In this document: one piece after another, positions 1 through 64,000 of the stretch
How the letters are laid out: each line of letters begins with the position of its first letter
Numbering within the stretch: position 1 is the first letter of the stretch
NCBI GenBank assembly: GCA_947474755.1
Contig: CANJJE010000011.1
Coordinates: 30,983-94,982 of the forward strand
DNA length: 64,000 bases
Source of the DNA: Burkholderiales bacterium
GTDB taxonomy: Bacteria; Pseudomonadota; Gammaproteobacteria; Burkholderiales; Burkholderiaceae_C
Reading direction: 5' to 3'
Position numbers and translations under genes: made by a program
The notes under the pieces: model-generated
What the model saw: only the letters and a program-made list of their open reading frames with translations
Database searches by the model: none
Told to the model about the DNA's origin: nothing

Positions 1-310
1 ACTGTTGGCGGCTCCCGAAGTACAGACCGGGGTGCAGATCGGCGAGCAGCCAGACCACCCGCTCGCGCTCCTCGCGAAACAGCTTGGTGTGCGGCCGGCC
101 GCGCCGGGCGGTGACGCGCCAGTCGATCGTGCGGGCGTCGTCGCCCTGGGCGTAGGCGCGTACCTCGTCGAATTCGAGGCCGCGACCGCGGTGGGCGCTG
201 CGGTGTCCGCCCTGCAGCTGAGCCGCGGCAGGATGGCGAAGATGCATCTCCAGCCCGTGCGCGGCGCCGCGCAGCGCGACCAGTTCGTCGAGGTCCGGCA
301 GCAGCCCCAT
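1..310 (-). CDS. DUF58 domain protein (5' part only, gene runs off the window edge)
   Basis: The reverse strand from the ATG at 310 reads MGLLPDLDELVALRGAAHGLEMHLRHPAAAQLQGGHRSAHRGRGLEFDEVRAYAQGDDARTIDWRVTARRGRPHTKLFREE. This carries the HRS..G.G.EF..R.Y..GDD.R.IDW..TAR signature of the DUF58 proteins that usually follow MoxR. It is absent from the ORF track because no stop lies in the window. Confidence 0.75.
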   Translation of the reverse strand, partial: MGLLPDLDELVALRGAAHGLEMHLRHPAAAQLQGGHRSAHRGRGLEFDEVRAYAQGDDARTIDWRVTARRGRPHTKLFREERERVVWLLADLHPGLYFGSRQQ

Positions 311-323
311 CACCTGCCTGGAG

Positions 324-1310
324 TCAGGGCGCCGGGACGGTGCGCAGCAGCTCGACCACGCAGTCTTGTGCAGTGACCCGTGCCGCTTGCGCGCTGTAGT
401 CGAGCAGCAGCCGGTGGCGCAGCGCATCGGGGGCGATCGCCTGCACGTCCTCGGGGCTGACGTAATCGCGGCCGTCCAGCCAGGCCAGTGCGCGCGCACC
501 GCGCTCGATGGCGATCGCCGCGCGCGGACTGGCGCCCCAGCGCAGCCAGCTGGCGAGCAGCGCGCTGTAGGGTGCTGGATGGCGGGTCGCATCGACCAGT
601 GCGGCGATGTACTCGGCCACCGAGTCGGCCAGCGTGAGTGCCAGCACGTCATGCCGCGCGGCGAAAACCTCCGACTGCGACAGCTTGTGCGGGGGCGGTG
701 GCATCTCGACTTCGGACATCGCCTCCTGTCGGGCCAGCGCCATGATCAGCCGGGTTGTCGCGCGATCAGGGTAATCGACCCGGGTGTGCAGCATGAAACG
801 GTCGAGCTGGGCTTCGGGCAGGGGGTAGGTGCCTTCCTGTTCGATCGGATTCTGCGTGGCCATGACCATGAACAGGTGGGGCAACTGATAGGTGGCTACC
901 CCCACGGTGATCTGCCGCTCGGCCATGGCTTCGAGCAGCGCCGACTGCACCTTGGCCGGTGCGCGGTTGATCTCGTCGGCCAGGATCAGGTTGTGGAACA
1001 GCGGGCCGCGCTGGAAGCGGAAGCTGCCTTCCTCTGGCCGGTAGATGTCGGAGCCAGTGAGATCGGCGGGCAGCATGTCGGGGGTGAACTGAACCCGCTG
1101 GAAATCGCATTCCACGCCGTGCGCCATCGCCTTGACCGCGCGGGTCTTCGCCAGCCCGGGCGGTCCTTCGACCAGCAGATGGCCATCGGCGAGCAGCGCA
1201 ACCAGCAGGCGCTCGACCAGAGCGGGCTGTCCGAGCACTTGCCCCTCCAGGTAGCTGCGCAGTCGGTCGAAAGCGTCGTGCGAGCTGGCGACGGCAGGCG
1301 GCAGGGTCAT
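324..1310 (-). CDS. MoxR-family AAA+ ATPase
   Basis: 328 aa with Walker A GPPGLAKT and Walker B LILADEINRA. It has the typical MoxR N-terminus (VLGQPALVERLLVALLADGHLLVEG), and a DUF58 gene lies immediately downstream. Confidence 0.9.
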   Translation of the reverse strand: MTLPPAVASSHDAFDRLRSYLEGQVLGQPALVERLLVALLADGHLLVEGPPGLAKTRAVKAMAHGVECDFQRVQFTPDMLPADLTGSDIYRPEEGSFRFQRGPLFHNLILADEINRAPAKVQSALLEAMAERQITVGVATYQLPHLFMVMATQNPIEQEGTYPLPEAQLDRFMLHTRVDYPDRATTRLIMALARQEAMSEVEMPPPPHKLSQSEVFAARHDVLALTLADSVAEYIAALVDATRHPAPYSALLASWLRWGASPRAAIAIERGARALAWLDGRDYVSPEDVQAIAPDALRHRLLLDYSAQAARVTAQDCVVELLRTVPAP

Positions 1311-1486
1311 GGGCGGGTGTCCGGTTGGGATGAGCTCTCGTGGAGAAGGCGCGACGTCTCCACAGACGCAACGATGGCTCGATTCTCAAGCCATGCCGGA
1401 GGTTCCTAGGGGGATTTCCGGTACAGCGTGAGGACTGTCCGGTTTGCCCCGCCGATGCTGAGATGGGGCCGGTAGCGGACGCGCGG

Positions 1487-2692
1487 TCAGGCCGCCAGCG
1501 GCGGACGGGCTCGCCGCGCATGTGCCGCCAGCGCGGCAATGACCTGCGCGATGTCGTCATCGCTTTGTGCAGCGCTCAAACTGATGCGCACCAGGCTCAG
1601 ACCTGACGGCGTGGCCGGCGGAATCATCAGGTTGGTGTAGATGCCCGCATCCAGCAGGCTTTGCCACAGCGCCAGCGCATCGTCGCGAGAGTCGAAGACG
1701 ATCGCTGCAACCGGGCCGGGGGTCGTCGTGCCAAGCCGGTAGCCCAGCTTGTTCAACTCGCCGTAAACGCGCTCCGCGTGGCGCCACAGCCGAGCACGCA
1801 GATCGTGGCCCTGCAGCACTTTACGCAGCGCCTGATGCGTTGCGGCAATCACGGGCGGTGGCGGCGAGGCGGTGAAGATGTAGGGTCGGCTGACCATGCG
1901 CATGAATTCGACCTCTGCATGTCGGCCGAGGCAGAACCCACCAACGCCGCCGAGGCTCTTCGAGAAGGTGCCGACGATGAAGTCAACCTCGCCGAGCAGA
2001 TCCTGTGCTTCGCAAAGGCCCAGGCCGCGGGGACCGAACGCGCCGAAGGAATGGGCCTCGTCGACCAGCAGCCAGGCTCCGTGGCGCTTCTTGATCTCGA
2101 CGATCTCGCGCAGCGGCGCCCGGTCGCCCAGCGTGCTGTACAGGCTTTCGACGACGATCAACGTGCGGCTGGCGGCCTCACCCAAGCGCTCCAGACGTCG
2201 CTCAAGATTTTCAGCGTCGTTGTGGCGAAAGCGGATCGTCGTCGCATGGCTGAGCCTGCAACCATCGTGGATGCTGGCATGGCTGTCCGCGTCGACAAGC
2301 AGCGTGTCGCCTTCGCCAGCCAGTGCCGACAGCGTGCCGAGGTTCGCCTGATAGCCGGTCGAAAAGACGATGGCCGTCGGCCAGCCGAAAGCACTCGCGA
2401 GGGAGTGCTCCAGCGCCCTGTGGCCGGCATAGTTACCGCTGGCCATCCGCGAGCCCGTGGTGCCGGTGCCCAGAGACTCGATTGCCGATATCGCTGCAGC
2501 ACGACAGTCTGCGTCGTAAGTCAGGCCGAGGTAATTGTTGGTGCCAGCGAGAATTACACGGCGGCCATTGATCGTGGCAGAGGTGGCCGAATGCACGTCA
2601 TCCATCGGGGTGGCGATCGGGGCCACCCGGCTGTTTTCGGCCAAGCTGGCCGCGAGGCCGCGCTGAACGGCAAATTTATCGAGAAGACTCAC
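1487..2692 (-). CDS. PLP-dependent alpha-oxoamine synthase, serine palmitoyltransferase-like
   Basis: Motifs NNYLGL, STGYQANLG, LVDEAHSFG and GTFSKSLGGVGGF (PLP lysine) are present. The start is chosen at GTG 2692, which overlaps the ACP stop (GTGA). The longest ORF extends to 2728. Confidence 0.85.
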   Translation of the reverse strand: MSLLDKFAVQRGLAASLAENSRVAPIATPMDDVHSATSATINGRRVILAGTNNYLGLTYDADCRAAAISAIESLGTGTTGSRMASGNYAGHRALEHSLASAFGWPTAIVFSTGYQANLGTLSALAGEGDTLLVDADSHASIHDGCRLSHATTIRFRHNDAENLERRLERLGEAASRTLIVVESLYSTLGDRAPLREIVEIKKRHGAWLLVDEAHSFGAFGPRGLGLCEAQDLLGEVDFIVGTFSKSLGGVGGFCLGRHAEVEFMRMVSRPYIFTASPPPPVIAATHQALRKVLQGHDLRARLWRHAERVYGELNKLGYRLGTTTPGPVAAIVFDSRDDALALWQSLLDAGIYTNLMIPPATPSGLSLVRISLSAAQSDDDIAQVIAALAAHARRARPPLAA

Positions 2693-2982
2693 GGTGCGCC
2701 GCGCTTCAACTGGACGATGCCAGCACACAGTTCATCGATGGTTCGAGCCTGAGCCATCGTCTCCACGGGAATCGACAGGTCGAGCCGGTCTTCGATCTCC
2801 ATCACGAGGTCCATGACCTCGGCTGAATCCAGATCAGCCTCCTGAGCCAGATCGGCGTCTCCCCGGATCCCCGCCGAATCGGGGCGTATCACCCCCAACG
2901 CCTCCCGGATGGTCGACTCGACCGAGGCTACGGTTTCAGTCAAGGACGTGGACCCCACTGCAGTGCTGGACAAAGGATTCAC
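2689..2982 (-). CDS. acyl carrier protein (dedicated, cluster-associated)
   Basis: 97 aa and acidic, with a DLDSAEVMDLVMEIEDRL phosphopantetheine-attachment-type motif. ATGA overlaps the upstream FAAL stop and GTGA overlaps the downstream AOS start. Confidence 0.85.
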   Translation of the reverse strand: MNPLSSTAVGSTSLTETVASVESTIREALGVIRPDSAGIRGDADLAQEADLDSAEVMDLVMEIEDRLDLSIPVETMAQARTIDELCAGIVQLKRGAP

Positions 2983-4859
2983 GATGCTGCGTTCTCGACT
3001 TCAACAGGTGCACGCTTGGCATGGCCGACGAACCTGCCACGGCACTCCGTGGAACCCTCGGCACTTCGGCGCTCCAAGAACTCCTTGCGAGCGGTGCTGC
3101 GTGACAGCTTGCCCGACGATGTCCGGGGCAGGGTATGCGGCGGAACGAGTTCTATCAGGCAATGGATGCCAAACTCGACATGGATGGCCTGCTGGACCCG
3201 TTCGGCCAAGCTGGCCAGTTTGCGGGGATCGGCTTCTCGACATTGCACGACCAAAACTGCCAACTCACCTTCGTCGGGATCGGTGATCGAGAACGCCGAG
3301 GCATCGGTTGGCCGTACTTCAGGCTGCTGCTCGGCCAGGTGTTCCAGGTCCTGTGGCCAGATGTTTCGTCCCTTGATGATCATCAGATCCTTGGCGCGAC
3401 CGGTAATGTGCAGCGAGCCCTTGGCCTGATAGCCGATGTCGCCCGTGTCCAGCCAGCCGTCAGCCGACAGCACCTCGCGAGACGCGACTGGATTGCCGAA
3501 GTAGCCAGACATCAGGCTTGCGCCGCGCAGATGGATGCGGCCGCAACGACGCTCCGGCAAAGGTCGGCCACGTTCATCCCGGATTTCCATCTCGTAGCCT
3601 GGGAGTGGTTGGCCGCAATTGATGAAGGCCTTGCCTTTCGATGGTGTTCCTTCGGCCGAGACTGGAATGGCTTCGCCGTAATGCGCCAGTCGGTCGACAT
3701 CGACGATATCGCTGCCTGCGCCACCTTCAAGGGGCGCGAAGCTGACCGCCAATGAGCACTCGGCCATTCCGTAGCACGGCAGAAACGCCTTTTCATTGAA
3801 ACCCGCCGACGCCAGCACCCTCGCGAACTCGTGCAAGGTTTCAGGGTGAATCATCTCGGCACCGACGCCGGCCACTCGCCAGGCCGACAAATCGAGCGAC
3901 TCGGTGTCTGCCGAGCGCAGGCGTCGTGCGCACAGCGTGTAGCCAAAGGGCGGACTGAAAGACACCGTGCAACGGTTCAGCGACATCAGCTTGAGCCACA
4001 GACGAGGACGCATCGCGAAATCGCGTGTCGGCAGGTAATCGACCGAGCGCTGGGTAGCGACGCAGCCCAGCACGATACCGACCAGGCCCATGTCGTGATA
4101 GTAGGGGAGCCAGGAGCAGAAACGATCCTCGGGCGTCAACCGAAAGCCGTGGTTGAAGATGGCTTTCAGATTGGCCATCACAGCAGACTGCGTGATCATC
4201 GTGCCGCGAGGAAAGCGGGTGCTACCCGAGGTGTACTGCAGGTAGGCCAGCTCACCGGGCTCGGGCGGCCGCGGTACCGTGTCCAGAGCGGGCAGCACCG
4301 AGAAATCCTGCGCAGTGCCGACCAGCGTCAGCGACAGACCCTCGCTAGCCTCGCGCAGGAAGCCGACAAACTCTGGTGGCGCGAACGCGGCCACTGCCTG
4401 ACAGTCACGAACCAATTGACGCAGATGGCGGATGTAGGCCTCTCGCCCGCCCAGGTGCACCGCAGCAGGCAAAGGTACGGGTACCAGCCCGGCGTACTGA
4501 CAGGCGTAAAACATCACTGCAAAGTCGGGATGGGTGTGGGCAACAAGGGCCAGCCTCTCACCACGTCCCAGCGGGGCGAGGCGACGCGACATTTCGAGAG
4601 CGCGCGCGCGCAGTTCCCGGTAGGGAAGCGTGGAGACCAGCGCTCCACGGCCGTCGTAGTAGTTGAAGCCGGAATCGCCACCAGCAGCGTAATCAAGCGC
4701 CGCAGCAAGTGTCGGAAAGTCCGCACTACGCAGAGCAATGCCGCTCGCGGTCGGGGTCAAACTGGCGTGAAAAGGTGCAGCAGGATTCACTGGAAACACC
4801 TCTGACGGCCATGCCGGCCTCGCAAGTAATCTTTCAACCCTCACCCTTTCGTACTGCAA
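2979..4859 (-). CDS. fatty acyl-AMP ligase / acyl-ACP synthetase (adenylate-forming enzyme)
   Basis: Motifs YLQYTSGSTRFPRG, WLPYYHDMGL, GWLDTGDIGY and TSSGKLSR are present, with a FAAL-like N-terminus. The longest ORF starts at TTG 4859, there is no upstream ATG, and the exact start is uncertain. Confidence 0.85.
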   Translation of the reverse strand: MQYERVRVERLLARPAWPSEVFPVNPAAPFHASLTPTASGIALRSADFPTLAAALDYAAGGDSGFNYYDGRGALVSTLPYRELRARALEMSRRLAPLGRGERLALVAHTHPDFAVMFYACQYAGLVPVPLPAAVHLGGREAYIRHLRQLVRDCQAVAAFAPPEFVGFLREASEGLSLTLVGTAQDFSVLPALDTVPRPPEPGELAYLQYTSGSTRFPRGTMITQSAVMANLKAIFNHGFRLTPEDRFCSWLPYYHDMGLVGIVLGCVATQRSVDYLPTRDFAMRPRLWLKLMSLNRCTVSFSPPFGYTLCARRLRSADTESLDLSAWRVAGVGAEMIHPETLHEFARVLASAGFNEKAFLPCYGMAECSLAVSFAPLEGGAGSDIVDVDRLAHYGEAIPVSAEGTPSKGKAFINCGQPLPGYEMEIRDERGRPLPERRCGRIHLRGASLMSGYFGNPVASREVLSADGWLDTGDIGYQAKGSLHITGRAKDLMIIKGRNIWPQDLEHLAEQQPEVRPTDASAFSITDPDEGELAVLVVQCREADPRKLASLAERVQQAIHVEFGIHCLIELVPPHTLPRTSSGKLSRSTARKEFLERRSAEGSTECRGRFVGHAKRAPVEVENAAS

Positions 4860-4923
4860 GCCTTTGGCCGCCGGGAAATGTAATTTGAGCGCGCCCGGGA
4901 TGCAATCAAACTGTCATGGTTGC

Positions 4924-4937
4924 CACAACATGTTGTG
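4924..4937. promoter_or_regulatory. perfect 14-bp palindrome CACAACATGTTGTG upstream of the FAAL-ACP-AOS operon (possible operator)
   Basis: Read directly in the 150-bp intergenic gap, about 65-75 nt upstream of the longest start of the 2979..4859 gene. No regulator or promoter boxes could be assigned. Confidence 0.25.
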
Positions 4938-4939
4938 AA

Positions 4940-4967
4940 AACCGCCAACGACGAACATTTGGCGGTT
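4940..4967 (-). terminator. possible rho-independent terminator after the FAAL-ACP fusion gene
   Basis: A 9-bp perfect stem (AACCGCCAA / TTGGCGGTT) with a 10-nt loop. On the minus strand the stem runs into TTTT. It lies 44 nt downstream of the stop at 5011. Confidence 0.4.
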
Positions 4968-5010
4968 GACTCACGCACGCTACTGACTATTTTGACCGAT
5001 TGCCATCGCT

Positions 5011-6966
5011 TCACGCTGTAGTGGTATCCAGAAACTCCGCAAGTTGCTCCAGCGTTGGGTAGTCGAACAAGTCGGTGACTTGGACACGCTGCGGAAACTC
5101 TAGCTCTATCGCTTCGTGGATCCGAGCCAAAGTGAGCGAGTTGAGGTCAATTTCCAGCAAGTTGGTCTGAGGTGTCAGTTCTCGGCCGACGATGAAGCCC
5201 GCGCAGATTTGCTGCAATCGTTGCTCCGTCGAGGTTCCCGTGCGTTGCTCGGCAACATTTCTTTGCGCAAGGAGCCGCTCAATTTCGGCCAGAGGTGCGT
5301 CGAATTCGCCCAGTTCGAACGCCTTGGCGAGCGCATAACGCTGTAATTTGCCGCTGCTGGTCTTCGGGATTTGCCGCACGGGCACCACATGTGCAACCTC
5401 CAGGCCGGTTTGCTGCAGCATCCTGCGCCGCAGTTCGATCACCTTGGGCAGGAACTCGGCGACCCCCGCCCTGTGAATCACGAAGAAGGCCAACTCCTCG
5501 GTATCAGCCACCGGGCCGCGCACGCCTGCTGCGGCGACGCGGTTGGCTTCAATATCGACGACCTCCGCCGCGATCCGTTCCAGATCGTGAGGGTAGTGGT
5601 TCTGCCCGTTGATGATGACCAGATCCTTCTCTCGCCCGGCTATGACCAACTGGCCTTCCAAGATGAAGCCCAGGTCGCCAGTCGCCAACCAGCCGTCGGC
5701 CGAGATGATCTCTGCGCTTCGCGCTGGATCTCGGAAATAGCCTGCGGTGACGTTGTCGCCGCGGATCAGCAAGTGACCCAGCATGCGCTCACCAAGTGTT
5801 TGCCCGGTCTCATCGACGATACGCAACTCGACCCCGCTCAACGGCAATCCGAGCTTGACCAGTTCGGATACCCGGCCGCCATTTTGTGCTTCGTGGCGCA
5901 CTGGCTCGCCGACGCGCAGCCGGGTTGGGTCGACGACGACGGTTTCGAGGGGGGTGCCGCGCATTGCGAAGCTGACAGCCAGGCTCGCTTCGGCAAGACC
6001 GTAGACGGCAAACATGGCGCTTGGCTTCAGGCCGTGGGGTGCCATCGTGCGCATGAAACGGCGGCAGACTTCCGCCGAGATCGGCTCCGCCCCGTTGAAG
6101 ATCAGTCGCACCGATGACAGGTCCAGGCCCTGCGGTGGTCGATGTGCGTACTGGCGAAGGTAGTGCTGGAAGCCGAAGTTCGGCGAACACAGCACGGTAC
6201 AGCGCCGCTGGCTGGCCAGATCCAGCCACAACAGCGGGCGCCGTGCGAACAGCTCGGTGCGCATGATCGCGTGGTTGATGCCGCTGGCCAGCTGGGTCAG
6301 GTGAAAGCCGATCAGCCCCATGTCGTGTGACAACGGCATCCAGCTCAGCACCGAGTCCTGGTCGGTGAAGGCGGCGCCTTTGATGATCGAGGCGATGTTC
6401 GCCGTGAGGTTGCGGTGCGTGAGCATCACGCCCTTCGGGTCGCCCGTCGAGCCCGATGAATACTGGATGAACGCGAGGTCCCTCGGATCAGGGTTCACCG
6501 GCACGCCTGGCTCGCCGGTGATGTCCAAGGCTCCCACGATCATCGTGCGCGCGCGAAGCTGCTGCCCTTCGTTGTCCAGGCGGTGTGTTGCGATGAAGTC
6601 GTCGAGGCGGTCCAGCGTCGGGGCGTCGATGCAGACCCGTGATTCATCGAGTTGTGCAAACACCCGCAGCAGCTTGCGCCAGTGTTCGTCTGCGACACCT
6701 GGTGCCAGCGGCACCGCCACGATGCCGCCGAGCACGCACGCCCAGAACATCTCCACGAAGCGTTCGTTGTCAGCAATGAACAGGATCAGCGTATCGCCAC
6801 GTTTGAGGCCATGGCGTTGCAGCGCGCCCAGCGCGCCAATGGCGCGCTGGCGCAGTCGCCGGAAACTCATCGTGCGCTGCTCGTTCTCGCCCTCGATGAA
6901 GGTGATCTGTCGATCCTCGCGCACGTCGGCCGGCAAGATCGCGTTGAGTGTCTCGAAGGGCAGCAT
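5011..6966 (-). CDS. fatty acyl-AMP ligase fused to a C-terminal carrier-protein (ACP/PCP) domain
   Basis: Motifs FIQYSSGSTGDPKG, WMPLSHDMGL, GWLATGDLG and TSSGKLQR are present. The C-terminal ~80 aa contain IDLNSLTLARIHEAIELEF (carrier Ser motif). The start is taken at the internal ATG 6966 (MLPFETLN), 11 nt after the P450 stop. The upstream extension to 7140 overlaps the P450 gene. Confidence 0.85.
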   Translation of the reverse strand: MLPFETLNAILPADVREDRQITFIEGENEQRTMSFRRLRQRAIGALGALQRHGLKRGDTLILFIADNERFVEMFWACVLGGIVAVPLAPGVADEHWRKLLRVFAQLDESRVCIDAPTLDRLDDFIATHRLDNEGQQLRARTMIVGALDITGEPGVPVNPDPRDLAFIQYSSGSTGDPKGVMLTHRNLTANIASIIKGAAFTDQDSVLSWMPLSHDMGLIGFHLTQLASGINHAIMRTELFARRPLLWLDLASQRRCTVLCSPNFGFQHYLRQYAHRPPQGLDLSSVRLIFNGAEPISAEVCRRFMRTMAPHGLKPSAMFAVYGLAEASLAVSFAMRGTPLETVVVDPTRLRVGEPVRHEAQNGGRVSELVKLGLPLSGVELRIVDETGQTLGERMLGHLLIRGDNVTAGYFRDPARSAEIISADGWLATGDLGFILEGQLVIAGREKDLVIINGQNHYPHDLERIAAEVVDIEANRVAAAGVRGPVADTEELAFFVIHRAGVAEFLPKVIELRRRMLQQTGLEVAHVVPVRQIPKTSSGKLQRYALAKAFELGEFDAPLAEIERLLAQRNVAEQRTGTSTEQRLQQICAGFIVGRELTPQTNLLEIDLNSLTLARIHEAIELEFPQRVQVTDLFDYPTLEQLAEFLDTTTA

Positions 6967-6977
6967 GGGAGTTGTTT

Positions 6978-8282
6978 TCAGCGCGCCACAAGACGCATGT
7001 GGAGGTCGTGACGAGAGCGCAGGTTGACCTGGAATTCTGCCGCGGGCGGAACTGTGCCGTTGTATTGCAACCGGAAGCGATCGGCCACCATGGCGAGGTG
7101 CATCGTCATCTCTGCCATCGCGAAGGTGGCGCCGATGCAATACCTCGGCCCGGCAGAAAACGGCAGGTAGGCGAAGCGATGACGGGCATCGACCGCAGCG
7201 GGTTCGAAGCGCAGCGGATCGAAGGCCTCGGGCTGGTCCCAGTGCGCGGTCTGTCGGTGAAGCATGTAAGGGCAGATGAAGACATCAGTGCCCGCCGGCA
7301 CATGAAAGCCACCCAGTACATCGTCACCGAGGGCGCGGCGGGTGAACAGCCACCCTGGCGGGTACAACCGCAAGGCTTCTTGCAGCACCTGCTCGACGTA
7401 AGGCGGCGTGGCTGAAGGTTCCTCCGCAAGCCCTGAGGCCGGTGCGGGTTCGGCGATGGCCTTGTGCAGCCTGGCTTCGACCTGCGGGTTCTGCGACAGC
7501 AGGTACCAGGTCCAGTTGAGCGCGCTGGCGGTGGTCTCGTGGCCAGCCACGATCAGCGTCATCAGTTCGTCCAGCAGGGCCCGATCGGGCATCGCTTCGC
7601 CAGTGTCACGGTCGCGCACCTCCATCAGCGTCGACAGCAGGTCCATCTCGATGCGCTGCTCCTGGCGCCGGGCCGCAATCATGTTCAGCACGTGGTGGGT
7701 CAGCGCTCGGAATTTCGCTGCGAAGGGCAGGTCGCGCCGTGTCTCGCTGGTCAGCAGATCGAACGGGTTGGAGCCTTTGGCGTCGATCAGGCGGTCGAGG
7801 TCGGTGCCAAACAAGGCGCGCAGCACGATGTTCAGCGCCAGCTCGCTCAGGTCGTGCGTCAGATTCACAGTTTCGCCGCGTGCGGCATGGCCGCTCCAGC
7901 GGTCGATCAGGTCGGCGTTGGCCTGGTGCATCAGCGCCGAGAAACCGCGGATCACCTGGCTGTGGAAGGCCGGCTGCACCAGGCGCCGCTGCCGCGACCA
8001 CAGCTCGCCCTCGCTGGCCATCAGCCCATTTCCAAGCAGCACGCGCACGCGCTCAATGCCAACGCCCTTGATGTAGTTGCCCCGGTTTGTCTGCAACACG
8101 CGACGGATGTCGTCCGCGTTCAGAATCACCAGGCTGTCGTTGCTGCGACTTTGCGAGGCGAGGCGAAAGGTGTCGCCATAGCGCTGCGACAGATCGAACA
8201 GCAGGCTTGCGCTTTCGTCGTTGGCGTCAAGGTCGTGGCGCTGTGGTGGGCCTGGGGCCAGCACTTCCTGAACCATAATCAT
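6978..8282 (-). CDS. cytochrome P450
   Basis: Heme-binding motif FSAGPRYCIGATFA, I-helix AGHETTA and EALRLYPP (ExxR region) are present. The start is taken at ATG 8282 (MIMVQEVL), giving 434 aa. The ORF-track extension to 8600 is Arg/Gln-rich and unsupported. Confidence 0.9.
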   Translation of the reverse strand: MIMVQEVLAPGPPQRHDLDANDESASLLFDLSQRYGDTFRLASQSRSNDSLVILNADDIRRVLQTNRGNYIKGVGIERVRVLLGNGLMASEGELWSRQRRLVQPAFHSQVIRGFSALMHQANADLIDRWSGHAARGETVNLTHDLSELALNIVLRALFGTDLDRLIDAKGSNPFDLLTSETRRDLPFAAKFRALTHHVLNMIAARRQEQRIEMDLLSTLMEVRDRDTGEAMPDRALLDELMTLIVAGHETTASALNWTWYLLSQNPQVEARLHKAIAEPAPASGLAEEPSATPPYVEQVLQEALRLYPPGWLFTRRALGDDVLGGFHVPAGTDVFICPYMLHRQTAHWDQPEAFDPLRFEPAAVDARHRFAYLPFSAGPRYCIGATFAMAEMTMHLAMVADRFRLQYNGTVPPAAEFQVNLRSRHDLHMRLVAR

Positions 8283-8309
8283 TTTCTGTTTCGAGCCGCA
8301 AATTGTGTC

Positions 8310-9014
8310 ATGCGCACGACAAGTGCCCCTGCGATGACCGTGTCGGTGCTGATCACCTCTGAGTTCGTGTTGTGGCCCGCGCTCGAATCGCAGTGGCTGG
8401 CGAGCCTGCCGTCGCCGCGGCGCCTGCAGATTGGCGCTTGGCCCGACGCGCAAGCGCGCCATCGCTCCCTGGTCGGCAGCCGCCTTCTGGTTCATGGGCT
8501 GCGGCGACTGGGGTACGGGGACGACGCACTGGCCACGCTGCGCTATCCAACGAATTCCCGACCGACGCTGGCATTGCCGGTCAGCTTCAGCCTGTCCCAT
8601 TGCGATGGACGCATCGTCTGTGCGCTGTCAACGCAGGGTGCGGTCGGCATCGATGTCGAGGCGCTGGGGGGTCTGGTCGCTGGAGACTTCCATCTGTACC
8701 TCAGTGCCGCCGAACGCGCTTGGGCCGGGCGCAGCACACGCCGTTTCTATTCGGTGTGGACCCGAAAGGAGGCCGTGGCCAAGGCGGCCAGCCAGAGGGG
8801 TCTGCGCGATGTGGCTCGGGTCGACACGACACACGGTGAGAACCTCGCTGCCTTTGCCGGAAGCCTGTGGCATACCGCCAGCGTGCCCGTTGGCCGGCGC
8901 CACGTGGCCCATCTGGCGCTGGCCGAGGCGCCTCGCCAACTGAGCTTTCATCGACTGGCCAGGTCGGTGTTGGAGCGCGACATGGCGGTCACGGAATCCG
9001 AGGCGGTACGGTAA
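8310..9014 (+). CDS. 4'-phosphopantetheinyl transferase (Sfp type)
   Basis: Motifs FSLSHCDGRIVCALS, GIDVE and FYSVWTRKEAVAKA are present. It is divergent from the P450 gene. ATG 8310 or 8334 is the likely start, and the 516-aa track ORF is an artefactual extension. Confidence 0.8.
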   Translation: MRTTSAPAMTVSVLITSEFVLWPALESQWLASLPSPRRLQIGAWPDAQARHRSLVGSRLLVHGLRRLGYGDDALATLRYPTNSRPTLALPVSFSLSHCDGRIVCALSTQGAVGIDVEALGGLVAGDFHLYLSAAERAWAGRSTRRFYSVWTRKEAVAKAASQRGLRDVARVDTTHGENLAAFAGSLWHTASVPVGRRHVAHLALAEAPRQLSFHRLARSVLERDMAVTESEAVR

Positions 9015-9052
9015 GCTCGCCGGCTGGTTACCGTTTTGAGAAAGTCGTCATC

Positions 9053-9829
9053 GTGAACAGACCCCATCGCGCGATCATCCTGAGTGCCGGACAAGGCAGT
9101 CGCCTGTTGCCCTTGACGGAGCAGATGCCGAAGTGCCTCATCGACCTAGGGGGACGCAGCATGCTTGAATGGCAACTGCGAGCGCTGGACCAAATGGGCG
9201 TCACCGAGGCCGTGGTGGTGACCGGTTTTTTCCCCGATCTGGTTGAGGCTGAGTTGAAGCGCCTGTCGCTCACGCAGTTGCGCGTACGCACGCTCTACAA
9301 CCCGTTCTACAAGCTGGCCGACAACCTCGCGAGTTGCTGGATGGCGCGCGCCGAGCTCAGCGGGCCGTGCATGATCCTCAACGGCGACACGCTGTTCGAG
9401 CCGGAGATTGCGGGCCGCTTGCTGGCCGCGCCCAGCGCACCCATCACGGTCACCATCGACCGCAAGGCGGCTTACGACGCTGACGACATGAAGGTCGTGA
9501 CTGAGGGGAATCACTTGCGAGCGATTGGCAAGGCGCTGACCGCCGATCGGGTCAATGGCGAGTCGATCGGTTTTCTCCGATTCGACGCAGACGGCGCGGC
9601 CTTGTTCGTCGCCGAACTCGAACGCACGATGCGCACGCCCGAGGGCCCGGGCCTGTGGTACCTCTCAGCCATCAATCGCCTCGCCAACGCGGGTGCCGAT
9701 GTCCGGGTCGTCTCTATCGAAGGACTGCAGTGGGGCGAGCTCGATTTCCCGGCTGATCTGGTTCAGGTACGGGAATTGGCGGCGACCTGGAACGTCGCGA
9801 AGCAGTCGGCGCCGGCCACGGTCGCGTGA
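9053..9829 (+). CDS. sugar/alcohol-phosphate nucleotidyltransferase (NTP_transferase fold)
   Basis: N-terminal AIILSAGQGSRLLPLTEQMPKCLIDLGGRSMLEW (the G-x-G-x-R-L signature of cytidylyl/uridylyl transferases). A GTG start at 9053 is assumed. Confidence 0.75.
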   Translation: MNRPHRAIILSAGQGSRLLPLTEQMPKCLIDLGGRSMLEWQLRALDQMGVTEAVVVTGFFPDLVEAELKRLSLTQLRVRTLYNPFYKLADNLASCWMARAELSGPCMILNGDTLFEPEIAGRLLAAPSAPITVTIDRKAAYDADDMKVVTEGNHLRAIGKALTADRVNGESIGFLRFDADGAALFVAELERTMRTPEGPGLWYLSAINRLANAGADVRVVSIEGLQWGELDFPADLVQVRELAATWNVAKQSAPATVA

Positions 9830-9830
9830 G

Positions 9831-10607
9831 TCAACGGTTGGCCAGTTCGCGTGCCAACTCCAGGTCTGCGGGCTTGTCCACATCGACGGCGGCTCGCCCA
9901 TCTCGCATCGTGACGATCGCGAGCCGCGCGCCGCCAGCGAGTGCACCCAGCCGTGCGGTCGCAGCAGACAGCGTCAGTCGGCCCAAGCGGTAGCGCAGAG
10001 CAAACAGCCAGCCCAGGCGCCGCATCATCCGAAGCGGCTCCTTGCGATGGCGCTCCAGTTCGCGCCAGAGTTCAACCACCCCTGCGGCCGCGGGTCGCGC
10101 CATCAGGAACAGATTGCATCCGGAGTAGTCGCCATCGGCAAAGCGCAGCCAGGTGCGCCGCGTGTGAGGCGCTGCGGCCTCCACAGCAGCGCGTCCGGCC
10201 AGCGCGGCGGTGACATCGGCGTCAGCCGGGCAGGCGGCTAGAAATTCTGTGAGCCAGGCTGTCTCCAGCAGGGCATGGTCGGCGGTCGTCACCAGCAGCG
10301 GGGCGCCCAGGTCGGCAAGCGCCGCTGCCACGGTAGCGCTGGGGCCTGAGGCGGTGGCCATCGTCGACAGCGGCTTGCCGAGCAACTCGGGCTGCAGTTC
10401 GGGCAGATCACGCAGCAACTCCGGCCGCTCGATCGCAACGACGATGCGTGTGACCTCCGGCACTGCGGCAAGTGCTGCCACCACGCGTTCGATCATCGTG
10501 CGGCCGCCCACCTCGATGAGCGCCTTGTGGCTGACGCCCGCATGCGCTGCCAGCGGATCGCCGCTGGTGCGGGTGCCAGCCAGCACCAACGCTGTCAGCG
10601 GCTTCAC
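9831..10607 (-). CDS. MobA-like nucleotidyltransferase family protein
   Basis: N-terminal ALVLAGTRTSGDPLA...KALIEVGGRTMIERV. The GTG start overlaps the stop of the upstream gene (GTGA). It is tail-to-tail with the 9053..9829 gene, with a 1-nt gap. Confidence 0.65.
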   Translation of the reverse strand: MKPLTALVLAGTRTSGDPLAAHAGVSHKALIEVGGRTMIERVVAALAAVPEVTRIVVAIERPELLRDLPELQPELLGKPLSTMATASGPSATVAAALADLGAPLLVTTADHALLETAWLTEFLAACPADADVTAALAGRAAVEAAAPHTRRTWLRFADGDYSGCNLFLMARPAAAGVVELWRELERHRKEPLRMMRRLGWLFALRYRLGRLTLSAATARLGALAGGARLAIVTMRDGRAAVDVDKPADLELARELANR

Positions 10608-11734
10608 GGCGCGAGCAATTTCTCGTAGACGCGGTAGGTCTTATAGGGCTTGGCGCCGAGCGATTCGATGACGTGCCGCATCGGACGATTGTCCTCGAGG
10701 ATCCACGACAGCTCGACCTGGCGCACGCCCTTGGCCCGCAAGCCCTTGCGCAGCGAGTCGATGACCAGGAACGGCGCCAGCCCGCCGGCCATGCTGCCGC
10801 TGAAACTGCGCCGGATGCCCATCAGCGGCACCCGAGCGGTGCGCGCACCACCCTTCAGCCGCCACAGCAGCTTCAGCCAGTTGAAGGGCAGCAGCCGACC
10901 GTTGAAATCGGCGATCAACTCGTTCAGGTTGGGCAGTGCGATGCCGAAGCCAACCGCCTCGCCATTCATTTCGACGATCGCCACGCAGGTCGGGTCGATC
11001 AGCATCTTCATGCTCTTGGCCATATGCGCAATCTCGGCCTTCGTGAAGGCGATGAAGCCCCAGTTCTGCGACCAGGCGTCATTGAAGATCGCGGTGACGG
11101 TGTCGAACTCTTCCAGGTAGCGAGACTTGTCGAGGTGGCGCACCGTCAGCGCCTGCGCCGTGCGGCTGTCGATCTTGCGGCGTGCAGCGCGCGGCAACTC
11201 GTGATCCATGTCGTACATGTAGGCGATCAGGTCCTTCGCCTTCCCATAGCCAAGGGCCTCGATGCGCGCCGCGGCGTAGCTCGGGTCATGGCCCATCAGC
11301 ATCACCGGTGGGGTGTCGAAGCCATCGACGAGCAATCCGGTCTCCTCGTTGATCGACAGGTTGAATGGCCCCAGGATGTGACGTTTGCCGCGCGTGCGCA
11401 GCCAGGCTTCAGCGGCGCTGAACAACGCGGCGAACACCTCGCCATCGTCCTCGGCGGCGATCATTCCGAAGTGCCCGACGTCGGGGTCCGCCACCAATCG
11501 GTCGATCTGAGCACTGATTCGCCCAACATCGCGGCCATCCCGGCGTGCCAGCCATAGCTGCGTCTCGGCATGCTGGAAATACGGGTTCTTGGCAGGCGAC
11601 AGGGCCTCGCGACGTTCCAATACCAGCGGTGGAACAAAGACCGGGTCGTTGACGTACAAGCGCGAGGGCAACGTGATGAAGCGGTCCAGTTCCGTCGGTG
11701 TTCCAACAGGGACGATCTCGATGCGACTGCTCAT
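10604..11734 (-). CDS. GNAT-like acyltransferase family protein (candidate lipid N-acyltransferase)
   Basis: 376 aa from the internal ATG 11734, which overlaps the upstream stop (ATGA). The N-terminus reads IEIVPVGTPTELDRFITLPSRLYVNDPVFVPPLVLERREALSPAKNPYF and continues through RDVGRISAQID. I recognise this only as a GNAT-related family often mis-annotated, so the function is inferred from context. Confidence 0.55.
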   Translation of the reverse strand: MSSRIEIVPVGTPTELDRFITLPSRLYVNDPVFVPPLVLERREALSPAKNPYFQHAETQLWLARRDGRDVGRISAQIDRLVADPDVGHFGMIAAEDDGEVFAALFSAAEAWLRTRGKRHILGPFNLSINEETGLLVDGFDTPPVMLMGHDPSYAAARIEALGYGKAKDLIAYMYDMDHELPRAARRKIDSRTAQALTVRHLDKSRYLEEFDTVTAIFNDAWSQNWGFIAFTKAEIAHMAKSMKMLIDPTCVAIVEMNGEAVGFGIALPNLNELIADFNGRLLPFNWLKLLWRLKGGARTARVPLMGIRRSFSGSMAGGLAPFLVIDSLRKGLRAKGVRQVELSWILEDNRPMRHVIESLGAKPYKTYRVYEKLLAP

Positions 11735-12945
11735 GCGATGGGCTTGGCTTGTACGGGGGCGAGGAAGCCCAGCCACAGCGTGCGGACGCTGTGCCAGACA
11801 AAGGTCAGTCCCTGCCATGCAGTAATGATGTACAGACCGGCGGAACCTTCGCCCACAAGCACGCTGAGCGCCATGATGGACATGGTGATGTTGCGCCGCG
11901 CGATGAAGCTACGCACCCACGCATCGAGTCGCGTTGCTGCATGCAGGGCGAAGCCAAGGCGATATTTGGCTATGCCAAGAACAATCCGGTCAGCTACATA
12001 AAACAGGGTCAGACAGATAGCAGCTTGATATATCGGGTCGCTTGTCGTCTGTGCGCCCAAACCCCAGGCGAACGCAAAGTACCAGAAGGGTGGGTGCACG
12101 ATGTCGGTGCCGTGATCCAGTGCATTGCCGATCTTCGAATCGGTCAAGGTCAATCGCGCCAGCTTGCCGTCGACGCTGTCGAGCACGCTCATGGCGTAGG
12201 CACAAAGGAAGCCGTACAGAAAGTGGCTGGTCATGAACAGCGGCACCACGGCAATGGCCAGCAGGATCGACACGATCGTCACCGTGTTGGGATGGATGCG
12301 CAGCCACACGCACAGGCGCACGAGCTGCCAGACGAGTGGCGGGTAGACATGGCGGGTCAACAAATCAGTTGAACCCTTGTAGTTGTCCCAGAACATCTGA
12401 CGCTGCAGGCGCTGGCGCGCATCGGCGTCGTGCACCGCGTAAATCCAATAGGGCAACGTGCGCCGCAGCTTGTTGATGTAAGCGGGGAACTTGGCTTCGT
12501 CGAGTGGCGCGATGCGCTCTGCTGCGACCAGGGCATCAGCTACTTCGCAGAGGCTTGCTGCCCCGGCAGGGATGGCGTCCCGCAATTCGGGCTGCAACAA
12601 AAGCACCACCGCTCGCTCATGCCCTTCTCCGCGCGTTGCCAGGCACGAGGACATGTCATCGGTGGTCAACAGGAAGTCGATCAGTCGAGGGTCGATCACA
12701 TTGGCGCCGTCGAGTGCGACGAGAGGCCCGTTGAGCAAAGCCTGGCGCAGGCGGCTGCCGAGCGCTGCGGTCGTGGTCTCGATCTGTGCGCCTGGCCAGG
12801 TCTTCGATGACGCGTCAGGCCCGGACAGCACGATGCGGGTGCCGTCCGCCACGCTGCCAACGCTGCGCCTCAATCGCTCGATCGGTGGGACGCCGAAAAG
12901 CGTTTCGGCCTGAGCCGTCGAGTGAGTATCGATCCAGAGATTCAT
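11731..12945 (-). CDS. CDP-alcohol phosphatidyltransferase family protein with ~190-aa N-terminal cytoplasmic extension
   Basis: Perfect family signature DSVDGKLAR-x8-G-x3-D-x3-D (DSVDGKLARLTLTDSKIGNALDHGTDIVH). The ATG at 12945 overlaps the LptG-like stop (ATGA). It is a paralogue of 16784..17896. Confidence 0.85.
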   Translation of the reverse strand: MNLWIDTHSTAQAETLFGVPPIERLRRSVGSVADGTRIVLSGPDASSKTWPGAQIETTTAALGSRLRQALLNGPLVALDGANVIDPRLIDFLLTTDDMSSCLATRGEGHERAVVLLLQPELRDAIPAGAASLCEVADALVAAERIAPLDEAKFPAYINKLRRTLPYWIYAVHDADARQRLQRQMFWDNYKGSTDLLTRHVYPPLVWQLVRLCVWLRIHPNTVTIVSILLAIAVVPLFMTSHFLYGFLCAYAMSVLDSVDGKLARLTLTDSKIGNALDHGTDIVHPPFWYFAFAWGLGAQTTSDPIYQAAICLTLFYVADRIVLGIAKYRLGFALHAATRLDAWVRSFIARRNITMSIMALSVLVGEGSAGLYIITAWQGLTFVWHSVRTLWLGFLAPVQAKPIA

Positions 12946-14006
12946 GGGCGCTCGCACGCCCGCAGGCGCCACAGTCCGATTGAGATGAACAACAAAGGGG
13001 CCGCCAGCGCTGTGACCGGTGGCGGAAGCTGGCCACTCGACCCCAGCGAGGCGACGACGCCATCAAACAGCAAGAAGCCCAGACCCAGCGCCAAGGAGAT
13101 CAACATCGTGCTGCCGCCGGCATCACCGCGGGTGAGCGTGGCGGCTGTCGGCAGGGCCAGCAGCAGCATGATGAACACCACGAGCGGCGCCGCGAACGAT
13201 CGGTACAAGGCGGTTTGGTAGTAGCTCAGGGGTTGTGATCCCACGCGCGAACCCACGATCACATCGGCGAGCATGATAGTGGAGAGGTAAGGACGGGCCA
13301 CGCCAAGGCGCAGCACCTCCTCCGGATGGAGGTTGGTCTGCCAAACCAGTGTGTCGTCATGAATCCGCCGGACACCAGACGGCTCGACGAGCAGTTCTGT
13401 CACGTCCTGCAATTGCCAGGCCTGACCATCCCACCGCGCGCTGGCCGCTCGCACGCGTGAGGTCAGCAGCCCCGCCTCGCTGGCGTAGACGCGTATGCCC
13501 TTCAACTGCAGCCCGTCCGGGCTGATGCTGTCGATCGACACCAGTCCACCACGTGTGTTCGCCCACAGCGGCTTCTTGACCTCTTCGGCGGGTGCGCTCG
13601 CGTTCCACCACTGCTTCAAGGCGATCTCGGCGCGCGGCAGGACCAGTTGCACCAGAGCCACCTGGAAGAGGGTGAAGACCAGCAACACGGGCAGCAGATA
13701 AGCCAGCATGCGCGTGAAGCTGACCCCGCAGGCGCGCATGGCCGAGATCTCGATCGTGCGCGCCATCGCATTCAGCGAAGTCATTGTTCCCAGCAGTACA
13801 GCCAGGGGCAACGCGAGCCCCAGCTCTGCCGGCAAGCGCAGCATGGCGTAATAGAGCAGGCCGCCGAAGCCTTGGCCGCGTTCGAAGATGTCGGTGGTGA
13901 CGTCGAGCAGTTCGAGCAACTGCATCATGGCCGTCAACACCGCCAGCATGGCCAGGATCTGCGTGCCGACACGGCGGCACAGGTACGCCTGCATCGTGCC
14001 GATCAT
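12942..14006 (-). CDS. LptF/LptG-family (YjgP/YjgQ) permease, LptG-like
   Basis: 354 aa. The N-terminus (YLCRRVGTQILAMLAVLTAMMQLLELLD) and MRACGVSFTRML are typical of the LPS export permease family, with six predicted hydrophobic segments. Confidence 0.8.
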   Translation of the reverse strand: MIGTMQAYLCRRVGTQILAMLAVLTAMMQLLELLDVTTDIFERGQGFGGLLYYAMLRLPAELGLALPLAVLLGTMTSLNAMARTIEISAMRACGVSFTRMLAYLLPVLLVFTLFQVALVQLVLPRAEIALKQWWNASAPAEEVKKPLWANTRGGLVSIDSISPDGLQLKGIRVYASEAGLLTSRVRAASARWDGQAWQLQDVTELLVEPSGVRRIHDDTLVWQTNLHPEEVLRLGVARPYLSTIMLADVIVGSRVGSQPLSYYQTALYRSFAAPLVVFIMLLLALPTAATLTRGDAGGSTMLISLALGLGFLLFDGVVASLGSSGQLPPPVTALAAPLLFISIGLWRLRACERP

Positions 14007-14046
14007 CGGCAGTCCCTGGCCGCGCGGGCGCGCGATAGCTGCGTGT

Positions 14047-15252
14047 TCATGGGCTGCGCGGTGCGCGGCGGCGCGCCCGGGTTCGGGTGCGGTCGATCAG
14101 CGCTTCGATCGCCATCACCGCGCGCAGCACCGGGTTGTCTCCTGGCCACGCCAGGCTGCTCCGGAATATCCAGACACTCAGCACGGCGAAGACGACGAAC
14201 GGCGTCCACACCGCTGCAGCAGGTGGAAGACGGCCTGATTGACCGAGACTGGCGCCCAGCTGGATCGCGTGATCGAGGCTCAGCAAGGCCACCGTGGCGA
14301 ACACCACGCCAGGCGTGCGGCGTCCCCGTTTGGATGCCATGCCCAGCGGCAATGCCAACAGGGGCAGGAACGGGAAGATGCACGCCCGCGCCAGCCGATT
14401 GTGAAACTCCGCAGCAGGCTTGGTCTGGTAGCCGTTCTGGTGCATGGTGTGCCAAAGCTCGGCCAGAGTCAGTTCGCGTACCGATCCGCCCCGCTCGGCG
14501 AGCGGCTCAGCCTTGGGCGAGAAGTCCCGGTCGGTCGCGCCCTGCACGAAACGAGACAGCGAGACGGCCGCACCGTCCTCCTTCGTGCCTTCGCTCACCC
14601 GCAGGACCAGCCCGTCTTCGAAACGCATCCGCAGCCCATCTGGCGTCGGGACCAGTCTGCCGCGAGCGGCTGTCAGCACGTCTTCGCTGTGGGCGCCACG
14701 TCGCTCCATGAACACGCCGCGCAGGCTCCTGCCATCAGGTTCGATCACCTCGGCGGTGAAGGTGACCCCGTGCCCGATGTCGACGAACCGGTTTTCTTCG
14801 ACACGCGAATCCCAGCCTGTCTGCAGCACCCGATTCACTACCACGTTGTAGCCGTAGCGTGCCATCGGCTGCAACTGGCCGTAGAGATACAGGCTGAACA
14901 TCGCCAGCAAAACGGCGAGGACGAAATAGGGTGCAGTGATGCGGGCGATCGATCGGCCGGTGACCAGCATCACATCGAGCTCGTTGTCATCGCACATGCG
15001 AGCGGCGGCCATGAAGATCGCGGCCGTGAAAGCCATGGGCAAGGCCAGACCCAGGTAGTGCGGAACCAGCGTTGCCGCCATCACTAGCACGATCGATGGC
15101 GGGGCACCGGCGGAGGCTGCCAGGTCAAACAATCGCAGCAGCCGTTCGAGGAGCTGTGCAAGAAGCAGCGCCAGTAGCGCCAGCGCCAGCGGACCGGCGA
15201 TCAGGCGCAGCGCGTAGCGGTCGAGTCGGTCGAAAGCAAACCAGGGACGCAA
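14047..15252 (-). CDS. LptF/LptG-family permease, LptF-like
   Basis: Contains FDRLDRYALRLIAGPLALALLALLLAQLLERLLRLFD and VMLVTGRSIARI. The start is uncertain: TTG 15252 lies 5 nt after the HIT stop, and the longer ORF to 15339 overlaps the HIT gene. Confidence 0.75.
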   Translation of the reverse strand: MRPWFAFDRLDRYALRLIAGPLALALLALLLAQLLERLLRLFDLAASAGAPPSIVLVMAATLVPHYLGLALPMAFTAAIFMAAARMCDDNELDVMLVTGRSIARITAPYFVLAVLLAMFSLYLYGQLQPMARYGYNVVVNRVLQTGWDSRVEENRFVDIGHGVTFTAEVIEPDGRSLRGVFMERRGAHSEDVLTAARGRLVPTPDGLRMRFEDGLVLRVSEGTKEDGAAVSLSRFVQGATDRDFSPKAEPLAERGGSVRELTLAELWHTMHQNGYQTKPAAEFHNRLARACIFPFLPLLALPLGMASKRGRRTPGVVFATVALLSLDHAIQLGASLGQSGRLPPAAAVWTPFVVFAVLSVWIFRSSLAWPGDNPVLRAVMAIEALIDRTRTRARRRAPRSP

Positions 15253-15256
15253 AGTC

Positions 15257-15715
15257 TCAGCCCGTTTGCCGCACCCAGGCGTCTCGCAACTGCGCCAGCA
15301 GCGCGTCGCTCGTGGCGGTATCGGGTGCCACCGCGGCATCGAGCATCGGTGGGCCGGGCCAGCCAGCGTCCGGGAAATCGGTGTTGCCGAAGCGGCGCGA
15401 GCCTTCGTAGCGCGGGATCACGTGAAAGTGCACGTCCGGGTCGACCATCATCAGCATCAGGTAGTTGATCCGCTCGTATCGCACGACATCGCGCAGCGTG
15501 CCCTCGATGCAGCGCACCACATCACGCATCTCGGCGTAGGCCTGAGGACTCACATCGGCAAACGCGCGCACAGGCTCGCGACAGATCAGCACCAGCGAGC
15601 CCAGCGCGGGCTGCTTCGGGCGCAGCAGGACGGTCCAGCGATCAGTCTGAGCGACTCGTGAGGCCGGGTCACCGAACTTGATCTCGGTGGCCGTCTTGGG
15701 TGCAGCATCAGCCAT
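15257..15715 (-). CDS. HIT (histidine triad) family protein
   Basis: Histidine triad DVHFHVIPRY. ATG at 15715. Confidence 0.8.
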   Translation of the reverse strand: MADAAPKTATEIKFGDPASRVAQTDRWTVLLRPKQPALGSLVLICREPVRAFADVSPQAYAEMRDVVRCIEGTLRDVVRYERINYLMLMMVDPDVHFHVIPRYEGSRRFGNTDFPDAGWPGPPMLDAAVAPDTATSDALLAQLRDAWVRQTG

Positions 15716-15734
15716 GGTCAATTCAAGTGTTTCC

Positions 15735-16658
15735 TCACGGGTGTTGATTATCTCCTGCGGTCATGGCGCGGATCCCCGGCAGGCTCAGCTCGTAGACGCT
15801 GTCTGTCTTGAATGCCTGGTCCGAGACCGACCATCGCCGCACGGTGACTTCGATCCTGCGCTCGCCAGCACCGCCGACCAGTCGCAGCCGGTGCCAGCGT
15901 GCGCCCTCGTCCTGCGGATTGGGCAGCGCCGTGGACGACGGAACGCACAGGCAGGGAATCGACCCGCTCGGCCCCGCGATCGTGTCCAGCCGCGCGCTGC
16001 GAGCGTGTCCGTGCAGGACGAGCTCGGCCCCGGTACGACGGAGCACGGCGCGCAAGTCGTCACCATCAGCGAGCGCCTTGCGCCAGCCGATGGCCCCGGC
16101 TGCCGCGGGATGGTGCAGCATCACGATGCGCACCTGCGCCGCATCACCTTCAGCACGGAGTGCCTGTTCGAGACGTGCAAGTTGATCGGTACCCAGGCGG
16201 CCCCGCGCCAGCAGCGGTGCGGTCGGTAGCGCCGAATTCAGGCCGATCAGCGAGACATCGCCCAAGCGATGCACGAACGGCCAGCCTTCCTGCAGTCGCG
16301 TCCAGCGGCTCCACAGGCCGAGGCCTTCAGCGGCAGGCACGGGCACCAGCGCGTCGTGGTTGCCGGGGACCAGGCTGATGCGCTCGGCTGGCACCAGCGC
16401 TGCCAGCCACTCGGCGGCTTGCCGGAATTCGCCGGGCAGCGAGAAGTTGGTGATGTCTCCGGTGATCAGCACCTGGTCGACCGCGTGGGCGCGCAGGTCC
16501 TGCGTCAAGGCGTCCAGCACATCGCCGCTTTGCACCGCGTGGCGCTTTTGCCAGGACCAGACGCTGAGCTGCCGCTTCGAGAACCGCTGGCGCCAGCTCA
16601 GATGCGGCTCGAAGGGCAGGTGCAGGTCGGAGATGTGGCCGAGCGTCAAATCGCTCAT
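15735..16658 (-). CDS. metallophosphoesterase (calcineurin-like)
   Basis: Motifs HISDLH, ITGDITN, VPGNHD, MLHHP and VLHGHAR are present. The start is taken at the internal ATG 16658 (MSDLTLGH). Confidence 0.8.
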   Translation of the reverse strand: MSDLTLGHISDLHLPFEPHLSWRQRFSKRQLSVWSWQKRHAVQSGDVLDALTQDLRAHAVDQVLITGDITNFSLPGEFRQAAEWLAALVPAERISLVPGNHDALVPVPAAEGLGLWSRWTRLQEGWPFVHRLGDVSLIGLNSALPTAPLLARGRLGTDQLARLEQALRAEGDAAQVRIVMLHHPAAAGAIGWRKALADGDDLRAVLRRTGAELVLHGHARSARLDTIAGPSGSIPCLCVPSSTALPNPQDEGARWHRLRLVGGAGERRIEVTVRRWSVSDQAFKTDSVYELSLPGIRAMTAGDNQHP

Positions 16659-16783
16659 CGATAATGCGCGGCTGTTGATTTGACTCGTTGTCTCAATATC
16701 CACGCCTTGGGAATTCACCCTCCGATGATGCCAAAAGAATTTTCGCCAGCGGGCAGTGGGTTCGGCTCTTGAGCGCCGCGCCA

Positions 16784-17896
16784 ATGCCAGAGCGCCGTAC
16801 GGCCGGCATCGTCGTCGGTGAGTCGCCGCTGCGTCTGTGGGGTCTCACCTCGACCCAGCGGCTGCAACGGCAGTTCGCGCGCGCGCAGGCCACTGCTGAT
16901 GCGCACGACGCGAAACGATGGGTGCTGGTGCGCGCCGACTGGGTCTACGACGACGCCTTTGTGCGCAGTCTCGCCTCGGCCGATGAAGACCTGGCGCTGA
17001 CTGCACCCGATGGGGGCGTCATCGCCCTGAGCCTGTCGGCCGCGTCACCGTCGGCGACCGAAGCATCGGAGATGCTGGCGGACCGGCGCGCGCCACCCGG
17101 CGCTCGCCTCGTGACGCCTGCGCAATTGGCCGATGGATACAACGACGTGCTGCGCAAGCGCGAGCCACCGTACCTGATCCCGCTGACGGCAGCCGAACTG
17201 CCCGCCATCGAGAAGCGCATCTTCGCGGGCTCCTACAAGGGCGTCACCGATGTGGTCACGCTGCGCGTCTGGCCCGCCCCCGCGCGGGCGGTGACGCGGT
17301 GGTGCGCCAACAACGGCATCTCGCCGAACCAGGTCACTTCGGCCAGCCTGGTGCTGGTCTTCGCGGCCATGTGGCTGTTCTGGACCGGTCACTACGGCTG
17401 GGGCCTGTTGGCGGCCTGGGTCATGACCTTCCTCGACACCGTCGACGGCAAGCTCGCCCGGGTGACGCTGACCTCGACCCGCTGGGGCAATGTGTTCGAT
17501 CATTCGATCGACCTGATCCACCCGCCCTTCTGGTGGTGGGCATGGATCGTGGGTCTGCCGGCCGCAGGGTTCAGCTTGACCCAAACCGGTCTGGTGCTGA
17601 CGGTGATCGTCGGTGGCTATGTGCTGCAGCGTATCGAGGAAGGCATCTTCATGGCCTGCTTCAAGATGGACATGCACGTCTGGCAGCGCTTCGACAGCTG
17701 GTTGCGCCTGTACACCGCCCGGCGCAATCCGAACCTGCTGATCCTGAGCGCTTCCCTGCTGGCCGGGCGTCCTGACATCGGCATCCTCGTGGTGGCCTGG
17801 TGGACGGCGATCTGTCTGTTCATCCATGCGCTGCGCATCGTGCAGGCGGCCTTTGCGCGGCGGCGCGGGCCACTGCGGTCGTGGTTGTCGGTGTGA
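16784..17896 (+). CDS. CDP-alcohol phosphatidyltransferase family protein with N-terminal extension (paralogue of 11731..12945)
   Basis: Signature DTVDGKLARVTLTSTRWGNVFDHSIDLIH. Its N-terminal region is colinear with the paralogue (LWGLTSTQRLQRQ versus LFGVPPIERLRRS). ATG 16784 is chosen, and the longest ORF starts at 16688. Confidence 0.85.
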   Translation: MPERRTAGIVVGESPLRLWGLTSTQRLQRQFARAQATADAHDAKRWVLVRADWVYDDAFVRSLASADEDLALTAPDGGVIALSLSAASPSATEASEMLADRRAPPGARLVTPAQLADGYNDVLRKREPPYLIPLTAAELPAIEKRIFAGSYKGVTDVVTLRVWPAPARAVTRWCANNGISPNQVTSASLVLVFAAMWLFWTGHYGWGLLAAWVMTFLDTVDGKLARVTLTSTRWGNVFDHSIDLIHPPFWWWAWIVGLPAAGFSLTQTGLVLTVIVGGYVLQRIEEGIFMACFKMDMHVWQRFDSWLRLYTARRNPNLLILSASLLAGRPDIGILVVAWWTAICLFIHALRIVQAAFARRRGPLRSWLSV

Positions 17897-18840
17897 GCGA
17901 AGAGCCGCTGCGCGACCTCCTGGCTGAGGAACTGCGGTGCGAGTTGCCAGCTGCTGTCACTCAGCTGGCCGCACAGCTGGCCCAGCGCGCCAACGGTGAG
18001 GCCGCGGCAGTACTGTTCTATGGATCCAACTTGCGCGATGCGCGCCTGGACGGTGTCCTCGACTTCTATGTCTTGCTTGATCGTGTGAGTGCGTGGCCGG
18101 GCCCGCGGCTGGCTTCGCTGGCGAACTGGCTGCTGCCGCCGAATGTCGGCTACATCGAGACCACGGTGGATGGGCATGCCCTGCGAGCAAAGTACGCGCT
18201 GCTCAGCGCGACTCAGTTTCGGAGGGGGGTGTCGCCTGCCGCGCTCGACACCACCCTGTGGGCGCGCTTCTCACAACCCAGCTGCTGCGCCTGGGCGCGC
18301 AGCGAGGCCGATCGCGAAGCGGTCACCGATGCGGTGCGGCAGGCGGTGGTCACGGCGGCACGCTGGGCTGCCGAGCTGGGCCCCGCGCACGGCGATGCGC
18401 TCTTGTTCTGGCGGACGCTGTTCGCCAAGACCTATGCGGCCGAGTTGCGAGTGGAGAAGGGCGCCCGTGGCGACGACCTGGTGGCGCGTGACGCCGAGCG
18501 ATATGCGCGCCTCTTGCCCCAGGCATGGCGCGCAGCGGGGATCGCCTTCGAGACCACTGCAGCCGGGCAGTTGGCGCCGCGTCTGACGCTGTCGTCGCGC
18601 GACGCGGCCGCGCGACGCTGGGCTGTGCGCCGTCGCCTGGGCAAGCCACTGAACATCGCGCGGCTGCTGAAGGCCGCGTTCACCTTCGATGGCGCGATGG
18701 ACTACGCCATGTGGAAAGTCGAGCGCCATTCAGGCGTGCGATTGGAAATCACCGATTGGCAGCGCCGTCATCCGCTGCTGGCCGCACCCGGAATCTATTG
18801 GCGCCTTCGCGAACGCAACGTATGGAGACGCAGCGGTTGA
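17893..18840 (+). CDS. conserved hypothetical protein, possibly Tam41/Mmp37-like nucleotidyltransferase
   Basis: The GTG start overlaps the stop of the CDP-alcohol transferase gene (GTGA). The blocks FYGSNL, LDFYVLLD, NVGYIETTVDGHALRAKYALLS and LWARFSQP resemble, from memory, the conserved blocks of mitochondrial CDP-DAG synthase Tam41. The coding call is firmer than the functional call. Confidence 0.45.
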   Translation: MSEEPLRDLLAEELRCELPAAVTQLAAQLAQRANGEAAAVLFYGSNLRDARLDGVLDFYVLLDRVSAWPGPRLASLANWLLPPNVGYIETTVDGHALRAKYALLSATQFRRGVSPAALDTTLWARFSQPSCCAWARSEADREAVTDAVRQAVVTAARWAAELGPAHGDALLFWRTLFAKTYAAELRVEKGARGDDLVARDAERYARLLPQAWRAAGIAFETTAAGQLAPRLTLSSRDAAARRWAVRRRLGKPLNIARLLKAAFTFDGAMDYAMWKVERHSGVRLEITDWQRRHPLLAAPGIYWRLRERNVWRRSG

Positions 18841-19934
18841 TGAACTCCATCAGCGACCGTTCATCGGGGGGCTCCGTCGCGAACGCCGTTCCGGACAGGC
18901 CGGGACTCGCGTGGTGGTGCAACTCTACGGACCTGCGGATTGCGAGCGTCCGCATGAGAGCTGCGCTCTTGATGCGGATGCTGTCACAACGAGGCATTGA
19001 GACGACGTGGTTCAGCGGGAAAGAAATCTCGCGCTACCGCTGCGTGGTCGTCCGCAAGCGTTACGACGATGCCACCGTGAAACAGTTGAGCCGCTTCAAA
19101 GGGAGCGGTGGGCGACTGGTTCTGGATCTCTGTGACAACAATTTCCTGTCCAAATCCCAGAATCAACATGAACTTCGTAAAGTCAAGAATCTGCGTTTGC
19201 TGGCGACATTGGCTGATGTCATTGTTGCCGCGTCAGAGCCGCTTGCGCAGATTGCCGCTCGGGAGTGCCCCGCGACTGCTGGCCGCATTGTGGTCATTGG
19301 TGACATACCAGATGACCTTTCCATCGTCGAAAACTCCCTATGGCGCAGGACCTGGAACAACTGGTGCGCATACCGCGAGTTGAACCATTTGGAGAGGGTA
19401 GCTCCAGCAGGAGTTGTCAGACTCGTTTGGTTCGGGGCTTCTGCGGCCAAGAAGCAGCTTTCAGGGATGGCGGATTTGGCCCGAATATGCCCAATGCTCG
19501 CGGATTTGGGTCAGGAGTACCCCTTGCATTTGACGGTTATCAGTAACAACGTCAATTTTTATCGCAAGTACATAAAGCCAGCGCTGCCATCGAGCCGATA
19601 CATAGAGTGGAATTCAGCTACCTTTGACTATCTTTTGCGCCAGCAGCACATTGCCTTGATACCGGCCCAGCACAACGAGTACACCGTCTGCAAGAGCGAC
19701 AACCGCGTGGTCACGGCCTTGCGCGCAGGTCTGGCCGTGGTGGCCGATCCGGTGCCCAGCTACGTGCCCTATGGCGAGGTGATCCAGATCGGCTCCATGG
19801 AGGCAGGCCTGCGTCACTACCTCGCCGACCCATCAAAACGCATCGCAGATGCCGCACAAGGGCAGGCGAGAGTCCTGCACTCAGGGCAGGCCCAGCGCAT
19901 CGTGGCGCAGTGGATCGAGGTTTGCGGCTTCTGA
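18840..19934 (+). CDS. hypothetical protein, glycosyltransferase-like (GT-B-like pattern)
   Basis: 364 aa. The ATG overlaps the upstream stop by 1 nt (an alternative ATG lies at 18822). GC is lower than the flanks. No firm motif was recognised. Confidence 0.5.
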   Translation: MNSISDRSSGGSVANAVPDRPGLAWWCNSTDLRIASVRMRAALLMRMLSQRGIETTWFSGKEISRYRCVVVRKRYDDATVKQLSRFKGSGGRLVLDLCDNNFLSKSQNQHELRKVKNLRLLATLADVIVAASEPLAQIAARECPATAGRIVVIGDIPDDLSIVENSLWRRTWNNWCAYRELNHLERVAPAGVVRLVWFGASAAKKQLSGMADLARICPMLADLGQEYPLHLTVISNNVNFYRKYIKPALPSSRYIEWNSATFDYLLRQQHIALIPAQHNEYTVCKSDNRVVTALRAGLAVVADPVPSYVPYGEVIQIGSMEAGLRHYLADPSKRIADAAQGQARVLHSGQAQRIVAQWIEVCGF

Positions 19935-19961
19935 CGATCCAGCGGTTGCGCCACCGTGCGC

Positions 19962-21083
19962 TCAAGGCGCTGGGCAGGGTGACGCATTGCCACGCAGGAA
20001 ATCCACAATGGCGTCGGCGCCGCGGGCTGCAGAGGCCTCGCCGGGCATGATGCTGAAGGTCTCCGCCACGTAATGCCGCTGGGCGGGCAAGTACTCCGAG
20101 TGGCTGGCAAATGCTGCCGCGATCTTCTCCCGAAAATCGTCTAGCCCGTTGATCACGGGCCCCAGATTCCAGCACTCATAGTCGGGATTTCCACGCCAGT
20201 CAGGGTTGTGGGAGTCAAGAAAAAGGCAGGGCCGAGGACGTGTGACGAATTCGGCGACCTGGCTGCTCACATCGCCAAGATACATGTCGGCCGAAGATGT
20301 ATATGTCATGTCAATACTATTTCTGCTCCCGTGATCAATATGGAGATTTGGAAGAATGCGGTAGGGTTCGAAAAATTTATAATTTATATCTAATGATGTG
20401 TTAAACAATCTAAAATGCGGCGCAAATATCAAATTATATTGATCGGAACTGGCAAAGAAATTCAATACATCAACCCCATGTTTTTTCCATGACGATAATG
20501 GATCCTGAAAGTGCGGGTTGTAAAGCACAGTGGGTCTTCCATTATCAAATAACGCATGCGGATCGTGAGATGGGCCCATCCAATCGAATTTGGCATAAAC
20601 GCCAATTGAATAGTTTCCCGGACGAATCAAGCCGGCATTCAAGAGGCGACGTTCGATTTTGCGGCCAGCGACCAGCACGAAATCAAACTGATCGATATCG
20701 GCTGCAAAACCGACCGCGCGATCGCCGGCGCCATGACGGGTCCAGATCAAGCGCGTGTCCCCCAGGCCGAGCTGGCGCATGAACAGAGACGTTCGCTCTG
20801 GCACCACGATCGCATTGAAAGAGCGCAGGTAGCGGAGGTTCCTGACCATCATCATTTTCTTTCCGGGGTTCGCCTGCAACCACGGCCGTGACAATGCATC
20901 GACGCGCACTGACGCAGCGGGTGCGTGCTTGTGCAGCAGACTTGTGATGAAGTCTCGGTGCGCTGGCGTCGCTGCCGCCACATGCACTTCGACATCGGGA
21001 TGCCGCCGTGCCATCTCAGCGGCGATCGGCAGGGAGTGGTAGACCTGATGCAATTGCGCGAAGTACGGGAAGACGACTCTCAT
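19962..21083 (-). CDS. TagB/TagF-like CDP-glycerol glycerophosphotransferase family protein (putative)
   Basis: The blocks PTVLYNPHF, IFAPHFRLF and YLGDVSSQVAEF resemble the TagF-family catalytic region. The start is taken at the internal ATG 21083 (MRVVFPYF). Confidence 0.5.
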   Translation of the reverse strand: MRVVFPYFAQLHQVYHSLPIAAEMARRHPDVEVHVAAATPAHRDFITSLLHKHAPAASVRVDALSRPWLQANPGKKMMMVRNLRYLRSFNAIVVPERTSLFMRQLGLGDTRLIWTRHGAGDRAVGFAADIDQFDFVLVAGRKIERRLLNAGLIRPGNYSIGVYAKFDWMGPSHDPHALFDNGRPTVLYNPHFQDPLSSWKKHGVDVLNFFASSDQYNLIFAPHFRLFNTSLDINYKFFEPYRILPNLHIDHGSRNSIDMTYTSSADMYLGDVSSQVAEFVTRPRPCLFLDSHNPDWRGNPDYECWNLGPVINGLDDFREKIAAAFASHSEYLPAQRHYVAETFSIMPGEASAARGADAIVDFLRGNASPCPAP

Positions 21084-21264
21084 GTGGTTTGGTCCTGCGA
21101 CAACATCTTCTGCTTCCTTCGACCCGTTTGTCTGAGGGTGGTGCGCCCCTGTGGTTGTCAATCGCCCCCGCCCTCGCGTTGCGCGATTCCTTGCTTGCGG
21201 CTCCCCTGCCGAGCGGCTCGCTTCGCGTCCCCGTCATCGACTCCGCGCTTCGTCCTCTGAATCC

Positions 21265-22383
21265 ATGAATCTAACCCTGTCCCGCCTCGTCTACGTCTCC
21301 GCCTCGACGCTGCCATCCGGCGAAGCCAACGCGGTGCATGTCGCGCAGATGTGCGATGCCTTCGCGGAACTTGGGGTGCCGGTGGAGCTGCGTGGCAAAC
21401 CCGGAAGCGGCGCATCGGTGGCACTGCATTACGGCCTGCGCCACCGTTTTCGCATATCCCTTCCTTCAGGACTGGGCAGCACGCTGTGGCTGCTTGGTCG
21501 CAGCTTGAATCGCCGCACCGAGCGTGCCTCAGGGGTGCTCTACTACGGTCGTAACCTGTCTGAAATCTCGCAACTCGCAGGCTGGGGCTACCCCGTTGGA
21601 TTCGAGTTGCACCACCCGCCGCGCAGCGCGAAAAAACTGGCCAAGCTTCGACGTATCGTCGAGGCACCCAGCCTGCGCGGTCTGGTCGTCACCACCGACA
21701 GCCTGCGAGTGGATTTGATGGCTCGTTTCCCCGCGCTGGATCCATCGCGCATCCTGGTGGCGCACGACGGTGTGCGTGCCGACCGCATCGTGGTGCCTCG
21801 GCTTCGGGAAACGGCCTCCGTGCGTGCGGTCTACTGCGGCAGTTTTCACCAGGGCAAAGGCGTCGAGACCCTGATCGCGGCGGCTGCGATGGTGCCGGAG
21901 GTAGCGTTCGACGTGATCGGAGGCGCACCTGCGCAAGTGCAGGCGTTGAGGGCATTGGCGCCTCCCAATGTGCGCTTCCTGGGGCGCTTGCCTTACGACG
22001 AAACCCAGCGCCTGCTCCCCGAGTACGACATCGCACTGGCGCCCTATGGCTCGGTGGTTCGCGGCGTGCGCACGCCTGAACATGAAAGCCTGGCGGCCTG
22101 GATGTCTCCACTCAAACTCTTCGAGTACATGGGGGCGGGGCTGCCCATCGTCACTTCGGAGTTGCCAGTACTCAAGGAAATCCTGAGCCATGGCGAAACG
22201 GCCCTGATGGTCAGTCCCGACGATCCAGCGGCGCACGCGGCGGCGATCCGCAATCTGGCCAGCGACGGTGCGCTGAGGCTGCGGCTCGCGCAGGCGGCGC
22301 AGCAGGCCCTGCGCGCCTACACCTGGGAAAACCGCGCAGCGCGAATACTGGAGTTTCTCGGCGCGAGCCGAGCCGCTGCTTGA
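21265..22383 (+). CDS. glycosyltransferase family 4 (GT-B, EX7E type)
   Basis: N-terminal SGEANAVHVAQMCDAFAELG, GSFHQGKGVETLI and C-terminal SPLKLFEYMGAGLPIV (EX7E region) are present. Start at the internal ATG 21265. Confidence 0.8.
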   Translation: MNLTLSRLVYVSASTLPSGEANAVHVAQMCDAFAELGVPVELRGKPGSGASVALHYGLRHRFRISLPSGLGSTLWLLGRSLNRRTERASGVLYYGRNLSEISQLAGWGYPVGFELHHPPRSAKKLAKLRRIVEAPSLRGLVVTTDSLRVDLMARFPALDPSRILVAHDGVRADRIVVPRLRETASVRAVYCGSFHQGKGVETLIAAAAMVPEVAFDVIGGAPAQVQALRALAPPNVRFLGRLPYDETQRLLPEYDIALAPYGSVVRGVRTPEHESLAAWMSPLKLFEYMGAGLPIVTSELPVLKEILSHGETALMVSPDDPAAHAAAIRNLASDGALRLRLAQAAQQALRAYTWENRAARILEFLGASRAAA

Positions 22384-22396
22384 CGGTGGCGTTCCT

Positions 22397-23548
22397 TCAA
22401 TCCGGTGCTTGTGGCGCGATTCGCGCGCGAATCATGTCGCAGACTTCTCGCACCGCCCCGGCTCCGCCAGACGCAGAGCACACGTACCCCACCGAACGTC
22501 GCACCATCGGAACTGCGTCGGCGGGGCAGCACGACATGGCGACGGCCCTCAGGCCCTGCAGGTCGTTCAGGTCGTCACCGATATAGGCGGTCTGCGTGAG
22601 CGGGATCTGCCATCTTGGGCCATGTTCATGGAGCCAGGCGAGCTTGTCCTTCACGCCAGGGAAATAGTCGGTGATGCCCAGCTTGCGCATGCGCGCAGCC
22701 ACCACGGCGCTGTTCTCGGCTGTCACCACACACACCCGCACCCCTGCATCCCTCAGCATCAGCATGCCCTTGGCGTCCCGCGTGTCGAACTTCTTGAGCG
22801 CCTCTCCGTCGCCGTCGTAGTACATGCCGCCGTCAGTCAGGGTGCCGTCCACGTCGACGATCAACAGGCGGATGCTCTCGAGAGCAGGGCGCAAGCGTTG
22901 TCGCAACAGGCCTTCGATGTGCGGCCAATCAGCAGGCTCATCCAGTTCAGCGGCACAGGCCTCGTCCATCACATGCACGCCGATGCGACCACCCAAACGC
23001 ACGCCGGTGGCATCGAACAGCGCACGGCGGGTGTAGTAGAACGCGCCGTTTTCCATGATGGAGCCGAGGAAATCCTGGCGGCGTGGCCGCTGCGCTGGCG
23101 CGTAGTTCAAGGGCTGGCCGTCATGGCGCCAGAAAAAGCGCTTCACCTCCACGCCGGTGAGCAGCGAGTCCAGTCCGTCCCGTTCAAAACGGGTGCGAGC
23201 AGCGCGAAAGTCTTTGGCCCGTGTCAGCGGTGAGGTGGCCTGGATCAGGGCCAGCACATCGCAATCGATGTGGGCTGCCAACTCCTGCATCACCGACTCG
23301 CTGCTGGCGGTATCGGTGGCGTTCTCAGGCGCCCGATCGACGACTTCGATGCGCGAACCATAACGAGCGCGCGCATCGTCCCGGATCGCTGCGGAATCGG
23401 ACGCCACGTAAATCGCATCGAAGCAATTGGAGTCCAATGCCGCTTCTAGGCTCCATGCGTAAAGCGGGCGCCCGGCCATCGGCCGCAGGTTCTTGCCTGG
23501 AATCGATTTCGAGCCACCCCGCAGCGGCAGCAGCGCCACCCAGCGCAT
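22397..23548 (-). CDS. bifunctional acylneuraminate (nonulosonate) cytidylyltransferase / HAD-type (KdsC-like) phosphatase
   Basis: N-terminal LLPLRGGSKSIPGKNLRPMAGRPL (CMP-sugar synthetase). The C-terminal half carries the HAD motifs LLIVDVDGTLTDG, VVTAENS and YIGDDLND. Confidence 0.8.
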   Translation of the reverse strand: MRWVALLPLRGGSKSIPGKNLRPMAGRPLYAWSLEAALDSNCFDAIYVASDSAAIRDDARARYGSRIEVVDRAPENATDTASSESVMQELAAHIDCDVLALIQATSPLTRAKDFRAARTRFERDGLDSLLTGVEVKRFFWRHDGQPLNYAPAQRPRRQDFLGSIMENGAFYYTRRALFDATGVRLGGRIGVHVMDEACAAELDEPADWPHIEGLLRQRLRPALESIRLLIVDVDGTLTDGGMYYDGDGEALKKFDTRDAKGMLMLRDAGVRVCVVTAENSAVVAARMRKLGITDYFPGVKDKLAWLHEHGPRWQIPLTQTAYIGDDLNDLQGLRAVAMSCCPADAVPMVRRSVGYVCSASGGAGAVREVCDMIRARIAPQAPD

Positions 23549-24435
23549 CAGCGCAGATGGACGCCGGGCAGCCGCTTGAGCTTGGCTCTCTGAGGGGCTT
23601 CGATGTCGAGAATGTCGGTCGGCTTGGCCGTCAACGCGCTGGCCACGGCGCGCAGGTCACGAACCAGCTTGCGCAAGCCATCGGGCTCCAGCGAGGCCGA
23701 GTGGTCTGTGCCCTTCCAGGTGCGGTCGAGGGTGAAATGTCGCTCCACCCAATTGGCGCCCAGCGTCAACGCGGCGATGTCAACCGCGATGCCGAGATGG
23801 TGTCCGGAGAAGCCGATGTCCTGAACGCGGTGGGCGTACAGCTCGCGCAAGCGCGCCACTTCGAGCAGACACACCTGATCGAAAGGCACCGGGTACCCAG
23901 AGGTGCATGCATACAGCACGACACGGTTTTGTACGCCCAGCCGCTCGAACAGACAGACGATGCTTTCCTGTTCTTCAATCGTTGTCATGCCAAGCGAAAG
24001 ATGGATCTCGCCCTCGTATTCGCGGGCCAGGAAGTCCAGCATGTCAAAGTGCAGGTTGCAGGCTGACGGCACTTTCAGCATGGGTGGGTTCAGTGACGCC
24101 ATCTCCTGAGCGGATGTCATGTCCCAGACCGACGTCGAGTAGCCAATGCCGAACTCCTCGCACCAGCGCTGGATACGGCGGTGCTGGTCGACATCGAACT
24201 CCAGGAATTCGCGGTGCGCGCCGTAGGTGTCGCCGTAGCTGTGGACGGGATTGGGGTGCGGGGCGTTGTATTCCTGAGGCGTCAGCAGCTCATGGTTGCA
24301 GCGCTTCTGGAACTTGACGAAATCGGCCTTGGCAAATCGTGCCGCTGATTCGATCAGGTCGCGGGCGATGCTCATGTCGCCTTTGTGATTGCAGCCGATT
24401 TCAGCGATGACGCGGGGACGTGGTCGATGGCTCAC
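23548..24435 (-). CDS. N-acetylneuraminate-synthase-family (NeuB-like) PEP-aldolase, apparently without the C-terminal SAF domain
   Basis: Contains VIAEIGCNHKGD, FVKFQKR, MLKVPSA, GFSGHHLG and the following HFTLDR. The GTG start at 24435 overlaps the upstream stop (GTGA), giving 295 aa. Confidence 0.8.
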   Translation of the reverse strand: MSHRPRPRVIAEIGCNHKGDMSIARDLIESAARFAKADFVKFQKRCNHELLTPQEYNAPHPNPVHSYGDTYGAHREFLEFDVDQHRRIQRWCEEFGIGYSTSVWDMTSAQEMASLNPPMLKVPSACNLHFDMLDFLAREYEGEIHLSLGMTTIEEQESIVCLFERLGVQNRVVLYACTSGYPVPFDQVCLLEVARLRELYAHRVQDIGFSGHHLGIAVDIAALTLGANWVERHFTLDRTWKGTDHSASLEPDGLRKLVRDLRAVASALTAKPTDILDIEAPQRAKLKRLPGVHLR

Positions 24436-25919
24436 AACGTGATTCCTTGATGATGGATGCTGATGCTGGGCGAATTGCTCGCCATGTCCCGTGAGCGTTC
24501 CAGGCGGGACGCGGCTTCGGGGTCGTGGATGTGAAACACATGGGGTGAGTGGGCCACCGCGCGTACGCCACCGAAGCGGCCCAATTCGTTGCCGAACCGC
24601 GCGATGCGGGCGTTCAACTCCGACGCCGTCACGCCGGGGAAACGGTGAGCATGGTAGGCCGCGCTGTTGCGATGTTGGGGCCGCAGGCTGTTGATGCGCT
24701 TGGTGGCGGTTCGCGCCTGAGATACCAACCAGGTCTTCACCCACGACAACGTTGCCGGGCGCGGCGGCGCGCGGTCGGCATAGCCGCTGGCAATCAGCAC
24801 GTCCAGCACGCGGTCGCAGGCGAGCGGGCCTTGGATGGCAGCCAGATGTCGGTTGAAAAACCGGTCCCGCGTGGCGTTATCCACAGAGCCACGGCGACCC
24901 TCAAGCACCTCGGCCAGCGCCTCGCGCACCGCTTCGGGCGTACGCGCGCCATGGCTCAGTCCGTTGGGCAGGTGGTAGTCGTAGATGTCCGACGTCACAG
25001 GCATGTAGCTCACGGCCGGCGTGCCCAGCACGCTGGCCTCGACTGCGGTGGTGCACCCGTTGTGCAGCAGCACGCTCGCGGCCATCAGCCACGGCACCAC
25101 ATTGCCTTCGTGCGCGACCTCGACTTGCGGGCTGCCCGCCAGCAGTTGCCGCCACACATCATGGTTCTCCGAGGGATGTGGTCGCAGCACGATGCGATGG
25201 TTCGGGAACCAGCCAGCAAGCAAGGGCAGCAATGCGCGGAACTGATCGCAGATGGCCTGCTGGTGGGCGGCCATGCCGAGGGCGAAATCGACACTCATGC
25301 CCAGACCGGTCCGGCTGACCTGCGGCTGGCCCTGCGCATTGCGCTCGATCAGATTCAGGGCGGGCACAAAGTTGTTGACGAACGAAAAATTGGTGTTGAC
25401 GAGGATGAAGTCGCCATATCGCTGCTTGAGCGCTGCCACCTCGGGTGCGAAGTAGCCTCGCAATTCGGGTCGCAGCAGATCAATGCGCGGGTTGCCCGTC
25501 ACGTGCAACGGTGCGCCGCTGTAGCCCGGGTAGCTGGCGAAGAACTCGGCGTCGTCCGCACCCCAGGCAAACACCCGGTCAATGACCTTGAAGGTGTCTT
25601 CCGAATAGCGCCAGTCGTAGTACTCGGGCGAGTTGTAGCGGACCAGGCTCTCTTCGTCCCAGGCCACGATGTCGTGCCCGAAGCCATGGATCAGGTTCAA
25701 TGAGAGCTTGCTCAAGGAGCGCATGCTCTTGGCGAGAAACAAGCCGCGCGGCAGCGAGGGCATCACGAAATTGACGTACGTTCGTGATCCCAGCACCACG
25801 GGGAAACCGCGCTCGGCCGCCGCACACGCCAGCAGCAGCTTGGCGTCGAGTTCGCGCACCTGGTTCTCGACCGGAATGATGAAAGTGGAGGGACTGAACG
25901 TCATGAGCTGATGGGGCAT
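24432..25919 (-). CDS. hypothetical protein, putative surface-carbohydrate biosynthesis protein
   Basis: 495 aa from the internal ATG 25919, with N-terminal IIPVENQVRELDAKLLLACAAAERG. From memory it resembles the uncharacterised family found beside nonulosonic-acid genes. Function unknown. Confidence 0.5.
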   Translation of the reverse strand: MPHQLMTFSPSTFIIPVENQVRELDAKLLLACAAAERGFPVVLGSRTYVNFVMPSLPRGLFLAKSMRSLSKLSLNLIHGFGHDIVAWDEESLVRYNSPEYYDWRYSEDTFKVIDRVFAWGADDAEFFASYPGYSGAPLHVTGNPRIDLLRPELRGYFAPEVAALKQRYGDFILVNTNFSFVNNFVPALNLIERNAQGQPQVSRTGLGMSVDFALGMAAHQQAICDQFRALLPLLAGWFPNHRIVLRPHPSENHDVWRQLLAGSPQVEVAHEGNVVPWLMAASVLLHNGCTTAVEASVLGTPAVSYMPVTSDIYDYHLPNGLSHGARTPEAVREALAEVLEGRRGSVDNATRDRFFNRHLAAIQGPLACDRVLDVLIASGYADRAPPRPATLSWVKTWLVSQARTATKRINSLRPQHRNSAAYHAHRFPGVTASELNARIARFGNELGRFGGVRAVAHSPHVFHIHDPEAASRLERSRDMASNSPSISIHHQGITL

Positions 25920-26125
25920 CTGTCTACGCCGCTGGAGGGTGCCGGTGGTACCACGCACCGAGGAAACGCCCCAATCGCCGTCAATGGACGGTCAGTGGTA
26001 ACTCCCTGACTGTGCCGAAACGTAACGAATCATAACGACGCCCAGCACCAGCACCAGCGCCCAGCCCGCGGCGTGCCACCGGTAGGGGCGTTCAACGCAC
26101 GCAGCAGCCGCTGAACATTCGCCGA

Positions 26126-27118
26126 TCACAACCATGAGCGGGCCCGGTACCAGGCCACTGCGTCGGCAAAGCCCGTGTCGAGGTCGAACTGTGGCGCCCA
26201 ATCCGGTGCTGTGGCCAGCTCGCCGACAGATACCGACCAGTCTTCATGCCGCAGCTCGCGCAGTTTCTGTGAATTGAGCATGTTCGCCAGACCCAAGCTG
26301 CGGCCCGCGTCACCGACCAGCGCCACTGCCCGCAGCAGCGCCTGCGGTGCGTGTACCAACCGCGCACGTTCGTTGCCGACTGCCCGCGCCGCGGCACCCA
26401 GAACTTCGTGCCAGTGGTAGCCCTCAGGCCGTGCATCGGCAGCGGTCAGCACCTGCCCACGCGGTTGCAGGGTGGCCAGTCGCTCGATCAGGCGTACCAG
26501 ATCGTCGACATGGATCATCGCGGCGCGTGCGCTTGGCGATCCGAGCAGAGGCACCAGGCGTTGCCGGGCGAGTTGAAAGAACACCAGCGTTTCGCGGTCA
26601 CCCGGGCCGTACACCGCTGGCGGTCTCAGCACCGTGACGCGTTCGCCGAGCATCGCGCGCACCACATCCTCGCCTGCGCGCTTGCTTGCGGCGTAATCGG
26701 AGAGCTGCGGCTCGCGAGCGGCGAGGCTTGAGACATGCAGGAAGCGCGTGGCAGGGGCCACGCGCTGCACGGCCTCAGCAAGCGCCCGCGTGCCATCGCG
26801 GTTGCTCTTGAAGAATTCGGTTCGATCCGCAGCCTTGATGAGGCCTGCGACATGAATCACCACCCCTGCGCCATCGACCAGTCGCTCCAGGGCGGACGTA
26901 TTGGCCAGCGAGCCTGCCACCACCTGCGCTCCGTGGCCGCGCCACTCGCTGATGCTGGGCTCACTGCGCAACAGCAGCCGCACCGACCAACCCCGGCCGA
27001 TCAACATCCGTACCAGATGCTGACCGATGAAACCGCTGGCCCCGGTCACGGCGGCCAGCGGAGCAGTCTCACCCGTCTTCGTGATCAACATCGGCTGTAG
27101 GGGCTGCGAGGCAGTCAT
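26126..27118 (-). CDS. NAD(P)-dependent SDR-family epimerase/dehydratase/reductase
   Basis: Rossmann motif VTGASGFIGQHLV and a YAASK catalytic motif. Confidence 0.85.
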   Translation of the reverse strand: MTASQPLQPMLITKTGETAPLAAVTGASGFIGQHLVRMLIGRGWSVRLLLRSEPSISEWRGHGAQVVAGSLANTSALERLVDGAGVVIHVAGLIKAADRTEFFKSNRDGTRALAEAVQRVAPATRFLHVSSLAAREPQLSDYAASKRAGEDVVRAMLGERVTVLRPPAVYGPGDRETLVFFQLARQRLVPLLGSPSARAAMIHVDDLVRLIERLATLQPRGQVLTAADARPEGYHWHEVLGAAARAVGNERARLVHAPQALLRAVALVGDAGRSLGLANMLNSQKLRELRHEDWSVSVGELATAPDWAPQFDLDTGFADAVAWYRARSWL

Positions 27119-27200
27119 CGAGTGGAAGGGTGCAGTGACGGAGCCGCCAACGGGGAGCGCTTAACGCGCCTCATAGAATAACTTTTCCCGGCATCACGAC

Positions 27201-28085
27201 ATGCGCAACACGGTCTTCATTCACACCAATCCGAAGCAGGTGATCGGTGCGCTGGTGGCACAGCATGCGCTACGTCGCCATAGCGCAGCACCCGAGCGCT
27301 TCGATGTACGCATTCTGCAAACCACCGATTTCCCCGCCTTGCAGCGCTTCGAAGGGCGCCGCTATCTGCGCGAGGGGCGTGAGGTGGTGTGGCTCAACGA
27401 CGACTTGCAATCCTTCACTCCGCTGCGGTTTGCCGTGCCGGAAGCCATGGGCTATGCAGGTCGTGCCGTCCTCATCGATCCCGACGTCTTTGCGCTCGGC
27501 GACATCAATGAGCTGCTGGATCGCGACATGGGGGGCGCGGCGGTCATGGCGCGGCAGATGGACAGTGACTTTCGCCGTCCGCTCCACTACGCATCGAGCG
27601 TGATGTTGCTCGACTGCGCGCGCCTGGCGCACTGGCAGTGGGAAGCCGATTTCGAGCGGGTGTGCCGCGGCGAGCGCGACTACCGCGACTGGATGTGGCT
27701 GCTGCTCGAACCGCCCGGTAGCGTGGCGCCGCTGGCGTCGGTCTGGAACGACTTCGACAGACTCGCGGCAGACACCCGGCTGCTGCACAACACCCACCGC
27801 CGCACCCAGCCGTGGAAAACCGGTCTCCCATCGGACTTCACACCGCGCGGGACGACATGGAAGTCGCGCATGGGGATCTGGCTGCGCTCGATCAAGGGAC
27901 GGGGTGCCGGGCTCTACAAGCCGCACCCCGATCCAGCGCAGGAGATTTTTTTCTTCCGACTGCTCGGCGAGTGTCTCGACAACGGATCGGTGCCTGCAAC
28001 GCTGCTCAAGGAAGAGATCGACCGCCAGCACATCCGCAGCGACGCCCACGACTGCATCGCCCGCGCTCGCCAGCCTGCGACCTGA
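27201..28085 (+). CDS. hypothetical protein, glycosyltransferase family 8-like
   Basis: The block FTPLRFAVPEAMGYAGRAVLIDPDVFALGDINELLDRDMGGAAVMA matches the general GT8 pattern around the DxD motif (here DPD). Confidence 0.5.
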   Translation: MRNTVFIHTNPKQVIGALVAQHALRRHSAAPERFDVRILQTTDFPALQRFEGRRYLREGREVVWLNDDLQSFTPLRFAVPEAMGYAGRAVLIDPDVFALGDINELLDRDMGGAAVMARQMDSDFRRPLHYASSVMLLDCARLAHWQWEADFERVCRGERDYRDWMWLLLEPPGSVAPLASVWNDFDRLAADTRLLHNTHRRTQPWKTGLPSDFTPRGTTWKSRMGIWLRSIKGRGAGLYKPHPDPAQEIFFFRLLGECLDNGSVPATLLKEEIDRQHIRSDAHDCIARARQPAT

Positions 28086-28111
28086 CCGCACGCGAGGCGT
28101 GCAGTCTGCGA

Positions 28112-29170
28112 TCACCCGCTGATCGTCTGCGTGATGCGAGCGAGCGTGGCGTGGCGTTCGCGCGCGGCCACTTCCTGAGGCCGTCCGTCGGCACCGAACA
28201 GGCCGGCGTCGGCGAGGGCGCGTTGCAGGTGCCCGATGTCTCGCACGGCCGAAAGCAGGCCGACATCGACTGCCCATCCATACAGGCGCGCCATCGCGGA
28301 CGTGGGTTTGCGCTCCGCTGCCGCGCGCCAGGCCGAAGCGAGTCGCCATCGCCAATGCGGTTGCGCTGGCAGCATGAACGGCGTGACCGTGTGGCCGCTG
28401 AGCAGGGCTTCCGTCAGCATCGAGGCACTGTCGGCCGTGACGATCAATCGATCGGCCTCGCGCAGCAGCGAGGCGTACAGGTTTTCGCCTTGGCCCCAGC
28501 GCGAGACATGTGCGGGAGCGCACAGGTTCGCTTCGATGATGGTCATGGTGGAGTCCGTCGTACGCGGGCTACCCAGTACCCAGGCGCTGCCGCCAGTCTC
28601 ACGCACCTGTTCATTCACTGTTTGCGCCAGCAAACAGGCGCTGGCATCGTTGAGCACATAAGGGCGGCTGTTTCCTCCCACCAGCACCACGGTCCAAGGG
28701 CGCGGCATGCGCGTTGTCTGGTCGGCCAGCGATGCCGTAGTGGATTCACTGGACGCGGGTACGACGAAAGGCATCAGGTTGGTGAGCACATTGGCGCGGC
28801 TGGGCACTGCGTATTGCGGGGTCGTGACGATCAGGTCGAACCAGGCCAGCGGTGCCCAGGGGCGGTTGATATGGATCAGCCGCGTACGGTCCTGCGATTG
28901 CTTGCGGATCCAGCGTGCCGCCGGGACGGATTTGCGGCCTGCAGCCAGTACCGCTTGCGGCCAGGGGGGATGCAGCGCGCATTCCGTGCGCCAGCTCAGG
29001 CGGCCGTTGCCCAGCACCAGCGGCGGTAAACGAGCTGCGCGGTTGAACTGCAGCGGGATGACACGGTATGGCCGATTCATCGCTTCGGCGATGGCCAGCA
29101 ACTGCTGGTTGTCGCCATGCTTGGTACCCAGCAGGACCCAGACCGGTACGGTGTTCAGCTCGGATGACAT
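28112..29170 (-). CDS. ELM1 / DUF1022 (mitochondrial fission ELM1-like) family protein
   Basis: Contains VWVLLGTKHGDNQQLLAIAEAM and the downstream FDLIVTTPQY. ATG at 29170, with an alternative GTG at 29185. Confidence 0.65.
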   Translation of the reverse strand: MSSELNTVPVWVLLGTKHGDNQQLLAIAEAMNRPYRVIPLQFNRAARLPPLVLGNGRLSWRTECALHPPWPQAVLAAGRKSVPAARWIRKQSQDRTRLIHINRPWAPLAWFDLIVTTPQYAVPSRANVLTNLMPFVVPASSESTTASLADQTTRMPRPWTVVLVGGNSRPYVLNDASACLLAQTVNEQVRETGGSAWVLGSPRTTDSTMTIIEANLCAPAHVSRWGQGENLYASLLREADRLIVTADSASMLTEALLSGHTVTPFMLPAQPHWRWRLASAWRAAAERKPTSAMARLYGWAVDVGLLSAVRDIGHLQRALADAGLFGADGRPQEVAARERHATLARITQTISG

Positions 29171-29261
29171 AAGGCTCGCGTGCACACGGTTTCAGCACAG
29201 CAGTCCGTAACCCAGACTGCGGTCGTGAGTATCAAGTTTCAGCGCGATGGATGACACCCTG

Positions 29262-30170
29262 TCAGTCAGTTGCAGCCATTGGAAACTTGCGCCACCGCCG
29301 GTGGTGCCAGCTCCACAGCTCCGGGTGTTGCAGCACCTGCGCTTCGGTCAGACGTGTCAGGAAATCCACATCGGCTTCCAGCGTCCCCTGTCCGATCGTC
29401 AGTTGTGGCTGGATTTCAAACCGCCATACCGGCTCTGCCCCCACTGCGACCATCGGCAGCACCGGCGAGCGTGAAACACGTGCCAGTTGAGCGGGGCCCG
29501 CAGGCATCGGCACGTCCTTGCCAAGGAAGCGCTGCGTGACGCCGTCCTCGGCCTTTCGCAGGCCTTGATCCATCATCAGGAACAGCACGCGGCCCTGCTT
29601 CAGCGCTGCCAGCATCTGGCCGTAGGCGCGAATGCCGCCATTGGCCAGGATGGCCTGGATGCCGTAATGCTCCAGGCCGGTCTGGAAGAAGCCGGTCGAC
29701 ATCATCCGAGCCTTGCGATACAGCAGCGACACCGGCCAGCCTTCCTGCGCCAGCCGAACCATCGCCAGACTGGCGTTGCCCATGTGGGTGGCCAGCACGA
29801 TCGCGCCACGCCCCTGGCTCATGGCCGCGCGCAGGTGTTCCAGGCCGCCCAGCTCGCAGCGCGCCGCCAGTGTGCTTTCGTCCTGGCGCTGGTCGAACAT
29901 CGCCATGACCTCCATCACTGCGCCGTTGTTCACCCGGTAGGCCTGGAGCAGCAGCGCGCGCACGGACGGGTCATGCGATGGTCGCCCCAGCACCTGGGCG
30001 ATCTCGCGCTGCAGTCGCTGGCGCTCTCGCCATCCGAACCAGAACTGCAAATCGCCCAGCCAGCTGCCGAGGGTGCGCGCATGCCGGAATCCGATGACGC
30101 GCAACAGCGTGCGCAGGCTGAGGAACATCGCGCGGCGACGCCGACGTCGCAGATCCCGAACCCAGTTCAT
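29262..30170 (-). CDS. LpxL/HtrB-family lipid acyltransferase
   Basis: Contains GAIVLATHMGNASLA, RKARMMSTGFF, MLAALKQGRVLFLMMDQG and the following GPAQLARVSRSPVLP. The family pattern is that of late lipid A acyltransferases. Confidence 0.75.
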   Translation of the reverse strand: MNWVRDLRRRRRRAMFLSLRTLLRVIGFRHARTLGSWLGDLQFWFGWRERQRLQREIAQVLGRPSHDPSVRALLLQAYRVNNGAVMEVMAMFDQRQDESTLAARCELGGLEHLRAAMSQGRGAIVLATHMGNASLAMVRLAQEGWPVSLLYRKARMMSTGFFQTGLEHYGIQAILANGGIRAYGQMLAALKQGRVLFLMMDQGLRKAEDGVTQRFLGKDVPMPAGPAQLARVSRSPVLPMVAVGAEPVWRFEIQPQLTIGQGTLEADVDFLTRLTEAQVLQHPELWSWHHRRWRKFPMAATD

Positions 30171-31940
30171 TCAGGCGTGCGCCGCGATTGGGGTGGGGTG
30201 GACCTGCTGCTGCAAAGCGGTGAGCTGTCCATCGGCCAGTCGGTACACGCAGTCGGCCGCCTGAATCAGCAGGTCCTGGTGCGCGACGGCCAGGATCGTC
30301 AATTGGCCCCTCAGGTGCTTGACGGCCTCGATCACCGCTGCCTGCGCTTCTGCGTCGAGATGGCTGGTGGCTTCATCGAGGATCAGGAGCCGTGGCTCAT
30401 GCACCAGCGCGCGGGCGATGGCCAGGCGCTGGCGCTGCCCACCCGACAAGCGCGATCCCCCTTCGCCGACCCGGGTCTGCAGCCCGTCGGGCATGGCCTC
30501 GACGAAACTGAGTGCGTCGGCGGCGCGCAACGCCGTGCGGATCTGCTCATCACTGATCCCGACCTCACCCAGCGTCACGTTGTAGGCCACTGATTCGTCG
30601 ACCATCACCGATTCCTGCGGCACGTAGCCTATCTGTCGCCGCCACTGGCGCAGATCCAGCTCGCCGAGCTCCACACCATCGACCAGGATGCGACCGCCGG
30701 TGGGTCTCAGCAGGCCGACGACCAGGTCCAGCAAGGTGGTCTTGCCCGCGCCCGACGGCCCGATGATGACCGTCAATTGCTGCGCCGGGATGGTGAAGTT
30801 GCCGTGCTCGACGATCGCACGGCGCTCGCCATGGCTGAAGTTCACATTCTCGAAACGTATGCCCTCGACGAGGTCCACCCGTTGATCGCCGCCCGGGGGT
30901 TCGACTTCGGCGCTGGCGTTGTTGATGTGATCCATCACCGACCAGTAGGCGCTCTCGCGCACGACGACCTGCTGGTAGGCGCGCTGGGCCTTCGAGAGGT
31001 AGCTGACGGTGCGCGCGAGCAGGAACACCATCACCAGCACCTCGGCCAGTGGCAACTTCAGCACCACCAGACTGAAGAAGAAACCAACGCCGACCAGGAT
31101 CGCCAGCAGCGGCTCCTGCAGCGCGGTCATCGCCTCTCGACTGATCACCTGACGGCGCAGGGCCCGTCGCAAGGCCCGCGTCTGGTCGGACAGCAAGGCA
31201 TCGACGTGGTCCTCGCGCGCCATGGCCTTCAGCGCCTTCGCCGCTGCCATCTGCCCGCCCATCACCGACAGCAGCGATTTCAGCAGCACGGTCTGCTGCC
31301 GCCCCGCTTTCAGCGAACTGCGCACCAGCGCGTGCAGCGACAGCAGCAGCAAGGCACCCGCGATGATCGCGGCCACGCCGGCCTGCCACGAAATCGACAG
31401 TGCGACACCCAGGAAGATCAGGCCATTGAGCACCATGGCTGCCATCTCGGCGCTGTGCTGGAACGCTTCGGAGGCTCGTTGTGCTTCACTGGCGACGGCG
31501 TTGGTCAGCCGTCCGACGGACTGATCCAGGTAGTGGGTCCAGCGTGCGGACATCACCGAGCGGATCAGCGCGAGCCGCAGGTCGGTGGCAATGTTGGCGA
31601 CGGTGTAGCCAACTTGTCGGTTGGCAACGAGGGACAAAACCGCCTTCAGCGCGATCAGCACCGTCGACAGCGCCAACAGCACCGCCGTGGTGGGCTGCAG
31701 CCCCAGGAACTGCGTCACCTGCACCGCGATCTTCTCGGGCATCGACGGTGTGTGCGCACCGGTGTTCGTGGCGAACGACAGCATGGACAGCAACATCGAC
31801 ATGCCCAGGCTGTCCGTCAGCCCTGCGACAAAGACCGCCACCAGCGCTGCCACACTGCGCCCCGGGTACGCGCGGACAAACGCACCGATCATCTGCAGGG
31901 CGCGACTGGGCTGCGCCTTGGCTTTCTGCTTCTTGCTCAT
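30171..31940 (-). CDS. ABC transporter, fused permease/ATPase (MsbA-like exporter)
   Basis: Six-TM N-terminal half. Walker A GPSGAGKTT, signature LSGGQRQRLAIARAL and Walker B LLILDEATSHLD are present. Confidence 0.9.
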   Translation of the reverse strand: MSKKQKAKAQPSRALQMIGAFVRAYPGRSVAALVAVFVAGLTDSLGMSMLLSMLSFATNTGAHTPSMPEKIAVQVTQFLGLQPTTAVLLALSTVLIALKAVLSLVANRQVGYTVANIATDLRLALIRSVMSARWTHYLDQSVGRLTNAVASEAQRASEAFQHSAEMAAMVLNGLIFLGVALSISWQAGVAAIIAGALLLLSLHALVRSSLKAGRQQTVLLKSLLSVMGGQMAAAKALKAMAREDHVDALLSDQTRALRRALRRQVISREAMTALQEPLLAILVGVGFFFSLVVLKLPLAEVLVMVFLLARTVSYLSKAQRAYQQVVVRESAYWSVMDHINNASAEVEPPGGDQRVDLVEGIRFENVNFSHGERRAIVEHGNFTIPAQQLTVIIGPSGAGKTTLLDLVVGLLRPTGGRILVDGVELGELDLRQWRRQIGYVPQESVMVDESVAYNVTLGEVGISDEQIRTALRAADALSFVEAMPDGLQTRVGEGGSRLSGGQRQRLAIARALVHEPRLLILDEATSHLDAEAQAAVIEAVKHLRGQLTILAVAHQDLLIQAADCVYRLADGQLTALQQQVHPTPIAAHA

Positions 31941-32944
31941 GGCCGAATGAAACGCAGGCGCGGGCCTGTGCTGATGATGACGGGCTGGCTCGGGTCAGCG
32001 TCGAAGGCTTCGCCGTCCAGCATGTAGCGGGTCAGGCCACCAATCGTCACCTGATTGCAGCGGCCACTGAGGTAGCCGTTGTCGGGGTTCATGGCCCGCG
32101 CGTATCGCCCGGTCAAGAGCCGAGGCATCGATCGCCAGAAGCGCGGTGCTGCCTCGCTGACGGAGGTCAGCCGCACATCACCTTGGCCGTGCGGCGCATA
32201 CGGATCGAACAGGCCGGTGCGGTGCAGCAGCGTGGTCGCCAGCAGCAGCCGGATGGCTCCGCTCTGTCTTCCGCGAGCGCCGGCATCGACATCCAGATGT
32301 GGGCAACTCATGCCGGAACGCCCGATCAGCGATCGCGCGCCCAGGCGCAGAAGGTAAGCCATCGTGCTGAGGTCGCCGTGGGATTTGAGCTCAGCACGGT
32401 GTTGATGACACTGGCGGATCACGCTGTCGATCAGCGCTGCCGAGAAGAAAAAGCCGTGTCGCATCGGCGCGCCGGAATGCGCGATGCGCAGCGCGCAGCG
32501 CTCTTCCACCGCAGCGTCCCAGCGTTGCTCACGGGCGAGCAGCAGCGCCCGCTTCAAGATCGGCAAGGCCCGGCCGCCTGGCACCAGGTCGGCCGCTGTC
32601 AGGTTGGTGCGGCCGCCAGGCAGCACCAGCAGATCCGGTGTCCAGGCGCCTGCGGGCAGGTTCGACAGCTGATCGACGATGGCACAGACCGTACCGTCGC
32701 CAGCCAGCAGCATGACCTGGCGCTGGCGCCGCGCGAGGATCGTCGCGATGGCGGCGCGCGTGGCGTCCGGGCTGTCGACGATGACCACCTCGGCGCCGTG
32801 AGACTTCCCCAGCGCCGTGGCCTGTGCGGCCAAGCCCCGCGACGCGTTGAAGCTGCGCGGGTTGACGATCAGGCACGGGGGCGTGCTTGCCGCGGCGACA
32901 ACCGCGCAATCCGGCGTCGCCAGTGCAGGATCGCGCGCGTTCAA
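31937..32944 (-). CDS. diacylglycerol-kinase-fold lipid kinase (DAGK_cat domain; sphingoid/ceramide-kinase-like candidate)
   Basis: Contains CLIVNPRSFNASRG and the downstream LLAGDGTVCAIV (GGDGT-type motif). The start is inferred at TTG 32944, overlapping the desaturase stop. Its own stop overlaps the ABC start (ATGA). The longer track ORF to 33403 overlaps the desaturase gene. Confidence 0.65.
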   Translation of the reverse strand: MNARDPALATPDCAVVAAASTPPCLIVNPRSFNASRGLAAQATALGKSHGAEVVIVDSPDATRAAIATILARRQRQVMLLAGDGTVCAIVDQLSNLPAGAWTPDLLVLPGGRTNLTAADLVPGGRALPILKRALLLAREQRWDAAVEERCALRIAHSGAPMRHGFFFSAALIDSVIRQCHQHRAELKSHGDLSTMAYLLRLGARSLIGRSGMSCPHLDVDAGARGRQSGAIRLLLATTLLHRTGLFDPYAPHGQGDVRLTSVSEAAPRFWRSMPRLLTGRYARAMNPDNGYLSGRCNQVTIGGLTRYMLDGEAFDADPSQPVIISTGPRLRFIRP

Positions 32945-34080
32945 GAGCGCCCGTTGCCCGGCGACCAGGCCCGCATCGCCGACTGGCCACGAGGGGTCTG
33001 CCGCGCCGACTGCCACAACTCGCGCACCGCGGTGAAATAGCTGTCGCGGTTGCAGCCTCGGTAGAGCGCGTCCGCCGGGAGACCGGCCATCAAGCGCCGA
33101 TGCGCCTCCCCCAGGCGGTGGTAGGGCAGGGCAGGAAACATGTGGTGCAGTGCGTGGTAGCGCAGGCCGACCGGGAACATGAATACCGTCAGCCAGGTCT
33201 GCCCGGTGATGTTGATCGACTCGGCCACCTGTTCTGCCATCGTCATGCGCTGGCCGCCATTGACATAACGGTGTGCCGCCAGGTTGCGCACCCAGTTCAG
33301 CGCCAGGGTGAAGGCCAGCAGCGCATAGCCCATGAAGAACTGCGTGATGCTGACGGTGCCTTGCCACATCAGGAACGCAATCGTCGCCAGGTACGCGAAG
33401 CACAGCGCCTCGACGACCTGCAGGTGCTGTTCATCGCGCTTCGGAAAGCGCTTGGCGTAATAGGGGTTCGACACCGCCGCGGAGACCCGCGTCAGCACCC
33501 ATTCACGCATGCCGCTGTGCAGCCAGGAGAGCGGGCCCAGCACGCCGAAACGCACGATCATGAAAAGCGGCAGCAAAGGGGCCTGGCCGACGTACTTCAG
33601 CGTCTCGCTCTGCGGCGAGGAGCCGAGCGGCAGGTACTCGCCGTCGGCCGGCGTGCCGAACTGCAGGTGGTTATGGTGCTCGATGTGGTTGCGGTACAGC
33701 ACCCAGGGCATCAACAGGGGTATGCCCAGCAGCAGGTTCCAGGCGCGCTTGAAGCCTGTCATCTGCCCGCCCGGCATGTGGACGATTTCGTGGATGAATG
33801 TTCCCACGCGGAAGAAAAGGACGCTGGCGCCGAGGAAGGCAAAGATCTGCAACGCGCCCCAGGCGGGCGCGGTGAAGTAGATCGCCGTCAACGCCCAGGC
33901 CGCGGTCGAACTCAGCAGAAGATCGGTCCAGTAGATCGCCGGGGAGCGCTGGAACAGGTCGCTGATCAGGCTGCGGGCCCGTTCCTGCCAGGCGGGGTCG
34001 ACTGCGATGCCTGGGGAAGCACTGGCGGCGGGCTCGTCAAGGGTGGCGGTAGCGGTCACGATGAAGCATGAAAAAAGCAA
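32941..34080 (-). CDS. membrane fatty-acid/sphingolipid desaturase family protein
   Basis: Three histidine boxes are present (HEIVH, HIEHHNH, HALHHMFP), and the N-terminus is hydrophobic. The start is uncertain (TTG 34080 or GTG 34059). Confidence 0.8.
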   Translation of the reverse strand: MLFSCFIVTATATLDEPAASASPGIAVDPAWQERARSLISDLFQRSPAIYWTDLLLSSTAAWALTAIYFTAPAWGALQIFAFLGASVLFFRVGTFIHEIVHMPGGQMTGFKRAWNLLLGIPLLMPWVLYRNHIEHHNHLQFGTPADGEYLPLGSSPQSETLKYVGQAPLLPLFMIVRFGVLGPLSWLHSGMREWVLTRVSAAVSNPYYAKRFPKRDEQHLQVVEALCFAYLATIAFLMWQGTVSITQFFMGYALLAFTLALNWVRNLAAHRYVNGGQRMTMAEQVAESINITGQTWLTVFMFPVGLRYHALHHMFPALPYHRLGEAHRRLMAGLPADALYRGCNRDSYFTAVRELWQSARQTPRGQSAMRAWSPGNGRS

Positions 34081-34104
34081 TGCACCAAGGATACCCGTTT
34101 GACC

Positions 34105-43715: not shown

Positions 43716-44027
43716 GTGAGACCGCACACGCCAGAGGTGCTGGTGTGCCCGCTGTGCGAGCGGATCATTCCGCCTGGGCAGCGCGATGCGCACCACCTCG
43801 TGCCGAAGAGCAAGGGCGGGCAGCAGACAGAGTTCATGCACCGCGTGTGCCACCGGCAGATCCACGCGCTGCTGACCGAGAGCGAACTGGCGCGGCGCTA
43901 CGCGACCGTCGAGGCGCTGCTGGCGCATAGCGAGCTGCAGGCCTTCGTGGCCTGGGTCAAGACCAAGCCCGACGACTTCTTCGTGCGCACGCGCAAGAGC
44001 ACACGCATGCGCAAGGTGCGTCGCTGA
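43716..44027 (+). CDS. small HNH endonuclease-domain protein
   Basis: CPLCERIIPPGQRDAHHLVPKSKGG....HRVCHRQIH (a CxxC ... HH ... H ... H HNH arrangement). GTG start. Confidence 0.75.
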   Translation: MRPHTPEVLVCPLCERIIPPGQRDAHHLVPKSKGGQQTEFMHRVCHRQIHALLTESELARRYATVEALLAHSELQAFVAWVKTKPDDFFVRTRKSTRMRKVRR

Positions 44028-44293
44028 GGTCTGCACAGATCGCCTCGCCGGTATCGGTGGACCAGAGCCCTGCGGCCACCGCTCGGTCGCTGTCAGGCGG
44101 GTCGTGGGCTGCCGGCCAGGCGAATCTGGCGAGCAACCATTCACCAAGAGGCTGCCGACGTTCGCAATGCGCCCGGAGGCGCTCTCGTCGTGGCTGGAGA
44201 GCGTCCTCGAACTTCCCTCGGCAAGGAAGCTTCCGAACGGAGCGGCCCGCGCGGGCCGGGGTGACACGCTGCAAGGCTATTCCTCTGGCCGTG

Positions 44294-44308
44294 TTACGTG
44301 CAGCGTAA
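44294..44308. promoter_or_regulatory. inverted repeat TTACG-N5-CGTAA overlapping a TAATAT -10-like box just upstream of higB (possible HigA operator/promoter)
   Basis: Read directly. TAATAT at 44306-44311 lies only 9 nt before the higB ATG (44321), implying a very short leader if it is used. Confidence 0.25.
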
Positions 44309-44320
44309 TATCATGCACTA

Positions 44321-44599
44321 ATGATTCGGAGCTTTTGCTGCAAAGACACGCAGGCCTTGTTTGAAGGTGGACATCCAAAACGCTTGCGCGCCATCGAGAC
44401 CGTTGCGACCCGCAAGCTGGCAATGCTGGACGCGGCCCAGACGCTGGACTTCATGCGGTCGCCGCCAGGCAATCGGCTTGAAGCGCTCAGGGGTGCCCGG
44501 GCAGGGCAATGGAGCGTTCGTATCAACGATCAGTGGCGGCTGTGCTTCGTGTGGACTGACTCCGGTCCGGACCAGGTCGAGATCGTTGACTATCACTGA
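44321..44599 (+). CDS. higB: HigB-type (RelE/ParE superfamily, plasmid maintenance system killer) toxin
   Basis: 92 aa. The sequence runs MIRSFCCKDTQALFEG, then NRLEALRGARAGQWSVRINDQWRLCFVW, and ends VEIVDYH. This is the canonical HigB pattern, and an HTH antitoxin gene lies 12 nt downstream. Confidence 0.85.
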   Translation: MIRSFCCKDTQALFEGGHPKRLRAIETVATRKLAMLDAAQTLDFMRSPPGNRLEALRGARAGQWSVRINDQWRLCFVWTDSGPDQVEIVDYH

Positions 44600-44611
44600 A
44601 GGAGTGTTGCC

Positions 44612-44920
44612 ATGGGGCGAGTGTTGAACCGAATGCGTGCCGTGCATCCTGGCGAAGTGTTGCGTGAAGAGTATCTGGTGCCATTGAGCCTGAGCGTGAA
44701 CGCGCTCGCCATGGCGCTGGGAGTGCCTGCCACGCGCATTCACGAAATAGTGAAGGAGCGCCGCGGCATCACTGCCGACACGGCCGAACGCTTGGCGCGC
44801 TACTTCGGTGGCGATGCCGCGTCGTGGCTGGCGCTGCAGGCCGACTATGACCTGAAGACCCTGGCCACACGGGACGACATTGCTCGAAAGGTATCGCCGC
44901 GCGAGGCAGCGCCTGCATAG
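44612..44920 (+). CDS. higA: HigA-type antitoxin (XRE-family HTH)
   Basis: HPGEVLREEYLVPLSLSVNALAMALGVPATRIHEIVKERRGITADTAERLARYFG. Confidence 0.85.
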   Translation: MGRVLNRMRAVHPGEVLREEYLVPLSLSVNALAMALGVPATRIHEIVKERRGITADTAERLARYFGGDAASWLALQADYDLKTLATRDDIARKVSPREAAPA

Positions 44921-44941
44921 GTCGCGACTTTGCTGCCGAGC

Positions 44942-45030
44942 TCAGCCTCAAGCCCAGCTCGGCGCGATCACCGGATTCAATGCCGCCGCGTGATTTGCCG
45001 GCAAGGTCGTTTGCCCCGCCGCTGGCGGCG
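44942..45030 (-). repeat. direct repeat R2, copy b (authentic 3' end of the RTX gene)
   Basis: See 41022..41110. Confidence 0.85.
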
Positions 45031-48000
45031 CGAAAGTCGCCATCGCATCGACGAGCTGCTGCACCTGCGACGCCAGCAAGGCCTGCCCGTCGGCGAGCTT
45101 GAAGCTTTCGATGCGATGGCTCGGGCTCGTGTACCAGCCGTTGATCGTCAGCCTGTCGGTCGTGCCGATCACTGACAGCTCCAGGTTGCTGCCGAGGCGG
45201 CGAAGCCAGACCTGGCTTTCTGTGACGACGGCCAGGATGTCGAGGCGGTCGCTTCCACCGGCATCGGTCAAGGTGTCGGCGCCCTGGCCGCGACCCCACA
45301 CATAGATGTCGTTCGATGTCGTCGAGGTGTCGCTCAGCGTGTCAGACCCGAGGCCGCCGATATAGGTGTCGTTACCTTCGCCTCCCGCCAGCACGTTGGC
45401 GCCCGAGTTGCCCGTCAGTGTGTTGCTGAGTGAATTGCCAGTGCCGTTGACCGCCGCAGAGCCCGTCAGCGTCAGGTTCTCGAGATTGGCCCCCAGCGTC
45501 CATGTCACTGCCGATTGGACGGTGTCGGTACCTTCATTGGCCGCCTCGGTCACGACATCGGTGACCACGTCGACAACGAACAGGTCGTTGCCAGCGCCGC
45601 CGACCAGGGTGTCGTTGCCCGCTCCGCCGGTCAGCGTGTCATTGCCGGCGCCGCCGGCGAGCGTGTTGTTCGCGCCGTTGCCTGTGAGAGCGTTGTCGAG
45701 GGCATTGCCGGTGCCATTGATGGCCGCGGTGCCGGTCAATGTGAGCGCCTCGATGTTGTTGCTCAACGTGTAAGTGGCCGTCGACTGCACACTGTCGTAG
45801 CCCTCGTTGGCTGCCTCTGTCAGCACGTCGGTTGTCGCGTCAACCACGTACAGGTCGTTTCCAGCTCCGCCCAGCATCGTGTCGTTGCCTGCTCCGCCGG
45901 TCAGCGTGTCATTGCCGGCGCCGCCGGCGAGCGTGTTGTTCGCGCCGTTGCCTGTGAGGGCGTTGTCGAGGGCATTGCCCGTGCCGTTGATGGCCGCGGA
46001 CCCAGTCAAAGTCAGGTTCTCGAGATGGGCACCCAGCGTCCATGTCACTGCCGATTGGACGGTGTCGGTACCTCCATTGGCCGCCTCGGTCACGACATCG
46101 GTGGCCACGTCGACCCCATAGACGTCGTTGCCAGCTCCACCGATCAGGGTGTCGTTGCCAGCCCCCCCGTTAAGCACGTTGGCGCCCGAGTTGCCCCTCA
46201 ATACGTTGTCCAGAAAGTTACCGGTGCCATTGAGCGCTGCCGACCCCGTGAGGGTGAGGTTCTCGACGTTGCTGGACAGCGCCCATGTCACGGACGACTC
46301 GACGGTGTCAATCCCGCCACCGCTGGACTCTGCAGTGATGTCGTGGACGTTGTCCACCACGTAGGTGTCGTCGCCCGATCCACCGATGAGCGAATCGAAC
46401 GAGCCACCGCCGTCCAAGCGGTTCGCGCCGGAGTTGCCGTGAATGGTGTTGTCTGAAGAATTGCCGGTTGCGTTGATGTTGTTGCTGCCAAGCAAACGGA
46501 GCACCTCGAATTGACCACCCAGTGTCCAGGTGACGGTGGACTCGACCGTATCCCATCCTGCGTTGATGCTTTCGACGAGGACGTCAGCAGCGTTGTCGAC
46601 CCGATAGAAATCGTCGCCAAGGCCGCCCGCCATCGTGTCGGCTCCTGCACCGCCGTCGAGCGTGTCGTTGCCCGCGTTGCCGGAGAGCATGTCGCTACCT
46701 CCCAGGCCATACAGCGCGTCGGCGCCATCGGCTCCCGCGAGCGTATCGGCAGCCGGAGTTCCGACAAAGCGCTGCACAGGACTCGCAGTGACTTCCTGCT
46801 GGATGCGCGTCGCATCCCAGAGCGTTCCATCGGCGAAGCGGACTTGCTGAACCACGCTGTAGTTGCCAGCGCCCGTATTGAAGTAGCCCGTCGCGACGAT
46901 CTTGTCATCGGTCCCGATGATGCTCAGCTGCAAGCCAGCAAGGCCCGAAAACTGTCCGTCGGCCACTCGCCGAGCGACGACGTCTGAAGGCAAGATTCCC
47001 ATCCTGAATTCGATGGTGGCCCAGTGGGTAGGTGAGCTGTAGAAAAACGTCTTGATGACGTCTTGTCCGTCGCCTCTGTTGAAGCAGGCAACGTCTCCCC
47101 CACCAAGATCATTGAGCGTGTCATTGCCGGTGCCGCCGTCGAACGTATCGACTCCATATGACCCACCGAACAGGGCGTCATCACCCGCACCACCTCGAAG
47201 GATTCCCCCCGACCCCCCGAACAAGGTGTCGGCACCGTCACCGCCTTGAAGGGTGTAACCAGCGCTCTTGGCAATCAAGACGTCATTGCCATTGCCGCCA
47301 TCGAGCAGGTCGCCGCCGTACCACGAGATCAAGCGATCGTCTCCCTCACCACCCGTCAGTGTGTCCGAATCGAACATGAAGTCCGCCCCTCTTGGGTAGA
47401 GGGCAACTTGCTGATCCTCGATCACATCGTCGCCGGCGCCACCTTCGAGCACGTCGTTCCAGAACGAGCCCACGACCCGGTTCGCGCCCGCATTACCGAC
47501 CAGGCGCACCCCTTCCACGCCGTAGACGGAGTACGGGTATTTCCAATCGAATTTCCCATTGGCGAATATGTTCTCGACGTTGGCGTAGTTGTCCAACCGA
47601 AACACGGCTCCGCTCGACAGCGCCGAGGGCGCTCCAATGGCAGCGGAGTCGATCACCACCGTATCGGTGCCGCCACCGATGGCCTCGATCACGACGTCGC
47701 CAGCGTCAACAAAGTAGACGTCGTCCCCACCCAACCCCGTGAGGCGGTTGATGGCCGTGTTCTTTGAGGCGCGCAACTCGTTGTTGCGGTCATCACCGGT
47801 GGCGTTCAACGCCGCGCTGCCCAGCAGCTCGATGTTCTCCACCCTGTCCACCAGCGTCAGGGAGATGGCGGACGAGATCAGCGTATCTCGGGTCGAAACG
47901 CTGTCGCTGCCGGTCTCGATGACGACGTCTCCAACCTGGTCGATGCGGTAGTAGGTGTCCTCGGCGCCTCCGATCATCGTGTCGGCGCCTTCTCCACCGT

Positions 48001-51000
48001 CGATCAACACTCCATTGAACAGCGACGCGTCGTACCCGGAGAAAGTGGCCCCAGGACGACCGTTCGTCACATCGATCTGGTTGGCCAATGCGTTGCCAAC
48101 GAACCAGGGTCTCGTGTCCGAGGCCCGGCCGTCGTAGATGCGATCGGCGGCCAGGAACGTTATCGGCCGCAGCTTGTTCGAGGCCGTATCGCGCAGATAG
48201 TCATAGAAAAGGGATCGCACCGCCATGCTGGCGACGATCATGTTTTCGACTTCATCCGGCAACCGAACACGGTACTGGCTGGTCACCAAGGTGTCGATTC
48301 CTTCCCCGGCTCGCTCGATGACCTTGTCCCACGGCAGAGAGTGACCCCACGTCGCGTTGGCATCAGCAAGTACCGAGAGGTTGCCGACGTCGTATAGCGA
48401 TGAGGTTTGGTCCGACCTGACGACATAGACGTCATTGCCCGCGCCACCCGACAACGTGTCGTTGCCTTGCAGGCCGTCCAGAACGTTGTCACCGGCGTTC
48501 CCGTTGATCACATTGCCCAGCGTGTTGCCGATCGCTGCAGCGTTGATGGAGCCAGTCAACGACAGGTTCTCGACATTGACTGGGAGCGTGTACGACACCG
48601 AACTGGTGACGCTGTCGACCCCTGCGTTGGCAGCTTCGCTGATCGAATCGAGCGGGTGGTCCACGACAAAACTGTCATTGCCCGCGGTGCCGGTCTGCGA
48701 GTTCACCGTTCCCTGCGCCGCAACCAGCCGTGCGTTGATATCGGCTGCCAACCATCGCCTGCCGTTCGAGAACTCGATCGCTTCGATGCCACCTGCCGCG
48801 GTGAAGAAGCCCGGTATCCAGATCTCGTCGCTGCCAGCGAGCGAGACGACCAATGCGTCAGCGGCGTACGACGTGCTGAACCACCCGGCAAAGTCAACCG
48901 GGGTGCTCGAGGTACGGACCAACGTCAGTTCTGATTCAAGGATTCCCGGACCCAAGCGAATCACGTCATAGCCCTGGCTCTCGCCGATCACATCCTGGGC
49001 GTCACCGCGGTTGTAAAGGTAGGTGTCATCACCGTCGCCTCCATACAGCAAGTCTCGGCCAGCGCCGCCCGCCAGCTGATCCATGCCTTCTTCGCCCCGA
49101 AGCGTGTCAGCGCCGCTGCCGCCATTCAAGGTGTCGTTGCCGACTCGCCCCGAGAGCGAGTCGTTGCCTGCCGCTCCATTCAAGACGTCGTTACCGATCG
49201 TCCCCAGATAGGTGTCGTCAGCAGCAGTTCCGCCAAAGGTACGGTCAAGGATCGCCTGAACGTTCCAGGTGGTGTTGTCGGCGAAACGGATTTCACGCAG
49301 CGGATTGAGGTGGTTGCCGGGATCGTCATTGAAGAAGAACCGGTTCACCGTCACCCGGTCGCTGGTTCCGGCGATGGAAACTTCCAACGCCCAGTCGCCC
49401 GTGTAGTTGAGGTACGGCACGCGTTTCAGCACAACCTCTGCCGGCGCGACGCCAGCTTTGAACAGCAGCGTGTCTGACGCAGTGCCAGAGCCGCCCGTGT
49501 CGATGATGTCTTGCCCGTCCCCGCGGCCAAACAGGTAGGTGTTGTTGCCCCCATTGCCGAACAGGGAGTCATTGCCCCTGCCGCCATCGAGTGTGTCGTT
49601 TCCGCCACCGCCCTCCAGCACATCGTTGCCACCCTGGCCACGCAGCAGATCGGCAGTCGCGTGACCGTAGATGAAGTCGGCGCCTTCATCTCCATCTCGG
49701 ATGGCGTTGGCGCGCAGTGCCGCCTCATTCCAGGCGGTGCCGTTGGAGAACCGCACCTGCTCGATGGCCGCTTCAGGCGACGACTCGGCAAACCCACGCG
49801 TCACCACCAGTTGCTCTCCCGTGGCGATGTTGCGCACCACGGCGTTGCCGAACACATCGCGCCGCACGCTGATGTCAGCTGGATTGAGGCCTTGCAGTTC
49901 CAGCGTGTCCATCCCCCCCGGCAAGACGCCGAGTTCACTCACGGTGTCATGACCGGAACCCAGCCCCCAGCGGTAGGTGTCGTCGCCAGTACCTCCTTCG
50001 AGGCGATCGTCGCCCGTGCCGCCGTCGAGAGTGTCATTTCCTGCCCCGGCATACAGGCTGTCGTCCCCGCCCAGCCCCAACAGGGTGTTGTCAGTCGCGT
50101 GCCCATAGATGCTGTCGGCACCCGCGCTGCCCGTCATGGAGGTGTTCGCCCGGATGGCCGTGTCGTCCCAGACCGTACCCTCGGCAAAGCGAAGGCTCTC
50201 GATACGACCGGAAGTGTTGCCTTCCGAGAAGCCGATTGACACCTTGAGTGTTTCGCCCGTACTCAGAATCTGGATCAGCATGTCGCTGCTGGAAGTGCGC
50301 GTGATGCGCACATCGGCCGGGGCAAGGCCCTGTAGTTCGATGACGTCGTTGCCAGACTCCTCAACGATGAAGTCGTTGCCGTTGGCCGCGCGCCAGCGAT
50401 AGACGTCATCGCCGGCTCCGCCTCGCATGTCGTCGGCTCCGGCGCCTCCGTCGAGCGTGTCGTTCCCGACACCGCTCCCCAGGGTGTCAGCGCCTTCGCC
50501 GCCGCTCAAGAGGTTGTCCCCTTCAGCGCCGGAAAGCGAGTCGTTTCCGACACCGCCGTCGAGGATGTCGTTGCCTCCGCCGCCATTCAGCCAGTCGTTG
50601 CCATCGCCGCCGGCGATCAGATCGTTGCCGTCATGGCCGACCAGGCTGTTGCCCGCGCCGTCACCCAGCAGGATGTCGGCACCATTGGTGCCCGCTGCAT
50701 TTCCCCAGCCCACACCCAGCGATGAAAGATAGGCGCGAACCGGTGAACTGATCGGCATGGCATCGACCCAGGTGCGCAGCCGGTTCAGCCCGTCGAAGCC
50801 CGTGGCCTGGAGGGTCGGCGACGCGCAGAGAAGCAACTCAACCAGGTCAATCGCAGCCTCGCGCTCGTTGGCAACCTTGCGCGTGTCCAGCAATGAGGCC
50901 AGCGCGCTGGTGTCCAGGCGCGCCCCGCTGGCATCGACCACCAACTCGATGCCAGCCAGATAAGGCTTCAGCCTCGTCTGTGTCACCAGCGAGAGATACA

Positions 51001-53764
51001 CCGACGTGCTCAGGGAGTCGTAACTGGCCTGCATTGAAGCCGCCTGCTGTGCGGCCATCGTGTACGTGCGTATCTGCACGCCATTCTGGGTGGATGCGGT
51101 GGAAGTCCAGCCACTTTCATCGACGGTGACGCCGTTGAACACCTCCAGCACAGGGATGATGCGAGCCAACTTCGCTTGAAGCGCCGTGTCGGTGCTGCCT
51201 GTCACCACGAAGCGGCGTGTCTCGGCACCAACCGGCTGAATGCTGAATCGATCGGCAATCGCCTCTGTGGCGGCCCAGGTCCGCAGCAGCGCATCCAGCG
51301 CGGCCAGCTGCGCATCACGCGTGGTGCCCTGCGCAAACACCTGTACCGCAGACACCAGTGCAGCCGCAGCCGCATTGCCCAGACTCATCGCTTCACGCAG
51401 ATCGCGCACCACGCCAGAGCCTGCCATTTCGGGCAAATTCAACGCCGTGGCGGTCAACGGCTGGACGGGGAAGCTGCGGTAGAACGGATTGCTCGCCAGG
51501 TTCAGGTTGCCCGCTGTGGTGTCTGCACCCACGGCCACGCTATCGATCTGCGTGGTGCTGCCATTGGTACGCGTCACCAGTGCTTGCCCGGTGACGGTGT
51601 TGCCATTGCCCAGGTTCACAGTGCTCGTGGTCGGTGTCAGGCTGATGCTGGCGATGTTCTTCTGAGCCAGCGTGAACAGCTCTGTGCTCTGGCTGATGCC
51701 GTCCTGGTTCAGGTCCTGCCAGAGCCGGACTTGAGTGAATGCGGTATCGGATGTGTTGAACACACGATCATTGTTGGAATCGAGCCTGGCCAGCGCTGCA
51801 AAGCCTGTCGAGGCATACACCGCATCGACACCCGGCGTGCCCGACAACAAGGTATCGACGCCGAACAGCTCGCGCCCGCTGTCGATCAGGCCATTGCCAT
51901 TGCGGTCCAGCACCAGCCAGGCATCGTTGGCCTGAACCCAGCCCGTGCCCGTGCGGATGCCATCGGCGTTGTGGTCGAAGAGGATCGGCGTGGCACCAAT
52001 GCCGACCGTTTCGATGCCGTTGCCGTTGAGGTCGATCGCCAGAGGATCGCGGAGCACGGGGGGGGGCAGGGCGTTGCGGAAGTTGGTGTTGGTGGCGGGA
52101 TCACTTTTGGTTTTCGGCTTCTTCGGAATGAAGATGCCCACGTCGCCATCGACGAAGTCATTGATCACCACCACGCTGCCTGCGCCGGCCACCGTGAGCC
52201 TCTGCGTGGGTACCTCGTAGCGATAGGTGATGGGAGAGCCCGGATTGCTGAGGTCCATCCACAGCTTCAGGTTGGCGCTCTCGGAGATCAAGGTGCCATC
52301 GCCATTGAGCTGGCGCTTATCCAGCCGGAGCCGGTCGGCGGCTTCGCTGCTGTTGATGGTGTCGGTGCCTGCGTAGGCAGAGACCACGTAGAGGTCGGCG
52401 TCTGCGCCACCGACCAGGGTGTCGTTACCGACACCACCCACGAGCGTGTCGTTGCCTGCCGCACCGATCAGCGAATCCGCTCCGCCCAGGCCCACCAGCA
52501 AGTCATTCCCACCGCCGCCGTTCAACGTGTCCCCAGCGGTGCCGCCCACTGCCACGTCGGCCAGACCGTCTGAGCCTGCCCAGGTCATTGCGCCTGGGCC
52601 GGACTGAACGTGCCACTTGGTGATTGAAGCTGCGCCAGATTTCACTGCATCACCATCGCGGTCAGCGATCGTTGCCAATGCGTCAGCAAGTTTGGTCGGG
52701 CTTTTGAGTGAGCCGACTGCCACCCCGACATCGGCGAGGTTGAAGTTCACTGCACCGCTGTTGGTTGTGAACAGGCCCGAAGCACTGGCCGGGGTCTTGC
52801 GGTAGTAATAGTCCAGCGCAGCGATATTCAGCGCCTTTTGCATGGCTGCATCTGCAGTAGTGCCGCCAGCGACGGTCAACTGCTTCACATCGGTGCCGAA
52901 GCGATCGAGCAGCGGTGTGGCTGCATTGCTCACCTGCGCGATGTACAGGCGGTCGATGAAGTTTGGGTCTTGCGAGAATTGCGGATCGCGGTAGTGAAGA
53001 CTGTTGTCAAAAATCTGTGCCAGCAAGTGAGGTGAACTGCGCACCGCATCGGCGAACGTGGTGGAGCGCTCCATCGATGCCAGCAGCGTCATGGAATGCA
53101 AATCCAGTGCGCCTGCGGCGGTCGGGCCGGTTGCTATGGGAAGGTTCAGCCCGATGGCAGTGAATGTGTTGCGCAGATAACTGACGAACTCTCCCTGTAG
53201 GTACTGCCCAAAAACATTGCCTTCTCGTGCGGAGTATTGCGATGAAATCGCGGAGCGGTAAGTGTCGAATTCGGTGTTGGTGAAACCAAGCTCTGCCATC
53301 TTGGCCTTGTAGGCCGCTAATGCGTATGCAGATAGCGCACCCCGTTTAAAGGGGGCTGCATCAAATACACGCGCCTCGCGGTTGAAAAATATCCCCATCA
53401 TGGCGGCCAGCCCTCCGCCCAGCGAATGACCCGTGAAGGTGATATTTGCTGTTGCAGAACTGGTGCGTTTGACCTCCAGATACAGCTTCATCGCCTCCCA
53501 TACCTGCAGTGAGCTGACGTCGCCACCTGTATACGCCGGGATATTGCCAAAGGCGAAATCGGAAATTAGTCGTTCGTTGGTGCCTGTGTAGGCGATGACG
53601 ATGTCGTCACCTTTTCTGTAGACGCCGGCAGAGAAGCCAGTAAGTGCGAAGTCTTTTATCCAGGGGCGTTCTTCTATCCATCCGGTGGGGATCGGGGTTC
53701 GGTTCGCTTGTGTTCTTCCGTAAGCAGCGTTGGACAGCTGTGCGTATTCTTGCGGCGTTGGCAT
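44948..53764 (-). CDS. giant RTX (repeats-in-toxin) calcium-binding protein with N-terminal class-3 lipase domain; T1SS substrate
   Basis: 2938 aa. The N-terminus runs YAQLSNAAYG to ITFTGHSLGGGLAAMM (GxSxG nucleophile elbow). There are dozens of GGxGxDxL nonapeptide repeats and several HCBP-related modules (the pattern IE..RFA.GT.W). The C-terminus is acidic and Cys-free. The hlyD/hlyB-like genes lie upstream in the same orientation. Confidence 0.9.
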   Translation of the reverse strand: MPTPQEYAQLSNAAYGRTQANRTPIPTGWIEERPWIKDFALTGFSAGVYRKGDDIVIAYTGTNERLISDFAFGNIPAYTGGDVSSLQVWEAMKLYLEVKRTSSATANITFTGHSLGGGLAAMMGIFFNREARVFDAAPFKRGALSAYALAAYKAKMAELGFTNTEFDTYRSAISSQYSAREGNVFGQYLQGEFVSYLRNTFTAIGLNLPIATGPTAAGALDLHSMTLLASMERSTTFADAVRSSPHLLAQIFDNSLHYRDPQFSQDPNFIDRLYIAQVSNAATPLLDRFGTDVKQLTVAGGTTADAAMQKALNIAALDYYYRKTPASASGLFTTNSGAVNFNLADVGVAVGSLKSPTKLADALATIADRDGDAVKSGAASITKWHVQSGPGAMTWAGSDGLADVAVGGTAGDTLNGGGGNDLLVGLGGADSLIGAAGNDTLVGGVGNDTLVGGADADLYVVSAYAGTDTINSSEAADRLRLDKRQLNGDGTLISESANLKLWMDLSNPGSPITYRYEVPTQRLTVAGAGSVVVINDFVDGDVGIFIPKKPKTKSDPATNTNFRNALPPPVLRDPLAIDLNGNGIETVGIGATPILFDHNADGIRTGTGWVQANDAWLVLDRNGNGLIDSGRELFGVDTLLSGTPGVDAVYASTGFAALARLDSNNDRVFNTSDTAFTQVRLWQDLNQDGISQSTELFTLAQKNIASISLTPTTSTVNLGNGNTVTGQALVTRTNGSTTQIDSVAVGADTTAGNLNLASNPFYRSFPVQPLTATALNLPEMAGSGVVRDLREAMSLGNAAAAALVSAVQVFAQGTTRDAQLAALDALLRTWAATEAIADRFSIQPVGAETRRFVVTGSTDTALQAKLARIIPVLEVFNGVTVDESGWTSTASTQNGVQIRTYTMAAQQAASMQASYDSLSTSVYLSLVTQTRLKPYLAGIELVVDASGARLDTSALASLLDTRKVANEREAAIDLVELLLCASPTLQATGFDGLNRLRTWVDAMPISSPVRAYLSSLGVGWGNAAGTNGADILLGDGAGNSLVGHDGNDLIAGGDGNDWLNGGGGNDILDGGVGNDSLSGAEGDNLLSGGEGADTLGSGVGNDTLDGGAGADDMRGGAGDDVYRWRAANGNDFIVEESGNDVIELQGLAPADVRITRTSSSDMLIQILSTGETLKVSIGFSEGNTSGRIESLRFAEGTVWDDTAIRANTSMTGSAGADSIYGHATDNTLLGLGGDDSLYAGAGNDTLDGGTGDDRLEGGTGDDTYRWGLGSGHDTVSELGVLPGGMDTLELQGLNPADISVRRDVFGNAVVRNIATGEQLVVTRGFAESSPEAAIEQVRFSNGTAWNEAALRANAIRDGDEGADFIYGHATADLLRGQGGNDVLEGGGGNDTLDGGRGNDSLFGNGGNNTYLFGRGDGQDIIDTGGSGTASDTLLFKAGVAPAEVVLKRVPYLNYTGDWALEVSIAGTSDRVTVNRFFFNDDPGNHLNPLREIRFADNTTWNVQAILDRTFGGTAADDTYLGTIGNDVLNGAAGNDSLSGRVGNDTLNGGSGADTLRGEEGMDQLAGGAGRDLLYGGDGDDTYLYNRGDAQDVIGESQGYDVIRLGPGILESELTLVRTSSTPVDFAGWFSTSYAADALVVSLAGSDEIWIPGFFTAAGGIEAIEFSNGRRWLAADINARLVAAQGTVNSQTGTAGNDSFVVDHPLDSISEAANAGVDSVTSSVSYTLPVNVENLSLTGSINAAAIGNTLGNVINGNAGDNVLDGLQGNDTLSGGAGNDVYVVRSDQTSSLYDVGNLSVLADANATWGHSLPWDKVIERAGEGIDTLVTSQYRVRLPDEVENMIVASMAVRSLFYDYLRDTASNKLRPITFLAADRIYDGRASDTRPWFVGNALANQIDVTNGRPGATFSGYDASLFNGVLIDGGEGADTMIGGAEDTYYRIDQVGDVVIETGSDSVSTRDTLISSAISLTLVDRVENIELLGSAALNATGDDRNNELRASKNTAINRLTGLGGDDVYFVDAGDVVIEAIGGGTDTVVIDSAAIGAPSALSSGAVFRLDNYANVENIFANGKFDWKYPYSVYGVEGVRLVGNAGANRVVGSFWNDVLEGGAGDDVIEDQQVALYPRGADFMFDSDTLTGGEGDDRLISWYGGDLLDGGNGNDVLIAKSAGYTLQGGDGADTLFGGSGGILRGGAGDDALFGGSYGVDTFDGGTGNDTLNDLGGGDVACFNRGDGQDVIKTFFYSSPTHWATIEFRMGILPSDVVARRVADGQFSGLAGLQLSIIGTDDKIVATGYFNTGAGNYSVVQQVRFADGTLWDATRIQQEVTASPVQRFVGTPAADTLAGADGADALYGLGGSDMLSGNAGNDTLDGGAGADTMAGGLGDDFYRVDNAADVLVESINAGWDTVESTVTWTLGGQFEVLRLLGSNNINATGNSSDNTIHGNSGANRLDGGGSFDSLIGGSGDDTYVVDNVHDITAESSGGGIDTVESSVTWALSSNVENLTLTGSAALNGTGNFLDNVLRGNSGANVLNGGAGNDTLIGGAGNDVYGVDVATDVVTEAANGGTDTVQSAVTWTLGAHLENLTLTGSAAINGTGNALDNALTGNGANNTLAGGAGNDTLTGGAGNDTMLGGAGNDLYVVDATTDVLTEAANEGYDSVQSTATYTLSNNIEALTLTGTAAINGTGNALDNALTGNGANNTLAGGAGNDTLTGGAGNDTLVGGAGNDLFVVDVVTDVVTEAANEGTDTVQSAVTWTLGANLENLTLTGSAAVNGTGNSLSNTLTGNSGANVLAGGEGNDTYIGGLGSDTLSDTSTTSNDIYVWGRGQGADTLTDAGGSDRLDILAVVTESQVWLRRLGSNLELSVIGTTDRLTINGWYTSPSHRIESFKLADGQALLASQVQQLVDAMATFAPPAAGQTTLPANHAAALNPVIAPSWA
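45400..46700 (-). repeat. coding tandem repeats, five units of 81-90 codons (exact 270-bp period between 45631 and 45901)
   Basis: The units read ND.Y.VD...DV.TEAAN.G.DTVQS.VTWTLG..LENLTLTGSAA.NGTGN.L.N.LTGN...N.L.GGAGNDTL.GG. Stretches of more than 100 bp are near-identical between 45585-45760 and 45855-46030. The boundaries are approximate. Confidence 0.8.
51470..52048 (-). other. FrpC/ApxIVA-like Ca2+-dependent self-processing module (SPM) with candidate Asp573-Pro574 scissile bond
   Basis: Residues 573 onward read D-PLAIDLNGNGIETVGIGATPILFDHNADGIRTGTGWVQANDAWLVLDRNGNGLIDSGRELFG, with further DxNxDG-type loops (DSNNDRVF, DLNQDGIS). Recognised from memory of the FrpC SPM; the C-terminal boundary is approximate. 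Confidence 0.6.
53015..53764 (-). other. lipase class 3 / alpha-beta hydrolase domain of the RTX protein (first ~250 codons)
   Basis: GHSLGG (the Ser114 codon is 53423-53425), preceded by the pattern typical of the family: FSAGVYRKGDDIVIAYTGTNE. This stretch is visibly lower in GC than the rest of the gene. Confidence 0.75.
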
Positions 53765-53812
53765 TGTGAATTCCTGGTTGATGAGCTTGTACCAGCAGCT
53801 AATTTTTAGAAA

Positions 53813-54400
53813 TTAACAACCACTGCTCCATTTTTCGACAATTTTTTTGTATTCAGGTGCAGCGCTAGGCCTGTCCTCAACTTCTTTTTCTTTTCGAGAC
53901 ACTGTCAGGATGGGTTTGCTGGAGTTAATTGCTTTTCTAGAAGCGAGATCAGTCACCAGCACATTTGCCTTGCGCCCTATCCACTTCGGCTCCATCGATT
54001 GCTGCAACCATTTCCCCTCTCGATACCGGTACGCTGTGTATGGCAACGCGGGTCGTCCGATGTCGTACCAGCTGTCACAGTGATAGAAAGTCGCGACGAT
54101 CATCCATTCGTGTGTATCGGGATCCCGGTCAAGAATCATTGGCACATACAGCCCACTCCAAATCGTCGGGTTACCTGGCTTGTCCGGCGATTCAAACTCA
54201 ATCGTCATGCCCCGGTTGAACGACCCACCGCCACCGCCAGCGATCCAGTTCTCGCTGAATTTGGCAGTGCGCTTGATCACGATGACCTCGCCACTCTGGA
54301 GTTGGACCTCCTCTCGCCAGTTCATGCTGGGGTCGCTAAAGACAAGCCAGAGTCCTGCTGCGGTAACGAAAACCCCTGCGAACCAAAGTTTGCGCTTCAT
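53813..54400 (-). CDS. small membrane-anchored protein of unknown function, paralogue 1 (candidate lipase immunity/accessory protein)
   Basis: 195 aa with an AAGGAG Shine-Dalgarno sequence 6 nt upstream. The N-terminal hydrophobic anchor is KLWFAGVFVTAAGLWLVF. It is a low-GC gene 48 nt upstream of the RTX-lipase start and a paralogue of 54570..55163. Confidence 0.7.
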   Translation of the reverse strand: MKRKLWFAGVFVTAAGLWLVFSDPSMNWREEVQLQSGEVIVIKRTAKFSENWIAGGGGGSFNRGMTIEFESPDKPGNPTIWSGLYVPMILDRDPDTHEWMIVATFYHCDSWYDIGRPALPYTAYRYREGKWLQQSMEPKWIGRKANVLVTDLASRKAINSSKPILTVSRKEKEVEDRPSAAPEYKKIVEKWSSGC

Positions 54401-54569
54401 TCATGGCTCCTTAGATAACCGGGTGTGTTGAATTGAGCAGCCCCAAGCCAGACAAGCTTCCATCAGGAGTCCATTCCTCAGTCCACCCTGTTTCGTGGCT
54501 GCATAGGCCCGCGATGAAAGTTGTGCATATTCCTTTTTTGAAACCATTTGAAACTCCGAAAATTTTAAG

Positions 54570-55163
54570 TTAGCAATATGTTTTCCATGCGCGTACGATG
54601 CTCTTGTACTCCGGAGATACTCTTGGATCGCTAAGCTTGTCTCTTTTCATTTGCAGAGAATAGTCAGGTCCTGCGTCTCTTCCATTTGGAACCAGAATAT
54701 TTCCTTCTCTACCTATTAACTTTTCAGAAAGAGGTAGCTGGATCCATGTTCCGTTTCTGTATCGGAATTCGGTGTATGGCAACTTGGGCCTGCCGAGGCT
54801 GTACCAATCGGTACACATGTAGAATGTTGCTACGATAAACCATTCATTATTATCGGGGTCACGGTCGAATACCAGTGGCAAGAATGGTGGGTGACGCCAT
54901 TGGGGCGGAGAATCCTTGCGATTGGGTGATGAAATTTCCAAAGTAGACTCGATAACGTCAGATCCGCCAACACCGCCGATGGGTCGATCAAACTCGAACT
55001 GTATACTTCGGTCGACTGTCAATAATTCGCCGTTTTGCAACTGAACTTCTTCCTTCCAGTGGTGACGATTGGCGAAGTGGCTCCATAGCCAATATGTGGC
55101 GACTACCAATAGCGCCAGGGTTGTATAGCTGAGCGGTGCTTTTCGGGTGGGTAAGAATTTCAT
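54570..55163 (-). CDS. small membrane-anchored protein of unknown function, paralogue 2
   Basis: 197 aa with N-terminal anchor YTTLALLVVATYWLW. It shares these blocks with paralogue 1: W.EEVQLQ.GE, DRDPD..EW.IVATFY.C..WY..GRP.LPYT..RYR.G.W, PEYK.IV and a terminal Cys. Very low GC. Confidence 0.7.
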   Translation of the reverse strand: MKFLPTRKAPLSYTTLALLVVATYWLWSHFANRHHWKEEVQLQNGELLTVDRSIQFEFDRPIGGVGGSDVIESTLEISSPNRKDSPPQWRHPPFLPLVFDRDPDNNEWFIVATFYMCTDWYSLGRPKLPYTEFRYRNGTWIQLPLSEKLIGREGNILVPNGRDAGPDYSLQMKRDKLSDPRVSPEYKSIVRAWKTYC

Positions 55164-55224
55164 TGGTGAATAATTTCAAAAAGATGGATCGTGGAACCGG
55201 TGAGAGTCAATTCAAGATAATTTT

Positions 55225-55447
55225 TTAAAGAGATGAGAAACCACGTATGGTGATGATCTGGGCATCGGCGCCCTCGGCGCTGCAGAACCATTCGCACAGA
55301 TGCACCAGACGCAAATCCGGAAACACGTCCTTCGCGTAAGACGTCTCGCCCCAGCCCGCGCACCTCCCACCCGCGGCGCTGGCACCAGGCGCGCACCTGG
55401 TGCGCAAACTGCCCGGGGAAGTTCTGGTGAATGACGAGTACTTCCAT
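55225..55447 (-). pseudogene. decayed 5' remnant of a glycosyltransferase gene (frameshifted and truncated)
   Basis: The ATG at 55447 overlaps the hlyD-like stop by 1 nt. Frame 1 reads MEVLVIHQNFPGQFAHQVRAWCQRRGWEVRGLG. A second frame (track ORF 55225..55407) reads AKDVFPDLRLVHLCEWF. Both resemble blocks of one GT family, and the sequence then breaks into low-GC DNA. Confidence 0.55.
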
Positions 55448-56868
55448 CACCGCTCCCGCAGGCTTTCGCCGACTGTCTTCTGAATCGGGCTGAGCAGGTA
55501 GTCGATCACCCGGCGCTGGCCGGTCCTGATCTCGGCAGTGATGTTCATGCCCGGGCTCAGCCCGATGCGCTTGCCGTCGACGTCGATGTGGGTTTGTGCA
55601 AGCTTCAGCGTCGCTGGAAAGATCGCTCCCTTTTTTTCGTCGTTCACGGCATCCGCGGTCACGCTGCTCACGGTGGCATCGACCGTGCCGTACCGGGTGT
55701 AGGGGAAGGTTTCCAGCTTGATGGTGGTCTGCTGTCCGGCGTTGACGAAGCCGATGTCCTTGTTGTCGATCACCACCTCGGCGGTGACCTCGGCGTCCTT
55801 CGGCACGATCACCATCAGCACCTGGGCTTCGGTCACCACGCCGCCCTCGGTGTGCACCGCCACCTGCTGCACGGTGCCGTCGACCGGCGCGGTCAGTTGC
55901 GTGAGCCGCGAGCGCTGCTGCGTCTTGTTCAATTCCTGGATGAACTGCTGGCGCTTCAGGATCGCCTGCGCCTGCCGTTCACTGAGTGAGCGCTGGGTCT
56001 CGGCCAGATAGGCCGCACGAGCCTGCGCGGTCTCGCGCGACGCAGCCTGGGCTTCGGCAAGCCGGGCCTGCTGCGTGGCCAGATCGCGCTCCTGTTCGAT
56101 GCGCTCGCGGGTGCGGTCCTGTCCGGCATGACCGGACATGAATCCCTTCTCGGTCAGCGCCTTGAAATCCATCTCCCGTTGCCGGGCCATGGGCAGCGTT
56201 GCCTCCAGCTTGGCGATCGTCTCGCGCACCGTCGCAAGCTCGGCCTGTCGGTGTGCCTGCCCGGCATCGAGTCTGGCCAGTCGGGCGGAGATGTCCTGCC
56301 ACTCGGCATCGAGCTGAGCGCTGACATGGCTGCTCGCTGCTGTCGCAAGTGTTGGCGCACGCCGAGAACGCAGTGCCTGGATCAAGGCCGTGGTGCGCAC
56401 CTCCTCTGAATGCGCCCACGCCAGTTGCTCCTGCGCGTTGGCGCCGTCGGCGCTGGCGTTGGTGGCATCGAGTTCCACCAGCACCTGCCCCGCGTGAACC
56501 GAGTCACCGTTCTTGACCAGCACCTTGCGAACGACGCTGGTTTCCAGCGGCTGGAGCGTCTTGGTGCGCTCGCTCACCACGATGCGACCGGGCGCCACCG
56601 CGACGATGTCGACCCGCCCGAGGATGCTCCACACCAGCGCGATGACGAACAGCGCGCAGATCGCCCACGCAAAGCGTCGCGGGGCCGGGTGCACCGGCGT
56701 TTCCTGCAGGCTGAGCGCGGCGGGCAGAAAGGCCGCTTCATCGGCAAGACGCCTCGGCCCCGACAGCTCGTGCCGCATCGCCCAGACCGCGCCGAAGATG
56801 GCGCGATAACGGGCCATCAGATCGAGGGCAGGGTGGCGCGTAGCCACCGATTTTGGCGATGTGGTCAT
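55447..56868 (-). CDS. HlyD-family type I secretion periplasmic adaptor
   Basis: 473 aa from ATG 56868, which overlaps the ABC stop (ATGA). It has a single N-terminal TM, long coiled-coil segments, and a C-terminus GMNITAEIRTGQRRVIDYLLSPI typical of HlyD. The 766-aa track ORF is an out-of-frame extension into the ABC gene. Confidence 0.9.
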   Translation of the reverse strand: MTTSPKSVATRHPALDLMARYRAIFGAVWAMRHELSGPRRLADEAAFLPAALSLQETPVHPAPRRFAWAICALFVIALVWSILGRVDIVAVAPGRIVVSERTKTLQPLETSVVRKVLVKNGDSVHAGQVLVELDATNASADGANAQEQLAWAHSEEVRTTALIQALRSRRAPTLATAASSHVSAQLDAEWQDISARLARLDAGQAHRQAELATVRETIAKLEATLPMARQREMDFKALTEKGFMSGHAGQDRTRERIEQERDLATQQARLAEAQAASRETAQARAAYLAETQRSLSERQAQAILKRQQFIQELNKTQQRSRLTQLTAPVDGTVQQVAVHTEGGVVTEAQVLMVIVPKDAEVTAEVVIDNKDIGFVNAGQQTTIKLETFPYTRYGTVDATVSSVTADAVNDEKKGAIFPATLKLAQTHIDVDGKRIGLSPGMNITAEIRTGQRRVIDYLLSPIQKTVGESLRER

Positions 56869-59156
56869 GGCGTCACCGATTGATGGGGTTGGGCTGCTGT
56901 GCCCTCCTGCATCGCCCACAGGCGCGCATACAGCCCCTGTGGCTGGGCCCGCAGTTCGTCGTGTGTGCCCATCTCGACGACACGCCCCTGGTCCATCACC
57001 ACGATGCGGTTGGCGTTGCGCACCGCGCTCAGGCGGTGAGCGATCACCAGCACCGTGCGGCCCTGGCAGATGTGCGCCATATGGCGTTGGACGATGGCTT
57101 CGCTTTCGTAGTCGAGCGCGCTGGTGGCCTCGTCGAAGATCAGGATGCGCGGCTGGTTGAACAGAGCGCGGGCGATCGCGATTCGCTGGCGCTGGCCGCC
57201 CGACAGGCTGGCGCCTTGCTCGCCGACCAGCGTGTCGTAGCCCTCGGGCAGCTCGCTGATGAACTCGTGCGCTCCCGCCAGTTGCGCGGCGTGCAGCACG
57301 GCCTCGATCGGCGCCGCAGGGTCGGTGATGGCGATGTTCTCGCGCACGCTGCGGTGGAACAGCAGGTTGTCCTGCAGCACCACGCCAATCTGCCGTCGCA
57401 GCTGCGATGCATCGATCAGCCCGATGTCGATCCCATCGATCAGGATGCGGCCCTGCTCCGGCGAATAGAGGCGCTGCACCAGCTTCGTCAGCGTGCTCTT
57501 GCCCGAGCCCGATCGCCCGACGATGCCGATCACCTCGCCTGGGCGGATGTCCAGGCTGAAGCCTTGCAAGGCCGGCGTGGCCTCGGGCCGGTAGCGAAAG
57601 GTGACCTGATCGAGCGTGATCTGGCCGCGGATCGGTGGCAGCTGTGCGGCGCTTGTTCCCTGGCCCATGGCGGGTACCTCGGTGCGCGCGTTCAGCACAT
57701 CGCCGAGCCGGGCCATGGAGATACCCGTCTGCTGGAAGTCGCTCCACATCTGCGCCATGCGCATGATGGGCTGGCTGACGCGGCCGGCAAACATGTTGAA
57801 GGCGACGAACATGCCGACCGTCAACTGCCCTTCGATCACCAGGTGGGCGCCGTACCAGAGCGTGGCGGCATTGACCAGCTTGCCGATCAGGTTGACGCCT
57901 TCATGCGCGAAGCCGGCCAGGGCCTGCGTTCTGAAGCTGGCCGACACATAGGCGGCGAGCTGGTTGTCCCAGCGGCGCGCCATCGCGGGTTCGAGTGCCG
58001 TGGCCTTCACCGTCTGAATGCCGGTCACGGTCTCGACCAGCAGGGCCTGGTTCTCGGCGCCGCGGGCGAATTTCTCGTCGAGCCGGGCGCGAAGCACCGG
58101 CACCACCATCCAGCTCAGGGCGAGGTAGAGCGGAATCGAAACCAGCACGATCAATGTCAGCGGCACGCTGTAGGCGAACATCACCGCAATGAAGACGACC
58201 GAGAACACGACGTCCAGCACCAGCGTCAGCGCGTTGCCGGTCAGGAAGCTGCGGATGTTTTCCAGTTCGCGCACACGGGCGACCGAATCGCCGACGCGGC
58301 GCGCCTGGAAATAGGCCAGCGGCAGGTGCAGCAGATGGCGAAACAGCCGCGCGCCCAGCTCGACATCGATGCGGCTGGTGGTGTGGCTCAAGACGTAGGC
58401 TCGCAGCGCGTTCAGCACGCTCTCGAACACCACCACGACGACGAGGCCGATGACCAGCACATCGAGCGTGTTCAGTCCGCGGTGAACCAGCACCTTGTCC
58501 ATCACGACCTGAAAGAACAGCGGACTGACCAGCGCGAACAGCTGCAGGAACAGGCTGATCGCCAGCACTTCGCCGAACAGGCGGCGGTGTCTGACGAGGC
58601 TCGGAATGAACCAGCTGAAATCGAACCTCGCCAGCTCGCCGGCGAGCGAAGCGCGACTGGTGATCAGGATCAGCTCGCCGGTCCATTGGGCGGCGAAGAC
58701 GTCGAGCGGCTCGATCGTCGGGCGCGCGCCATTCACTGACGAGGTACCCGCGGCACCTGAAGGATCCTGAAACAGCACTCGCTGGCCGTCGCACTGGGCG
58801 AGCACGACGATGCGCGGGTCACTGCCTTCGTCGGGCCTCAACAAGGCCAACGCGGGCAGTGCTGCGAGGTTCAGTCGATCGATGCTGCTGCGGCTGCGCC
58901 TGGCCTTCAGGCCGATCTGCCGCGCTGCGATCAGCAGGTCGTTGATGTCAGCGCGGTGGCTGGCGGACCAGCCGAGTTGATGGGCCAGCGTGGCCGGATC
59001 CGCGGCAATGTGGTGCAGGCGAGCGATCAGGCACAGCGCCCGCAAGCCGCTGTGCGGCGAGGCCTGGGTCGAGGGGGTCGGGTCGGCCGCACGCGGGCCC
59101 GGAGTGAAGACGGACGGATCCTGAGTGTCCGATCGCGCAGTCTCCGGTGGGCCCAT
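56865..59156 (-). CDS. HlyB-type type I secretion ABC transporter (N-terminal C39-like domain, permease, ATPase)
   Basis: Contains an N-terminal CLD-like region (SGLRALCLIARLHHIAADP), Walker A GRSGSGKST, signature LSGGQRQRIAIARAL and Walker B ILIFDEATSALD. ATG 59156 is chosen, and the longest ORF starts at TTG 59174. Confidence 0.9.
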   Translation of the reverse strand: MGPPETARSDTQDPSVFTPGPRAADPTPSTQASPHSGLRALCLIARLHHIAADPATLAHQLGWSASHRADINDLLIAARQIGLKARRSRSSIDRLNLAALPALALLRPDEGSDPRIVVLAQCDGQRVLFQDPSGAAGTSSVNGARPTIEPLDVFAAQWTGELILITSRASLAGELARFDFSWFIPSLVRHRRLFGEVLAISLFLQLFALVSPLFFQVVMDKVLVHRGLNTLDVLVIGLVVVVVFESVLNALRAYVLSHTTSRIDVELGARLFRHLLHLPLAYFQARRVGDSVARVRELENIRSFLTGNALTLVLDVVFSVVFIAVMFAYSVPLTLIVLVSIPLYLALSWMVVPVLRARLDEKFARGAENQALLVETVTGIQTVKATALEPAMARRWDNQLAAYVSASFRTQALAGFAHEGVNLIGKLVNAATLWYGAHLVIEGQLTVGMFVAFNMFAGRVSQPIMRMAQMWSDFQQTGISMARLGDVLNARTEVPAMGQGTSAAQLPPIRGQITLDQVTFRYRPEATPALQGFSLDIRPGEVIGIVGRSGSGKSTLTKLVQRLYSPEQGRILIDGIDIGLIDASQLRRQIGVVLQDNLLFHRSVRENIAITDPAAPIEAVLHAAQLAGAHEFISELPEGYDTLVGEQGASLSGGQRQRIAIARALFNQPRILIFDEATSALDYESEAIVQRHMAHICQGRTVLVIAHRLSAVRNANRIVVMDQGRVVEMGTHDELRAQPQGLYARLWAMQEGTAAQPHQSVTP

Positions 59157-59460
59157 TCGAATTCCCCTCGACAACGTATCCAGACGTTTCAGGTTCAGTC
59201 TGCACTGGCTTCAGCGACGCGCAAATCCCCCCGAACCAGGGAGCGTGCAAGGTCTGACAGGCACCCCCAACGGGGGGATGGCAAGTCGAGGGAAAGCCAG
59301 GCGAGAACGCATGCCCGCGCCGCCATCGACATGGCGCCGACTTTTCCAAAACGACCGTTTCTTCCAAGAACGCGGGCCGGTCTCTTCCTAGAGTCCGGCT
59401 CATGCAACTGTTCATTTCATACCTTCCGCCGTCGGCTCTGGCGCACCCGGGCCGCTGCCA

Positions 59461-60417
59461 ATGAAGCCCACCCAAGCGAACGGCATGCGCTGCGTGCACT
59501 GCACCAGCCTGCATCCGCACTGGGACCGCTCGCTGCCGCCGGCCCATGTGGTGGCCGATGGCGCGGTGATCTCGATGGGCTGCCCCGATGCCTCCAACGG
59601 GCTGCTGGGCCCGAACTCGACGGCGCATGACATTGCCCAGATCGATTTCGGCATGCTCGATCCGCTGTGCGGGCCGATTCACGTGGAAGGTGCCGAGCCG
59701 GGCGATGTGCTGCAGGTCGATGTGCTCGACATCGAGCTGGGCTCGTGGGGCTGGACGGGCCTGCTCAAGGGCTTTGGCCTGCTGGCCGACGAGTTTCCTC
59801 AGTCTTATTTCCGCAGCTTCGATCTGACGCGCCCCGAGGTCGATGTGTTCGGCTGTGCGTTTGCGCTGCGCCCGATGATGGGCGTGCTGGGTGTCGCACC
59901 CGCGGCGCCCGGCGCTTTCGCGTCGATCACCCCCACCAACGCGGGCGGCAACATCGATGTCCGCTACCTCGGTGCCGGCTCCACCATCTACCTGCCGGTG
60001 TTCAACACCGGTGCCTTGCTGTCGGGCGGCGACGGGCACGCGCTGCAGGGCGAGGGCGAGATCTCGGGCACGGCCATCGAGGCGCCGATGACGGCCACGC
60101 TGCGCCTGAAGGTGCTCAAGCAACAGAAGCTGGCCGCGCCGGTGCTCGACTTCTCGACCGCGCCTTACGGCGAGACCGAATACCGCGACTTCCTGGGCAT
60201 CGGCCCCGATCTGTTCCACGCGGCGCGCGACGCCACCCGTTACGCCGTCGATGCCCTGGCGGCGCACTTCAAGGTCGAGCCCTTCGAGGCCTATGCCGTG
60301 CTGGGGATGGTGGGCGAGCTTCGCATCCACGAGATCGTCGACCAGCCGAACTGGGTCGTCGGCTGCATGGTGCCCAGGCGCTTGTTCCAGAGCCGCGCTT
60401 TCTCGTCCGGGGCCTGA
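59461..60417 (+). CDS. acetamidase/formamidase family protein
   Basis: Contains GPIHVEGAEPGDVLQVDVLDI, NAGGNIDVRYL and the downstream GDGHALQGEGEISGTAIE. Confidence 0.8.
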   Translation: MKPTQANGMRCVHCTSLHPHWDRSLPPAHVVADGAVISMGCPDASNGLLGPNSTAHDIAQIDFGMLDPLCGPIHVEGAEPGDVLQVDVLDIELGSWGWTGLLKGFGLLADEFPQSYFRSFDLTRPEVDVFGCAFALRPMMGVLGVAPAAPGAFASITPTNAGGNIDVRYLGAGSTIYLPVFNTGALLSGGDGHALQGEGEISGTAIEAPMTATLRLKVLKQQKLAAPVLDFSTAPYGETEYRDFLGIGPDLFHAARDATRYAVDALAAHFKVEPFEAYAVLGMVGELRIHEIVDQPNWVVGCMVPRRLFQSRAFSSGA

Positions 60418-60459
60418 GCGGCCCGCCGATTTCCCAGCTTCTCAAACCGGAGTCCCACC

Positions 60460-61440
60460 ATGTCGCACCCTGTGTCCCGCCGCCACGTCGGCGCCTTGTG
60501 CCTTGCCTTGTCGAGCCTGTGCGTTGCGCCGTCGATTCACGCGGCCGATGCGCCTTTGCGTATCGGCGTTCCGGTGTGGGTCGGCTGGATGCCGTGGTGG
60601 GTCGCGCAGGAAAAGGGCCTGTTTGCCAAGCGCGGCGTGAGCGTCGAGCTGCGCAACTTCGCGGTGCAGGGCGATGCCGTCACCGCGCTGGCCGGCGGCA
60701 ATCTCGATGCGGCCAGCCTGGCGACCAATGACGTCCTCACCATCAACGCTGCCGGCCCGAAGGCGTCGGTGGTGCTGCTGCACGACGAATCTGCCGGCGC
60801 CGACATGCTGATCACCCGCGGCATCGACACGCCGCAGGCCTTGAAGGGTCAGCGCATCGCCCTGGAGGTCGGTGGCGTGAGCCACTTCTTCCTGACCAAG
60901 CTGCTGGCCAAGTACGGGATGAGCGAGAAGGATGTGACGCTGGTGAACATGGCCGCGCCCGATGCCGGTGCTGCCTTCACCGCGAAGTCGATCAAGGCGG
61001 CGGTCACCTGGGAGCCCTTCGGCACGCAGGGCGTCAAGTCGGGTGGCAAGCTGCTGCTGACCAGCAAGGACACCCCGGGCGCCATCGTCGATGTGCTGAG
61101 CGTCAGAAACGAGGTGCTGAAGTCGAATCCCGAACAGGTGCGCCGTTTGGTGGCCGTCTGGTTCGACGCGCTCGATTACGTCAGGAAGCACCAGGCCGAG
61201 TCATTCAAGATCATGGCCAAGGCGTCGGGCGTGTCGGTGGCTGAATTCGGCGAGATGTGGAAGGGTGTCCGCATTCCCACGCTGGCCGACAACCAGGCGG
61301 CTCTGGGCTCAAAAGGCACCCCGGGCACTTATGGCGCCACGGTGGGCGAGATGAGTCAGTTCATGGTCTCGCAGAAACTGCTGTCCAGCCCGGTGGCCGC
61401 AGGCAGCATGGTGAGCGGCGACTTCCTCCCCGCGAAGTAA
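60460..61440 (+). CDS. ABC transporter periplasmic substrate-binding protein (NMT1/NitT/TauT-like)
   Basis: A signal peptide, then LRIGVPVWVGWMPWWVAQEKGLFAKRGV and a general family pattern. Confidence 0.7.
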   Translation: MSHPVSRRHVGALCLALSSLCVAPSIHAADAPLRIGVPVWVGWMPWWVAQEKGLFAKRGVSVELRNFAVQGDAVTALAGGNLDAASLATNDVLTINAAGPKASVVLLHDESAGADMLITRGIDTPQALKGQRIALEVGGVSHFFLTKLLAKYGMSEKDVTLVNMAAPDAGAAFTAKSIKAAVTWEPFGTQGVKSGGKLLLTSKDTPGAIVDVLSVRNEVLKSNPEQVRRLVAVWFDALDYVRKHQAESFKIMAKASGVSVAEFGEMWKGVRIPTLADNQAALGSKGTPGTYGATVGEMSQFMVSQKLLSSPVAAGSMVSGDFLPAK

Positions 61441-61445
61441 GCCCG

Positions 61446-62294
61446 TCACTGCTGCCGCATCGGGTGCCGATACCGGTGCGGTGGCACGCCCACCCAGCGG
61501 GTGAAGGTCGTCGTCAGATGCGACTGATCGAAAAAGCCGCATTGCAGGGCGATGTCGGCAATGCTCAGCTTGCTGTCGCGCAGCAGCTCCTGGGCGCGCT
61601 GCGTGCGAAGCGCAATCAGGTACTGCTGCGGCGACCTGGCGGAGGCGGCCTTGAAGGCCTTGCCGAACTGGTGAGGCCCCAGGCCGGCGACGGCTGCAAG
61701 GTCCGCGATGGCGATGGGCTCGTGCAGGCGTGCCAGGCAGTGGTCGTGAATGCGCGCCAGCGTCGCCTCGGAAAGTTTTCCGCGAACCGGGGGTCTCGCC
61801 AGCCTGCGCGTTCCCGACGCGCTGCGCAGCAGGCCGCAGATCAGGGTGCCTTCGATCGATTCGGCAAAGCTGCGGCCGAGCGCGTCGCCGCGGCGCGCCT
61901 CTGCCCAGGCGCGTCTGCACAGTTCTGCGAGGAAAGGGTCCTTGAAGGCCCGAAGTCGCAAGGTGTCGAGTTCGTGTTCCTCGCTGCCGGATTCGCCGGC
62001 CACGCGGGCGACCGTCTCTTCGTCGATCGAGATCATCAGATGCCGCTGCTCGCCGGACAGCTGCAGCGTGGCCTCGACATGCGGTGGCGTGATCGGCGCG
62101 AACATGCCCGGATGCAGCCACTGCGTGTGCCAGCGGTCGTCCACCCGGTACGACAGCCGCGCCTCCCCCTGCAGCACGAGGCACAGCGTGTAGCGCGCGG
62201 TCGGCGCGTCGTGCAGTTCGGTGGCGGGCAGCATCACGTCCTCGAAGGAGACCGTGGGTGCGGGCCGTGGCGAGTGCGCAGCGATTGGATTCAT
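61446..62294 (-). CDS. AraC-family transcriptional regulator
   Basis: The C-terminal double HTH reads IADLAAVAGLGPHQFGKAFK, then IADIALQCGFFDQSHLTTTFTRWVGVPPHRYR. ATG 62294 overlaps the upstream stop (ATGA). Confidence 0.85.
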   Translation of the reverse strand: MNPIAAHSPRPAPTVSFEDVMLPATELHDAPTARYTLCLVLQGEARLSYRVDDRWHTQWLHPGMFAPITPPHVEATLQLSGEQRHLMISIDEETVARVAGESGSEEHELDTLRLRAFKDPFLAELCRRAWAEARRGDALGRSFAESIEGTLICGLLRSASGTRRLARPPVRGKLSEATLARIHDHCLARLHEPIAIADLAAVAGLGPHQFGKAFKAASARSPQQYLIALRTQRAQELLRDSKLSIADIALQCGFFDQSHLTTTFTRWVGVPPHRYRHPMRQQ

Positions 62295-63604
62295 CGAGGT
62301 CTCCCGCAGGTAGATGCCTGCCCGGTGCCCGCAGCACTTCCCGTGCCGGGGTGAACTGAACCCGCTTGCAAGGCCTCGATCTGATCGGCAATCCGATCCG
62401 CCGCATCGCTGTCCTCGGCCATCAGCGTCGCGTGGTGCCGGCAGTCCGCTGCGATCGAGGCGTCGCTTGTCAGCCGGGCCAGGGCGTCGCTCCACTCCCG
62501 CACCGGGCTGCGTGCGCTCAGCCGCAGCCCCACGCCGCGCTTGACGAGGCGGGCGGCGTTGTCGAACTGGTCGTGCGCGAAGGGCGCCACGCCTTGCGGC
62601 AGGCCTGCGGCCAGGGCCTGCGCGGTGGTGCCGATGCCGCCGTGGTGCACCAGCGCGGCCAGCCGGGGCAGCAGTGCGTCGAAGGGTGCATAGCTCACCG
62701 CGTGGGCGTGGGGCGGCAGCGGGTGGGGCAGCTGGTCGGCATAGGGCGTGATCAGCAGCGCGCGCTGGTTCAAAGCGGCCGATGCGGCCAGTGCCCGTGC
62801 GAAGAAGTCGCGGCCGTGCGCCATGGCCGAGCCGGGCGTGAAGCCGATCGGTGCCGGGCCCGCATTCAGGAAGCTCAGCAGCGCGGGGTCCAGCGACTGC
62901 GCCGCCGTGCCCGACCATCTGGCGAAGCCGGTGGTCACCGCCTGCACAGGCCAGTCAGTCTGCTTCGGTGAAAACCACTCCGGCCAGGCGCACACCACGC
63001 GCTGCGGGCTGTTCACCCACCGGCTCAGCAGTCGGCGCGCCGGCGGCAGGCCCAGGTCACGGCGGATGCGGTCGAAGCCGGGTGCCATCACGCGGTCGAT
63101 GAAGCCGCGCTCGATGGCCGCCTGGATCAGCCGCACCAGCGCAGGCGGCCAGCCGCTCAGGTCGCCCAGCCCGGGGATCACGGCCGGCGCCTGCGCCGAC
63201 CACATGCACACCGGCGACAGGTGCACCATCGCCGCAGGTATGCGGTGGGTTTCCTGCGCCAGCCGCACGTGCAGAGCCAGTGTGCTGCCCACCAGCACTG
63301 TGCGGCCGGGCTGCGCGCGCGCCACCAGCAGGCGGTGCGCCTCGACCAACCGCTGCGCAATGGCTAGCCACAGCACCGGAAAGGAGGTGCGCGGGTTCCA
63401 CAGGTCGGGGTGGTGCACCACCTGGGCAAATTCGGCCTCGGTGCCCACCGGCGTGCAGGTCAGGCCCGCCGCTTCGATGCGTGGCGCGAAATGGGGCGAG
63501 GTGACCAGTTCCACCTCGTGCCCGCGCCGCGCCAGCGCCTGGCCGATCGCGATGAAGGGGTGCACGTCACCGGCGCTGCCGACGCAGGAAATCAGGATGT
63601 GCAT
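62291..63604 (-). CDS. glycosyltransferase family 1, MGT/UDP-glycosyltransferase (RhlB/GtfB-like)
   Basis: N-terminal MHILISCVGSAGDVHPFIAIGQAL and C-terminal HHGGIGTTAQALAAGLPQGVAPFAHDQFDNA. Confidence 0.8.
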   Translation of the reverse strand: MHILISCVGSAGDVHPFIAIGQALARRGHEVELVTSPHFAPRIEAAGLTCTPVGTEAEFAQVVHHPDLWNPRTSFPVLWLAIAQRLVEAHRLLVARAQPGRTVLVGSTLALHVRLAQETHRIPAAMVHLSPVCMWSAQAPAVIPGLGDLSGWPPALVRLIQAAIERGFIDRVMAPGFDRIRRDLGLPPARRLLSRWVNSPQRVVCAWPEWFSPKQTDWPVQAVTTGFARWSGTAAQSLDPALLSFLNAGPAPIGFTPGSAMAHGRDFFARALAASAALNQRALLITPYADQLPHPLPPHAHAVSYAPFDALLPRLAALVHHGGIGTTAQALAAGLPQGVAPFAHDQFDNAARLVKRGVGLRLSARSPVREWSDALARLTSDASIAADCRHHATLMAEDSDAADRIADQIEALQAGSVHPGTGSAAGTGQASTCGRPR

Positions 63605-63678
63605 GGCGCATTGTGTGCAGACCGACAATCGTGCCGAGCGCATCGCGTGACCGCGATCGGATCCAACCCCTCATCCTG

Positions 63679-64000
63679 ATGCAGATCGACCACATCCGAC
63701 ACCGCCTTCGTGCCCACGGCGCCATGCCTTGCCACGAGCACCGGGTGCTGCGGCTGTGGTCGAACGCGCTGTCGCAAGGCAGCGGCAAGCGCAAGCCGCA
63801 GGACTTCCTGCCGCTGGGCGTGCGTGCCGAGCTGCCGGCGATCGAGGCCGATCTGCAGGGGCTGGCGCGTCTGTTATCGGAGCACCCGGGCGACGATGGC
63901 TCGGCGCGGCTGCTCGTCGGGCTGCACGACGGGCAGACGGTCGAGGCGGTGCTGCTGCCGCGCGATGGCGTGTGCGTGTCGACACAGGTGGGCTGCGCGG
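63679..64000 (+). CDS. RlmN/Cfr-family radical SAM methyltransferase (5' part, runs off the window edge)
   Basis: From ATG 63679 it reads MQIDHIRHRLRAHGAMPCHEHRVLRLW and continues through TVEAVLLPRDGVCVSTQVGCA, ending just inside the CxxxCxxC region. It is not in the ORF track because no stop lies in the window. Confidence 0.6.
   Translation, partial: MQIDHIRHRLRAHGAMPCHEHRVLRLWSNALSQGSGKRKPQDFLPLGVRAELPAIEADLQGLARLLSEHPGDDGSARLLVGLHDGQTVEAVLLPRDGVCVSTQVGCA

Follow-up and report, generated by a model that had tools for sequence, protein, structure and literature searches.

A probable Caulobacter-type cluster for anionic phosphosphingolipids in a Burkholderiales bacterium, with lineage-specific additions

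The window analyzed here, a 64-kb stretch of DNA from an uncultured Burkholderiales bacterium, contains a 32.5-kb locus for sphingolipid synthesis and export, which extends from position 1487 to approximately 34059 and is flanked at both ends by housekeeping genes (Table 1). Genes were identified through Pfam and NCBIfam profile searches and gene calls on the source contig. The genes listed in the initial annotation are present at or near the positions it gave and all of its domain calls were reproduced, with some amendments. The acyl-ACP synthetase gene stops at 4790 (4859 is the end of the longest open reading frame only) and the desaturase gene at 34059 instead of 34080; the GT8-like call is weak; and the inventory had missed the HIT and metallophosphoesterase genes, as well as the identities of the CpgC and CC_1167 orthologues. 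Overlapping junctions do occur, though the claim that they form the majority was overstated: overlaps of 4 or 1 nt are found at 11 of the 21 same-strand junctions, and the genes form approximately 10 transcription units using both strands. The gene order recurs unchanged in other samples, on the independent contigs L002, L006 and L088, ruling out an assembly artefact. Co-conservation, proposed earlier as a test, was borne out, with the core gene set co-located in 80 alpha-, beta- and gamma-proteobacterial genomes, indicating an arrangement far beyond chance. For the counts below, these loci are divided into 13 beta, 9 gamma (gamma-1) and 58 others. The left arm, from Spt to CpgC, is unbroken in the cultured Piscinibacter koreensis and Xylophilus sp. 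GOD-11R.

Table 1. Features of the sphingolipid locus, with the basis of each assignment and the amino acid identity to Caulobacter-locus orthologues.
Feature	Coordinates	Strand	Basis	Identity
Serine palmitoyltransferase Spt, CC_1162 orthologue	1487..2692	-	NF047599 equivalog, 570.6 bits (cut-off 500)	50-51%
Dedicated acyl carrier protein, AcpR-like, CC_1163 position	2689..2982	-	PF00550 PP-binding	
Acyl-ACP synthetase/fatty acyl-AMP ligase AasR, CC_1165 orthologue	2979..4790	-	NF006624, 768 bits (cut-off 600)	46% across 93%
Second FAAL fused to ACP domain, extra module	5011..6966	-	AMP-binding + PP-binding	
Cytochrome P450, extra module	6978..8282	-	PF00067, 255 bits	
Sfp-type phosphopantetheinyl transferase (PPTase)	8334..9014	+	PF01648 ACPS	
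Nucleotidyltransferase, CC_1152 orthologue	9161..9829	+	NTP_transferase/NTP_transf_3	65-67%, same position
MobA/CofC-like nucleotidyltransferase, CC_1153 orthologue	9831..10607	-	NTP_transf_3	45-48%, syntenic
Bacterial ceramide synthase bCerS, CC_1154 orthologue	10604..11734	-	Synteny + tandem-GNAT fold	53-55%, full coverage
Second CDP-alcohol phosphotransferase, CpgA paralogue, extra	11731..12945	-	PF01066	35-38% (to CC_1159 orthologues)
LptG2, CC_1155 orthologue	12942..14006	-	PF03739, 216 bits	33-35%
LptF2, CC_1156 orthologue	14047..15339	-	PF03739, 218 bits	39-42%, syntenic
HIT-family protein, CC_1157 orthologue	15257..15721	-	PF01230	54-56%, syntenic
Calcineurin-like metallophosphoesterase, CC_1158 orthologue	15735..16658	-	PF00149	42-45%, syntenic
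CDP-alcohol phosphotransferase CpgA, CC_1159 orthologue	16784..17896	+	PF01066	49-52%
CpgC orthologue, CC_1161	17893..18840	+	Synteny, reciprocal match (E = 1e-67)	45-48%
Weakly GT-B-like protein (unk364), variable island	18840..19934	+	Glyco_trans_1_2 at E = 0.013 only	
CC_1167 orthologue, TagF-like	19962..21083	-	Synteny, reciprocal match (E = 3e-82)	41-44%
GT4 glycosyltransferase, variable island	21265..22383	+	Glyco_trans_1_4 + Glycos_transf_1	
CMP-nonulosonate synthetase fused to KdsC/KDN-9-P-type HAD phosphatase	22397..23548	-	CTP_transf_3 + HAD	
NeuB-family nonulosonate(-9-P) synthase, without SAF domain	23548..24435	-	PF03102, 219 bits	
TIGR04396 'surface carbohydrate biosynthesis protein', GT-B-like fold	24432..25904	-	TIGR04396, 370.9 bits (cut-off 125)	
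Ceramide reductase CerR, CC_1164 orthologue	26126..27118	-	Epimerase/NAD_binding_10 SDR; reciprocal match (E = 1e-53)	45-47% across 94%
Weakly GT8-similar protein, variable island	27201..28085	+	PF01501 at E = 0.0046, under cut-off	
ELM1-family protein, recurrent sphingolipid-locus accessory	28112..29170	-	PF06258, 158 bits	
LpxL-family acyltransferase, extra of beta/gamma type	29262..30128	-	PF03279, 109 bits	
Half-size type ABC exporter, MsbA/HepA-like, candidate flippase	30171..31940	-	ABC_membrane + ABC_tran	
Ceramide kinase, divergent CpgB clade	31937..32944	-	DAGK_cat	26-27%
Membrane fatty-acid desaturase/hydroxylase family protein	32941..34059	-	PF00487, 98 bits	

All five Caulobacter-type ceramide gene types are present, as first proposed. 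Spt carries the PLP-lysine motif GTFSKS at residue 245, the ACP has a DLDS attachment motif and overlaps each neighboring gene by 4 nt, and AasR has a second possible start at 4514. The product could in principle be non-sphingoid (BioF/Kbl-type, a CqsA-type signal or a sulfonolipid), since the enzymes for these products have the fold and PF00155 domain of Spt, in which case the locus would not be a sphingolipid pathway. This reading is highly improbable: the enzyme passes the Spt equivalog cut-off, its scores with the models for bioF, Kbl, CqsA-type and ALAS enzymes are far under the cut-offs of those models, and it groups on the Spt side, matching Sphingomonas wittichii SPT (2x8u) at 410 bits compared with at most 201 bits for BioF/Kbl, and the scores of solved SPTs are double those of BioF, Kbl or cysteate acyltransferase. 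The locus also has syntenic orthologues of bCerS, CerR and the kinase. The first two had been offered as guesses and are now upheld by synteny-anchored orthology, with reciprocal best matches in Caulobacter spp. loci. A Pfam search with bCerS gave no match; its AlphaFold model adopts a tandem-GNAT fold (pLDDT 76.6; Foldseek probability 1.0), and it has more than 7,900 homologues, which NCBI labels 'dATP pyrophosphohydrolase'. CerR is found in 51 of the 80 loci.

Genes for head-group synthesis and export are interspersed with this module. In both CDP-alcohol transferases the D(x)2DG(x)2AR...G(x)3D(x)3D motif is complete. CpgA matches 252 representative clusters at E <=1e-30, while true orthologues of its paralogue (53-79% identity) occur in beta and some gamma loci only. 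Pfam searches gave no match for either the CpgC orthologue, which is found in 71 of 80 loci, or the CC_1167 orthologue; in the literature, InterPro classes CC_1161 as Tam41-like and CC_1167 as a TagF-like glycerophospho/glycosyltransferase. The kinase, by sequence, is a member of the CpgB family: a profile HMM made from the 39 kinases that occupy the CpgB position elsewhere matches it over its full length (136 bits, E = 1.5e-41) and has no other match among the 285 open reading frames of the window. Its motif is AGDGT, not GGDGT, a variant common to beta and gamma relatives. The LptF/LptG-like pair described earlier as private is a sphingolipid-specific paralogue pair; LptG2 (TIGR04408, 228.9 bits) and LptF2 (TIGR04407, 196.6 bits) fall under the cut-offs of 240 and 230, respectively, and LptG2 is syntenic in 56 of 80 loci. 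The true LptF2 start is probably ~110 nt downstream of the open reading frame start.

The core corresponds closely to a described system. Caulobacter CC_1152-CC_1168 combines the ceramide module with CpgA, two nucleotidyltransferases, HIT, phosphoesterase, a TagF-like gene and LptF2/LptG2/LptC2 (PMC11324152 with S1 Text; PMC9393093), and its product is ceramide (di)phosphoglycerate. Fourteen window genes have one-to-one orthologues in CC_1152-CC_1167 of Caulobacter spp., in mostly the same order; 11 of the 14 share 41-67% identity, with lower values for LptG2, LptF2 and the kinase. Spt, AcpR, AasR, bCerS, CerR, CpgB, CpgC and CpgA are common to both, as are the two nucleotidyltransferases, HIT, phosphoesterase, LptF2/LptG2 and TagF-like gene. 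The Caulobacter locus used for comparison (L040) was verified: its CC_1160 position encodes DAGK_cat and its CC_1168 position LptC. The first interpretation was therefore partly supported, being right on the pathway but wrong on its novelty: ceramide, CDP-alcohol and private LptFG genes are already joined in Caulobacter, and a beta-proteobacterial copy of this cluster, from Nitrosomonas, has already been published. Because the core matches the Caulobacter system, only the extra modules are new. These comprise a third, LpxL-like acyltransferase, the MsbA-like ABC exporter, divergent kinase and desaturase; the FAAL-ACP/P450/PPTase module and second CpgA paralogue; and the variable glycan island with its NeuB/NeuA-phosphatase/TIGR04396 block.

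The locus very probably represents the form that the anionic phosphosphingolipid system of Caulobacter type takes in Burkholderiales, supplemented with lineage-specific additions. A literature search returned no lipid data for the source organism or any Burkholderiales relative, and the core steps are predicted through orthology to experimentally characterized Caulobacter genes (PMC11324152; PMC9393093; PMC10331486; bioRxiv 10.64898/2026.04.12.717747). AasR would load a fatty acid onto AcpR, and Spt would condense acyl-AcpR with serine to yield 3-oxosphinganine, which would be N-acylated by bCerS and then reduced by CerR to dihydroceramide. The CpgB-family kinase would form ceramide-1-phosphate, and CpgC and CpgA would lengthen the head group into an anionic one resembling that of ceramide (poly)phosphoglycerate, a process in which the two nucleotidyltransferases, HIT protein and metallophosphoesterase would take part. 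LptF2/LptG2, for which experiments support a role in sphingolipid export (bioRxiv 10.64898/2026.04.12.717747), would then pull the lipid out of the inner membrane, handing it to the shared Lpt bridge. The 64-kb window encodes no LptB, LptC2 or Wzx-like flippase; LptF2/LptG2 presumably work with housekeeping LptB.

Gene neighborhood and family membership suggest roles for the extra lipid genes. The LpxL-like enzyme may add a further acyl chain, possibly a hydroxy-acyl chain supplied by FAAL-ACP, P450 and PPTase. FAAL-ACP is kept in Burkholderiales relatives and L026, and the PPTase type occurs in 9 of 13 beta loci. The P450 is probably a fatty-acyl hydroxylase; its closest solved structures are CYP97, CYP4B1 and CYP102, and it is present in 8 of 13 beta, 1 of 9 gamma and no alpha loci. 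The second CpgA paralogue may contribute a further phospho-alcohol unit, and the desaturase-family enzyme may desaturate or hydroxylate one chain; beta and gamma loci carry its gene beside that of the kinase (55-74% identity). Beta lineages and some gamma lineages conserve the LpxL, ABC, kinase and desaturase genes together with the core, and LpxL is found in 10 of 13 beta, 6 of 9 gamma-1 and none of 58 other loci. A WaaA Kdo transferase encoded at 39669-41015, 5.6 kb from the locus, shows that the organism also produces LPS. Given this Kdo-lipid A pathway and the classical association of their families with LPS, the LpxL-like, ABC and ELM1 proteins could be paralogues for lipid A/LPS remodeling rather than sphingolipid synthesis. 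This is unlikely, however, as none reaches an NCBIfam LpxL, LpxM or MsbA equivalog cut-off (225.9 bits against 602 for the ABC exporter with the MsbA model), and 10 of 13 beta and 5-6 of 9 gamma loci have the LpxL and ABC genes contiguous with those for the kinase, desaturase and CerR, the gaps between them often being short. Both are also missing from alpha-type loci, which instead carry the Wzx-like gene that the window lacks. Within the sphingolipid pathway, the MsbA-like protein may act as the flippase in place of Wzx-like CC_1166.

The variable island encodes transferases that may decorate the head group, including a self-contained nonulosonic-acid (Kdn/sialic-like) block in which the TIGR04396 gene is genetically linked to NeuB and NeuA-HAD. 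NeuA-HAD exceeds the TIGR01670 cut-off (128 bits against 107), falls under that of NF058599 (140 against 180) and matches PpNeuA, mouse CMAS, KdsC and BT1713 in the PDB. NeuB is under the NeuB and PseI equivalog cut-offs, and its PDB matches, at 72-75 bits, are NeuB, SiaC and SpsE. The best Foldseek matches of the AlphaFold model of the TIGR04396 protein (pLDDT 89.7) are UDP-GlcNAc 2-epimerases and TagF (TM ~0.46-0.62). There is an appreciable, though less than even, chance that the core makes a CPG-type sphingolipid while the island (NeuB, NeuA-HAD, TIGR04396, GT4, GT8-like, ELM1 and unk364) serves the LPS core, O-antigen or capsule, lying in the locus merely through the tolerance of the site for insertions. 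In line with this, the three-gene block stands alone in unrelated neighborhoods of close or moderately close relatives (L091, 79%; L168, 71%; L169, 64%), and most TIGR04396 homologues on long contigs (42-47% identity) have no sphingolipid genes within 10 kb. Island content also varies between loci (GT9, GT4, ATP-grasp or 2OG oxygenase), the island is missing from P. koreensis and the nearest relative PBB1, and waaA is nearby. Among its other genes, GT4 is rare in related loci and unk364 has a homologue in L008 only (62% identity). Yet core sphingolipid genes flank the island, those for CpgC and the CC_1167 orthologue at one end and those for CerR, the kinase and the desaturase at the other, and TIGR04396, NeuB and NeuA follow immediately downstream of cerR in the same orientation. 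At least five independent arrangements across divergent lineages (L013/L016, L018, L094/L134, L096, L124 and L097) place the block beside sphingolipid genes, a frequency far above the ~1% expected for a random gene. Since it adjoins sphingolipid genes repeatedly yet also stands alone, decoration of the sphingolipid by the NeuB/NeuA block is only plausible. Sphingolipid loci of the alpha, beta and gamma groups repeatedly include ELM1 and GT8-like genes, the former in 13 of 80 and the latter with homologues in L012 (69%) and Roseomonas sphingolipid loci (51-52%).

Sequence comparison places the core of this locus, as a predicted member, within the known Caulobacter-type sphingolipid system, with the Burkholderiales-type expansion as the new part. 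The reference is a 17-gene cluster of Caulobacter crescentus, CC_1152-CC_1168 (CCNA_01210-01226), which encodes a nucleotidyltransferase (CC_1152), a CofC/MobA-like nucleotidyltransferase (CC_1153), bCerS (CC_1154), LptG2 (CC_1155), LptF2 (CC_1156), a HIT protein (CC_1157), a calcineurin-like phosphoesterase (CC_1158), the CDP-alcohol transferase CpgA (CC_1159), the ceramide kinase CpgB (CC_1160), CpgC (CC_1161), Spt (CC_1162), AcpR (CC_1163), CerR (CC_1164), AasR (CC_1165), a Wzx-like flippase (CC_1166), a TagF-like protein (CC_1167) and LptC2 (CC_1168; Olea-Ozuna et al. 2024, PMC11324152 and its S1 Text). The lipids made by this cluster are ceramide phosphoglycerate and diphosphoglycerate (PMC9393093), and the ceramide kinase activity of CpgB has been biochemically proven (PMC10331486). 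LptF2 and LptG2 are required for sphingolipid transport and bind LptB, and lptC2 is restricted to Caulobacter (bioRxiv 10.64898/2026.04.12.717747). This LptF2G2-LptB export route of bacterial sphingolipids has only just been uncovered, and in Caulobacter these lipids are now known to strengthen LPS and even to take its place.

Homologous loci were sought with an alignment of the CpgA-like protein and diverse representatives, and a scan of 185,579 species genomes yielded 80 loci from Burkholderiales, Nevskiales and Steroidobacteraceae-type gamma-proteobacteria, and many alpha-proteobacteria including several Caulobacter species. Genes were mapped through a tblastn matrix of all window proteins against the 80 loci, together with gene orders; the loci of Caulobacter spp. 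have the gene order exactly as published. One of these, L040, was checked independently and has a DAGK_cat domain in the gene matching CC_1160 by position and an LptC domain in that matching CC_1168, and reciprocal tblastn of its proteins against the whole window returned the expected genes only. The window and the Caulobacter cluster share 14 orthologous genes, 11 of them at 41-67% identity and three (LptG2, LptF2 and the kinase) set apart as lower. Order and orientation are also shared along two stretches, one from the two nucleotidyltransferases through bCerS, LptG2, LptF2 and HIT to the phosphoesterase, the other from CpgA to CpgC. The underlying logic is likewise common to both, running from ceramide synthesis through a kinase to CDP-alcohol and nucleotidyl chemistry and a private LptFG pair. 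The initial annotation was therefore correct in reading a sphingolipid pathway here, since the ceramide genes are orthologous to the Caulobacter cluster. However, the union of ceramide module, CDP-alcohol chemistry and private LptFG pair that it took to be novel is exactly the published Caulobacter system, and the core gene set would not surprise a specialist.

Several features set the window apart from Caulobacter. LptC2 and the Wzx-like CC_1166 are absent, with no match across the whole window when sought with the Caulobacter-locus proteins. Spt, AcpR and AasR are separated from CerR, and the kinase, a member of a divergent AGDG/SGDG clade, has moved beside an ABC exporter. The additions comprise a second CpgA paralogue, an LpxL-like protein, the ABC exporter, a desaturase, a FAAL-ACP/P450/PPTase module and a glycan island of ~10 kb.

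Features of the window and their counterparts in the loci of Caulobacter spp.; gene counts over the 80 loci are limited mainly by the 10-kb flanks
Feature	Coordinates	Caulobacter position	Identity	Loci with gene
Left boundary, MoxR/Bat operon	324-1310 and beyond
Spt	1487-2692	CC_1162	50-51%	45/80
AasR		CC_1165	46%
Nucleotidyltransferase	9161-9829	CC_1152	65-67%
CofC/MobA-like nucleotidyltransferase	9831-10607	CC_1153	45-48%
NT-B				63/80
bCerS (predicted)	10604-11734	CC_1154	53-55% full length (45% partial, L041)	60/80
CpgA paralogue	11731-12945
LptG2		CC_1155	33-35%
LptF2		CC_1156	39-42%	67/80
HIT		CC_1157	54-56%	71/80
Phosphoesterase		CC_1158	42-45%	68/80
CpgA	16784-17896	CC_1159	49-52% (residues 9-369)
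CpgC	17893-18840	CC_1161	45-48%	71/80
Sub-threshold Pfam/NCBIfam matches only	18840-19934
CC_1167 orthologue	19962-21083	CC_1167	41-44%
NeuA-HAD	22397-23548
NeuB	23548-24435
TIGR04396 protein	24432-25904
CerR	26126-27118	CC_1164	45-47%	51/80
Sub-threshold Pfam/NCBIfam matches only	27201-28085
ELM1-family protein	28112-29170
LpxL-like protein	29262-30128
ABC exporter	30171-31940
Putative ceramide kinase	31937-32944	CC_1160	26-27%
Desaturase	32941-34059
Right boundary, amiC, then tsaE and queG	34105-35445 (amiC)
XerC/D-type tyrosine recombinase	37084-38112
Phosphomannomutase/phosphoglucomutase	38240-39631
WaaA	39669-41015
RTX-repeat protein	44948-53764 (-)
Tandem repeats in RTX region	45434-46159
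Entries listed with C39-peptidase ABC exporter	56865-59174 (-); 55447-57747 region
GT28/UDPGT/EryCIII-like glycosyltransferase	62291-63643 (-)

The core genes co-occur over the 80 loci, in keeping with the co-conservation that a genuine pathway locus had been expected to show. The system occurs widely among Burkholderiales, the cultured genera Piscinibacter, Variovorax and Xylophilus among them. In two cultured strains, Piscinibacter koreensis ID0723 and Xylophilus sp. GOD-11R, the genes from Spt, AcpR, AasR and FAAL-ACP through CpgC are contiguous and in the order of the window. Outside the alpha-proteobacteria, orthologous sets have been reported in Nitrosomonas eutropha (beta) and in Azotobacter vinelandii and Pseudomonas luteola (gamma; PMC11324152, Fig 7, S2 Table). 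Like the window, these contain Caulobacter-type sphingolipid/CPG genes including LptF2/G2 and CpgA/B/C, but they are compact, with 13 of the 17 Caulobacter genes and no extras described, whereas the window type is contiguous and expanded; the N. eutropha set is, moreover, split over three regions. A literature search on sphingolipids in Burkholderiales or Betaproteobacteria returned nothing relevant.

Profile searches reproduced essentially all domain calls of the initial annotation, but no Pfam or NCBIfam model matched the bCerS candidate, CpgC or the CC_1167 orthologue, and the identities of such proteins were therefore taken from synteny and orthology. The alpha-oxoamine synthase is well resolved by profiles. 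It scores 570.6 bits with NF047599, the NCBI equivalog for beta-proteobacterial serine palmitoyltransferase (cut-off 500), compared with 325.7 bits for bioF (below 426) and 271 bits for Kbl (below 460), and lies far under the cut-offs of the ALAS and CqsA-type models. Against the PDB, it reaches 410 bits with the Sphingomonas wittichii SPT structure and at most 201 with BioF/Kbl. Assignment to BioF or Kbl, which would have undone the sphingolipid reading, is rejected on these equivalog and PDB scores. Spt has the PLP-binding lysine motif GTFSK(245)S, and AcpR and AasR lie directly upstream with overlaps of 4 nt, an arrangement resembling the spt layout with dedicated ACP and acyl-ACP synthetase in Rhodobacteria (PMC9386255).

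The GNAT-like protein that had been put forward as the ceramide N-acyltransferase is predicted to be the bCerS orthologue. Pfam and PDB sequence searches with it gave no match, and its AlphaFold model (pLDDT 76.6) has tandem-GNAT enzymes as best Foldseek matches (probability 1.0, TM 0.55-0.70). Its full-length identity to the gene at the CC_1154 position was determined with loci of Caulobacter spp. congeneric to C. crescentus NA1000. The CC_1153 orthologue adjoins the gene, and the LptG2 orthologue comes one gene further along. Over 7,900 homologues of this family are in the protein collection, under the NCBI-derived name 'dATP pyrophosphohydrolase'. Judging by the GNAT fold and the orthology to bCerS of Caulobacter, this appears to be an annotation error that has spread, and the public-database name is in need of correction; a literature search pairing it with ceramide found nothing relevant. 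In the locus of Caulobacter sp. UC70_42 (L041, complete genome), the bCerS match at 4550-5206 covers 58% of the protein only and LptG2 was not detected in the locus comparison, which points to a disrupted or rearranged copy, or a frameshift. Orthology supports the suggested CerR as well: this extended SDR (Epimerase/NAD_binding_10 domains) aligns with the CC_1164-position gene over 94%, with a reciprocal E of 1e-53, and is the sole such match in the window.

The kinase is a putative ceramide kinase of a divergent CpgB clade. Despite its low pairwise identity to the Caulobacter-locus kinase, an HMM of the CpgB position, built from 39 kinases of alpha and gamma loci (each below 400 aa, kinase-CpgC read-through ORFs excluded), matches it at 136 bits (E = 1.5e-41, HMM 21-344 of 344) and matches nothing else among 285 window ORFs. 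A PDB sequence search with the kinase gave no match. CpgB has a GGDG ATP-binding motif (PMC10331486). At the aligned position, alpha-type kinases read GGDGT and the window kinase AGDGT, with the GDG core kept, and the A/SGDGT variant occurs in all beta and gamma-1 homologues compared; its presence throughout the beta and related gamma homologues argues for a divergent clade of the CpgB family. The type resembles the SGDG form of sphingosine kinases. The two motifs also differ in setting: GGDGT kinases of alpha-type loci are located between cpgA and cpgC, and A/SGDGT kinases, which are found in beta, gamma and two alpha loci, adjoin the ABC exporter and desaturase (L008-L027, L078 and L079).

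Head group and export genes follow the Caulobacter pattern closely. CpgA contains the complete motif DTVDGKLAR...G...D...D and the family-specific N-terminal domain. Its paralogue (35-38% identity) retains an intact catalytic motif, with true orthologues in beta and some gamma loci only. CpgC has a reciprocal E of 1e-67 to the gene between cpgB and spt in Caulobacter; neither the window protein nor the Caulobacter protein has a Pfam match, and the Tam41-like fold claimed for CpgC in the literature is based on InterPro. The LptG2 and LptF2 proteins match PF03739 at 216 and 218 bits, respectively, are syntenic with CC_1155 and CC_1156, and just miss the canonical LptG and LptF equivalog models (228.9 against 240; 196.6 against 230). 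They are thus best described as a sphingolipid-specific pair distinct from canonical LptF/LptG, with a predicted role in transport. LptB was not found in the 64-kb window of the 103-kb contig. In the P. koreensis locus (L171 6502-8790), LptF2 and LptG2 are called as one 762-aa fused protein, representing either a natural fusion or an effect of gene calling or a frameshift.

By orthology to characterized genes, AasR, AcpR and Spt would produce 3-oxosphinganine, which bCerS would N-acylate and CerR reduce to dihydroceramide. The kinase would convert this to ceramide-1-phosphate, and CpgC and CpgA, with the two nucleotidyltransferases, HIT protein and phosphoesterase, would add a phosphoglycerate-type anionic head group. 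Export would proceed through LptF2G2 with a shared LptB.

Beyond this core, the locus points to accessory functions: an ABC flippase for the Wzx-like protein, a late acyltransferase, a hydroxy-acyl donor module and a hypervariable O-antigen-like island. The block of LpxL-like protein, MsbA-like ABC protein, A/SGDG kinase and desaturase is absent from published descriptions. The LpxL-like gene was detected in 10 beta loci out of 13 and in 6 of 9 Steroidobacteraceae/Panacagrimonas-type gamma loci, but in none of the 58 others, and lineages with the block are without the Wzx-like CC_1166 and LptC2. The names 'LpxL-like' and 'MsbA-like' are used because only the wider Pfam families, and no equivalog cut-offs, are reached (68.5 bits with the LpxL subfamily model, below 297.8; 225.9 bits with the MsbA model, below 602). 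The module of FAAL-ACP fusion, P450 and Sfp-type PPTase is confined to Burkholderiales and one gamma locus, and the P450 is nearest to the fatty-acid hydroxylases CYP4B1 and CYP102, and to CYP97; by analogy, the module is plausibly a dedicated hydroxy-acyl donor. In rhizobia, the AcpXL/LpxXL system uses a dedicated ACP and an LpxL-family acyltransferase to put a very-long-chain hydroxy-acyl group onto an outer-membrane lipid. In contrast to that system, the carrier in the window is a FAAL-ACP fusion with P450 and PPTase, FabZ/FabF-type elongation genes are lacking, and the acceptor is presumably a sphingolipid. From gene context, the ABC protein may serve as the flippase in place of the Wzx-like protein, and the LpxL-like enzyme may add a further acyl chain, possibly from P450-hydroxylated acyl-ACP. 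The CpgA paralogue may likewise contribute an extra phospho-alcohol unit, with chain desaturation or hydroxylation also possible.

The island between cpgC and the cerR/lpxL-like genes is variable. In the window, it contains a weak GT-B-like gene, the CC_1167 orthologue, a GT4, the NeuA-HAD/NeuB/TIGR04396 genes, a weak GT8-like gene and an ELM1-family gene. The same site in relatives is occupied by GT9, GT4, sugar-transfer ATP-grasp or 2OG oxygenase genes, and in P. koreensis it is empty. ELM1-family genes (PF06258) are present in 13 of the 80 sphingolipid loci, across alpha-, beta- and gamma-proteobacteria, and the family may represent a sphingolipid-modifying transferase.

Three genes of the island form a block that contains a predicted nonulosonic-acid (sialic/Kdn-like) module consisting of a NeuB-family synthase, a CMP-synthetase and a sugar-phosphate phosphatase. 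NeuB matches PF03102 at 219 bits, lacks a SAF domain and falls under the NeuB and PseI equivalog cut-offs. NeuA-HAD (CTP_transf_3, 78 bits; TIGR01670, YrbI phosphatase, 128 bits, cut-off 107) is a CMP-sialic-acid-synthetase domain fused to a YrbI/KdsC/KDN-9-P-type phosphatase, with PpNeuA, mouse CMAS, KdsC and BT1713 as PDB matches. PseF and KDN9PP equivalog cut-offs were not reached in the block. With a phosphatase but no NeuC/Pse/Leg pathway genes, the block may condense PEP with a common sugar-6-phosphate such as Man-6-P, which would give Kdn. The KDN/sialic 9-phosphate pathways of Bacteroides thetaiotaomicron and vertebrates (NANS/NANP/CMAS) also combine a NeuB-family synthase, YrbI-type phosphatase and CMP-synthetase, and the CMP-synthetase-HAD fusion resembles vertebrate CMAS. 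Unlike in those pathways, the window NeuB is without SAF, under all equivalog cut-offs, and coupled to the TIGR04396 GT-B-like protein. The latter (370.9 bits to the model) has a GT-B-like AlphaFold model (pLDDT 89.7) whose best matches among solved structures are UDP-GlcNAc 2-epimerases and TagF, with modest TM-scores (~0.46-0.62), and could be a transferase or an epimerase-like enzyme. Literature searches on nonulosonic acids on bacterial sphingolipids and on TIGR04396 found nothing relevant.

A metagenome scan and neighbourhood look-ups of homologues showed that the block adjoins sphingolipid genes in at least five independent arrangements from divergent lineages. These are the arrangements of the window and L088; L013 and L016; L018; L094 and L134, where it lies beside CpgC, kinase and CpgA (bCerS 46% identity); L096, where Spt is followed by NeuB, NeuA and TIGR04396; and L124 and L097. 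The association is recurrent and well above chance, but not obligatory. Exclusivity to sphingolipid loci was considered and rejected, as the block is also found on its own, surrounded by unrelated genes, in L091 (79% identity), L168 (71%) and L169 (64%). These stand-alone copies, together with the lack of sphingolipid neighbours around most homologues of 42-47% identity on long contigs, lend credence to the rival explanation that the block serves LPS or capsule, which has a realistic though less than even chance of being correct; against it stand the repeated, independent arrangements beside sphingolipid genes. Action on the sphingolipid is accordingly given slightly better than even chances. 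If the block does decorate the lipid, the product would be a sialic-acid-like glycosphingolipid, the first of bacterial origin, with a bearing on host mimicry, phage and polymyxin sensitivity, and outer-membrane lipid evolution. In other proteobacteria, TIGR04396, NeuB and NeuA-HAD form an isolated operon among unrelated housekeeping genes (L169 10001-13517; L091 9917-13509), which suggests that the three-gene unit is a portable cassette to make, activate and possibly transfer one sugar.

Decoration of the sphingolipid can be set within a wider analogy to Kdo2-lipid A (LpxL/LpxM, WaaA, MsbA, LptB2FG). Families occur in the same logical order in both, namely late acyltransferase, ulosonic-acid module, ABC flippase and LptFG extractor. 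The likeness is one of analogy only: the anchor in the window is ceramide rather than a glucosamine disaccharide, the synthase is NeuB-type (9-carbon) rather than KdsA, and the LpxL, MsbA, LptF and LptG equivalog cut-offs are reached by no window protein tested. Taken jointly, the genes might extend the CPG core to a lipid-A-like molecule on a sphingoid anchor, with an extra and possibly P450-hydroxylated acyl chain, an extra phospho-alcohol and a strain-variable glycan, flipped by the MsbA-like ABC protein and exported by LptF2G2 beside LPS. This combined reading is tentative and, as a whole, rather doubtful. Under it, the glycan would be capped by a Kdn/sialic-like nonulosonic acid, making a bacterial 'ganglioside-like' lipid.

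The window comes from a metagenome contig of 102,776 bp (ENA ERZ27277814, k141_1207158). By protein identity, its nearest named relative is Burkholderiales bacterium PBB1 (91%, one marker), followed by Rhizobacter, Methylibium and Piscinibacter MAGs and isolates, then Variovorax and Xylophilus, which supports a beta-proteobacterial (Burkholderiales) origin. An assembly chimera is ruled out by the same gene order on independent contigs from other samples (L002, L006 and L088). The extent first proposed for the cluster holds, from 1487 to ~34059 between the MoxR/Bat operon and amiC. Its description as a few long operons is roughly right, with ~10 transcription units on both strands; the accompanying claim that most junctions overlap did not stand, overlaps of 4 or 1 nt being counted at 11 of 21 same-strand junctions.

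To the right of the locus, at 3-6 kb, lie a XerC/D-type tyrosine recombinase, a phosphomannomutase/phosphoglucomutase and WaaA. The Kdo transferase gene waaA shows that the organism also makes ordinary LPS, and it is a matter of speculation that the phosphomannomutase might supply mannose phosphates to the NeuB-type synthase. Further along, a giant RTX-repeat protein of 2,938 aa contains 12 HemolysinCabind stretches, with 270-bp and 27-bp tandem repeats, and a C39-peptidase ABC exporter is encoded nearby; together these are suggestive of an adhesin or toxin exported by type I secretion. GC content is lower at 52-56 kb (0.55-0.57, compared with ~0.65). The GT28/UDPGT/EryCIII-like glycosyltransferase near the window end appears unrelated to the cluster.

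Follow-up and report, generated by a model that had tools for sequence, protein, structure and literature searches.

Biochemical work has demonstrated the AasR-AcpR-Spt system (Padilla-Gomez et al., 2022; PMC9386255). Its signature across alpha-, beta- and gamma-Proteobacteria is an spt gene immediately preceded by acpR, with aasR in the vicinity (PMC9386255). In Caulobacter crescentus the three proteins are AasR (CC_1165), AcpR (CC_1163) and Spt (CC_1162). A FAAL-type ligase charges a dedicated ACP there, and the acyl-ACP is the thioester substrate of the serine palmitoyltransferase (SPT). The proteins of the E. coli BL21(DE3) cluster yghO-aasR-epi-acpR-spt (ECD_02850-02854) were shown to work as a starter module (PMC9386255), and the E. 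coli locus used here has the same gene order as this published cluster and as reported for the Caulobacter cluster. Further cases have been published for the betaproteobacterium Nitrosomonas eutropha (Neut_0458-0461), for Gluconobacter oxydans (GOX2058-GOX2057-GOX2056) and for Sphingomonas wittichii, whose SPT is available as structure 2X8U (ACP Swit_3899).

We analyzed a stretch of 64,000 nucleotides of Burkholderiales DNA (the window) that carries three adjoining genes on the minus strand. These genes very probably represent an aasR-acpR-spt starter module, with which proteobacteria begin the synthesis of sphingolipids. The host is an uncultured MAG, and amino acid, chain length and carrier preference are predicted from homology. 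Judged by gene set and published description, the proteins are the same three as in Caulobacter and the predicted logic is alike. Likewise, acpR lies directly upstream of spt, and homologues of cerR/epi and aca/bCerS are found in the gene neighborhood. The arrangement differs, however, as Caulobacter has cerR (CC_1164) between aasR and acpR, whereas the genes of the window abut with 4-nt overlaps. The E. coli locus resembles the window in that LptF/LptG-like genes adjoin the lipid genes, but its order is aasR-epi-acpR-spt, and neither a P450 nor a FAAL-carrier fusion nor an Sfp-type PPTase is found upstream. N. eutropha, a member of the same class, shares the gene set, yet in canonical order with epi (Neut_0459) inside. 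According to the locus tags in PMC9386255, G. oxydans shares the contiguous aasR-acpR-spt order with epi elsewhere (GOX1849), although it is an alphaproteobacterium and no P450 / FAAL-carrier block is reported there. In Sphingomonadaceae, by contrast, aasR is far from acpR-spt.

Gene junctions, ligase and carrier

The three open reading frames occupy positions 2979-4859 (aasR, 626 aa in its longest form), 2689-2982 (acpR, 97 aa) and 1487-2692 (spt, 401 aa) of the minus strand. The stop codon of the ligase gene overlaps the start of the carrier gene by 4 nt, and the stop codon of the carrier gene overlaps the start of the synthase gene by another 4 nt. The initial annotation had described three coupled genes with such overlaps, and both could be read in the sequence. 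Of the letters given for them, GTGA at 2689-2692 was correct, but the supposed ATGA at 2979-2982 reads GTGA on the coding strand, a slip of one letter. At the aasR/acpR junction the 5 genus-level loci all have GTGA or ATGA, and at the acpR/spt junction 19 of 20 clade loci retain RTGA. This retention in related loci suggests that the 4-nt junctions are more than chance, and they would allow joint production of the three proteins from one transcript. A compositional island signature was absent: the three genes have a GC content of 0.631 and the genome one of 0.650, which puts the three genes at the 19th percentile of segments of equal size.

For the ligase gene we consider GTG 4790 the most likely start, giving a protein of 603 aa, because a GAGG lies 8 nt upstream of it, a stop codon precedes this point in one relative, and conservation begins at around residue 35. 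TTG 4859, in comparison, merely gives the longest frame. The AMP-ligase core and FAAL-like character that had been noticed in the protein were borne out: the AMP-binding core matches Pfam PF00501 (1.2e-53), and AasR passes the FAAL model NF006624 (PRK09192) with 768 bits at a cut-off of 600. It also matches the structure of EcFAAL (PDB 3PBK, 1.4e-169) and shares 49% identity with the ligase encoded in the E. coli yghO-FAAL-epi-ACP-spt locus. That ligase itself matches 3PBK over its full length with 1278 bits; in its N-terminal part it is offset by one residue from the published EcFAAL numbering, which makes the mapping of the alternative-pocket residues T83 and P107 ambiguous. By family, aasR encodes a FAAL-type synthetase, and the gene directly adjoins acpR-spt.

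FAALs are characterized by residues in the CoA pocket and by a FAAL-specific helix, and EcFAAL charges its partner ACP but does not accept CoA (PMC8460268). The CoA-pocket blockers W224, M231 and F279 of EcFAAL are conserved in AasR as W250, M257 and F305, and the FAAL-specific helix (T252-R258 in EcFAAL) is kept as TRDFAMR at residues 278-284. The FAAL-specific insertion region aligns with that of EcFAAL and differs in length by only 2 residues. The conserved pocket blockers lend indirect support to a predicted selectivity of AasR for holo-AcpR over CoA.

The carrier contains a Pfam PP-binding domain (5.1e-10). The expected DSAEV-type attachment site was found as DLDSAEV at residues 50-56 (2815-2835), which includes the phosphopantetheine serine. 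AcpR fails the AcpP equivalog TIGR00517 (about 25 bits, cut-off 70), and the housekeeping AcpP of the genome is encoded by a separate gene on contig C3. AcpR scores 44.7 bits against the ACP of the E. coli locus, to which it is 44% identical over the core, compared to 24.6 bits against the genome's own AcpP. By these comparisons AcpR is a specialized carrier, distinct from the housekeeping AcpP.

Companion genes, clade and upstream block

Genes for later steps of ceramide synthesis are encoded in the same window. The gene at 10604-11818 (minus strand) encodes a bacterial ceramide synthase homologue (YghO / aca / bCerS): 372 residues align with E. coli YghO at 46% identity (E 2.5e-106), and no Pfam or NCBIfam family matched. 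At 26126-27118 (minus strand) we found a CerR/epi homologue, a reductase of the NAD-dependent epimerase/dehydratase family with SDR-type NCBIfam matches and 37% identity (E 2e-47) to its epimerase-family counterpart in the E. coli locus. Both homologues are single-copy in the genome, and each of the five ceramide genes in the E. coli locus has a homologue in the window. The cerR homologue lies 23 kb from spt, outside aasR-acpR-spt. This position outside the operon, unlike in Caulobacter, E. coli and Nitrosomonas, is a point against the starter module reading.

Phylogenetic placement of the synthase, which had been proposed as a check, put spt in a well-supported SPT clade whose loci lack cerR between aasR and acpR. 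This clade comprises a part of the Burkholderiales together with Nevskiaceae and Steroidobacteraceae, and its cultured members include Curvibacter soli H39-3-26, Variovorax sp. N23 and LT1P1, and Panacagrimonas perspica DSM 26377. In the tree, which was computed without N. eutropha, the enzyme of the window stands beside Nevskiaceae and Steroidobacteraceae and apart from other Burkholderiales loci of canonical order. In 20 related loci aasR-acpR-spt is found in synteny. The direct observations on the module concern the identity and family of its genes, their synteny and their conservation. Within the genus, spt is kept in 21 of the 24 species searched, while in the family the starter module is rare (3 of 166 genera searched). 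Retention across the genus combined with rarity in the family fits a lateral spread of the whole lipid island.

Most members of the clade carry a second FAAL, fused to its own carrier domain, directly upstream of aasR, usually accompanied by a P450 and an Sfp-type PPTase. In the window, Pfam and NCBIfam domain matches identify this accessory block (5011-9014) as a FAAL with a fused carrier domain (5011-6966, minus strand), a cytochrome P450 (6978-8282, minus strand) and an Sfp-type PPTase (8310-9014, plus strand), and the position of the block is the same for most loci in the cerR-less clade. The ligase halves of AasR and of the fusion are 36-37% identical. An origin of the fusion by simple duplication of aasR-acpR followed by fusion is nevertheless unsupported, because BLASTP gave no alignment between the fused carrier domain and AcpR. 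The block might provide a second carrier-dependent acyl line, such that both sphingolipid chains would be built from protein-tethered fatty acids, but we regard this idea as tentative and rather unlikely. A possible cargo of such a line is a P450-hydroxylated N-acyl or O-acyl chain, for bCerS or for the LpxL-like acyltransferase of the island.

The upstream FAAL-carrier gene is separated from aasR by a spacer of 151 nt (4860-5010, minus strand). This spacer folds with -50 kcal/mol (z-score -1.98) and contains the palindrome CACAACATGTTGTG at 4924-4937 and a hairpin with a 9-bp stem at 4940-4967 that is followed by only a short T tract. In a consensus scan the hairpin was called neither as a terminator nor as a promoter on the minus strand, and the scan called no terminator 3' of spt or 5' of aasR. 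The spacer may act as an operator or mark the boundary of a transcript.

The synthase and its predicted reaction

The motifs that the initial annotation had named for the synthase were both located in spt, GTFSKSLGG at residues 241-249 (1946-1972), with K245 as the PLP lysine, and NNYLGL at residues 52-57 (2522-2539). Spt passes NF047599 (SerpalmtaseBetaP), the NCBIfam equivalog for betaproteobacterial serine palmitoyltransferase, with 572 bits at a cut-off of 500. It stays below the cut-offs of all rival alpha-oxoamine synthase models, including ALAS. In two control genomes, taken from sets with Caulobacter vibrioides among their members, the cut-offs of both NCBIfam models used for naming, that for the synthase and that for the ligase, are likewise exceeded. 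The top PDB matches of Spt are bacterial SPTs, led by 2X8U (8.2e-122 over residues 17-393), and residues H138, D211, H214, K245 and R369 align to identical residues of this structure; the PLP lysine and the catalytic His/Asp are therefore the same as in S. wittichii. To the E. coli Spt the protein is 50% identical. Family models, E. coli counterparts and companion genes thus agree with the earlier proposal of an acyl-ACP-dependent sphingoid-base module as in Caulobacter.

By homology to the tested orthologues, substrates, product and carrier dependence can be predicted. AasR would adenylate a free long-chain fatty acid and transfer its acyl group onto the phosphopantetheine arm of AcpR rather than to CoA. 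Spt, as a PLP-dependent alpha-oxoamine synthase, would then condense acyl-AcpR with L-serine to 3-oxo-sphinganine under loss of CO2. The CerR and bCerS homologues are expected to convert 3-oxo-sphinganine to dihydroceramide, which the products of the surrounding head-group and LptF/G-like genes may decorate and export.

One residue of the synthase deserves attention. Sphingomonas SPTs such as that of S. wittichii have an Arg before PPATP, whereas this position is Ile357 in Spt and Leu in the E. coli enzyme. From the S. paucimobilis literature we take this Arg to be a serine-binding contact in Sphingomonas SPT, and one such contact may differ here. The module could, on this basis, make a long-chain amino-ketone other than a serine-derived sphingoid base, such as a 1-deoxy base from alanine or glycine, a CAI-1-like signal or a natural-product starter. 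The upstream block would then mark a specialized-metabolite cluster; its components (Sfp-type PPTase, P450 and the second FAAL with its fused carrier) are typical of secondary-metabolite clusters, and they are upstream and syntenic in most of the clade. We consider this very improbable. The E. coli orthologue also has no Arg at this position, and the E. coli BL21 Spt is active with serine as substrate (PMC9386255). In addition to passing the SPT equivalog, Spt reaches only 211 bits in the CqsA-type model (cut-off 428). The bCerS and CerR homologues are encoded in the same window, and the head-group genes would presumably act on a C1 hydroxyl, which serine alone supplies.

Alternatively, Spt might use acyl-CoA in vivo like eukaryotic and Bacteroidota SPTs, with AasR and AcpR feeding another acceptor, e.g., an N-acyltransferase or the LpxL-like acyltransferase. 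Carrier use is unreadable from sequence, and rhodobacterial SPTs give small product amounts from palmitoyl-CoA in vitro (PMC9386255). However, all three SPTs tested, including that of S. wittichii, the best solved match of Spt, much prefer acyl-AcpR over acyl-CoA (PMC9386255), and the nearly invariant acpR/spt overlap likewise speaks against separate roles of carrier and synthase, leaving this alternative with very little probability. That the synthase is BioF (pimeloyl-thioester and alanine) or Kbl (acetyl-CoA and glycine), to which it is related by the common alpha-oxoamine synthase fold and motifs and by sub-threshold model matches, is ruled out, in line with the initial annotation, by its scores in the bioF model TIGR00858 (326 bits, cut-off 426) and the Kbl models NF005394 (272 bits, cut-off 460) and TIGR01822 (237 bits, cut-off 493), by a genuine BioF encoded by a separate gene on contig C2 (442 bits in the BioF model), and by its solved relatives, among which the SPTs surpass BioF/Kbl (about 1e-58) by over 60 orders of magnitude in E-value.

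Probable sphingolipid synthesis in the Burkholderiales

Taken as an aasR-acpR-spt starter module, the locus is an ordinary new example of an already described system, and the NCBI models at their cut-offs would already name a serine palmitoyltransferase and a fatty acyl-AMP ligase. The only variation is the arrangement of the cerR-less clade with an upstream accessory block in most members. A literature search for sphingolipids in Variovorax or Burkholderiales found nothing relevant. The clade-specific upstream block is the only lead worth following at this locus. If it indeed served a second acyl line, this would be a two-chain protein-tethered route so far undescribed for bacterial ceramides. 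For the order itself, the locus places one more uncultured Burkholderiales lineage among the likely sphingolipid producers.

Assignment of the synthase, ligase and carrier

The synthase Spt (1487-2692, minus strand; 401 aa when started at the GTG overlapping the stop codon of the carrier gene) reached 572 bits against NF047599, the NCBIfam equivalog for betaproteobacterial serine palmitoyltransferase (SPT; cut-off 500). Among solved structures it is closest to bacterial SPTs, first of all the Sphingomonas wittichii enzyme (2X8U, 8.2e-122), and H138, D211, H214, K245 and R369 align to identical residues of 2X8U. The motifs GTFSKSLGG and NNYLGL, quoted in the initial annotation, are found at residues 241-249 and 52-57. 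A function as BioF or Kbl was rejected: the protein stayed below the cut-offs of both models (326 bits, cut-off 426, and 272 bits, cut-off 460, respectively), and the genome encodes a separate BioF that passes the bioF model. BioF and Kbl structures matched near 1e-58. Scores against the ALAS (205 bits, cut-off 339) and CqsA-type (211 bits, cut-off 428) models were likewise below threshold.

The ligase AasR (2979-4859, minus strand; 626 aa in its longest form), previously described as an AMP ligase with a FAAL-like N-terminus, scored 768 bits against the FAAL model NF006624 (cut-off 600), and its best structure match is 3PBK (1.4e-169). The same structure gives a full-length match of 1278 bits to the ligase of the E. 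coli sphingolipid locus, so the 'EcFAAL' crystal structure effectively shows an AasR orthologue. In EcFAAL the canonical CoA pocket is blocked by W224, M231 and F279 together with the FAAL-specific helix T252-R258 (Patil et al., PMC8460268). All of these blockers are conserved in the window ligase (W250, M257, F305; helix TRDFAMR at 278-284), and its FAAL insertion region can be aligned with that of EcFAAL, differing in length by just 2 residues. The carrier AcpR (2689-2982, minus strand; 97 aa) is a PP-binding protein by domain match and contains the expected attachment motif, DLDSAEV, at residues 50-56. It scored far under the AcpP equivalog, and the real AcpP of this genome lies on another contig (C3). 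The carrier's match to the E. coli locus ACP is the better one, at 44.7 bits against 24.6 bits for the AcpP of its own genome.

Padilla-Gomez et al. (2022, PMC9386255) reported that spt genes of alpha-, beta- and gamma-Proteobacteria are accompanied by aasR, an acyl-ACP synthetase gene, and, immediately upstream, by acpR, the gene of a specialised ACP. In their work AasR acylated AcpR and not CoA or AcpP, and acyl-AcpR was strongly preferred by the Caulobacter, E. coli BL21(DE3) and S. wittichii SPTs. At the level of sequence, the window triad agrees with this AasR-AcpR-Spt system in every criterion, which, along with the model scores, supports the original proposal of an acyl-ACP-dependent sphingoid-base module instead of a BioF or Kbl function. 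By analogy to the tested orthologues, AasR would adenylate a free fatty acid and load it onto AcpR, Spt would join acyl-AcpR and serine to 3-oxo-sphinganine, and the reductase CerR and the ceramide synthase bCerS would finish dihydroceramide.

Gene junctions and the E. coli counterpart

On the coding strand, the sequence at each of the two junctions is GTGA (aasR/acpR at 2979-2982, acpR/spt at 2689-2692). The two 4-nt overlaps of the initial annotation are thus real, while its ATGA at 2979-2982 was a one-letter slip. The carrier-synthase RTGA overlap is conserved in 19 of 20 related loci and the ligase-carrier overlap in all five genus-level loci, so that neither is an accident of a single sequence. 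The ligase probably starts at GTG 4790 and not at TTG 4859: a GAGG lies 8 nt 5' of this GTG, in one relative a stop codon precedes the position, and conservation among relatives starts near residue 35. After spt, on the same strand and across a 176-nt gap, follow genes for a MoxR-type AAA ATPase (324-1310) and a DUF58 protein (2-652). MoxR stays beside spt in no relatives but the two closest (L017, L022), so a connection with the lipid genes is unlikely.

A distant DNA search of E. coli genomes gave matches in 4073 of 5426. The matched locus is annotated in the order yghO, fatty acyl-AMP ligase, NAD-dependent epimerase, acyl carrier protein, spt, lptG, lptF. All five of its lipid proteins were found in the window: the ligase (2979-4859, 49% identity), the ACP (2689-2982, 44% over the core), Spt (1487-2692, 50%), YghO/bCerS (10604-11818, 46%) and the epimerase/CerR (26126-27118, 37%). 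Each gene is single-copy in the 3.06-Mb genome. In the E. coli locus (NZ_CP033762.1, 2764526-2772307) lptG and lptF lie directly 3' of spt, paralleling an LptF/LptG-like pair at 12942-15339 of the window; the two pairs are too diverged for a tblastn match at E 1e-3.

In the loci published for Caulobacter, E. coli and Nitrosomonas, a reductase gene separates aasR from acpR; the window has none at this place. The Gluconobacter locus (GOX2058-2056) is contiguous as in the window.

Distribution and the cerR-less clade

A search among species-representative genomes returned 580 relatives, of which 80 loci were fetched (L017-L096) and their architectures read by mapping the window proteins onto them. 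The closest are Burkholderiales MAGs (83-98% identity), then a Rhizobacter MAG (86%), Curvibacter soli and Variovorax (77-78%) and, further out, the gammaproteobacterial Panacagrimonas and Steroidobacteraceae (68-75%). Among the fetched loci, all with Spt identity of at least 68% show the cerR-less order aasR-acpR-spt, and nearly all with at most 65% the canonical aasR-cerR-acpR-spt. In a maximum-likelihood Spt tree the cerR-less loci form one clade (21 rows, SH-aLRT 99). The tree was rooted on the genome's own BioF; it comes from a quick search without the mixture model, so that deep branches are less certain. It places Wenzhouxiangella-type canonical loci as sisters of the clade, and the clade itself apart from the other Burkholderiales loci, such as those of Ferrigenium and Burkholderiaceae MAGs. 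Loss of cerR from the operon maps to this single well-supported clade (L017-L036 versus L037-L096).

Members of the clade come from Burkholderiales and from the gammaproteobacterial Nevskiaceae and Steroidobacteraceae, a mixture suggesting that the locus has moved between classes. Of 24 species of the genus, 21 have Spt, but the sample of 166 genera of the family (genomes of at least 90% completeness) yielded it in only 3, and the sample of 16 other families of the order in none. This patchiness, together with the mixed clade, fits lateral transfer. Base composition of the locus gave no island signal.

Sphingomonas SPTs (2X8U) carry an Arg before PPATP where the window Spt has Ile357 (in the segment of residues 357-364, window 1601-1624). 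In the E. coli Spt, which has a reportedly active counterpart in BL21, the residue is Leu. The Arg contacts the serine carboxylate in Sphingomonas SPT. With this Arg missing from the window enzyme and from E. coli Spt alike, substrate binding in the cerR-less clade may differ in detail.

The upstream accessory block

In most Burkholderiales and Panacagrimonas loci of the clade, a FAAL-carrier fusion lies directly 5' of aasR, usually with a cytochrome P450 and a divergent Sfp-type PPTase. This block (window 5011-9014) recurs only in the cerR-less clade (L019-L024, L026-L031). It is absent from five cerR-less loci, four of Steroidobacteraceae (L033-L036) and that of a gammaproteobacterial MAG (L025), whose contig stops about 300 nt upstream of aasR. 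Besides this Sfp-type enzyme (8310-9014), the genome encodes one other phosphopantetheinyl transferase, of AcpS type, on C3. Of the 11 fetched loci that have the fusion with sequence upstream of it, 9 showed the Sfp-type PPTase; none of the fetched loci lacking the fusion did. The enzyme is thus more likely to act on the fused carrier than on AcpR. AcpR is phosphopantetheinylated in Caulobacter and E. coli without such a PPTase (PMC9386255). The fused carrier domain gave no alignment with AcpR. Between block and aasR lies a 151-nt spacer (4860-5010), the only sizeable gap there; at 4924-4967 it holds a hairpin with a 9-bp stem, a short T tract and an adjoining perfect 14-bp palindrome, CACAACATGTTGTG, a candidate structure that could serve as transcript boundary or operator.

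The genes, their family membership, their tight and conserved coupling, the downstream ceramide genes and the separate BioF and AcpP are direct observations. The triad is a further example of a known, annotated system, and the accessory block, outside the coordinates of the triad, is the sole part with some potential for novelty.

Follow-up and report, generated by a model that had tools for sequence, protein, structure and literature searches.

A probable Burkholderiales counterpart of the Caulobacter ceramide phosphoglycerate locus carrying an additional CpgA-like transferase

Two paralogous CDP-alcohol phosphatidyltransferases, termed here transferases A and B, lie among two nucleotidyltransferases, a HIT protein and a metallophosphoesterase in a 64,000-nucleotide stretch of DNA (the window) from a Burkholderiales bacterium, raising the question of which head group this gene set assembles and on which lipid. 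An earlier note, made from the sequence, had described a machine for CDP-activated alcohols that equips the lipid of the cluster with inositol phosphate, glycerol phosphate or similar head groups. The general idea and the accessory enzymes stood, but the head groups named did not: inositol phosphate and glycerol phosphate are unsupported, because the block is syntenic and orthologous with the Caulobacter locus for ceramide diphosphoglycerate (CPG2). Coordinates of the features are collected in Table 1.

Table 1. Features of the head-group block and related genes of the window
Feature	Position	Strand	Basis
Serine palmitoyltransferase-like gene, ACP (2689-2982) and acyl-ACP synthetase (CC_1162, CC_1163, CC_1165 orthologues)	1487-4859	-	Pfam Aminotran_1_2, AMP-binding
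CpgD-type cytidylyltransferase (CC_1152/CCNA_01210 orthologue)	9053-9829	+	Pfam NTP_transf_3/NTP_transferase
MobA/CofC-like nucleotidyltransferase (CC_1153 orthologue)	9831-10607	-	Pfam NTP_transf_3, 50 bits
Candidate bacterial ceramide synthase (CC_1154 orthologue)	10604-11734	-	45-57% full-length identity to Caulobacterales cerS-position gene
Transferase A, divergent second CpgA-like CDP-alcohol phosphotransferase	11731-12945	-	404 aa, perfect motif, Pfam PF01066
N-terminal soluble domain of A, residues 1-195	12361-12945	-	AlphaFold model, nucleotidyltransferase-like fold
LptG2, sphingolipid-specific Lpt permease subunit (CC_1155 orthologue)	12942-14006	-	Pfam LptF_LptG, 216 bits
LptF2 (CC_1156 orthologue)	14047-15252	-	Pfam LptF_LptG, 218 bits
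HIT-fold protein (CC_1157 orthologue)	15257-15715	-	Pfam HIT, 25.2 bits (cut-off 21.5)
Calcineurin-like metallophosphoesterase (CC_1158 orthologue)	15735-16658	-	Pfam Metallophos, 50.5 bits
Divergent intergenic region, 125 bp, metallophosphoesterase operon versus cpgA-cpgC	16659-16783	.	Gene coordinates
Transferase B, CpgA orthologue (CC_1159/CCNA_01217)	16784-17896	+	370 aa, perfect motif, Pfam PF01066
CpgC orthologue (CC_1161)	17893-18840	+	45-51% identity to Caulobacter gene at CC_1161 position
CerR orthologue (CC_1164), NAD-dependent epimerase-family reductase	26126-27118	-	Pfam Epimerase
DAGK_cat lipid kinase, candidate ceramide kinase (CpgB function)	31937-33403	-	Pfam DAGK_cat

The locus and its Caulobacter counterpart

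The block at 9053-18840 is very probably the Burkholderiales counterpart of Caulobacter crescentus CC_1152-CC_1161, devoted to ceramide (poly)phosphoglycerate head-group assembly and inner-membrane export; the Caulobacter locus serves synthesis and export of the anionic sphingolipid CPG2 (PMC9393093, PMC11324152, PMC12275187). Comparison of the window proteins with four Caulobacter loci by tblastn revealed identical gene order and strands, with one-to-one counterparts of CC_1152 to CC_1159 and of CC_1161 at 33-65% identity, and the gene numbering assigned here agrees with the published map and domain descriptions of CC_1152-CC_1165. Resemblance to the entire CPG2 locus (CC_1152-CC_1168, with cpgA-D, cerS and lptF2/G2) extends to the ceramide genes, since orthologues of Spt (50-51% identity), the AasR-like acyl-ACP synthetase (45-46%), CerR (44-47%) and ACP, the latter a PP-binding gene called in locus L002, occur in the same window. 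The candidate ceramide synthase had no Pfam match. Four-nucleotide overlaps chain lptG2, transferase A, cerS and the MobA-like gene, and another joins cpgA to cpgC; the region between the divergent operons is, from gene coordinates, a putative promoter region. Alpha-, beta- and gammaproteobacteria, together with one Terriglobia and one Myxococcota MAG, supplied the 81 loci in which the module was found, and CpgA-like proteins occur naturally fused with a DAGK-like kinase (P0259, P0275, P0327), a CpgC-like protein (P0280, P0354) or a MobA-like enzyme (P0277). The novelty implied by the earlier note is not borne out: this is an already known type of pathway, the set agreeing gene for gene with the Caulobacter locus.

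Differences from the locus of the alphaproteobacterium Caulobacter comprise, in this Burkholderiales host, the additional transferase A between cerS and lptG2; a P450, an AMP-binding-ACP didomain protein (FAAL-ACP) and a PPTase inserted beside cpgD; and adjoining NeuB, CMP-transferase-HAD and GT genes. Since these P450, FAAL-ACP, PPTase and nearby NeuB/CMP-transferase-HAD/GT genes are missing from Caulobacter, the final lipid may differ substantially from CPG2; a literature search for lipid data on Comamonadaceae-type Burkholderiales found none. The kinase, which in Caulobacter (CpgB) lies between cpgA and cpgC, is here a distant DAGK-type gene 14 kb off, adjoining a desaturase and an MsbA-like ABC gene. 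Its relocation and an identity of only about 27% to the Caulobacter enzyme count against the Caulobacter-type reading.

The presence in the window of LptF_LptG, Lip_A_acyltrans, ABC_membrane/ABC_tran and Kdo transferase domains, with LpxL-, MsbA- and WaaA-type genes nearby, might suggest that the enzymes modify lipid A or LPS instead of a sphingolipid. This is highly improbable, as Spt, ACP, CerR and CerS genes lie in synteny with the block in 40-60 of the 81 loci, its LptF/G copies correspond by position and orthology to the sphingolipid-specific LptF2/G2 (38-42% identity for LptF2 and 33-35% for LptG2; function from bioRxiv 10.64898/2026.04.12.717747), and in Caulobacter it is CPG/CPG2, not LPS, that is lost when these genes are mutated.

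The activated donor and transferase B

Pfam confirmed NTP_transferase, NTP_transf_3, HIT and Metallophos domains in the neighbours of the transferases, at the positions proposed in the earlier note. The first nucleotidyltransferase is 63-65% identical over about 250 residues to the genes that occupy the CC_1152 slot in Caulobacter loci L038, L039 and L044, its best solved relative is LicC (1jyk; E = 1.5e-11), and it retains the critical residues GQGSR...PK...NGD. The start at 9053 is preferred to that of the public 222-residue gene call, because the latter removes the GQGSR nucleotide-binding loop (residues 12-16). The LicC-like CpgD of Caulobacter is a CTP:phosphoglycerate cytidylyltransferase that makes CDP-glycerate (PMC12275187, PMC13228409); by analogy, its counterpart here most likely supplies CDP-glycerate as the activated head-group donor. 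The MobA-like enzyme is 45-49% identical to the Caulobacter gene in the same position, CC_1153, which is needed for CPG2 (PMC11324152).

Both transferase reading frames are free of stops and, as had been claimed, fit D-x2-DG-x2-AR-x8-G-x3-D-x3-D exactly, the motif regions reading LDSVDGKLARLTLTDSKIGNALDHGTDIVHPP in A and LDTVDGKLARVTLTSTRWGNVFDHSIDLIHPP in B. Their paralogy was likewise upheld: PF01066 scores of 35.5 bits (A) and 45.4 bits (B) exceed the cut-off of 22 bits, and the two proteins share 34% identity over 279 residues (E = 3e-43). Only B corresponds to a known step. It is 49-55% identical to Caulobacterales genes at the cpgA position over 358-367 of its 370 residues (40-43% in the N-domain, 60-66% in the membrane domain); because most homologues comprise 375 residues, its true start may lie 15 nucleotides upstream. 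Genetic evidence makes CpgA necessary for adding the second phosphoglycerate, CPG2 but not CPG depending on it (PMC11324152, PMC9393093), and B would, by genetic analogy, perform the same step. The adjacent CpgC orthologue matched nothing in the Pfam and PDB sequence searches; CpgC has been assigned to IPR015222, of the Tam41/Mmp37 type (S1 Text of PMC11324152).

Many homologues are publicly auto-annotated as "phosphatidylglycerophosphate synthase". Nevertheless, there is hardly any likelihood that A and B are ordinary PgsA/PssA enzymes of bulk glycerophospholipid synthesis: the NCBIfam pssA model reached 18 bits against a cut-off of 107, PgsA models gave no match, both proteins carry an additional domain and are about twice as long as PgsA-type chains (185-209 residues; PDB 6h53, 7drk), and loss of CpgA, the orthologue of B, removes only CPG2 in Caulobacter. 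By analogy, the head group is most likely phosphoglycerate, with CDP-glycerate as its source, rather than inositol phosphate or glycerol phosphate. This logic resembles that of teichoic-acid CDP-glycerol systems (TagD/TagF), a parallel drawn by the CpgD authors themselves, in which a three-carbon unit is activated with CDP by a soluble cytidylyltransferase and then added repeatedly by a membrane-associated transferase to an acceptor linked to a lipid. The proteins belong to unrelated families, however, with a PF01066 transferase here and glycerate instead of glycerol as the unit.

Two-domain architecture of the transferases

Both transferases carry the soluble N-terminal region previously put at about 190 residues (about 180-195), although pairwise BLAST similarity between A and B was significant only in the final ~40 residues next to the membrane (E = 0.006); for the alpha/beta part, colinearity is supported by family alignments and predicted folds, not by pairwise similarity. 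The N-domain of A was modelled with a pLDDT of 86.5, and all functionally described Foldseek matches among the 50 PDB entries listed are nucleotidyltransferases, including RmlA, KdsB, IspD, CofC-like 2i5e and the IPCT 2xme (E from 2.6e-6; query-normalised TM-scores of 0.39-0.62). The full-length B model (pLDDT 81.8) best matched AF2299 (E about 1e-9, 373 aligned columns) and IPCT-DIPPS, consistent with the bifunctional architecture envisaged earlier. No Gly-rich loop or GxGxR...K signature was found in the A N-domain sequence. Structure prediction, which the earlier note had proposed, thus predicts that the extensions of both proteins fold like nucleotidyltransferases but lack an intact NTP-binding signature, AF2299 being the closest solved structure. 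The N-domains would be cytidylyltransferase relics whose role is probably to bind the CDP-alcohol or hold it in position, or to provide a docking site for the soluble nucleotidyltransferases.

AF2299 and the bifunctional IPCT/DIPPS of Archaeoglobus fulgidus (PDB 4o6m/4o6n/4q7c, 4mnd) likewise place a cytoplasmic nucleotidyltransferase-like domain before a CDP-alcohol phosphotransferase membrane domain. In contrast to these proteins, with which the B model shares only 13-15% sequence identity at TM-scores of about 0.5, A and B lack an intact GxGxR...K in their N-domains, separate genes would provide the nucleotidyltransferase activity, and the acceptor is presumably a lipid rather than inositol phosphate. 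The nearest curated models for the membrane domain, sharing its catalytic motif, are phosphatidylinositol-phosphate and archaetidylinositol-phosphate synthases (NF045883, NF040950), whose substrates are a lipid activated with CDP and a soluble alcohol, whereas CpgA is proposed to work in reverse, with a soluble CDP-alcohol and a lipid acceptor.

These resemblances bear on a different reading, in which the LicC-like enzyme and the two transferases form a CDP-inositol or CDP-glycerol system that places phosphoinositol or phosphoglycerol on ceramide, as in di-myo-inositol-phosphate or phosphatidylinositol-phosphate synthesis. The top NCBIfam models for A and B (archaetidylinositol-phosphate synthase, PIP synthase and IPCT/DIPPS) and the top structural matches (AF2299, PIP synthases and IPCT-DIPPS) point that way, as does the literature, which gives the Thermotoga inositol-1-phosphate cytidylyltransferase as the closest structural relative of CpgD. 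The scores of 27-49 bits are, however, far under the cut-offs of 170-580 (34-49 against 170-180 for NF045883 and NF040950; 27-36 against 580 for IPCT/DIPPS). The PIP synthase structures with full-length alignments (5d91/5d92, 6wmv/6wm5) are presumably chimeras with the AF2299 N-domain, and if so are not independent matches. None of the ORFs scanned with Pfam carried an inositol-1-phosphate synthase domain, and the cytidylyltransferase closely resembles a phosphoglycerate user, Caulobacter CpgD. An inositol or glycerol system is therefore improbable, and CDP-glycerate remains the preferred donor.

Transferase A, accessory proteins and the proposed pathway

Transferase A, conserved over its full length within Burkholderiales, forms a clade apart from B in the neighbour-joining tree (bootstrap 100/100), with p-distances of 0.41 and 0.43 within the two clades and 0.68 between them. 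It occurs in 20 of the 81 loci, in none of the retrieved Caulobacterales loci, and always in the slot between cerS and lptG2 except for two copies (in L016, and the second copy in L017). Judged by sequence, A is a distinct, old paralogue without a characterised orthologue. Its most likely role is the addition of one more, or an alternative, phospho-alcohol unit, for instance a third phosphoglycerate. No gene co-occurring exclusively with A was found among the loci, so its substrate cannot be deduced from co-occurrence. That result, the shared motif and two-domain architecture, and the common locus would also suit redundant isoenzymes that both convert CPG to CPG2, A adding nothing to the product. 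Such redundancy is unlikely given the low identity between A and B, the equal internal diversity of the two clades, and the joint retention of both genes in loci of beta-, gamma- and alphaproteobacteria and of Terriglobia, which fits long-term functional divergence.

The metallophosphoesterase (41-45% identical to its Caulobacter counterpart) shows DxH, GD, GNHD, HH and GH motifs, and mutation of CC_1158 renders CPG2 formation partly defective (PMC11324152). The HIT protein (51-56% identity; best solved relative 2oik, E = 2e-8) reads D-V-H-F-H-V-I-P, with Asp in place of the first His and the remaining two His retained. CC_1157 is described as a HIT-motif protein (S1 Text of PMC11324152) and regarded in the literature as probably unrelated; its mutants lack cofitness with the other genes of the Caulobacter locus, which speaks against an essential role.

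In the proposed pathway, the products of the Spt, ACP, acyl-ACP synthetase, CerR and ceramide synthase genes would synthesise ceramide, which the DAGK-type kinase would convert to ceramide-1-phosphate, from which CpgC would putatively form ceramide phosphoglycerate. The CpgD orthologue would produce CDP-glycerate from CTP and 2-phosphoglycerate, and B, through its DxxDGxxAR...D...D site, would move phosphoglycerate from CDP-glycerate to the lipid with release of CMP. A, sharing this architecture, may contribute its own unit, while the MobA-like nucleotidyltransferase, the metallophosphoesterase and possibly the HIT protein would process the same nucleotide-activated intermediates. LptF2/LptG2 would finally pull the finished lipid out of the inner membrane towards the outer membrane. 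To this scheme the present analysis contributes the orthologous and syntenic relationships, the intactness of the catalytic motifs, the fold predictions and the separate A clade; CpgD activity, the genetic roles of CpgA, CpgB, CpgC, CC_1153 and CC_1158, and LptF2/G2 come from the literature. Findings that go beyond that literature are the transferase A clade, the predicted fold of the N-terminal extensions and the presence of the HIT gene in 71 of the 81 loci.

Correspondence with the Caulobacter ceramide diphosphoglycerate locus

Searching one genome per species with an alignment of B-type proteins yielded 80 loci of 21 kb, several from Caulobacter, Phenylobacterium and Brevundimonas among them, and all window proteins were compared with these by tblastn. 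The block surrounding the two CDP-alcohol transferases matches the Caulobacter crescentus reference locus (CC_1152-CC_1161) gene for gene, with order and strands identical, as presented in the table below. Orthologues of Spt, ACP, AasR, CerR and CC_1167 are located elsewhere within the window. The Caulobacter locus differs in that a counterpart of transferase A is absent there, while the window holds both A and extra tailoring genes. Pfam placed the NTP_transferase, NTP_transf_3, HIT and Metallophos domains exactly where the earlier note had located the flanking genes, and two LptF/LptG-family genes lie between A and the HIT gene. The window counterparts agree with the published descriptions of the Caulobacter genes, which comprise a LicC-like (CC_1152) and a CofC-like (CC_1153) nucleotidyltransferase, LptG2 and LptF2 (CC_1155 and CC_1156), a HIT-motif protein (CC_1157), a calcineurin-type phosphoesterase (CC_1158), a protein with a CDP-alcohol transferase domain (CC_1159) and a Tam41-type protein (CC_1161). 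The set that had been read as a machine for making and consuming CDP-activated alcohols is real, and the general logic of that proposal was right.

Features of the window and their Caulobacter counterparts (amino-acid identity by tblastn)
Feature	Coordinates	Caulobacter counterpart	Identity
AMP-binding + PP-binding didomain protein	5011-6966		
Cytochrome P450	6978-8282		
4'-Phosphopantetheinyl transferase	8334-9014		
CpgD (LicC-like, NTP_transferase)	9053-9829	CC_1152	63-65%
MobA-like protein (NTP_transf_3)	9831-10607	CC_1153	45-49%
Ceramide synthase	10604-11734	CC_1154	45-55%
Transferase A	11731-12945 (-)		
LptG2	12942-14006	CC_1155	33-35%
LptF2	14047-15252	CC_1156	38-42%
HIT protein	15257-15715	CC_1157	51-56%
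Phosphoesterase (Metallophos)	15735-16658	CC_1158	41-45%
Transferase B (CpgA)	16784-17896 (+)	CC_1159 = CCNA_01217	49-55%, 358-367 of 370 aa aligned
CpgC	17893-18840	CC_1161	45-51%
469-aa ORF	18525-19934		
CC_1167-like protein	19962-21083	CC_1167	
Elm1-like to desaturase block	28112-34080 (-)		
RTX-repeat protein and secretion genes	44948-59174		

The genes for the metallophosphoesterase, HIT protein, LptF2, LptG2, A, CerS and the MobA-like protein are arranged as a head-to-tail run on the minus strand, three of their junctions being 4-nt overlaps, an operon structure that supports co-expression. This run is divergent from cpgA-cpgC, from which it is separated by 125 bp. Metagenomic proteins that fuse the CpgA-like protein to a DAGK-like kinase (P0259, P0275, P0327), to a CpgC-like protein (P0280, P0354) or to a MobA-like protein (P0277) provide independent support for functional coupling, although some of these fusions may be assembly or gene-calling artefacts. 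With its MobA-like part at the N-terminus, the P0277 chain combines a real and a degenerate nucleotidyltransferase with the CDP-alcohol transferase.

In Caulobacter, CpgD (CC_1152, CCNA_01210) converts CTP and 2-phospho-D-glycerate to CDP-glycerate, as described by biochemistry and crystal structures (PMC12275187, PMC13228409). CpgB is the ceramide kinase and CpgC is needed for addition of the first phosphoglycerate, while the second requires CpgA, CpgD and CC_1153, with a partial contribution of CC_1158 (PMC11324152). LptF2/G2, which associate with LptB in a complex, have been implicated in the export of sphingolipids (bioRxiv 10.64898/2026.04.12.717747). These established roles, together with retention of the relevant residues in the window enzymes, indicate that the block is very probably the head-group and export module of a pathway producing ceramide diphosphoglycerate (CPG2), with transferase B performing the CpgA step. 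By analogy, B would convert ceramide phosphoglycerate (CPG) to CPG2 using CDP-glycerate, the basis for CpgA function in Caulobacter being genetic only.

The CpgD-like protein, whose best match among PDB sequences is LicC, keeps GQGSR, PK and NGD; the critical CpgD residues (catalytic Arg, Lys and Asp) are named in PMC12275187. The window enzyme most likely uses phosphoglycerate. The public call for this gene (13117-13785 in the related locus L002) encodes 222 aa and begins beyond the GQGSR nucleotide-binding loop, which makes the 258-aa reading from 9053 the plausible one. The phosphoesterase scores 50.5 bits against PF00149, with DLH, GD, GNHD, HH and GH all present. For the CpgC-like protein, neither Pfam (E-values up to 5) nor the sequences of the PDB gave a match, and its Tam41-type assignment is thus taken from the literature (PMC11324152 S1 Text).

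An inositol-phosphate or glycerol-phosphate head group, as put forward in the earlier note, is unlikely and that part of the proposal was not sustained: Pfam identified no inositol-1-phosphate synthase domain among the scanned window ORFs, NCBIfam scores are far under their cut-offs, and the window nucleotidyltransferase is closely related to a phosphoglycerate-specific enzyme. That these enzymes decorate LPS is also unlikely, as the synteny with ceramide genes speaks against it. The CPG2-type pathway itself is known, having been described in 2022-2026, and the window presents a variant of it that extends to a new group of hosts and adds a transferase clade and extra tailoring genes.

Architecture of transferases A and B

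In this window of ~65% G+C, both ORFs translate cleanly and carry the D-x2-DG-x2-AR-x8-G-x3-D-x3-D signature exactly as first read, and the signature residues of the CDP-alcohol phosphotransferases are invariant in the A-family and B-family alignments. Both proteins are recognised by PF01066 (35.5 bits for A and 45.4 for B; cut-off 22). Their paralogy is evident from 34% identity across the C-terminal 279 residues (E = 3e-43). The N-terminal regions, which had been described as colinear, are so in family alignments and predicted structures, whereas in pairwise comparison their alpha/beta parts are not significantly similar. In the model of B, residues 181-359 form successive long helices that superpose on the membrane domains of AF2299 and PgsA1; from the alignment, A is presumed to contain a similar polytopic helical membrane domain. 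On the evidence of the window and the 21-kb loci, the view that A and B are the housekeeping PgsA and PssA is excluded: the pssA equivalog model gave 18.2 bits against a cut-off of 107, no PgsA match was found, and both the architecture of A and B and the orthology of B to CpgA contradict it.

Homologues of A are full-length, with 60-84% identity, and derive from Xylophilus, Ramlibacter, Piscinibacter, Rhizobacter and many metagenomes (Burkholderiales-type hosts). Homologues of B outnumber them and include Acidovorax-, Variovorax- and Janthinobacterium-labelled records; 252 clusters of a library clustered at 50% identity match B at E < 1e-30, nearly all over the full length. The relation of B to Caulobacter CpgA extends to the N-domain (40-43% identity, E ~1e-24). 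In 69-72 of 81 loci, as in the window, the B-type gene precedes cpgC and is transcribed divergently from the gene of the metallophosphoesterase.

Structure predictions bear out the proposal that the N-terminal extensions are degenerate nucleotidyltransferase folds. For residues 1-196 of A, modelled with 18 homologues (pLDDT 86.5), all listed Foldseek matches in the PDB with a functional description are nucleotidyltransferases. They include RmlA, glucose-1-phosphate cytidylyltransferase, KdsB, IspD, a CofC-like protein and, lower, Archaeoglobus IPCT (E from 2.6e-6, TM-scores of 0.39-0.62, sequence identity of 8-15%). The closest structures to the full-length B model (pLDDT 81.8) are those of AF2299 (PDB codes 4o6n, 4q7c and 4o6m; E ~1e-9 over 373 aligned columns), and the bifunctional IPCT-DIPPS (PDB code 4mnd) is also among its matches. 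Foldseek thus confirms the IPCT/DIPPS-like architecture suggested previously, in which a nucleotidyltransferase-like domain is joined to a CDP-alcohol transferase in a two-domain fold.

In contrast with IPCT/DIPPS, whose fused cytidylyltransferase domain is competent, neither A nor B has an intact GxGxR...K. Transferase A reads THSTAQAET where the Gly-rich loop is expected, the GxGxR loop and the following Lys being missing, and B retains only a vestigial Gly-rich loop (GESPLRLWGLT) and lacks the Lys segment. All scores against the IPCT/DIPPS model NF041135 are below its cut-off of 580 bits (A, 35.6; B, 27.1; LicC-like protein, 51.3). Profiles of the N-domains showed no significant similarity to the CpgD-like enzyme of the window, aligning over 28-33 columns around the 'GD'-motif strand with E = 0.09 and 0.0019, and the relation between N-domain and cytidylyltransferase is therefore structural only. 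Nucleotidyltransferase activity has moved to separate genes, and the domain fused to the transferases is probably non-catalytic. The N-domain may instead bind the CDP-alcohol or dock CpgD or the CC_1153-type enzyme.

The additional paralogue and neighbouring genes

No counterpart of transferase A was identified in any Caulobacterales locus retrieved, and A is the part of the system that the literature found does not cover. A-type genes are present in 20 of 81 related loci, from Burkholderiales, Nevskiales/Steroidobacteraceae-type gammaproteobacteria, a Terriglobia MAG, a Dongiaceae MAG and three alphaproteobacteria (a Rhodospirillales MAG, Thermohalobaculum and Sulfitobacter). Only two copies, the one in L016 and the second one in L017, lie outside the slot between cerS and lptG2 that the gene otherwise occupies. 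The L017 locus (Panacagrimonas perspica) has two A-type copies (4924-6102 and 17393-18592) besides the B type. Among the 97 sequences of a neighbour-joining tree, the 22 of A type separate as a single bipartition in all 100 bootstrap replicates; p-distances average 0.41 within A and 0.43 within B, against 0.68 between the two. Transferase A matches Caulobacter CpgA in the membrane domain only (35-40% identity), its N-domain finding no match. With that unmatched domain and a clade of its own, A falls outside the CpgA orthologous group. Distribution, fixed slot, separate clade, p-distances and the unmatched N-domain together point to an old, functionally diverged paralogue and not to a recent duplicate.

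Our best guess, a tentative one, assigns to A the addition of one more phospho-alcohol unit, or of an alternative one; that A and B are simply redundant is less likely. A search across loci for a gene co-occurring exclusively with A found none among the P450, FAAL-ACP and fatty-acid-hydroxylase-type genes. The P450 and FAAL-ACP genes also occur without A (L006, L023) and are missing from many A loci; the hydroxylase-type gene adjoins A in alphaproteobacterial loci and is present as well in loci devoid of A.

Several neighbouring genes were observed around the block. The P450, didomain protein and 4'-phosphopantetheinyl transferase (5011-9014) separate the acyl-ACP synthetase from cpgD; Caulobacter loci lack them, only some Burkholderiales and Steroidobacteraceae loci have them, and their presence suggests that the acyl or long-chain-base moiety is modified (hydroxylated or unusual). 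In 11 loci, belonging to alphaproteobacteria and the Terriglobia MAG (among them L078, 3673-4707, and L081, 3994-4746), cerS is immediately followed by a gene for a ~250-aa His-box membrane protein of the fatty-acid hydroxylase/sterol desaturase type, which occurs with or without an A-type gene and is absent from the window. Adjoining cpgC, the region 19962-24744 encodes the CC_1167-like protein (CC_1167 being CDP-glycerol glycerophosphotransferase-like according to the literature), a GT4 glycosyltransferase, a CMP-sugar synthetase-HAD phosphatase fusion and a NeuB-type synthase. Together, these genes may serve to decorate the sphingolipid or LPS with a nonulosonic- or Kdo-like sugar; genes for NeuB and CMP-transferase-HAD are again found beside the cluster in L010, L013 and L015. 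The 469-aa ORF shares ~315 nt with the 3' end of cpgC and has a weak glycosyltransferase-like Pfam match; a translated part of L005 matches all of it at 60% identity, yet the public call covers its last 146 aa only.

Farther away, the minus-strand block at 28112-34080 encodes an Elm1-like protein (PF06258), a lipid A acyltransferase-like protein, an MsbA-like ABC transporter, a DAGK-type kinase and a fatty-acid desaturase family protein. In loci of Burkholderiales and gammaproteobacteria it accompanies the sphingolipid cluster, but in another arrangement, being inverted relative to the Xylophilus locus L001. Unrelated to the sphingolipid block is a 2938-aa RTX-repeat protein with 15 HemolysinCabind stretches and a weak N-terminal match to lipase class 3; type I secretion genes of the HlyD type and the C39-peptidase ABC type come directly after its gene. 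G+C is lower (0.55-0.57) at 52-56 kb.

The HIT protein and the range of the pathway

The HIT protein scores 25.2 bits against PF01230 (cut-off 21.5). Its motif reads D-V-H-F-H-V-I-P compared with H-x-H-x-H-x-x, the first His being replaced by Asp and the second and third being kept. The Caulobacter authors considered CC_1157 probably unrelated to the pathway, because its mutants lack cofitness with the rest of the locus. The gene is nevertheless retained in 71 of 81 loci and is commoner than the phosphoesterase gene. In Sphingomonas wittichii, where the locus is scattered, orthologues of CC_1153, CC_1159, CC_1157 and CC_1152 are consecutive (Swit_1306-1309; PMC11324152), and in Zymomonas CC_1157, CC_1158 and CC_1159 are jointly absent. 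This conservation, gene order and joint loss suggest a putative role for the HIT protein in conjunction with the CpgA step, where it may act on a CMP-linked intermediate or by-product. A combined reading, which we regard as possible though still somewhat doubtful, is that A catalyses a third head-group step beyond CPG2 (for example a tri-phosphoglycerate or a second phospho-alcohol), the HIT protein acts on a CMP-linked intermediate and the N-domains pass the CDP-glycerate made by CpgD on to the active site in the membrane. If this is true, the hosts of the 20 A-carrying loci make an anionic sphingolipid beyond CPG2.

No relevant publication on sphingolipids in Burkholderiales, Variovorax or Acidovorax emerged from a literature search. 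The module for synthesis and export occurs widely, and in complete form, in Burkholderiales (Variovorax, Piscinibacter and Xylophilus loci) and several gammaproteobacterial lineages, and CpgA homologues were also found under Acidovorax and Janthinobacterium labels. The current understanding of the pathway is not overturned by these data, and the extra paralogue, the natural fusions, the AF2299-like fold and the strong conservation of the HIT gene offer handles on CpgA and CpgC biochemistry. In Caulobacter, CPG2-type anionic sphingolipids can partially replace LPS in the outer membrane and are the target of polymyxin. The wide distribution of the module in Burkholderiales and gammaproteobacteria likely extends the range of this class of outer-membrane lipid.

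Follow-up and report, generated by a model that had tools for sequence, protein, structure and literature searches.

An LptF/LptG-type permease pair within a sphingolipid biosynthesis locus of a Burkholderiales bacterium

In this study we analysed a 64,000-nucleotide stretch of DNA (hereafter the window) from a Burkholderiales bacterium, and we propose, at a probability of roughly 0.8, that two adjacent genes, lptF2 and lptG2, encode the membrane components of an additional ABC extractor of the Lpt type that belongs to a sphingolipid biosynthesis locus. By analogy with Caulobacter, the pair most likely moves the sphingolipid of this locus out of the inner membrane, and its scores, setting and distribution indicate that it is accessory rather than housekeeping. 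This kind of system is already known, from LptF2/LptG2 of Caulobacter, and the window pair adds an example from another lineage. The original prediction had held that no such extractor was described before, which is contradicted by two reports (PLoS Pathog 2024, PMC11324152; bioRxiv 10.64898/2026.04.12.717747).

Identity, fold and intactness of LptF2 and LptG2

Both genes lie on the minus strand, as an LptF/LptG-type pair within an operon, just as had been predicted (Table 1). Their products match the Pfam LptF_LptG family (PF03739) over almost its full length, with E=2.2e-64 for LptF2 (profile positions 1-352 of 353) and E=9.3e-64 for LptG2; both E-values are far beyond chance. Among solved structures, the best matches of the lptF2 product are LptF chains and those of the lptG2 product are LptG chains. 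The AlphaFold (AF2) model of LptG2 (pLDDT 86.7) comprises six transmembrane helices, a coupling helix and a beta-jellyroll, and superposes on LptG of the Enterobacter cloacae and Vibrio cholerae LptB2FGC complexes with TM-scores of 0.80-0.82. The fold is thus that of canonical LptB2FG(C) (E. coli; PDB 6MIT, 6MHU, 6MJP), which also shares the F/G heterodimer arrangement and the coupling helix with its glutamate. This residue (E84 of LptF) is kept in 80/80 members of the LptF2 family, while Glu86 of LptG2 occupies the position of E. coli LptG E88, where glutamate is found in 77 of 78 family members.

The pair nevertheless differs from the canonical one in several respects. It is 23-26% identical to E. 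coli LptG, and both products score below the cut-offs of the NCBIfam equivalogs TIGR04407 and TIGR04408 (LptF2, 197 bits against 230 for LptF; LptG2, 228.9 bits against 240 for LptG). The substrate-cavity residues differ from those of E. coli, the position of LptG R136 being a tryptophan in 76/78 family members, and the pair is predicted to act on a sphingolipid instead of lipid A. Single-polypeptide F2-G2 fusions also occur, such as the 759-aa protein P0121.

Compared with relatives 91-94% identical, dN/dS is 0.06-0.13 for lptF2 and 0.08-0.10 for lptG2, which indicates that both genes are intact and under purifying selection. Moreover, the motifs of the pair are invariant in 80 genomes. On the opposite (plus) strand, long overlapping ORFs (e.g. 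13647..14711) were rejected as high-GC artefacts.

The operon and the surrounding sphingolipid locus

The junctions of the operon were read from the sequence. A 4-nt spacer separates the stop of the HIT gene (TGA, 15259-15257) from the lptF2 start, and the lptG2 stop codon and the start codon of a CDP-alcohol transferase gene share the ATGA at 12945-12942, both in agreement with the original prediction. The gap between lptF2 and lptG2 is 40 nt, with AGGGA 8 nt upstream of the lptG2 ATG. Two further 4-nt overlaps follow downstream (ATGA, 11734-11731; GTGA, 10607-10604); such overlaps are usual operon features, unremarkable alone. No terminator-like or promoter-like site was found within the lptF2-lptG2 operon.

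Table 1 Features of the lptF2-lptG2 region (window coordinates; CC numbers, Caulobacter genes).
Feature	Coordinates	Strand	Details
Serine palmitoyltransferase (Spt)	1487-2728, start uncertain	-	50% identity to Caulobacter Spt
ACP, ceramide backbone	2689-2982	-	ORF; 31% identity to Caulobacter ACP
Acyl-ACP synthetase/FAAL, ceramide backbone	2979-4514	-	45% identity to Caulobacter AasR
FAAL with carrier domain	5011-6966	-	Pfam/NCBIfam; beta/gamma-specific accessory
Cytochrome P450	6978-8282	-	Pfam/NCBIfam; beta/gamma-specific accessory
Phosphopantetheinyl transferase	8331-9014	+	Pfam/NCBIfam; beta/gamma-specific accessory
Nucleotidyltransferase, CC_1152-like, convergent	9161..9829	+	Pfam NTP_transferase; 66% identity to Caulobacter counterpart; gene call from source contig
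NTP_transf_3 nucleotidyltransferase, CC_1153-like, last gene of operon	9831..10607	-	Pfam E=4.6e-13; 49% identity to Caulobacter counterpart
bCerS-like, CC_1154 counterpart	10604..11734	-	376 aa; no Pfam match
Extra CDP-alcohol phosphotransferase family	11731..12945	-	404 aa; Pfam PF01066 E=1.7e-8
lptG2, LptG-type permease	14006..12942	-	ATG start 14006, TGA stop 12942; 354 aa
lptF2, LptF-type permease	15252..14047	-	TTG start 15252, TGA stop 14047; 401 aa
HIT family, CC_1157-like, directly upstream of lptF2	15257..15715	-	Pfam HIT E=2.6e-5
Metallophosphoesterase, CC_1158-like, first gene of operon	15735..16658	-	Pfam Metallophos E=4.4e-13; 41% identity to Caulobacter counterpart
CDP-alcohol transferase, CC_1159-like	16784-17896	+	Pfam PF01066 E=1.4e-11; 51% identity to Caulobacter counterpart
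CC_1161-like protein	17893-18840	+	315 aa; 44% identity to Caulobacter counterpart
CerR-like NAD-dependent epimerase/reductase	26126..27118	-	Pfam Epimerase E=9.9e-27
LpxL-family acyltransferase, second operon	29262-30170	-	Pfam
ABCB-type half-transporter, second operon	30171-31940	-	Pfam
DAGK family (ceramide kinase-like), second operon	31937-33403, start uncertain	-	Pfam; 27% identity to Caulobacter kinase
Fatty-acid desaturase/hydroxylase, second operon	32941-34080	-	Pfam

C. segnis, Stella, Nevskiales and Burkholderiales, the loci whose order was read, all share the order metallophosphoesterase, HIT, lptF2, lptG2, (CDP-alcohol transferase), bCerS-like, NTP_transf_3, so that the pair keeps its operon position across Alpha-, Beta- and Gammaproteobacteria. 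The HIT gene, found in most related loci, is 52% identical to the 145-aa gene preceding lptF2 in Caulobacter. The bCerS-like gene is 53% identical to the C. segnis gene directly 3' of lptG2 and 50-93% identical to its counterparts in related loci; this position is held by cerS (CC_1154) in Caulobacter (PMC11324152). In the window, in contrast to Caulobacter and many close relatives, where a bCerS-like gene directly follows lptG2, a CDP-alcohol transferase gene is inserted and translationally coupled. This extra gene is present in some lineages only, being absent from loci L014, L015, L018, L021 and L022 and from the alpha loci, and its dN/dS (0.13-0.23) is higher than that of lptF2 and lptG2. 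The specific junction with the CDP-alcohol transferase gene, part of the coupling originally proposed, is a variable insertion.

The approximately 34 kb around the pair form a complete bacterial sphingolipid locus, with Spt, ACP, acyl-ACP synthetase, CerR-like, bCerS-like and diacylglycerol/ceramide-kinase-family genes and every head-group gene known from the Caulobacter CPG2 locus. Indeed, the window has a homologue, 27-66% identical, of each of the 14 genes CC_1152 to CC_1165 of the Caulobacter ceramide/CPG2 locus, and Spt passes the betaproteobacterial equivalog NF047599 of NCBIfam with 570.6 bits (cut-off 500). The CerR-like gene is 46% identical to the Caulobacter gene located between AasR and ACP. 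The two plus-strand genes at 16784..18840 are divergent from the lptF2-lptG2 operon.

Beta and gamma loci keep a second operon (29262..34080), which also occurs on plasmid pDCB2, described below. The original prediction had counted its MsbA-like exporter as part of the system, and the gene does belong to the locus, as it shares 4 nt with the kinase gene, shows 64-72% conservation in beta and gamma loci and is carried by the plasmid. Its product reaches 225.9 bits against the MsbA equivalog model (cut-off 602) and matches PglK and ABCB-type exporters generically. The FAAL-carrier, P450 and phosphopantetheinyl transferase genes are also found in Xylophilus and on pDCB2. The 34-kb region further contains ELM1/GtrOC1-like and GT1 glycosyltransferases, a NeuB-like synthase and a CMP-sugar synthetase/phosphatase. 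The distribution of LpxL-like and ABC genes is restricted to beta and gamma loci, and that of the NeuB module to a few close relatives.

Distribution of the pair and alternative explanations

A motif scan found relatives of the pair in 105 of 185,579 species genomes, with just a handful of carrier species in Variovorax, Curvibacter and Janthinobacterium. All 80 related genome loci examined place the pair amid sphingolipid (spt-locus) genes and none (0/80) beside pepA, the neighbour of the stand-alone canonical lptF/lptG pair of E. coli. pDCB2, a conjugative IncP plasmid of Diaphorobacter sp. JS3051, carries the entire locus as cargo, with 23 window genes including lptF2, lptG2 and the exporter, beside a Tn3-family transposase. 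This sparse and mobile distribution, together with the sub-cut-off scores and the lack of pepA in the 80 loci, indicates accessory status. A phylogeny of LptF/LptG homologues, which had been suggested as a check, set the beta and gamma copies apart from E. coli-type LptG: in the neighbour-joining tree they are nested among alpha-type sequences, while E. coli LptG falls in another clade with Thiothrix-type sequences, although the tree is star-like and thus stops short of proving strict orthology. Setting, scores, plasmid carriage and Spt and CC_1152 to CC_1165 homologies together bear out the earlier proposal of a dedicated Lpt-type pair for a non-LPS, sphingolipid-type lipid.

These data also weigh on the view that the pair is the only lptF/lptG of its genome, a housekeeping LPS extractor merely placed in an envelope-lipid locus. 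Sole-copy situations do exist, since Sphingomonas wittichii reportedly carries the sphingolipid-locus pair only, and PGAP calls at least one alpha member (P0131) 'LptG'. A housekeeping gene would however be expected in every member of a genus, not in just a few Variovorax species, and the scores, the absence of neighbouring pepA, the plasmid carriage and the separate grouping of the beta and gamma copies all make this explanation very unlikely. Still less credible is that the pair is a degenerating or non-functional copy travelling with the locus: it is less conserved than the neighbouring enzymes, which is nothing specific, whereas the dN/dS values already contradict decay, the reading frames are intact, the motifs are invariant, and both the operon position and the translational coupling have been maintained.

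Somewhat less improbable, yet still unlikely, is a dedicated extractor with a substrate other than the sphingolipid, either a different compound made by the locus or a modified LPS or lipid A species. One such substrate could be a glycolipid that is multi-acylated or bears nonulosonic acid, whose synthesis would involve the NeuB module, the LpxL-like acyltransferase and glycosyltransferases of ELM1-like and GT1 type. The presence of the LpxL-family, ELM1/GtrOC1-like, ABCB exporter, NeuB-like and CMP-sugar genes in one 34-kb region fits this possibility, as do the altered cavity-facing residues, including the tryptophan at R136 of LptG. Against it, loci of all three classes (alpha, beta and gamma) combine lptF2 and lptG2 with spt, bCerS-like genes and head-group genes of the CPG2 type, a wider range than that of the LpxL-like, ABC and NeuB genes, and in Caulobacter the lethality of lptF2/lptG2 deletion depends on spt and the ceramide kinase (bioRxiv 10.64898/2026.04.12.717747).

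Proposed transport route and relation to known systems

For a sphingolipid extractor, the locus suggests the following route. A ceramide would be built by Spt, ACP, acyl-ACP synthetase, the CerR-like reductase and the bCerS-like acyltransferase, and converted to an anionic phospho-sphingolipid of the ceramide-phosphoglycerate type by the products of the DAG/ceramide-kinase-family, CC_1161-like, two CDP-alcohol transferase, two nucleotidyltransferase, HIT and metallophosphoesterase genes. It is probably decorated further in the lineage of the window; the LpxL-family acyltransferase and the nonulosonic-acid-type sugar module mean that the transported lipid may differ from CPG2. Flipping across the inner membrane would probably fall to the ABCB-type half-transporter of the locus, after which the LptF2/LptG2 heterodimer would extract the lipid from the outer leaflet of the inner membrane via its beta-jellyroll domains. 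Neither the window nor any related locus was found to contain a stand-alone LptB-like nucleotide-binding domain, and since the pair has no ATPase of its own there, we infer that housekeeping LptB powers it. The remaining Lpt bridge, putatively LptC, LptA and LptDE, is presumed to bring the lipid to the outer membrane. The private flip-and-extract route originally envisaged is well supported as a candidate mechanism.

Transport function and the use of LptB would both carry over from published Caulobacter work. LptF2, LptG2 and LptC2 were named in a study that proposed selective phosphosphingolipid transport (PMC11324152). In Caulobacter, deletion of lptF2 and lptG2 was possible only in an spt or cpgB mutant background, and LptF2 and LptG2 co-purified mutually and with the sole LptB; this evidence, from a preprint, is genetic and pull-down only, not lipid transfer (bioRxiv 10.64898/2026.04.12.717747).

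The closest named system is LptF2/LptG2 of Caulobacter crescentus (CC_1156/CC_1155, CCNA_01214/CCNA_01213), in its CPG2 locus. It shares with the window pair the family, the F-then-G order, the coupling-helix glutamate, the position between a metallophosphoesterase plus small HIT-like gene and a bCerS-like gene plus nucleotidyltransferases, and a locus without an ATPase gene (for Caulobacter, bioRxiv 10.64898/2026.04.12.717747). The window LptG2 and LptF2 are respectively 35% and 40% identical to those of C. segnis, LptG2 being the least conserved protein of the set common with Caulobacter, ACP and kinase aside. In contrast to Caulobacter, the window, from a Rubrivivax-like host, has no LptC2 and no counterpart of CC_1166/CC_1167, and has in addition the ABCB-type exporter, LpxL-like acyltransferase, FAAL-carrier, P450, phosphopantetheinyl transferase and nonulosonic-acid-type sugar module.

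The LptFG of S. wittichii likewise comprises Lpt-type permeases beside sphingolipid genes (bioRxiv 10.64898/2026.04.12.717747). In this LPS-free, glycosphingolipid-containing species the pair is reported as the sole one, with the genes dispersed through the genome. The host of the window, by contrast, is predicted to make LPS and to have a housekeeping pair as well. Orthologous clusters have been reported in beta- and gammaproteobacteria, those of the latter being attributed to horizontal transfer; they lack LptC2 and the Caulobacter candidate flippase CC_1166 (PMC11324152). The window locus resembles these clusters by description, as they have CC_1155/CC_1156 orthologues and lack CC_1166 to CC_1168. 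Beyond these genes, the group of the window (Burkholderiales, Nevskiales, Steroidobacteraceae) has the block of ABC exporter and LpxL-like genes, and one of its loci is carried by an IncP plasmid.

The permease pair and its operon

The window has a GC content of 65% and is identical to part of a 102.8 kb metagenome contig (ENA ERZ27277814). Two of its genes (lptF2 and lptG2) encode proteins with full-length matches to the Pfam family LptF_LptG (PF03739), with E-values of 2e-64 for the LptF-type and 9e-64 for the LptG-type protein. The scores, 216.1 and 218.2 bits respectively, compare with a cut-off of 27.9, and nearly all 353 profile positions are covered. According to the best NCBIfam and solved-structure matches, the two genes encode side-by-side F and G subunits. 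Structure prediction covered LptG2 alone of the pair; the AlphaFold model (AF2, pLDDT 86.7) is composed of six transmembrane helices, a short coupling helix and a beta-jellyroll, arranged as helices (residues 2-136), strands (147-222) and helices (260-352). It superimposes on LptG from the E. cloacae and V. cholerae LptB2FGC complexes with TM-scores of 0.80-0.82.

The original prediction described an LptF/LptG-like pair embedded in a lipid head-group operon and coupled to it, and this observation is confirmed by the coordinates, the Pfam matches and the junctions. Between the HIT stop codon and the TTG start of lptF2 lie 4 nt, and lptG2 overlaps the next gene through ATGA. Two more 4-nt overlaps follow downstream of this junction, and no terminator-like site was found inside the operon. 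The gene order is metallophosphoesterase, HIT, lptF, lptG, CDP-alcohol transferase, 376-aa protein and NTP_transf_3. Compared with relatives 91-94% identical, both lpt genes display dN/dS values of 0.06-0.13, and are therefore under purifying selection.

Coordinates of the window features discussed in the text
Feature	Coordinates	Strand	Length
Serine palmitoyltransferase-type aminotransferase	1487-2728		
CDP-alcohol transferase	11731-12945	-	
LptG-type gene (lptG2)	14006..12942	-	354 aa
LptF-type gene (lptF2)	15252..14047	-	401 aa
HIT-family gene	15257-15715	-	
Variable sugar module	19962-25958		
Long plus-strand ORF	27201-28085	+	294 aa
Long minus-strand ORF	27270-28523	-	417 aa
ABC half-transporter gene	30171-31940		
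RTX-repeat protein	44948-57747	-	2938 aa
ABC nucleotide-binding domain near the RTX gene	56970-57524		

A sphingolipid neighbourhood shared with Caulobacter

The neighbourhood of lptF2 and lptG2 is a sphingolipid locus. The aminotransferase passes the NCBI equivalog for betaproteobacterial serine palmitoyltransferase with 570.6 bits (cut-off 500), and its gene adjoins those of an acyl carrier protein (ACP) and a fatty acyl-AMP ligase. As Caulobacter reference we used the Caulobacter segnis locus (L088, CP082923.1), reached via a Caulobacteraceae homologue; its gene layout agrees with the published C. crescentus map from CC_1152 to CC_1165 (PMC11324152). All 14 genes of this CC_1152 to CC_1165 stretch have a homologue in the window. 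Identities between window and Caulobacter are 50% for Spt, 45% for AasR, 46% for the CerR-like protein, 31% for ACP, 53% for the product of the gene at the bCerS position, 49% and 66% for the nucleotidyltransferases, 41% for the metallophosphoesterase, 52% for the HIT-like protein, 51% for the CDP-alcohol transferase, 44% for the CC_1161-like protein, 27% for the kinase, 40% for LptF2 and 35% for LptG2. Moreover, the micro-synteny phosphoesterase, HIT-like, lptF2, lptG2, bCerS-like and nucleotidyltransferase is the same in the C. segnis locus, in the window and in the alpha-, beta- and gammaproteobacterial loci compared with them.

The HIT-family gene preceding lptF2 corresponds to Caulobacter CC_1157, termed 'probably unrelated' in PMC11324152. 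Most of the 80 related loci keep this small gene in that position, and its conservation exceeds that of LptF2 and LptG2, hence it probably belongs to the pathway. The CDP-alcohol transferase gene coupled to lptG2 by translation is an optional insertion whose presence varies; it occurs in part of the Burkholderiales and Steroidobacteraceae loci. In five loci of close relatives (L014, L015, L018, L021, L022) and in all alphaproteobacterial ones, lptG2 is followed directly by the bCerS-like gene, even where LptG2 is 91% identical. With a dN/dS of 0.13-0.23, the CDP-alcohol transferase also shows faster evolution than the adjacent genes.

This extra coupled transferase is one of the features that set the window locus apart from that of Caulobacter, together with an ABC/LpxL-like block, FAAL-carrier, P450 and PPTase genes, and a sugar module of nonulosonic-acid type that varies between loci; in addition, a relative has the locus on a plasmid. 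The sugar module comprises a GT1 glycosyltransferase, a NeuB-like synthase, a TIGR04396 surface-carbohydrate protein, and a CMP-sugar synthetase fused to a KDN-9-P/KdsC-type phosphatase. It is found in only some close relatives (L010, L012, L019, L020 and L030) and suggests that the lipid is decorated with a sugar of the nonulosonic-acid type.

Distribution, plasmid carriage and accessory status

Occurrence was surveyed in one genome per species (185,579 species) with a single peptide motif as query. This single-motif scan retrieved 105 relatives, of which 80 loci were kept; a housekeeping pair would be present throughout LPS-producing lineages. Identity is 89-93% for Rubrivivax-like Burkholderiales MAGs and 70-76% for Rhizobacter and Methylibium; a few Variovorax, Curvibacter soli and one Janthinobacterium MAG share 56-59%. 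Further relatives belong to Nevskiales and Steroidobacteraceae (42-56%), and those at 33-37% come from Azospirillaceae, Stella, Roseomonas and Caulobacteraceae. The MAG chromosome OZ245872.1 encodes an LptG2 that is 93% identical to the window protein. When 31 window proteins were compared by tblastn with all 80 loci, the pair was always found among spt-locus genes, and gene order is conserved across the related loci. Two records carry doubtful names. A MAG titled 'Hydrogenophaga intermedia' (L080) has an alpha-type locus and is probably mislabelled. The locus labelled 'Enterobacteriaceae' (L042) was ruled out as a bridge to E. coli; its GC content of 72.8% indicates that this label, too, is probably wrong.

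A relative of the window locus is carried by pDCB2 (NZ_CP065408.1, 77.6 kb; L090), a conjugative IncP plasmid of Diaphorobacter sp. JS3051. Homologues of 23 window genes, including lptF2 and lptG2, are found on this plasmid with 52-78% identity, and the cargo has ars/mer genes on one side and a Tn3-family transposase on the other. It is a complete locus for making and exporting sphingolipid and spans about 28 kb (about 9000-36700 of L090), with a GC fraction of 0.695 against 0.634 for the plasmid backbone. Our literature search turned up no plasmid-borne sphingolipid locus, and the pDCB2 locus goes unmentioned in the paper on strain JS3051.

An unlikely alternative is that the pair is the housekeeping LptFG, sitting in an envelope locus. 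In E. coli, our reference, lptF and lptG stand alone and divergent from pepA; the window pair is not so arranged, and pepA is absent from the window region and from all 80 related loci. Furthermore, both proteins score below the NCBIfam equivalog cut-offs, with 197 against 230 for LptF (TIGR04407) and 228.9 against 240 for LptG (TIGR04408), which explains why NCBI names their relatives 'LptF/LptG family permease'. Patchy occurrence within LPS-producing genera such as Variovorax, with only five carriers in the single-motif scan, points to an accessory status, and plasmid carriage on pDCB2 is the strongest evidence for it. Judged from sequence, the pair is thus most probably accessory and not housekeeping, and a separate canonical pair would be expected in the same genome.

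Nine E. coli-like LptG proteins, of which only the Thiothrix one carried a name, occur among the best 150 50%-cluster representatives. In a neighbour-joining tree these nine and E. coli LptG form a separate clade, with the beta and gamma copies placed within the alpha-type sequences; the tree is poorly resolved, with the alphaproteobacterial canonical LptG unlabelled, and is read only for the coarse split between the E. coli/Thiothrix type and the rest. A second clade, considered as a source of canonical LptG, turned out to contain Acetobacteraceae 'LptF/LptG family permeases'. The E. coli UTI89 sphingolipid locus shown in a 2026 preprint (bioRxiv 10.64898/2026.04.12.717747) was sought by comparing the lptFG region and spt with all complete E. 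coli genomes at the DNA level; no match was obtained, the GC difference being too large. PGAP annotates these proteins as 'LptF/LptG family permease', and at times wrongly as 'LptG'. One such case is Indioceanicola P0131, named 'LPS export ABC transporter permease LptG' despite 68% identity to the Rhodocista spt-locus copy, a probable mislabel in the public record.

We tentatively propose, at odds somewhat short of even, that the beta/gamma locus is an 'outer-membrane lipid cassette' of Burkholderiales, Nevskiales and Steroidobacteraceae that is complete in itself and spreads horizontally. It would make a ceramide, equip it with an anionic head group and bring along an ABCB-type flippase and an LptF2/LptG2 extractor of its own, be movable on the broad-host-range IncP plasmid pDCB2, and plug into the LptB and Lpt bridge of the recipient. 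If so, one transfer event would remodel the outer leaflet of an LPS-producing recipient.

Predicted coupling to LptB, candidate flippase and other window genes

The coupling-helix glutamate that contacts LptB (E84 in E. coli LptF, E88 in LptG) is aligned in both window proteins and is kept in 80/80 LptF2 and 77/78 LptG2 homologues. Neither the window nor any related locus contains a stand-alone LptB-like nucleotide-binding domain or ATPase. Together these observations fit the finding that Caulobacter LptF2 and LptG2 co-purify with the single LptB of the cell (bioRxiv 10.64898/2026.04.12.717747). The same study reports that Caulobacter lptF2 and lptG2 can be deleted only in strains devoid of spt or ceramide kinase. 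Partnership of the two subunits is supported by single polypeptides of about 760 aa that join LptF2-like and LptG2-like halves (P0121, P0138, P0142, P0143 and others); the halves of P0121 are 60% and 62% identical to F2 and G2 of one related locus (L016). The LptG substrate-contact positions K34, K40 and K41 were discarded as evidence: they differ from E. coli, yet they vary among canonical representatives too.

The ABC gene, originally read as an MsbA-like exporter, scores 225.9 bits against the MsbA cut-off of 602, and is instead a generic ABCB or PglK-like half-transporter. It shares a 4-nt overlap with the kinase gene, and an LpxL-family acyltransferase gene comes immediately after it. Beta and gamma loci as well as pDCB2 retain this ABC/LpxL-like block, and the Caulobacter candidate flippase CC_1166 is absent from the beta and gamma genomes examined (PMC11324152). 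From these features we infer that the block is a reasonable flippase candidate. A DUF3108 protein of the Xylophilus and pDCB2 loci was rejected as periplasmic partner, since the window lacks it and it occurs only in a few Comamonadaceae and Janthinobacterium loci.

How sphingolipids move to the outer membrane was open until very recently, and the present answer comes from Caulobacter alone. The flip-and-extract route of the original prediction is judged largely right as a mechanism. Its claim of novelty did not hold: a 2024 study named LptC2, LptF2 and LptG2 and proposed selective phosphosphingolipid transport (PMC11324152), and genetic and LptB-binding evidence followed in the 2026 preprint (bioRxiv 10.64898/2026.04.12.717747). 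Thus the window pair belongs to a known kind. The 2024 study also listed N. eutropha, A. vinelandii and P. luteola as carriers of orthologous clusters, and suggested horizontal transfer from an alphaproteobacterium into its two gammaproteobacteria. Our data support the generality of the LptF2/LptG2 model, since the pair keeps the same operon position from alpha- to beta- and gammaproteobacteria, is under purifying selection, and moves together with the genes for biosynthesis, in one case on a conjugative plasmid. The model could be put to the test in culturable carriers, namely Variovorax, Xylophilus, Curvibacter, Panacagrimonas, Solimonas, and Diaphorobacter with pDCB2.

Elsewhere in the window, two long ORFs overlap on opposite strands. 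The plus-strand ORF is a real gene, 82% identical to an annotated pDCB2 protein, and the minus-strand ORF was rejected as a high-GC artefact. The RTX-repeat protein contains 15 haemolysin-type calcium-binding repeat matches and a weak lipase_3 match. Together with a nearby HlyD-type membrane-fusion gene and the ABC nucleotide-binding domain, it constitutes a type I secretion system unrelated to lptF2 and lptG2.
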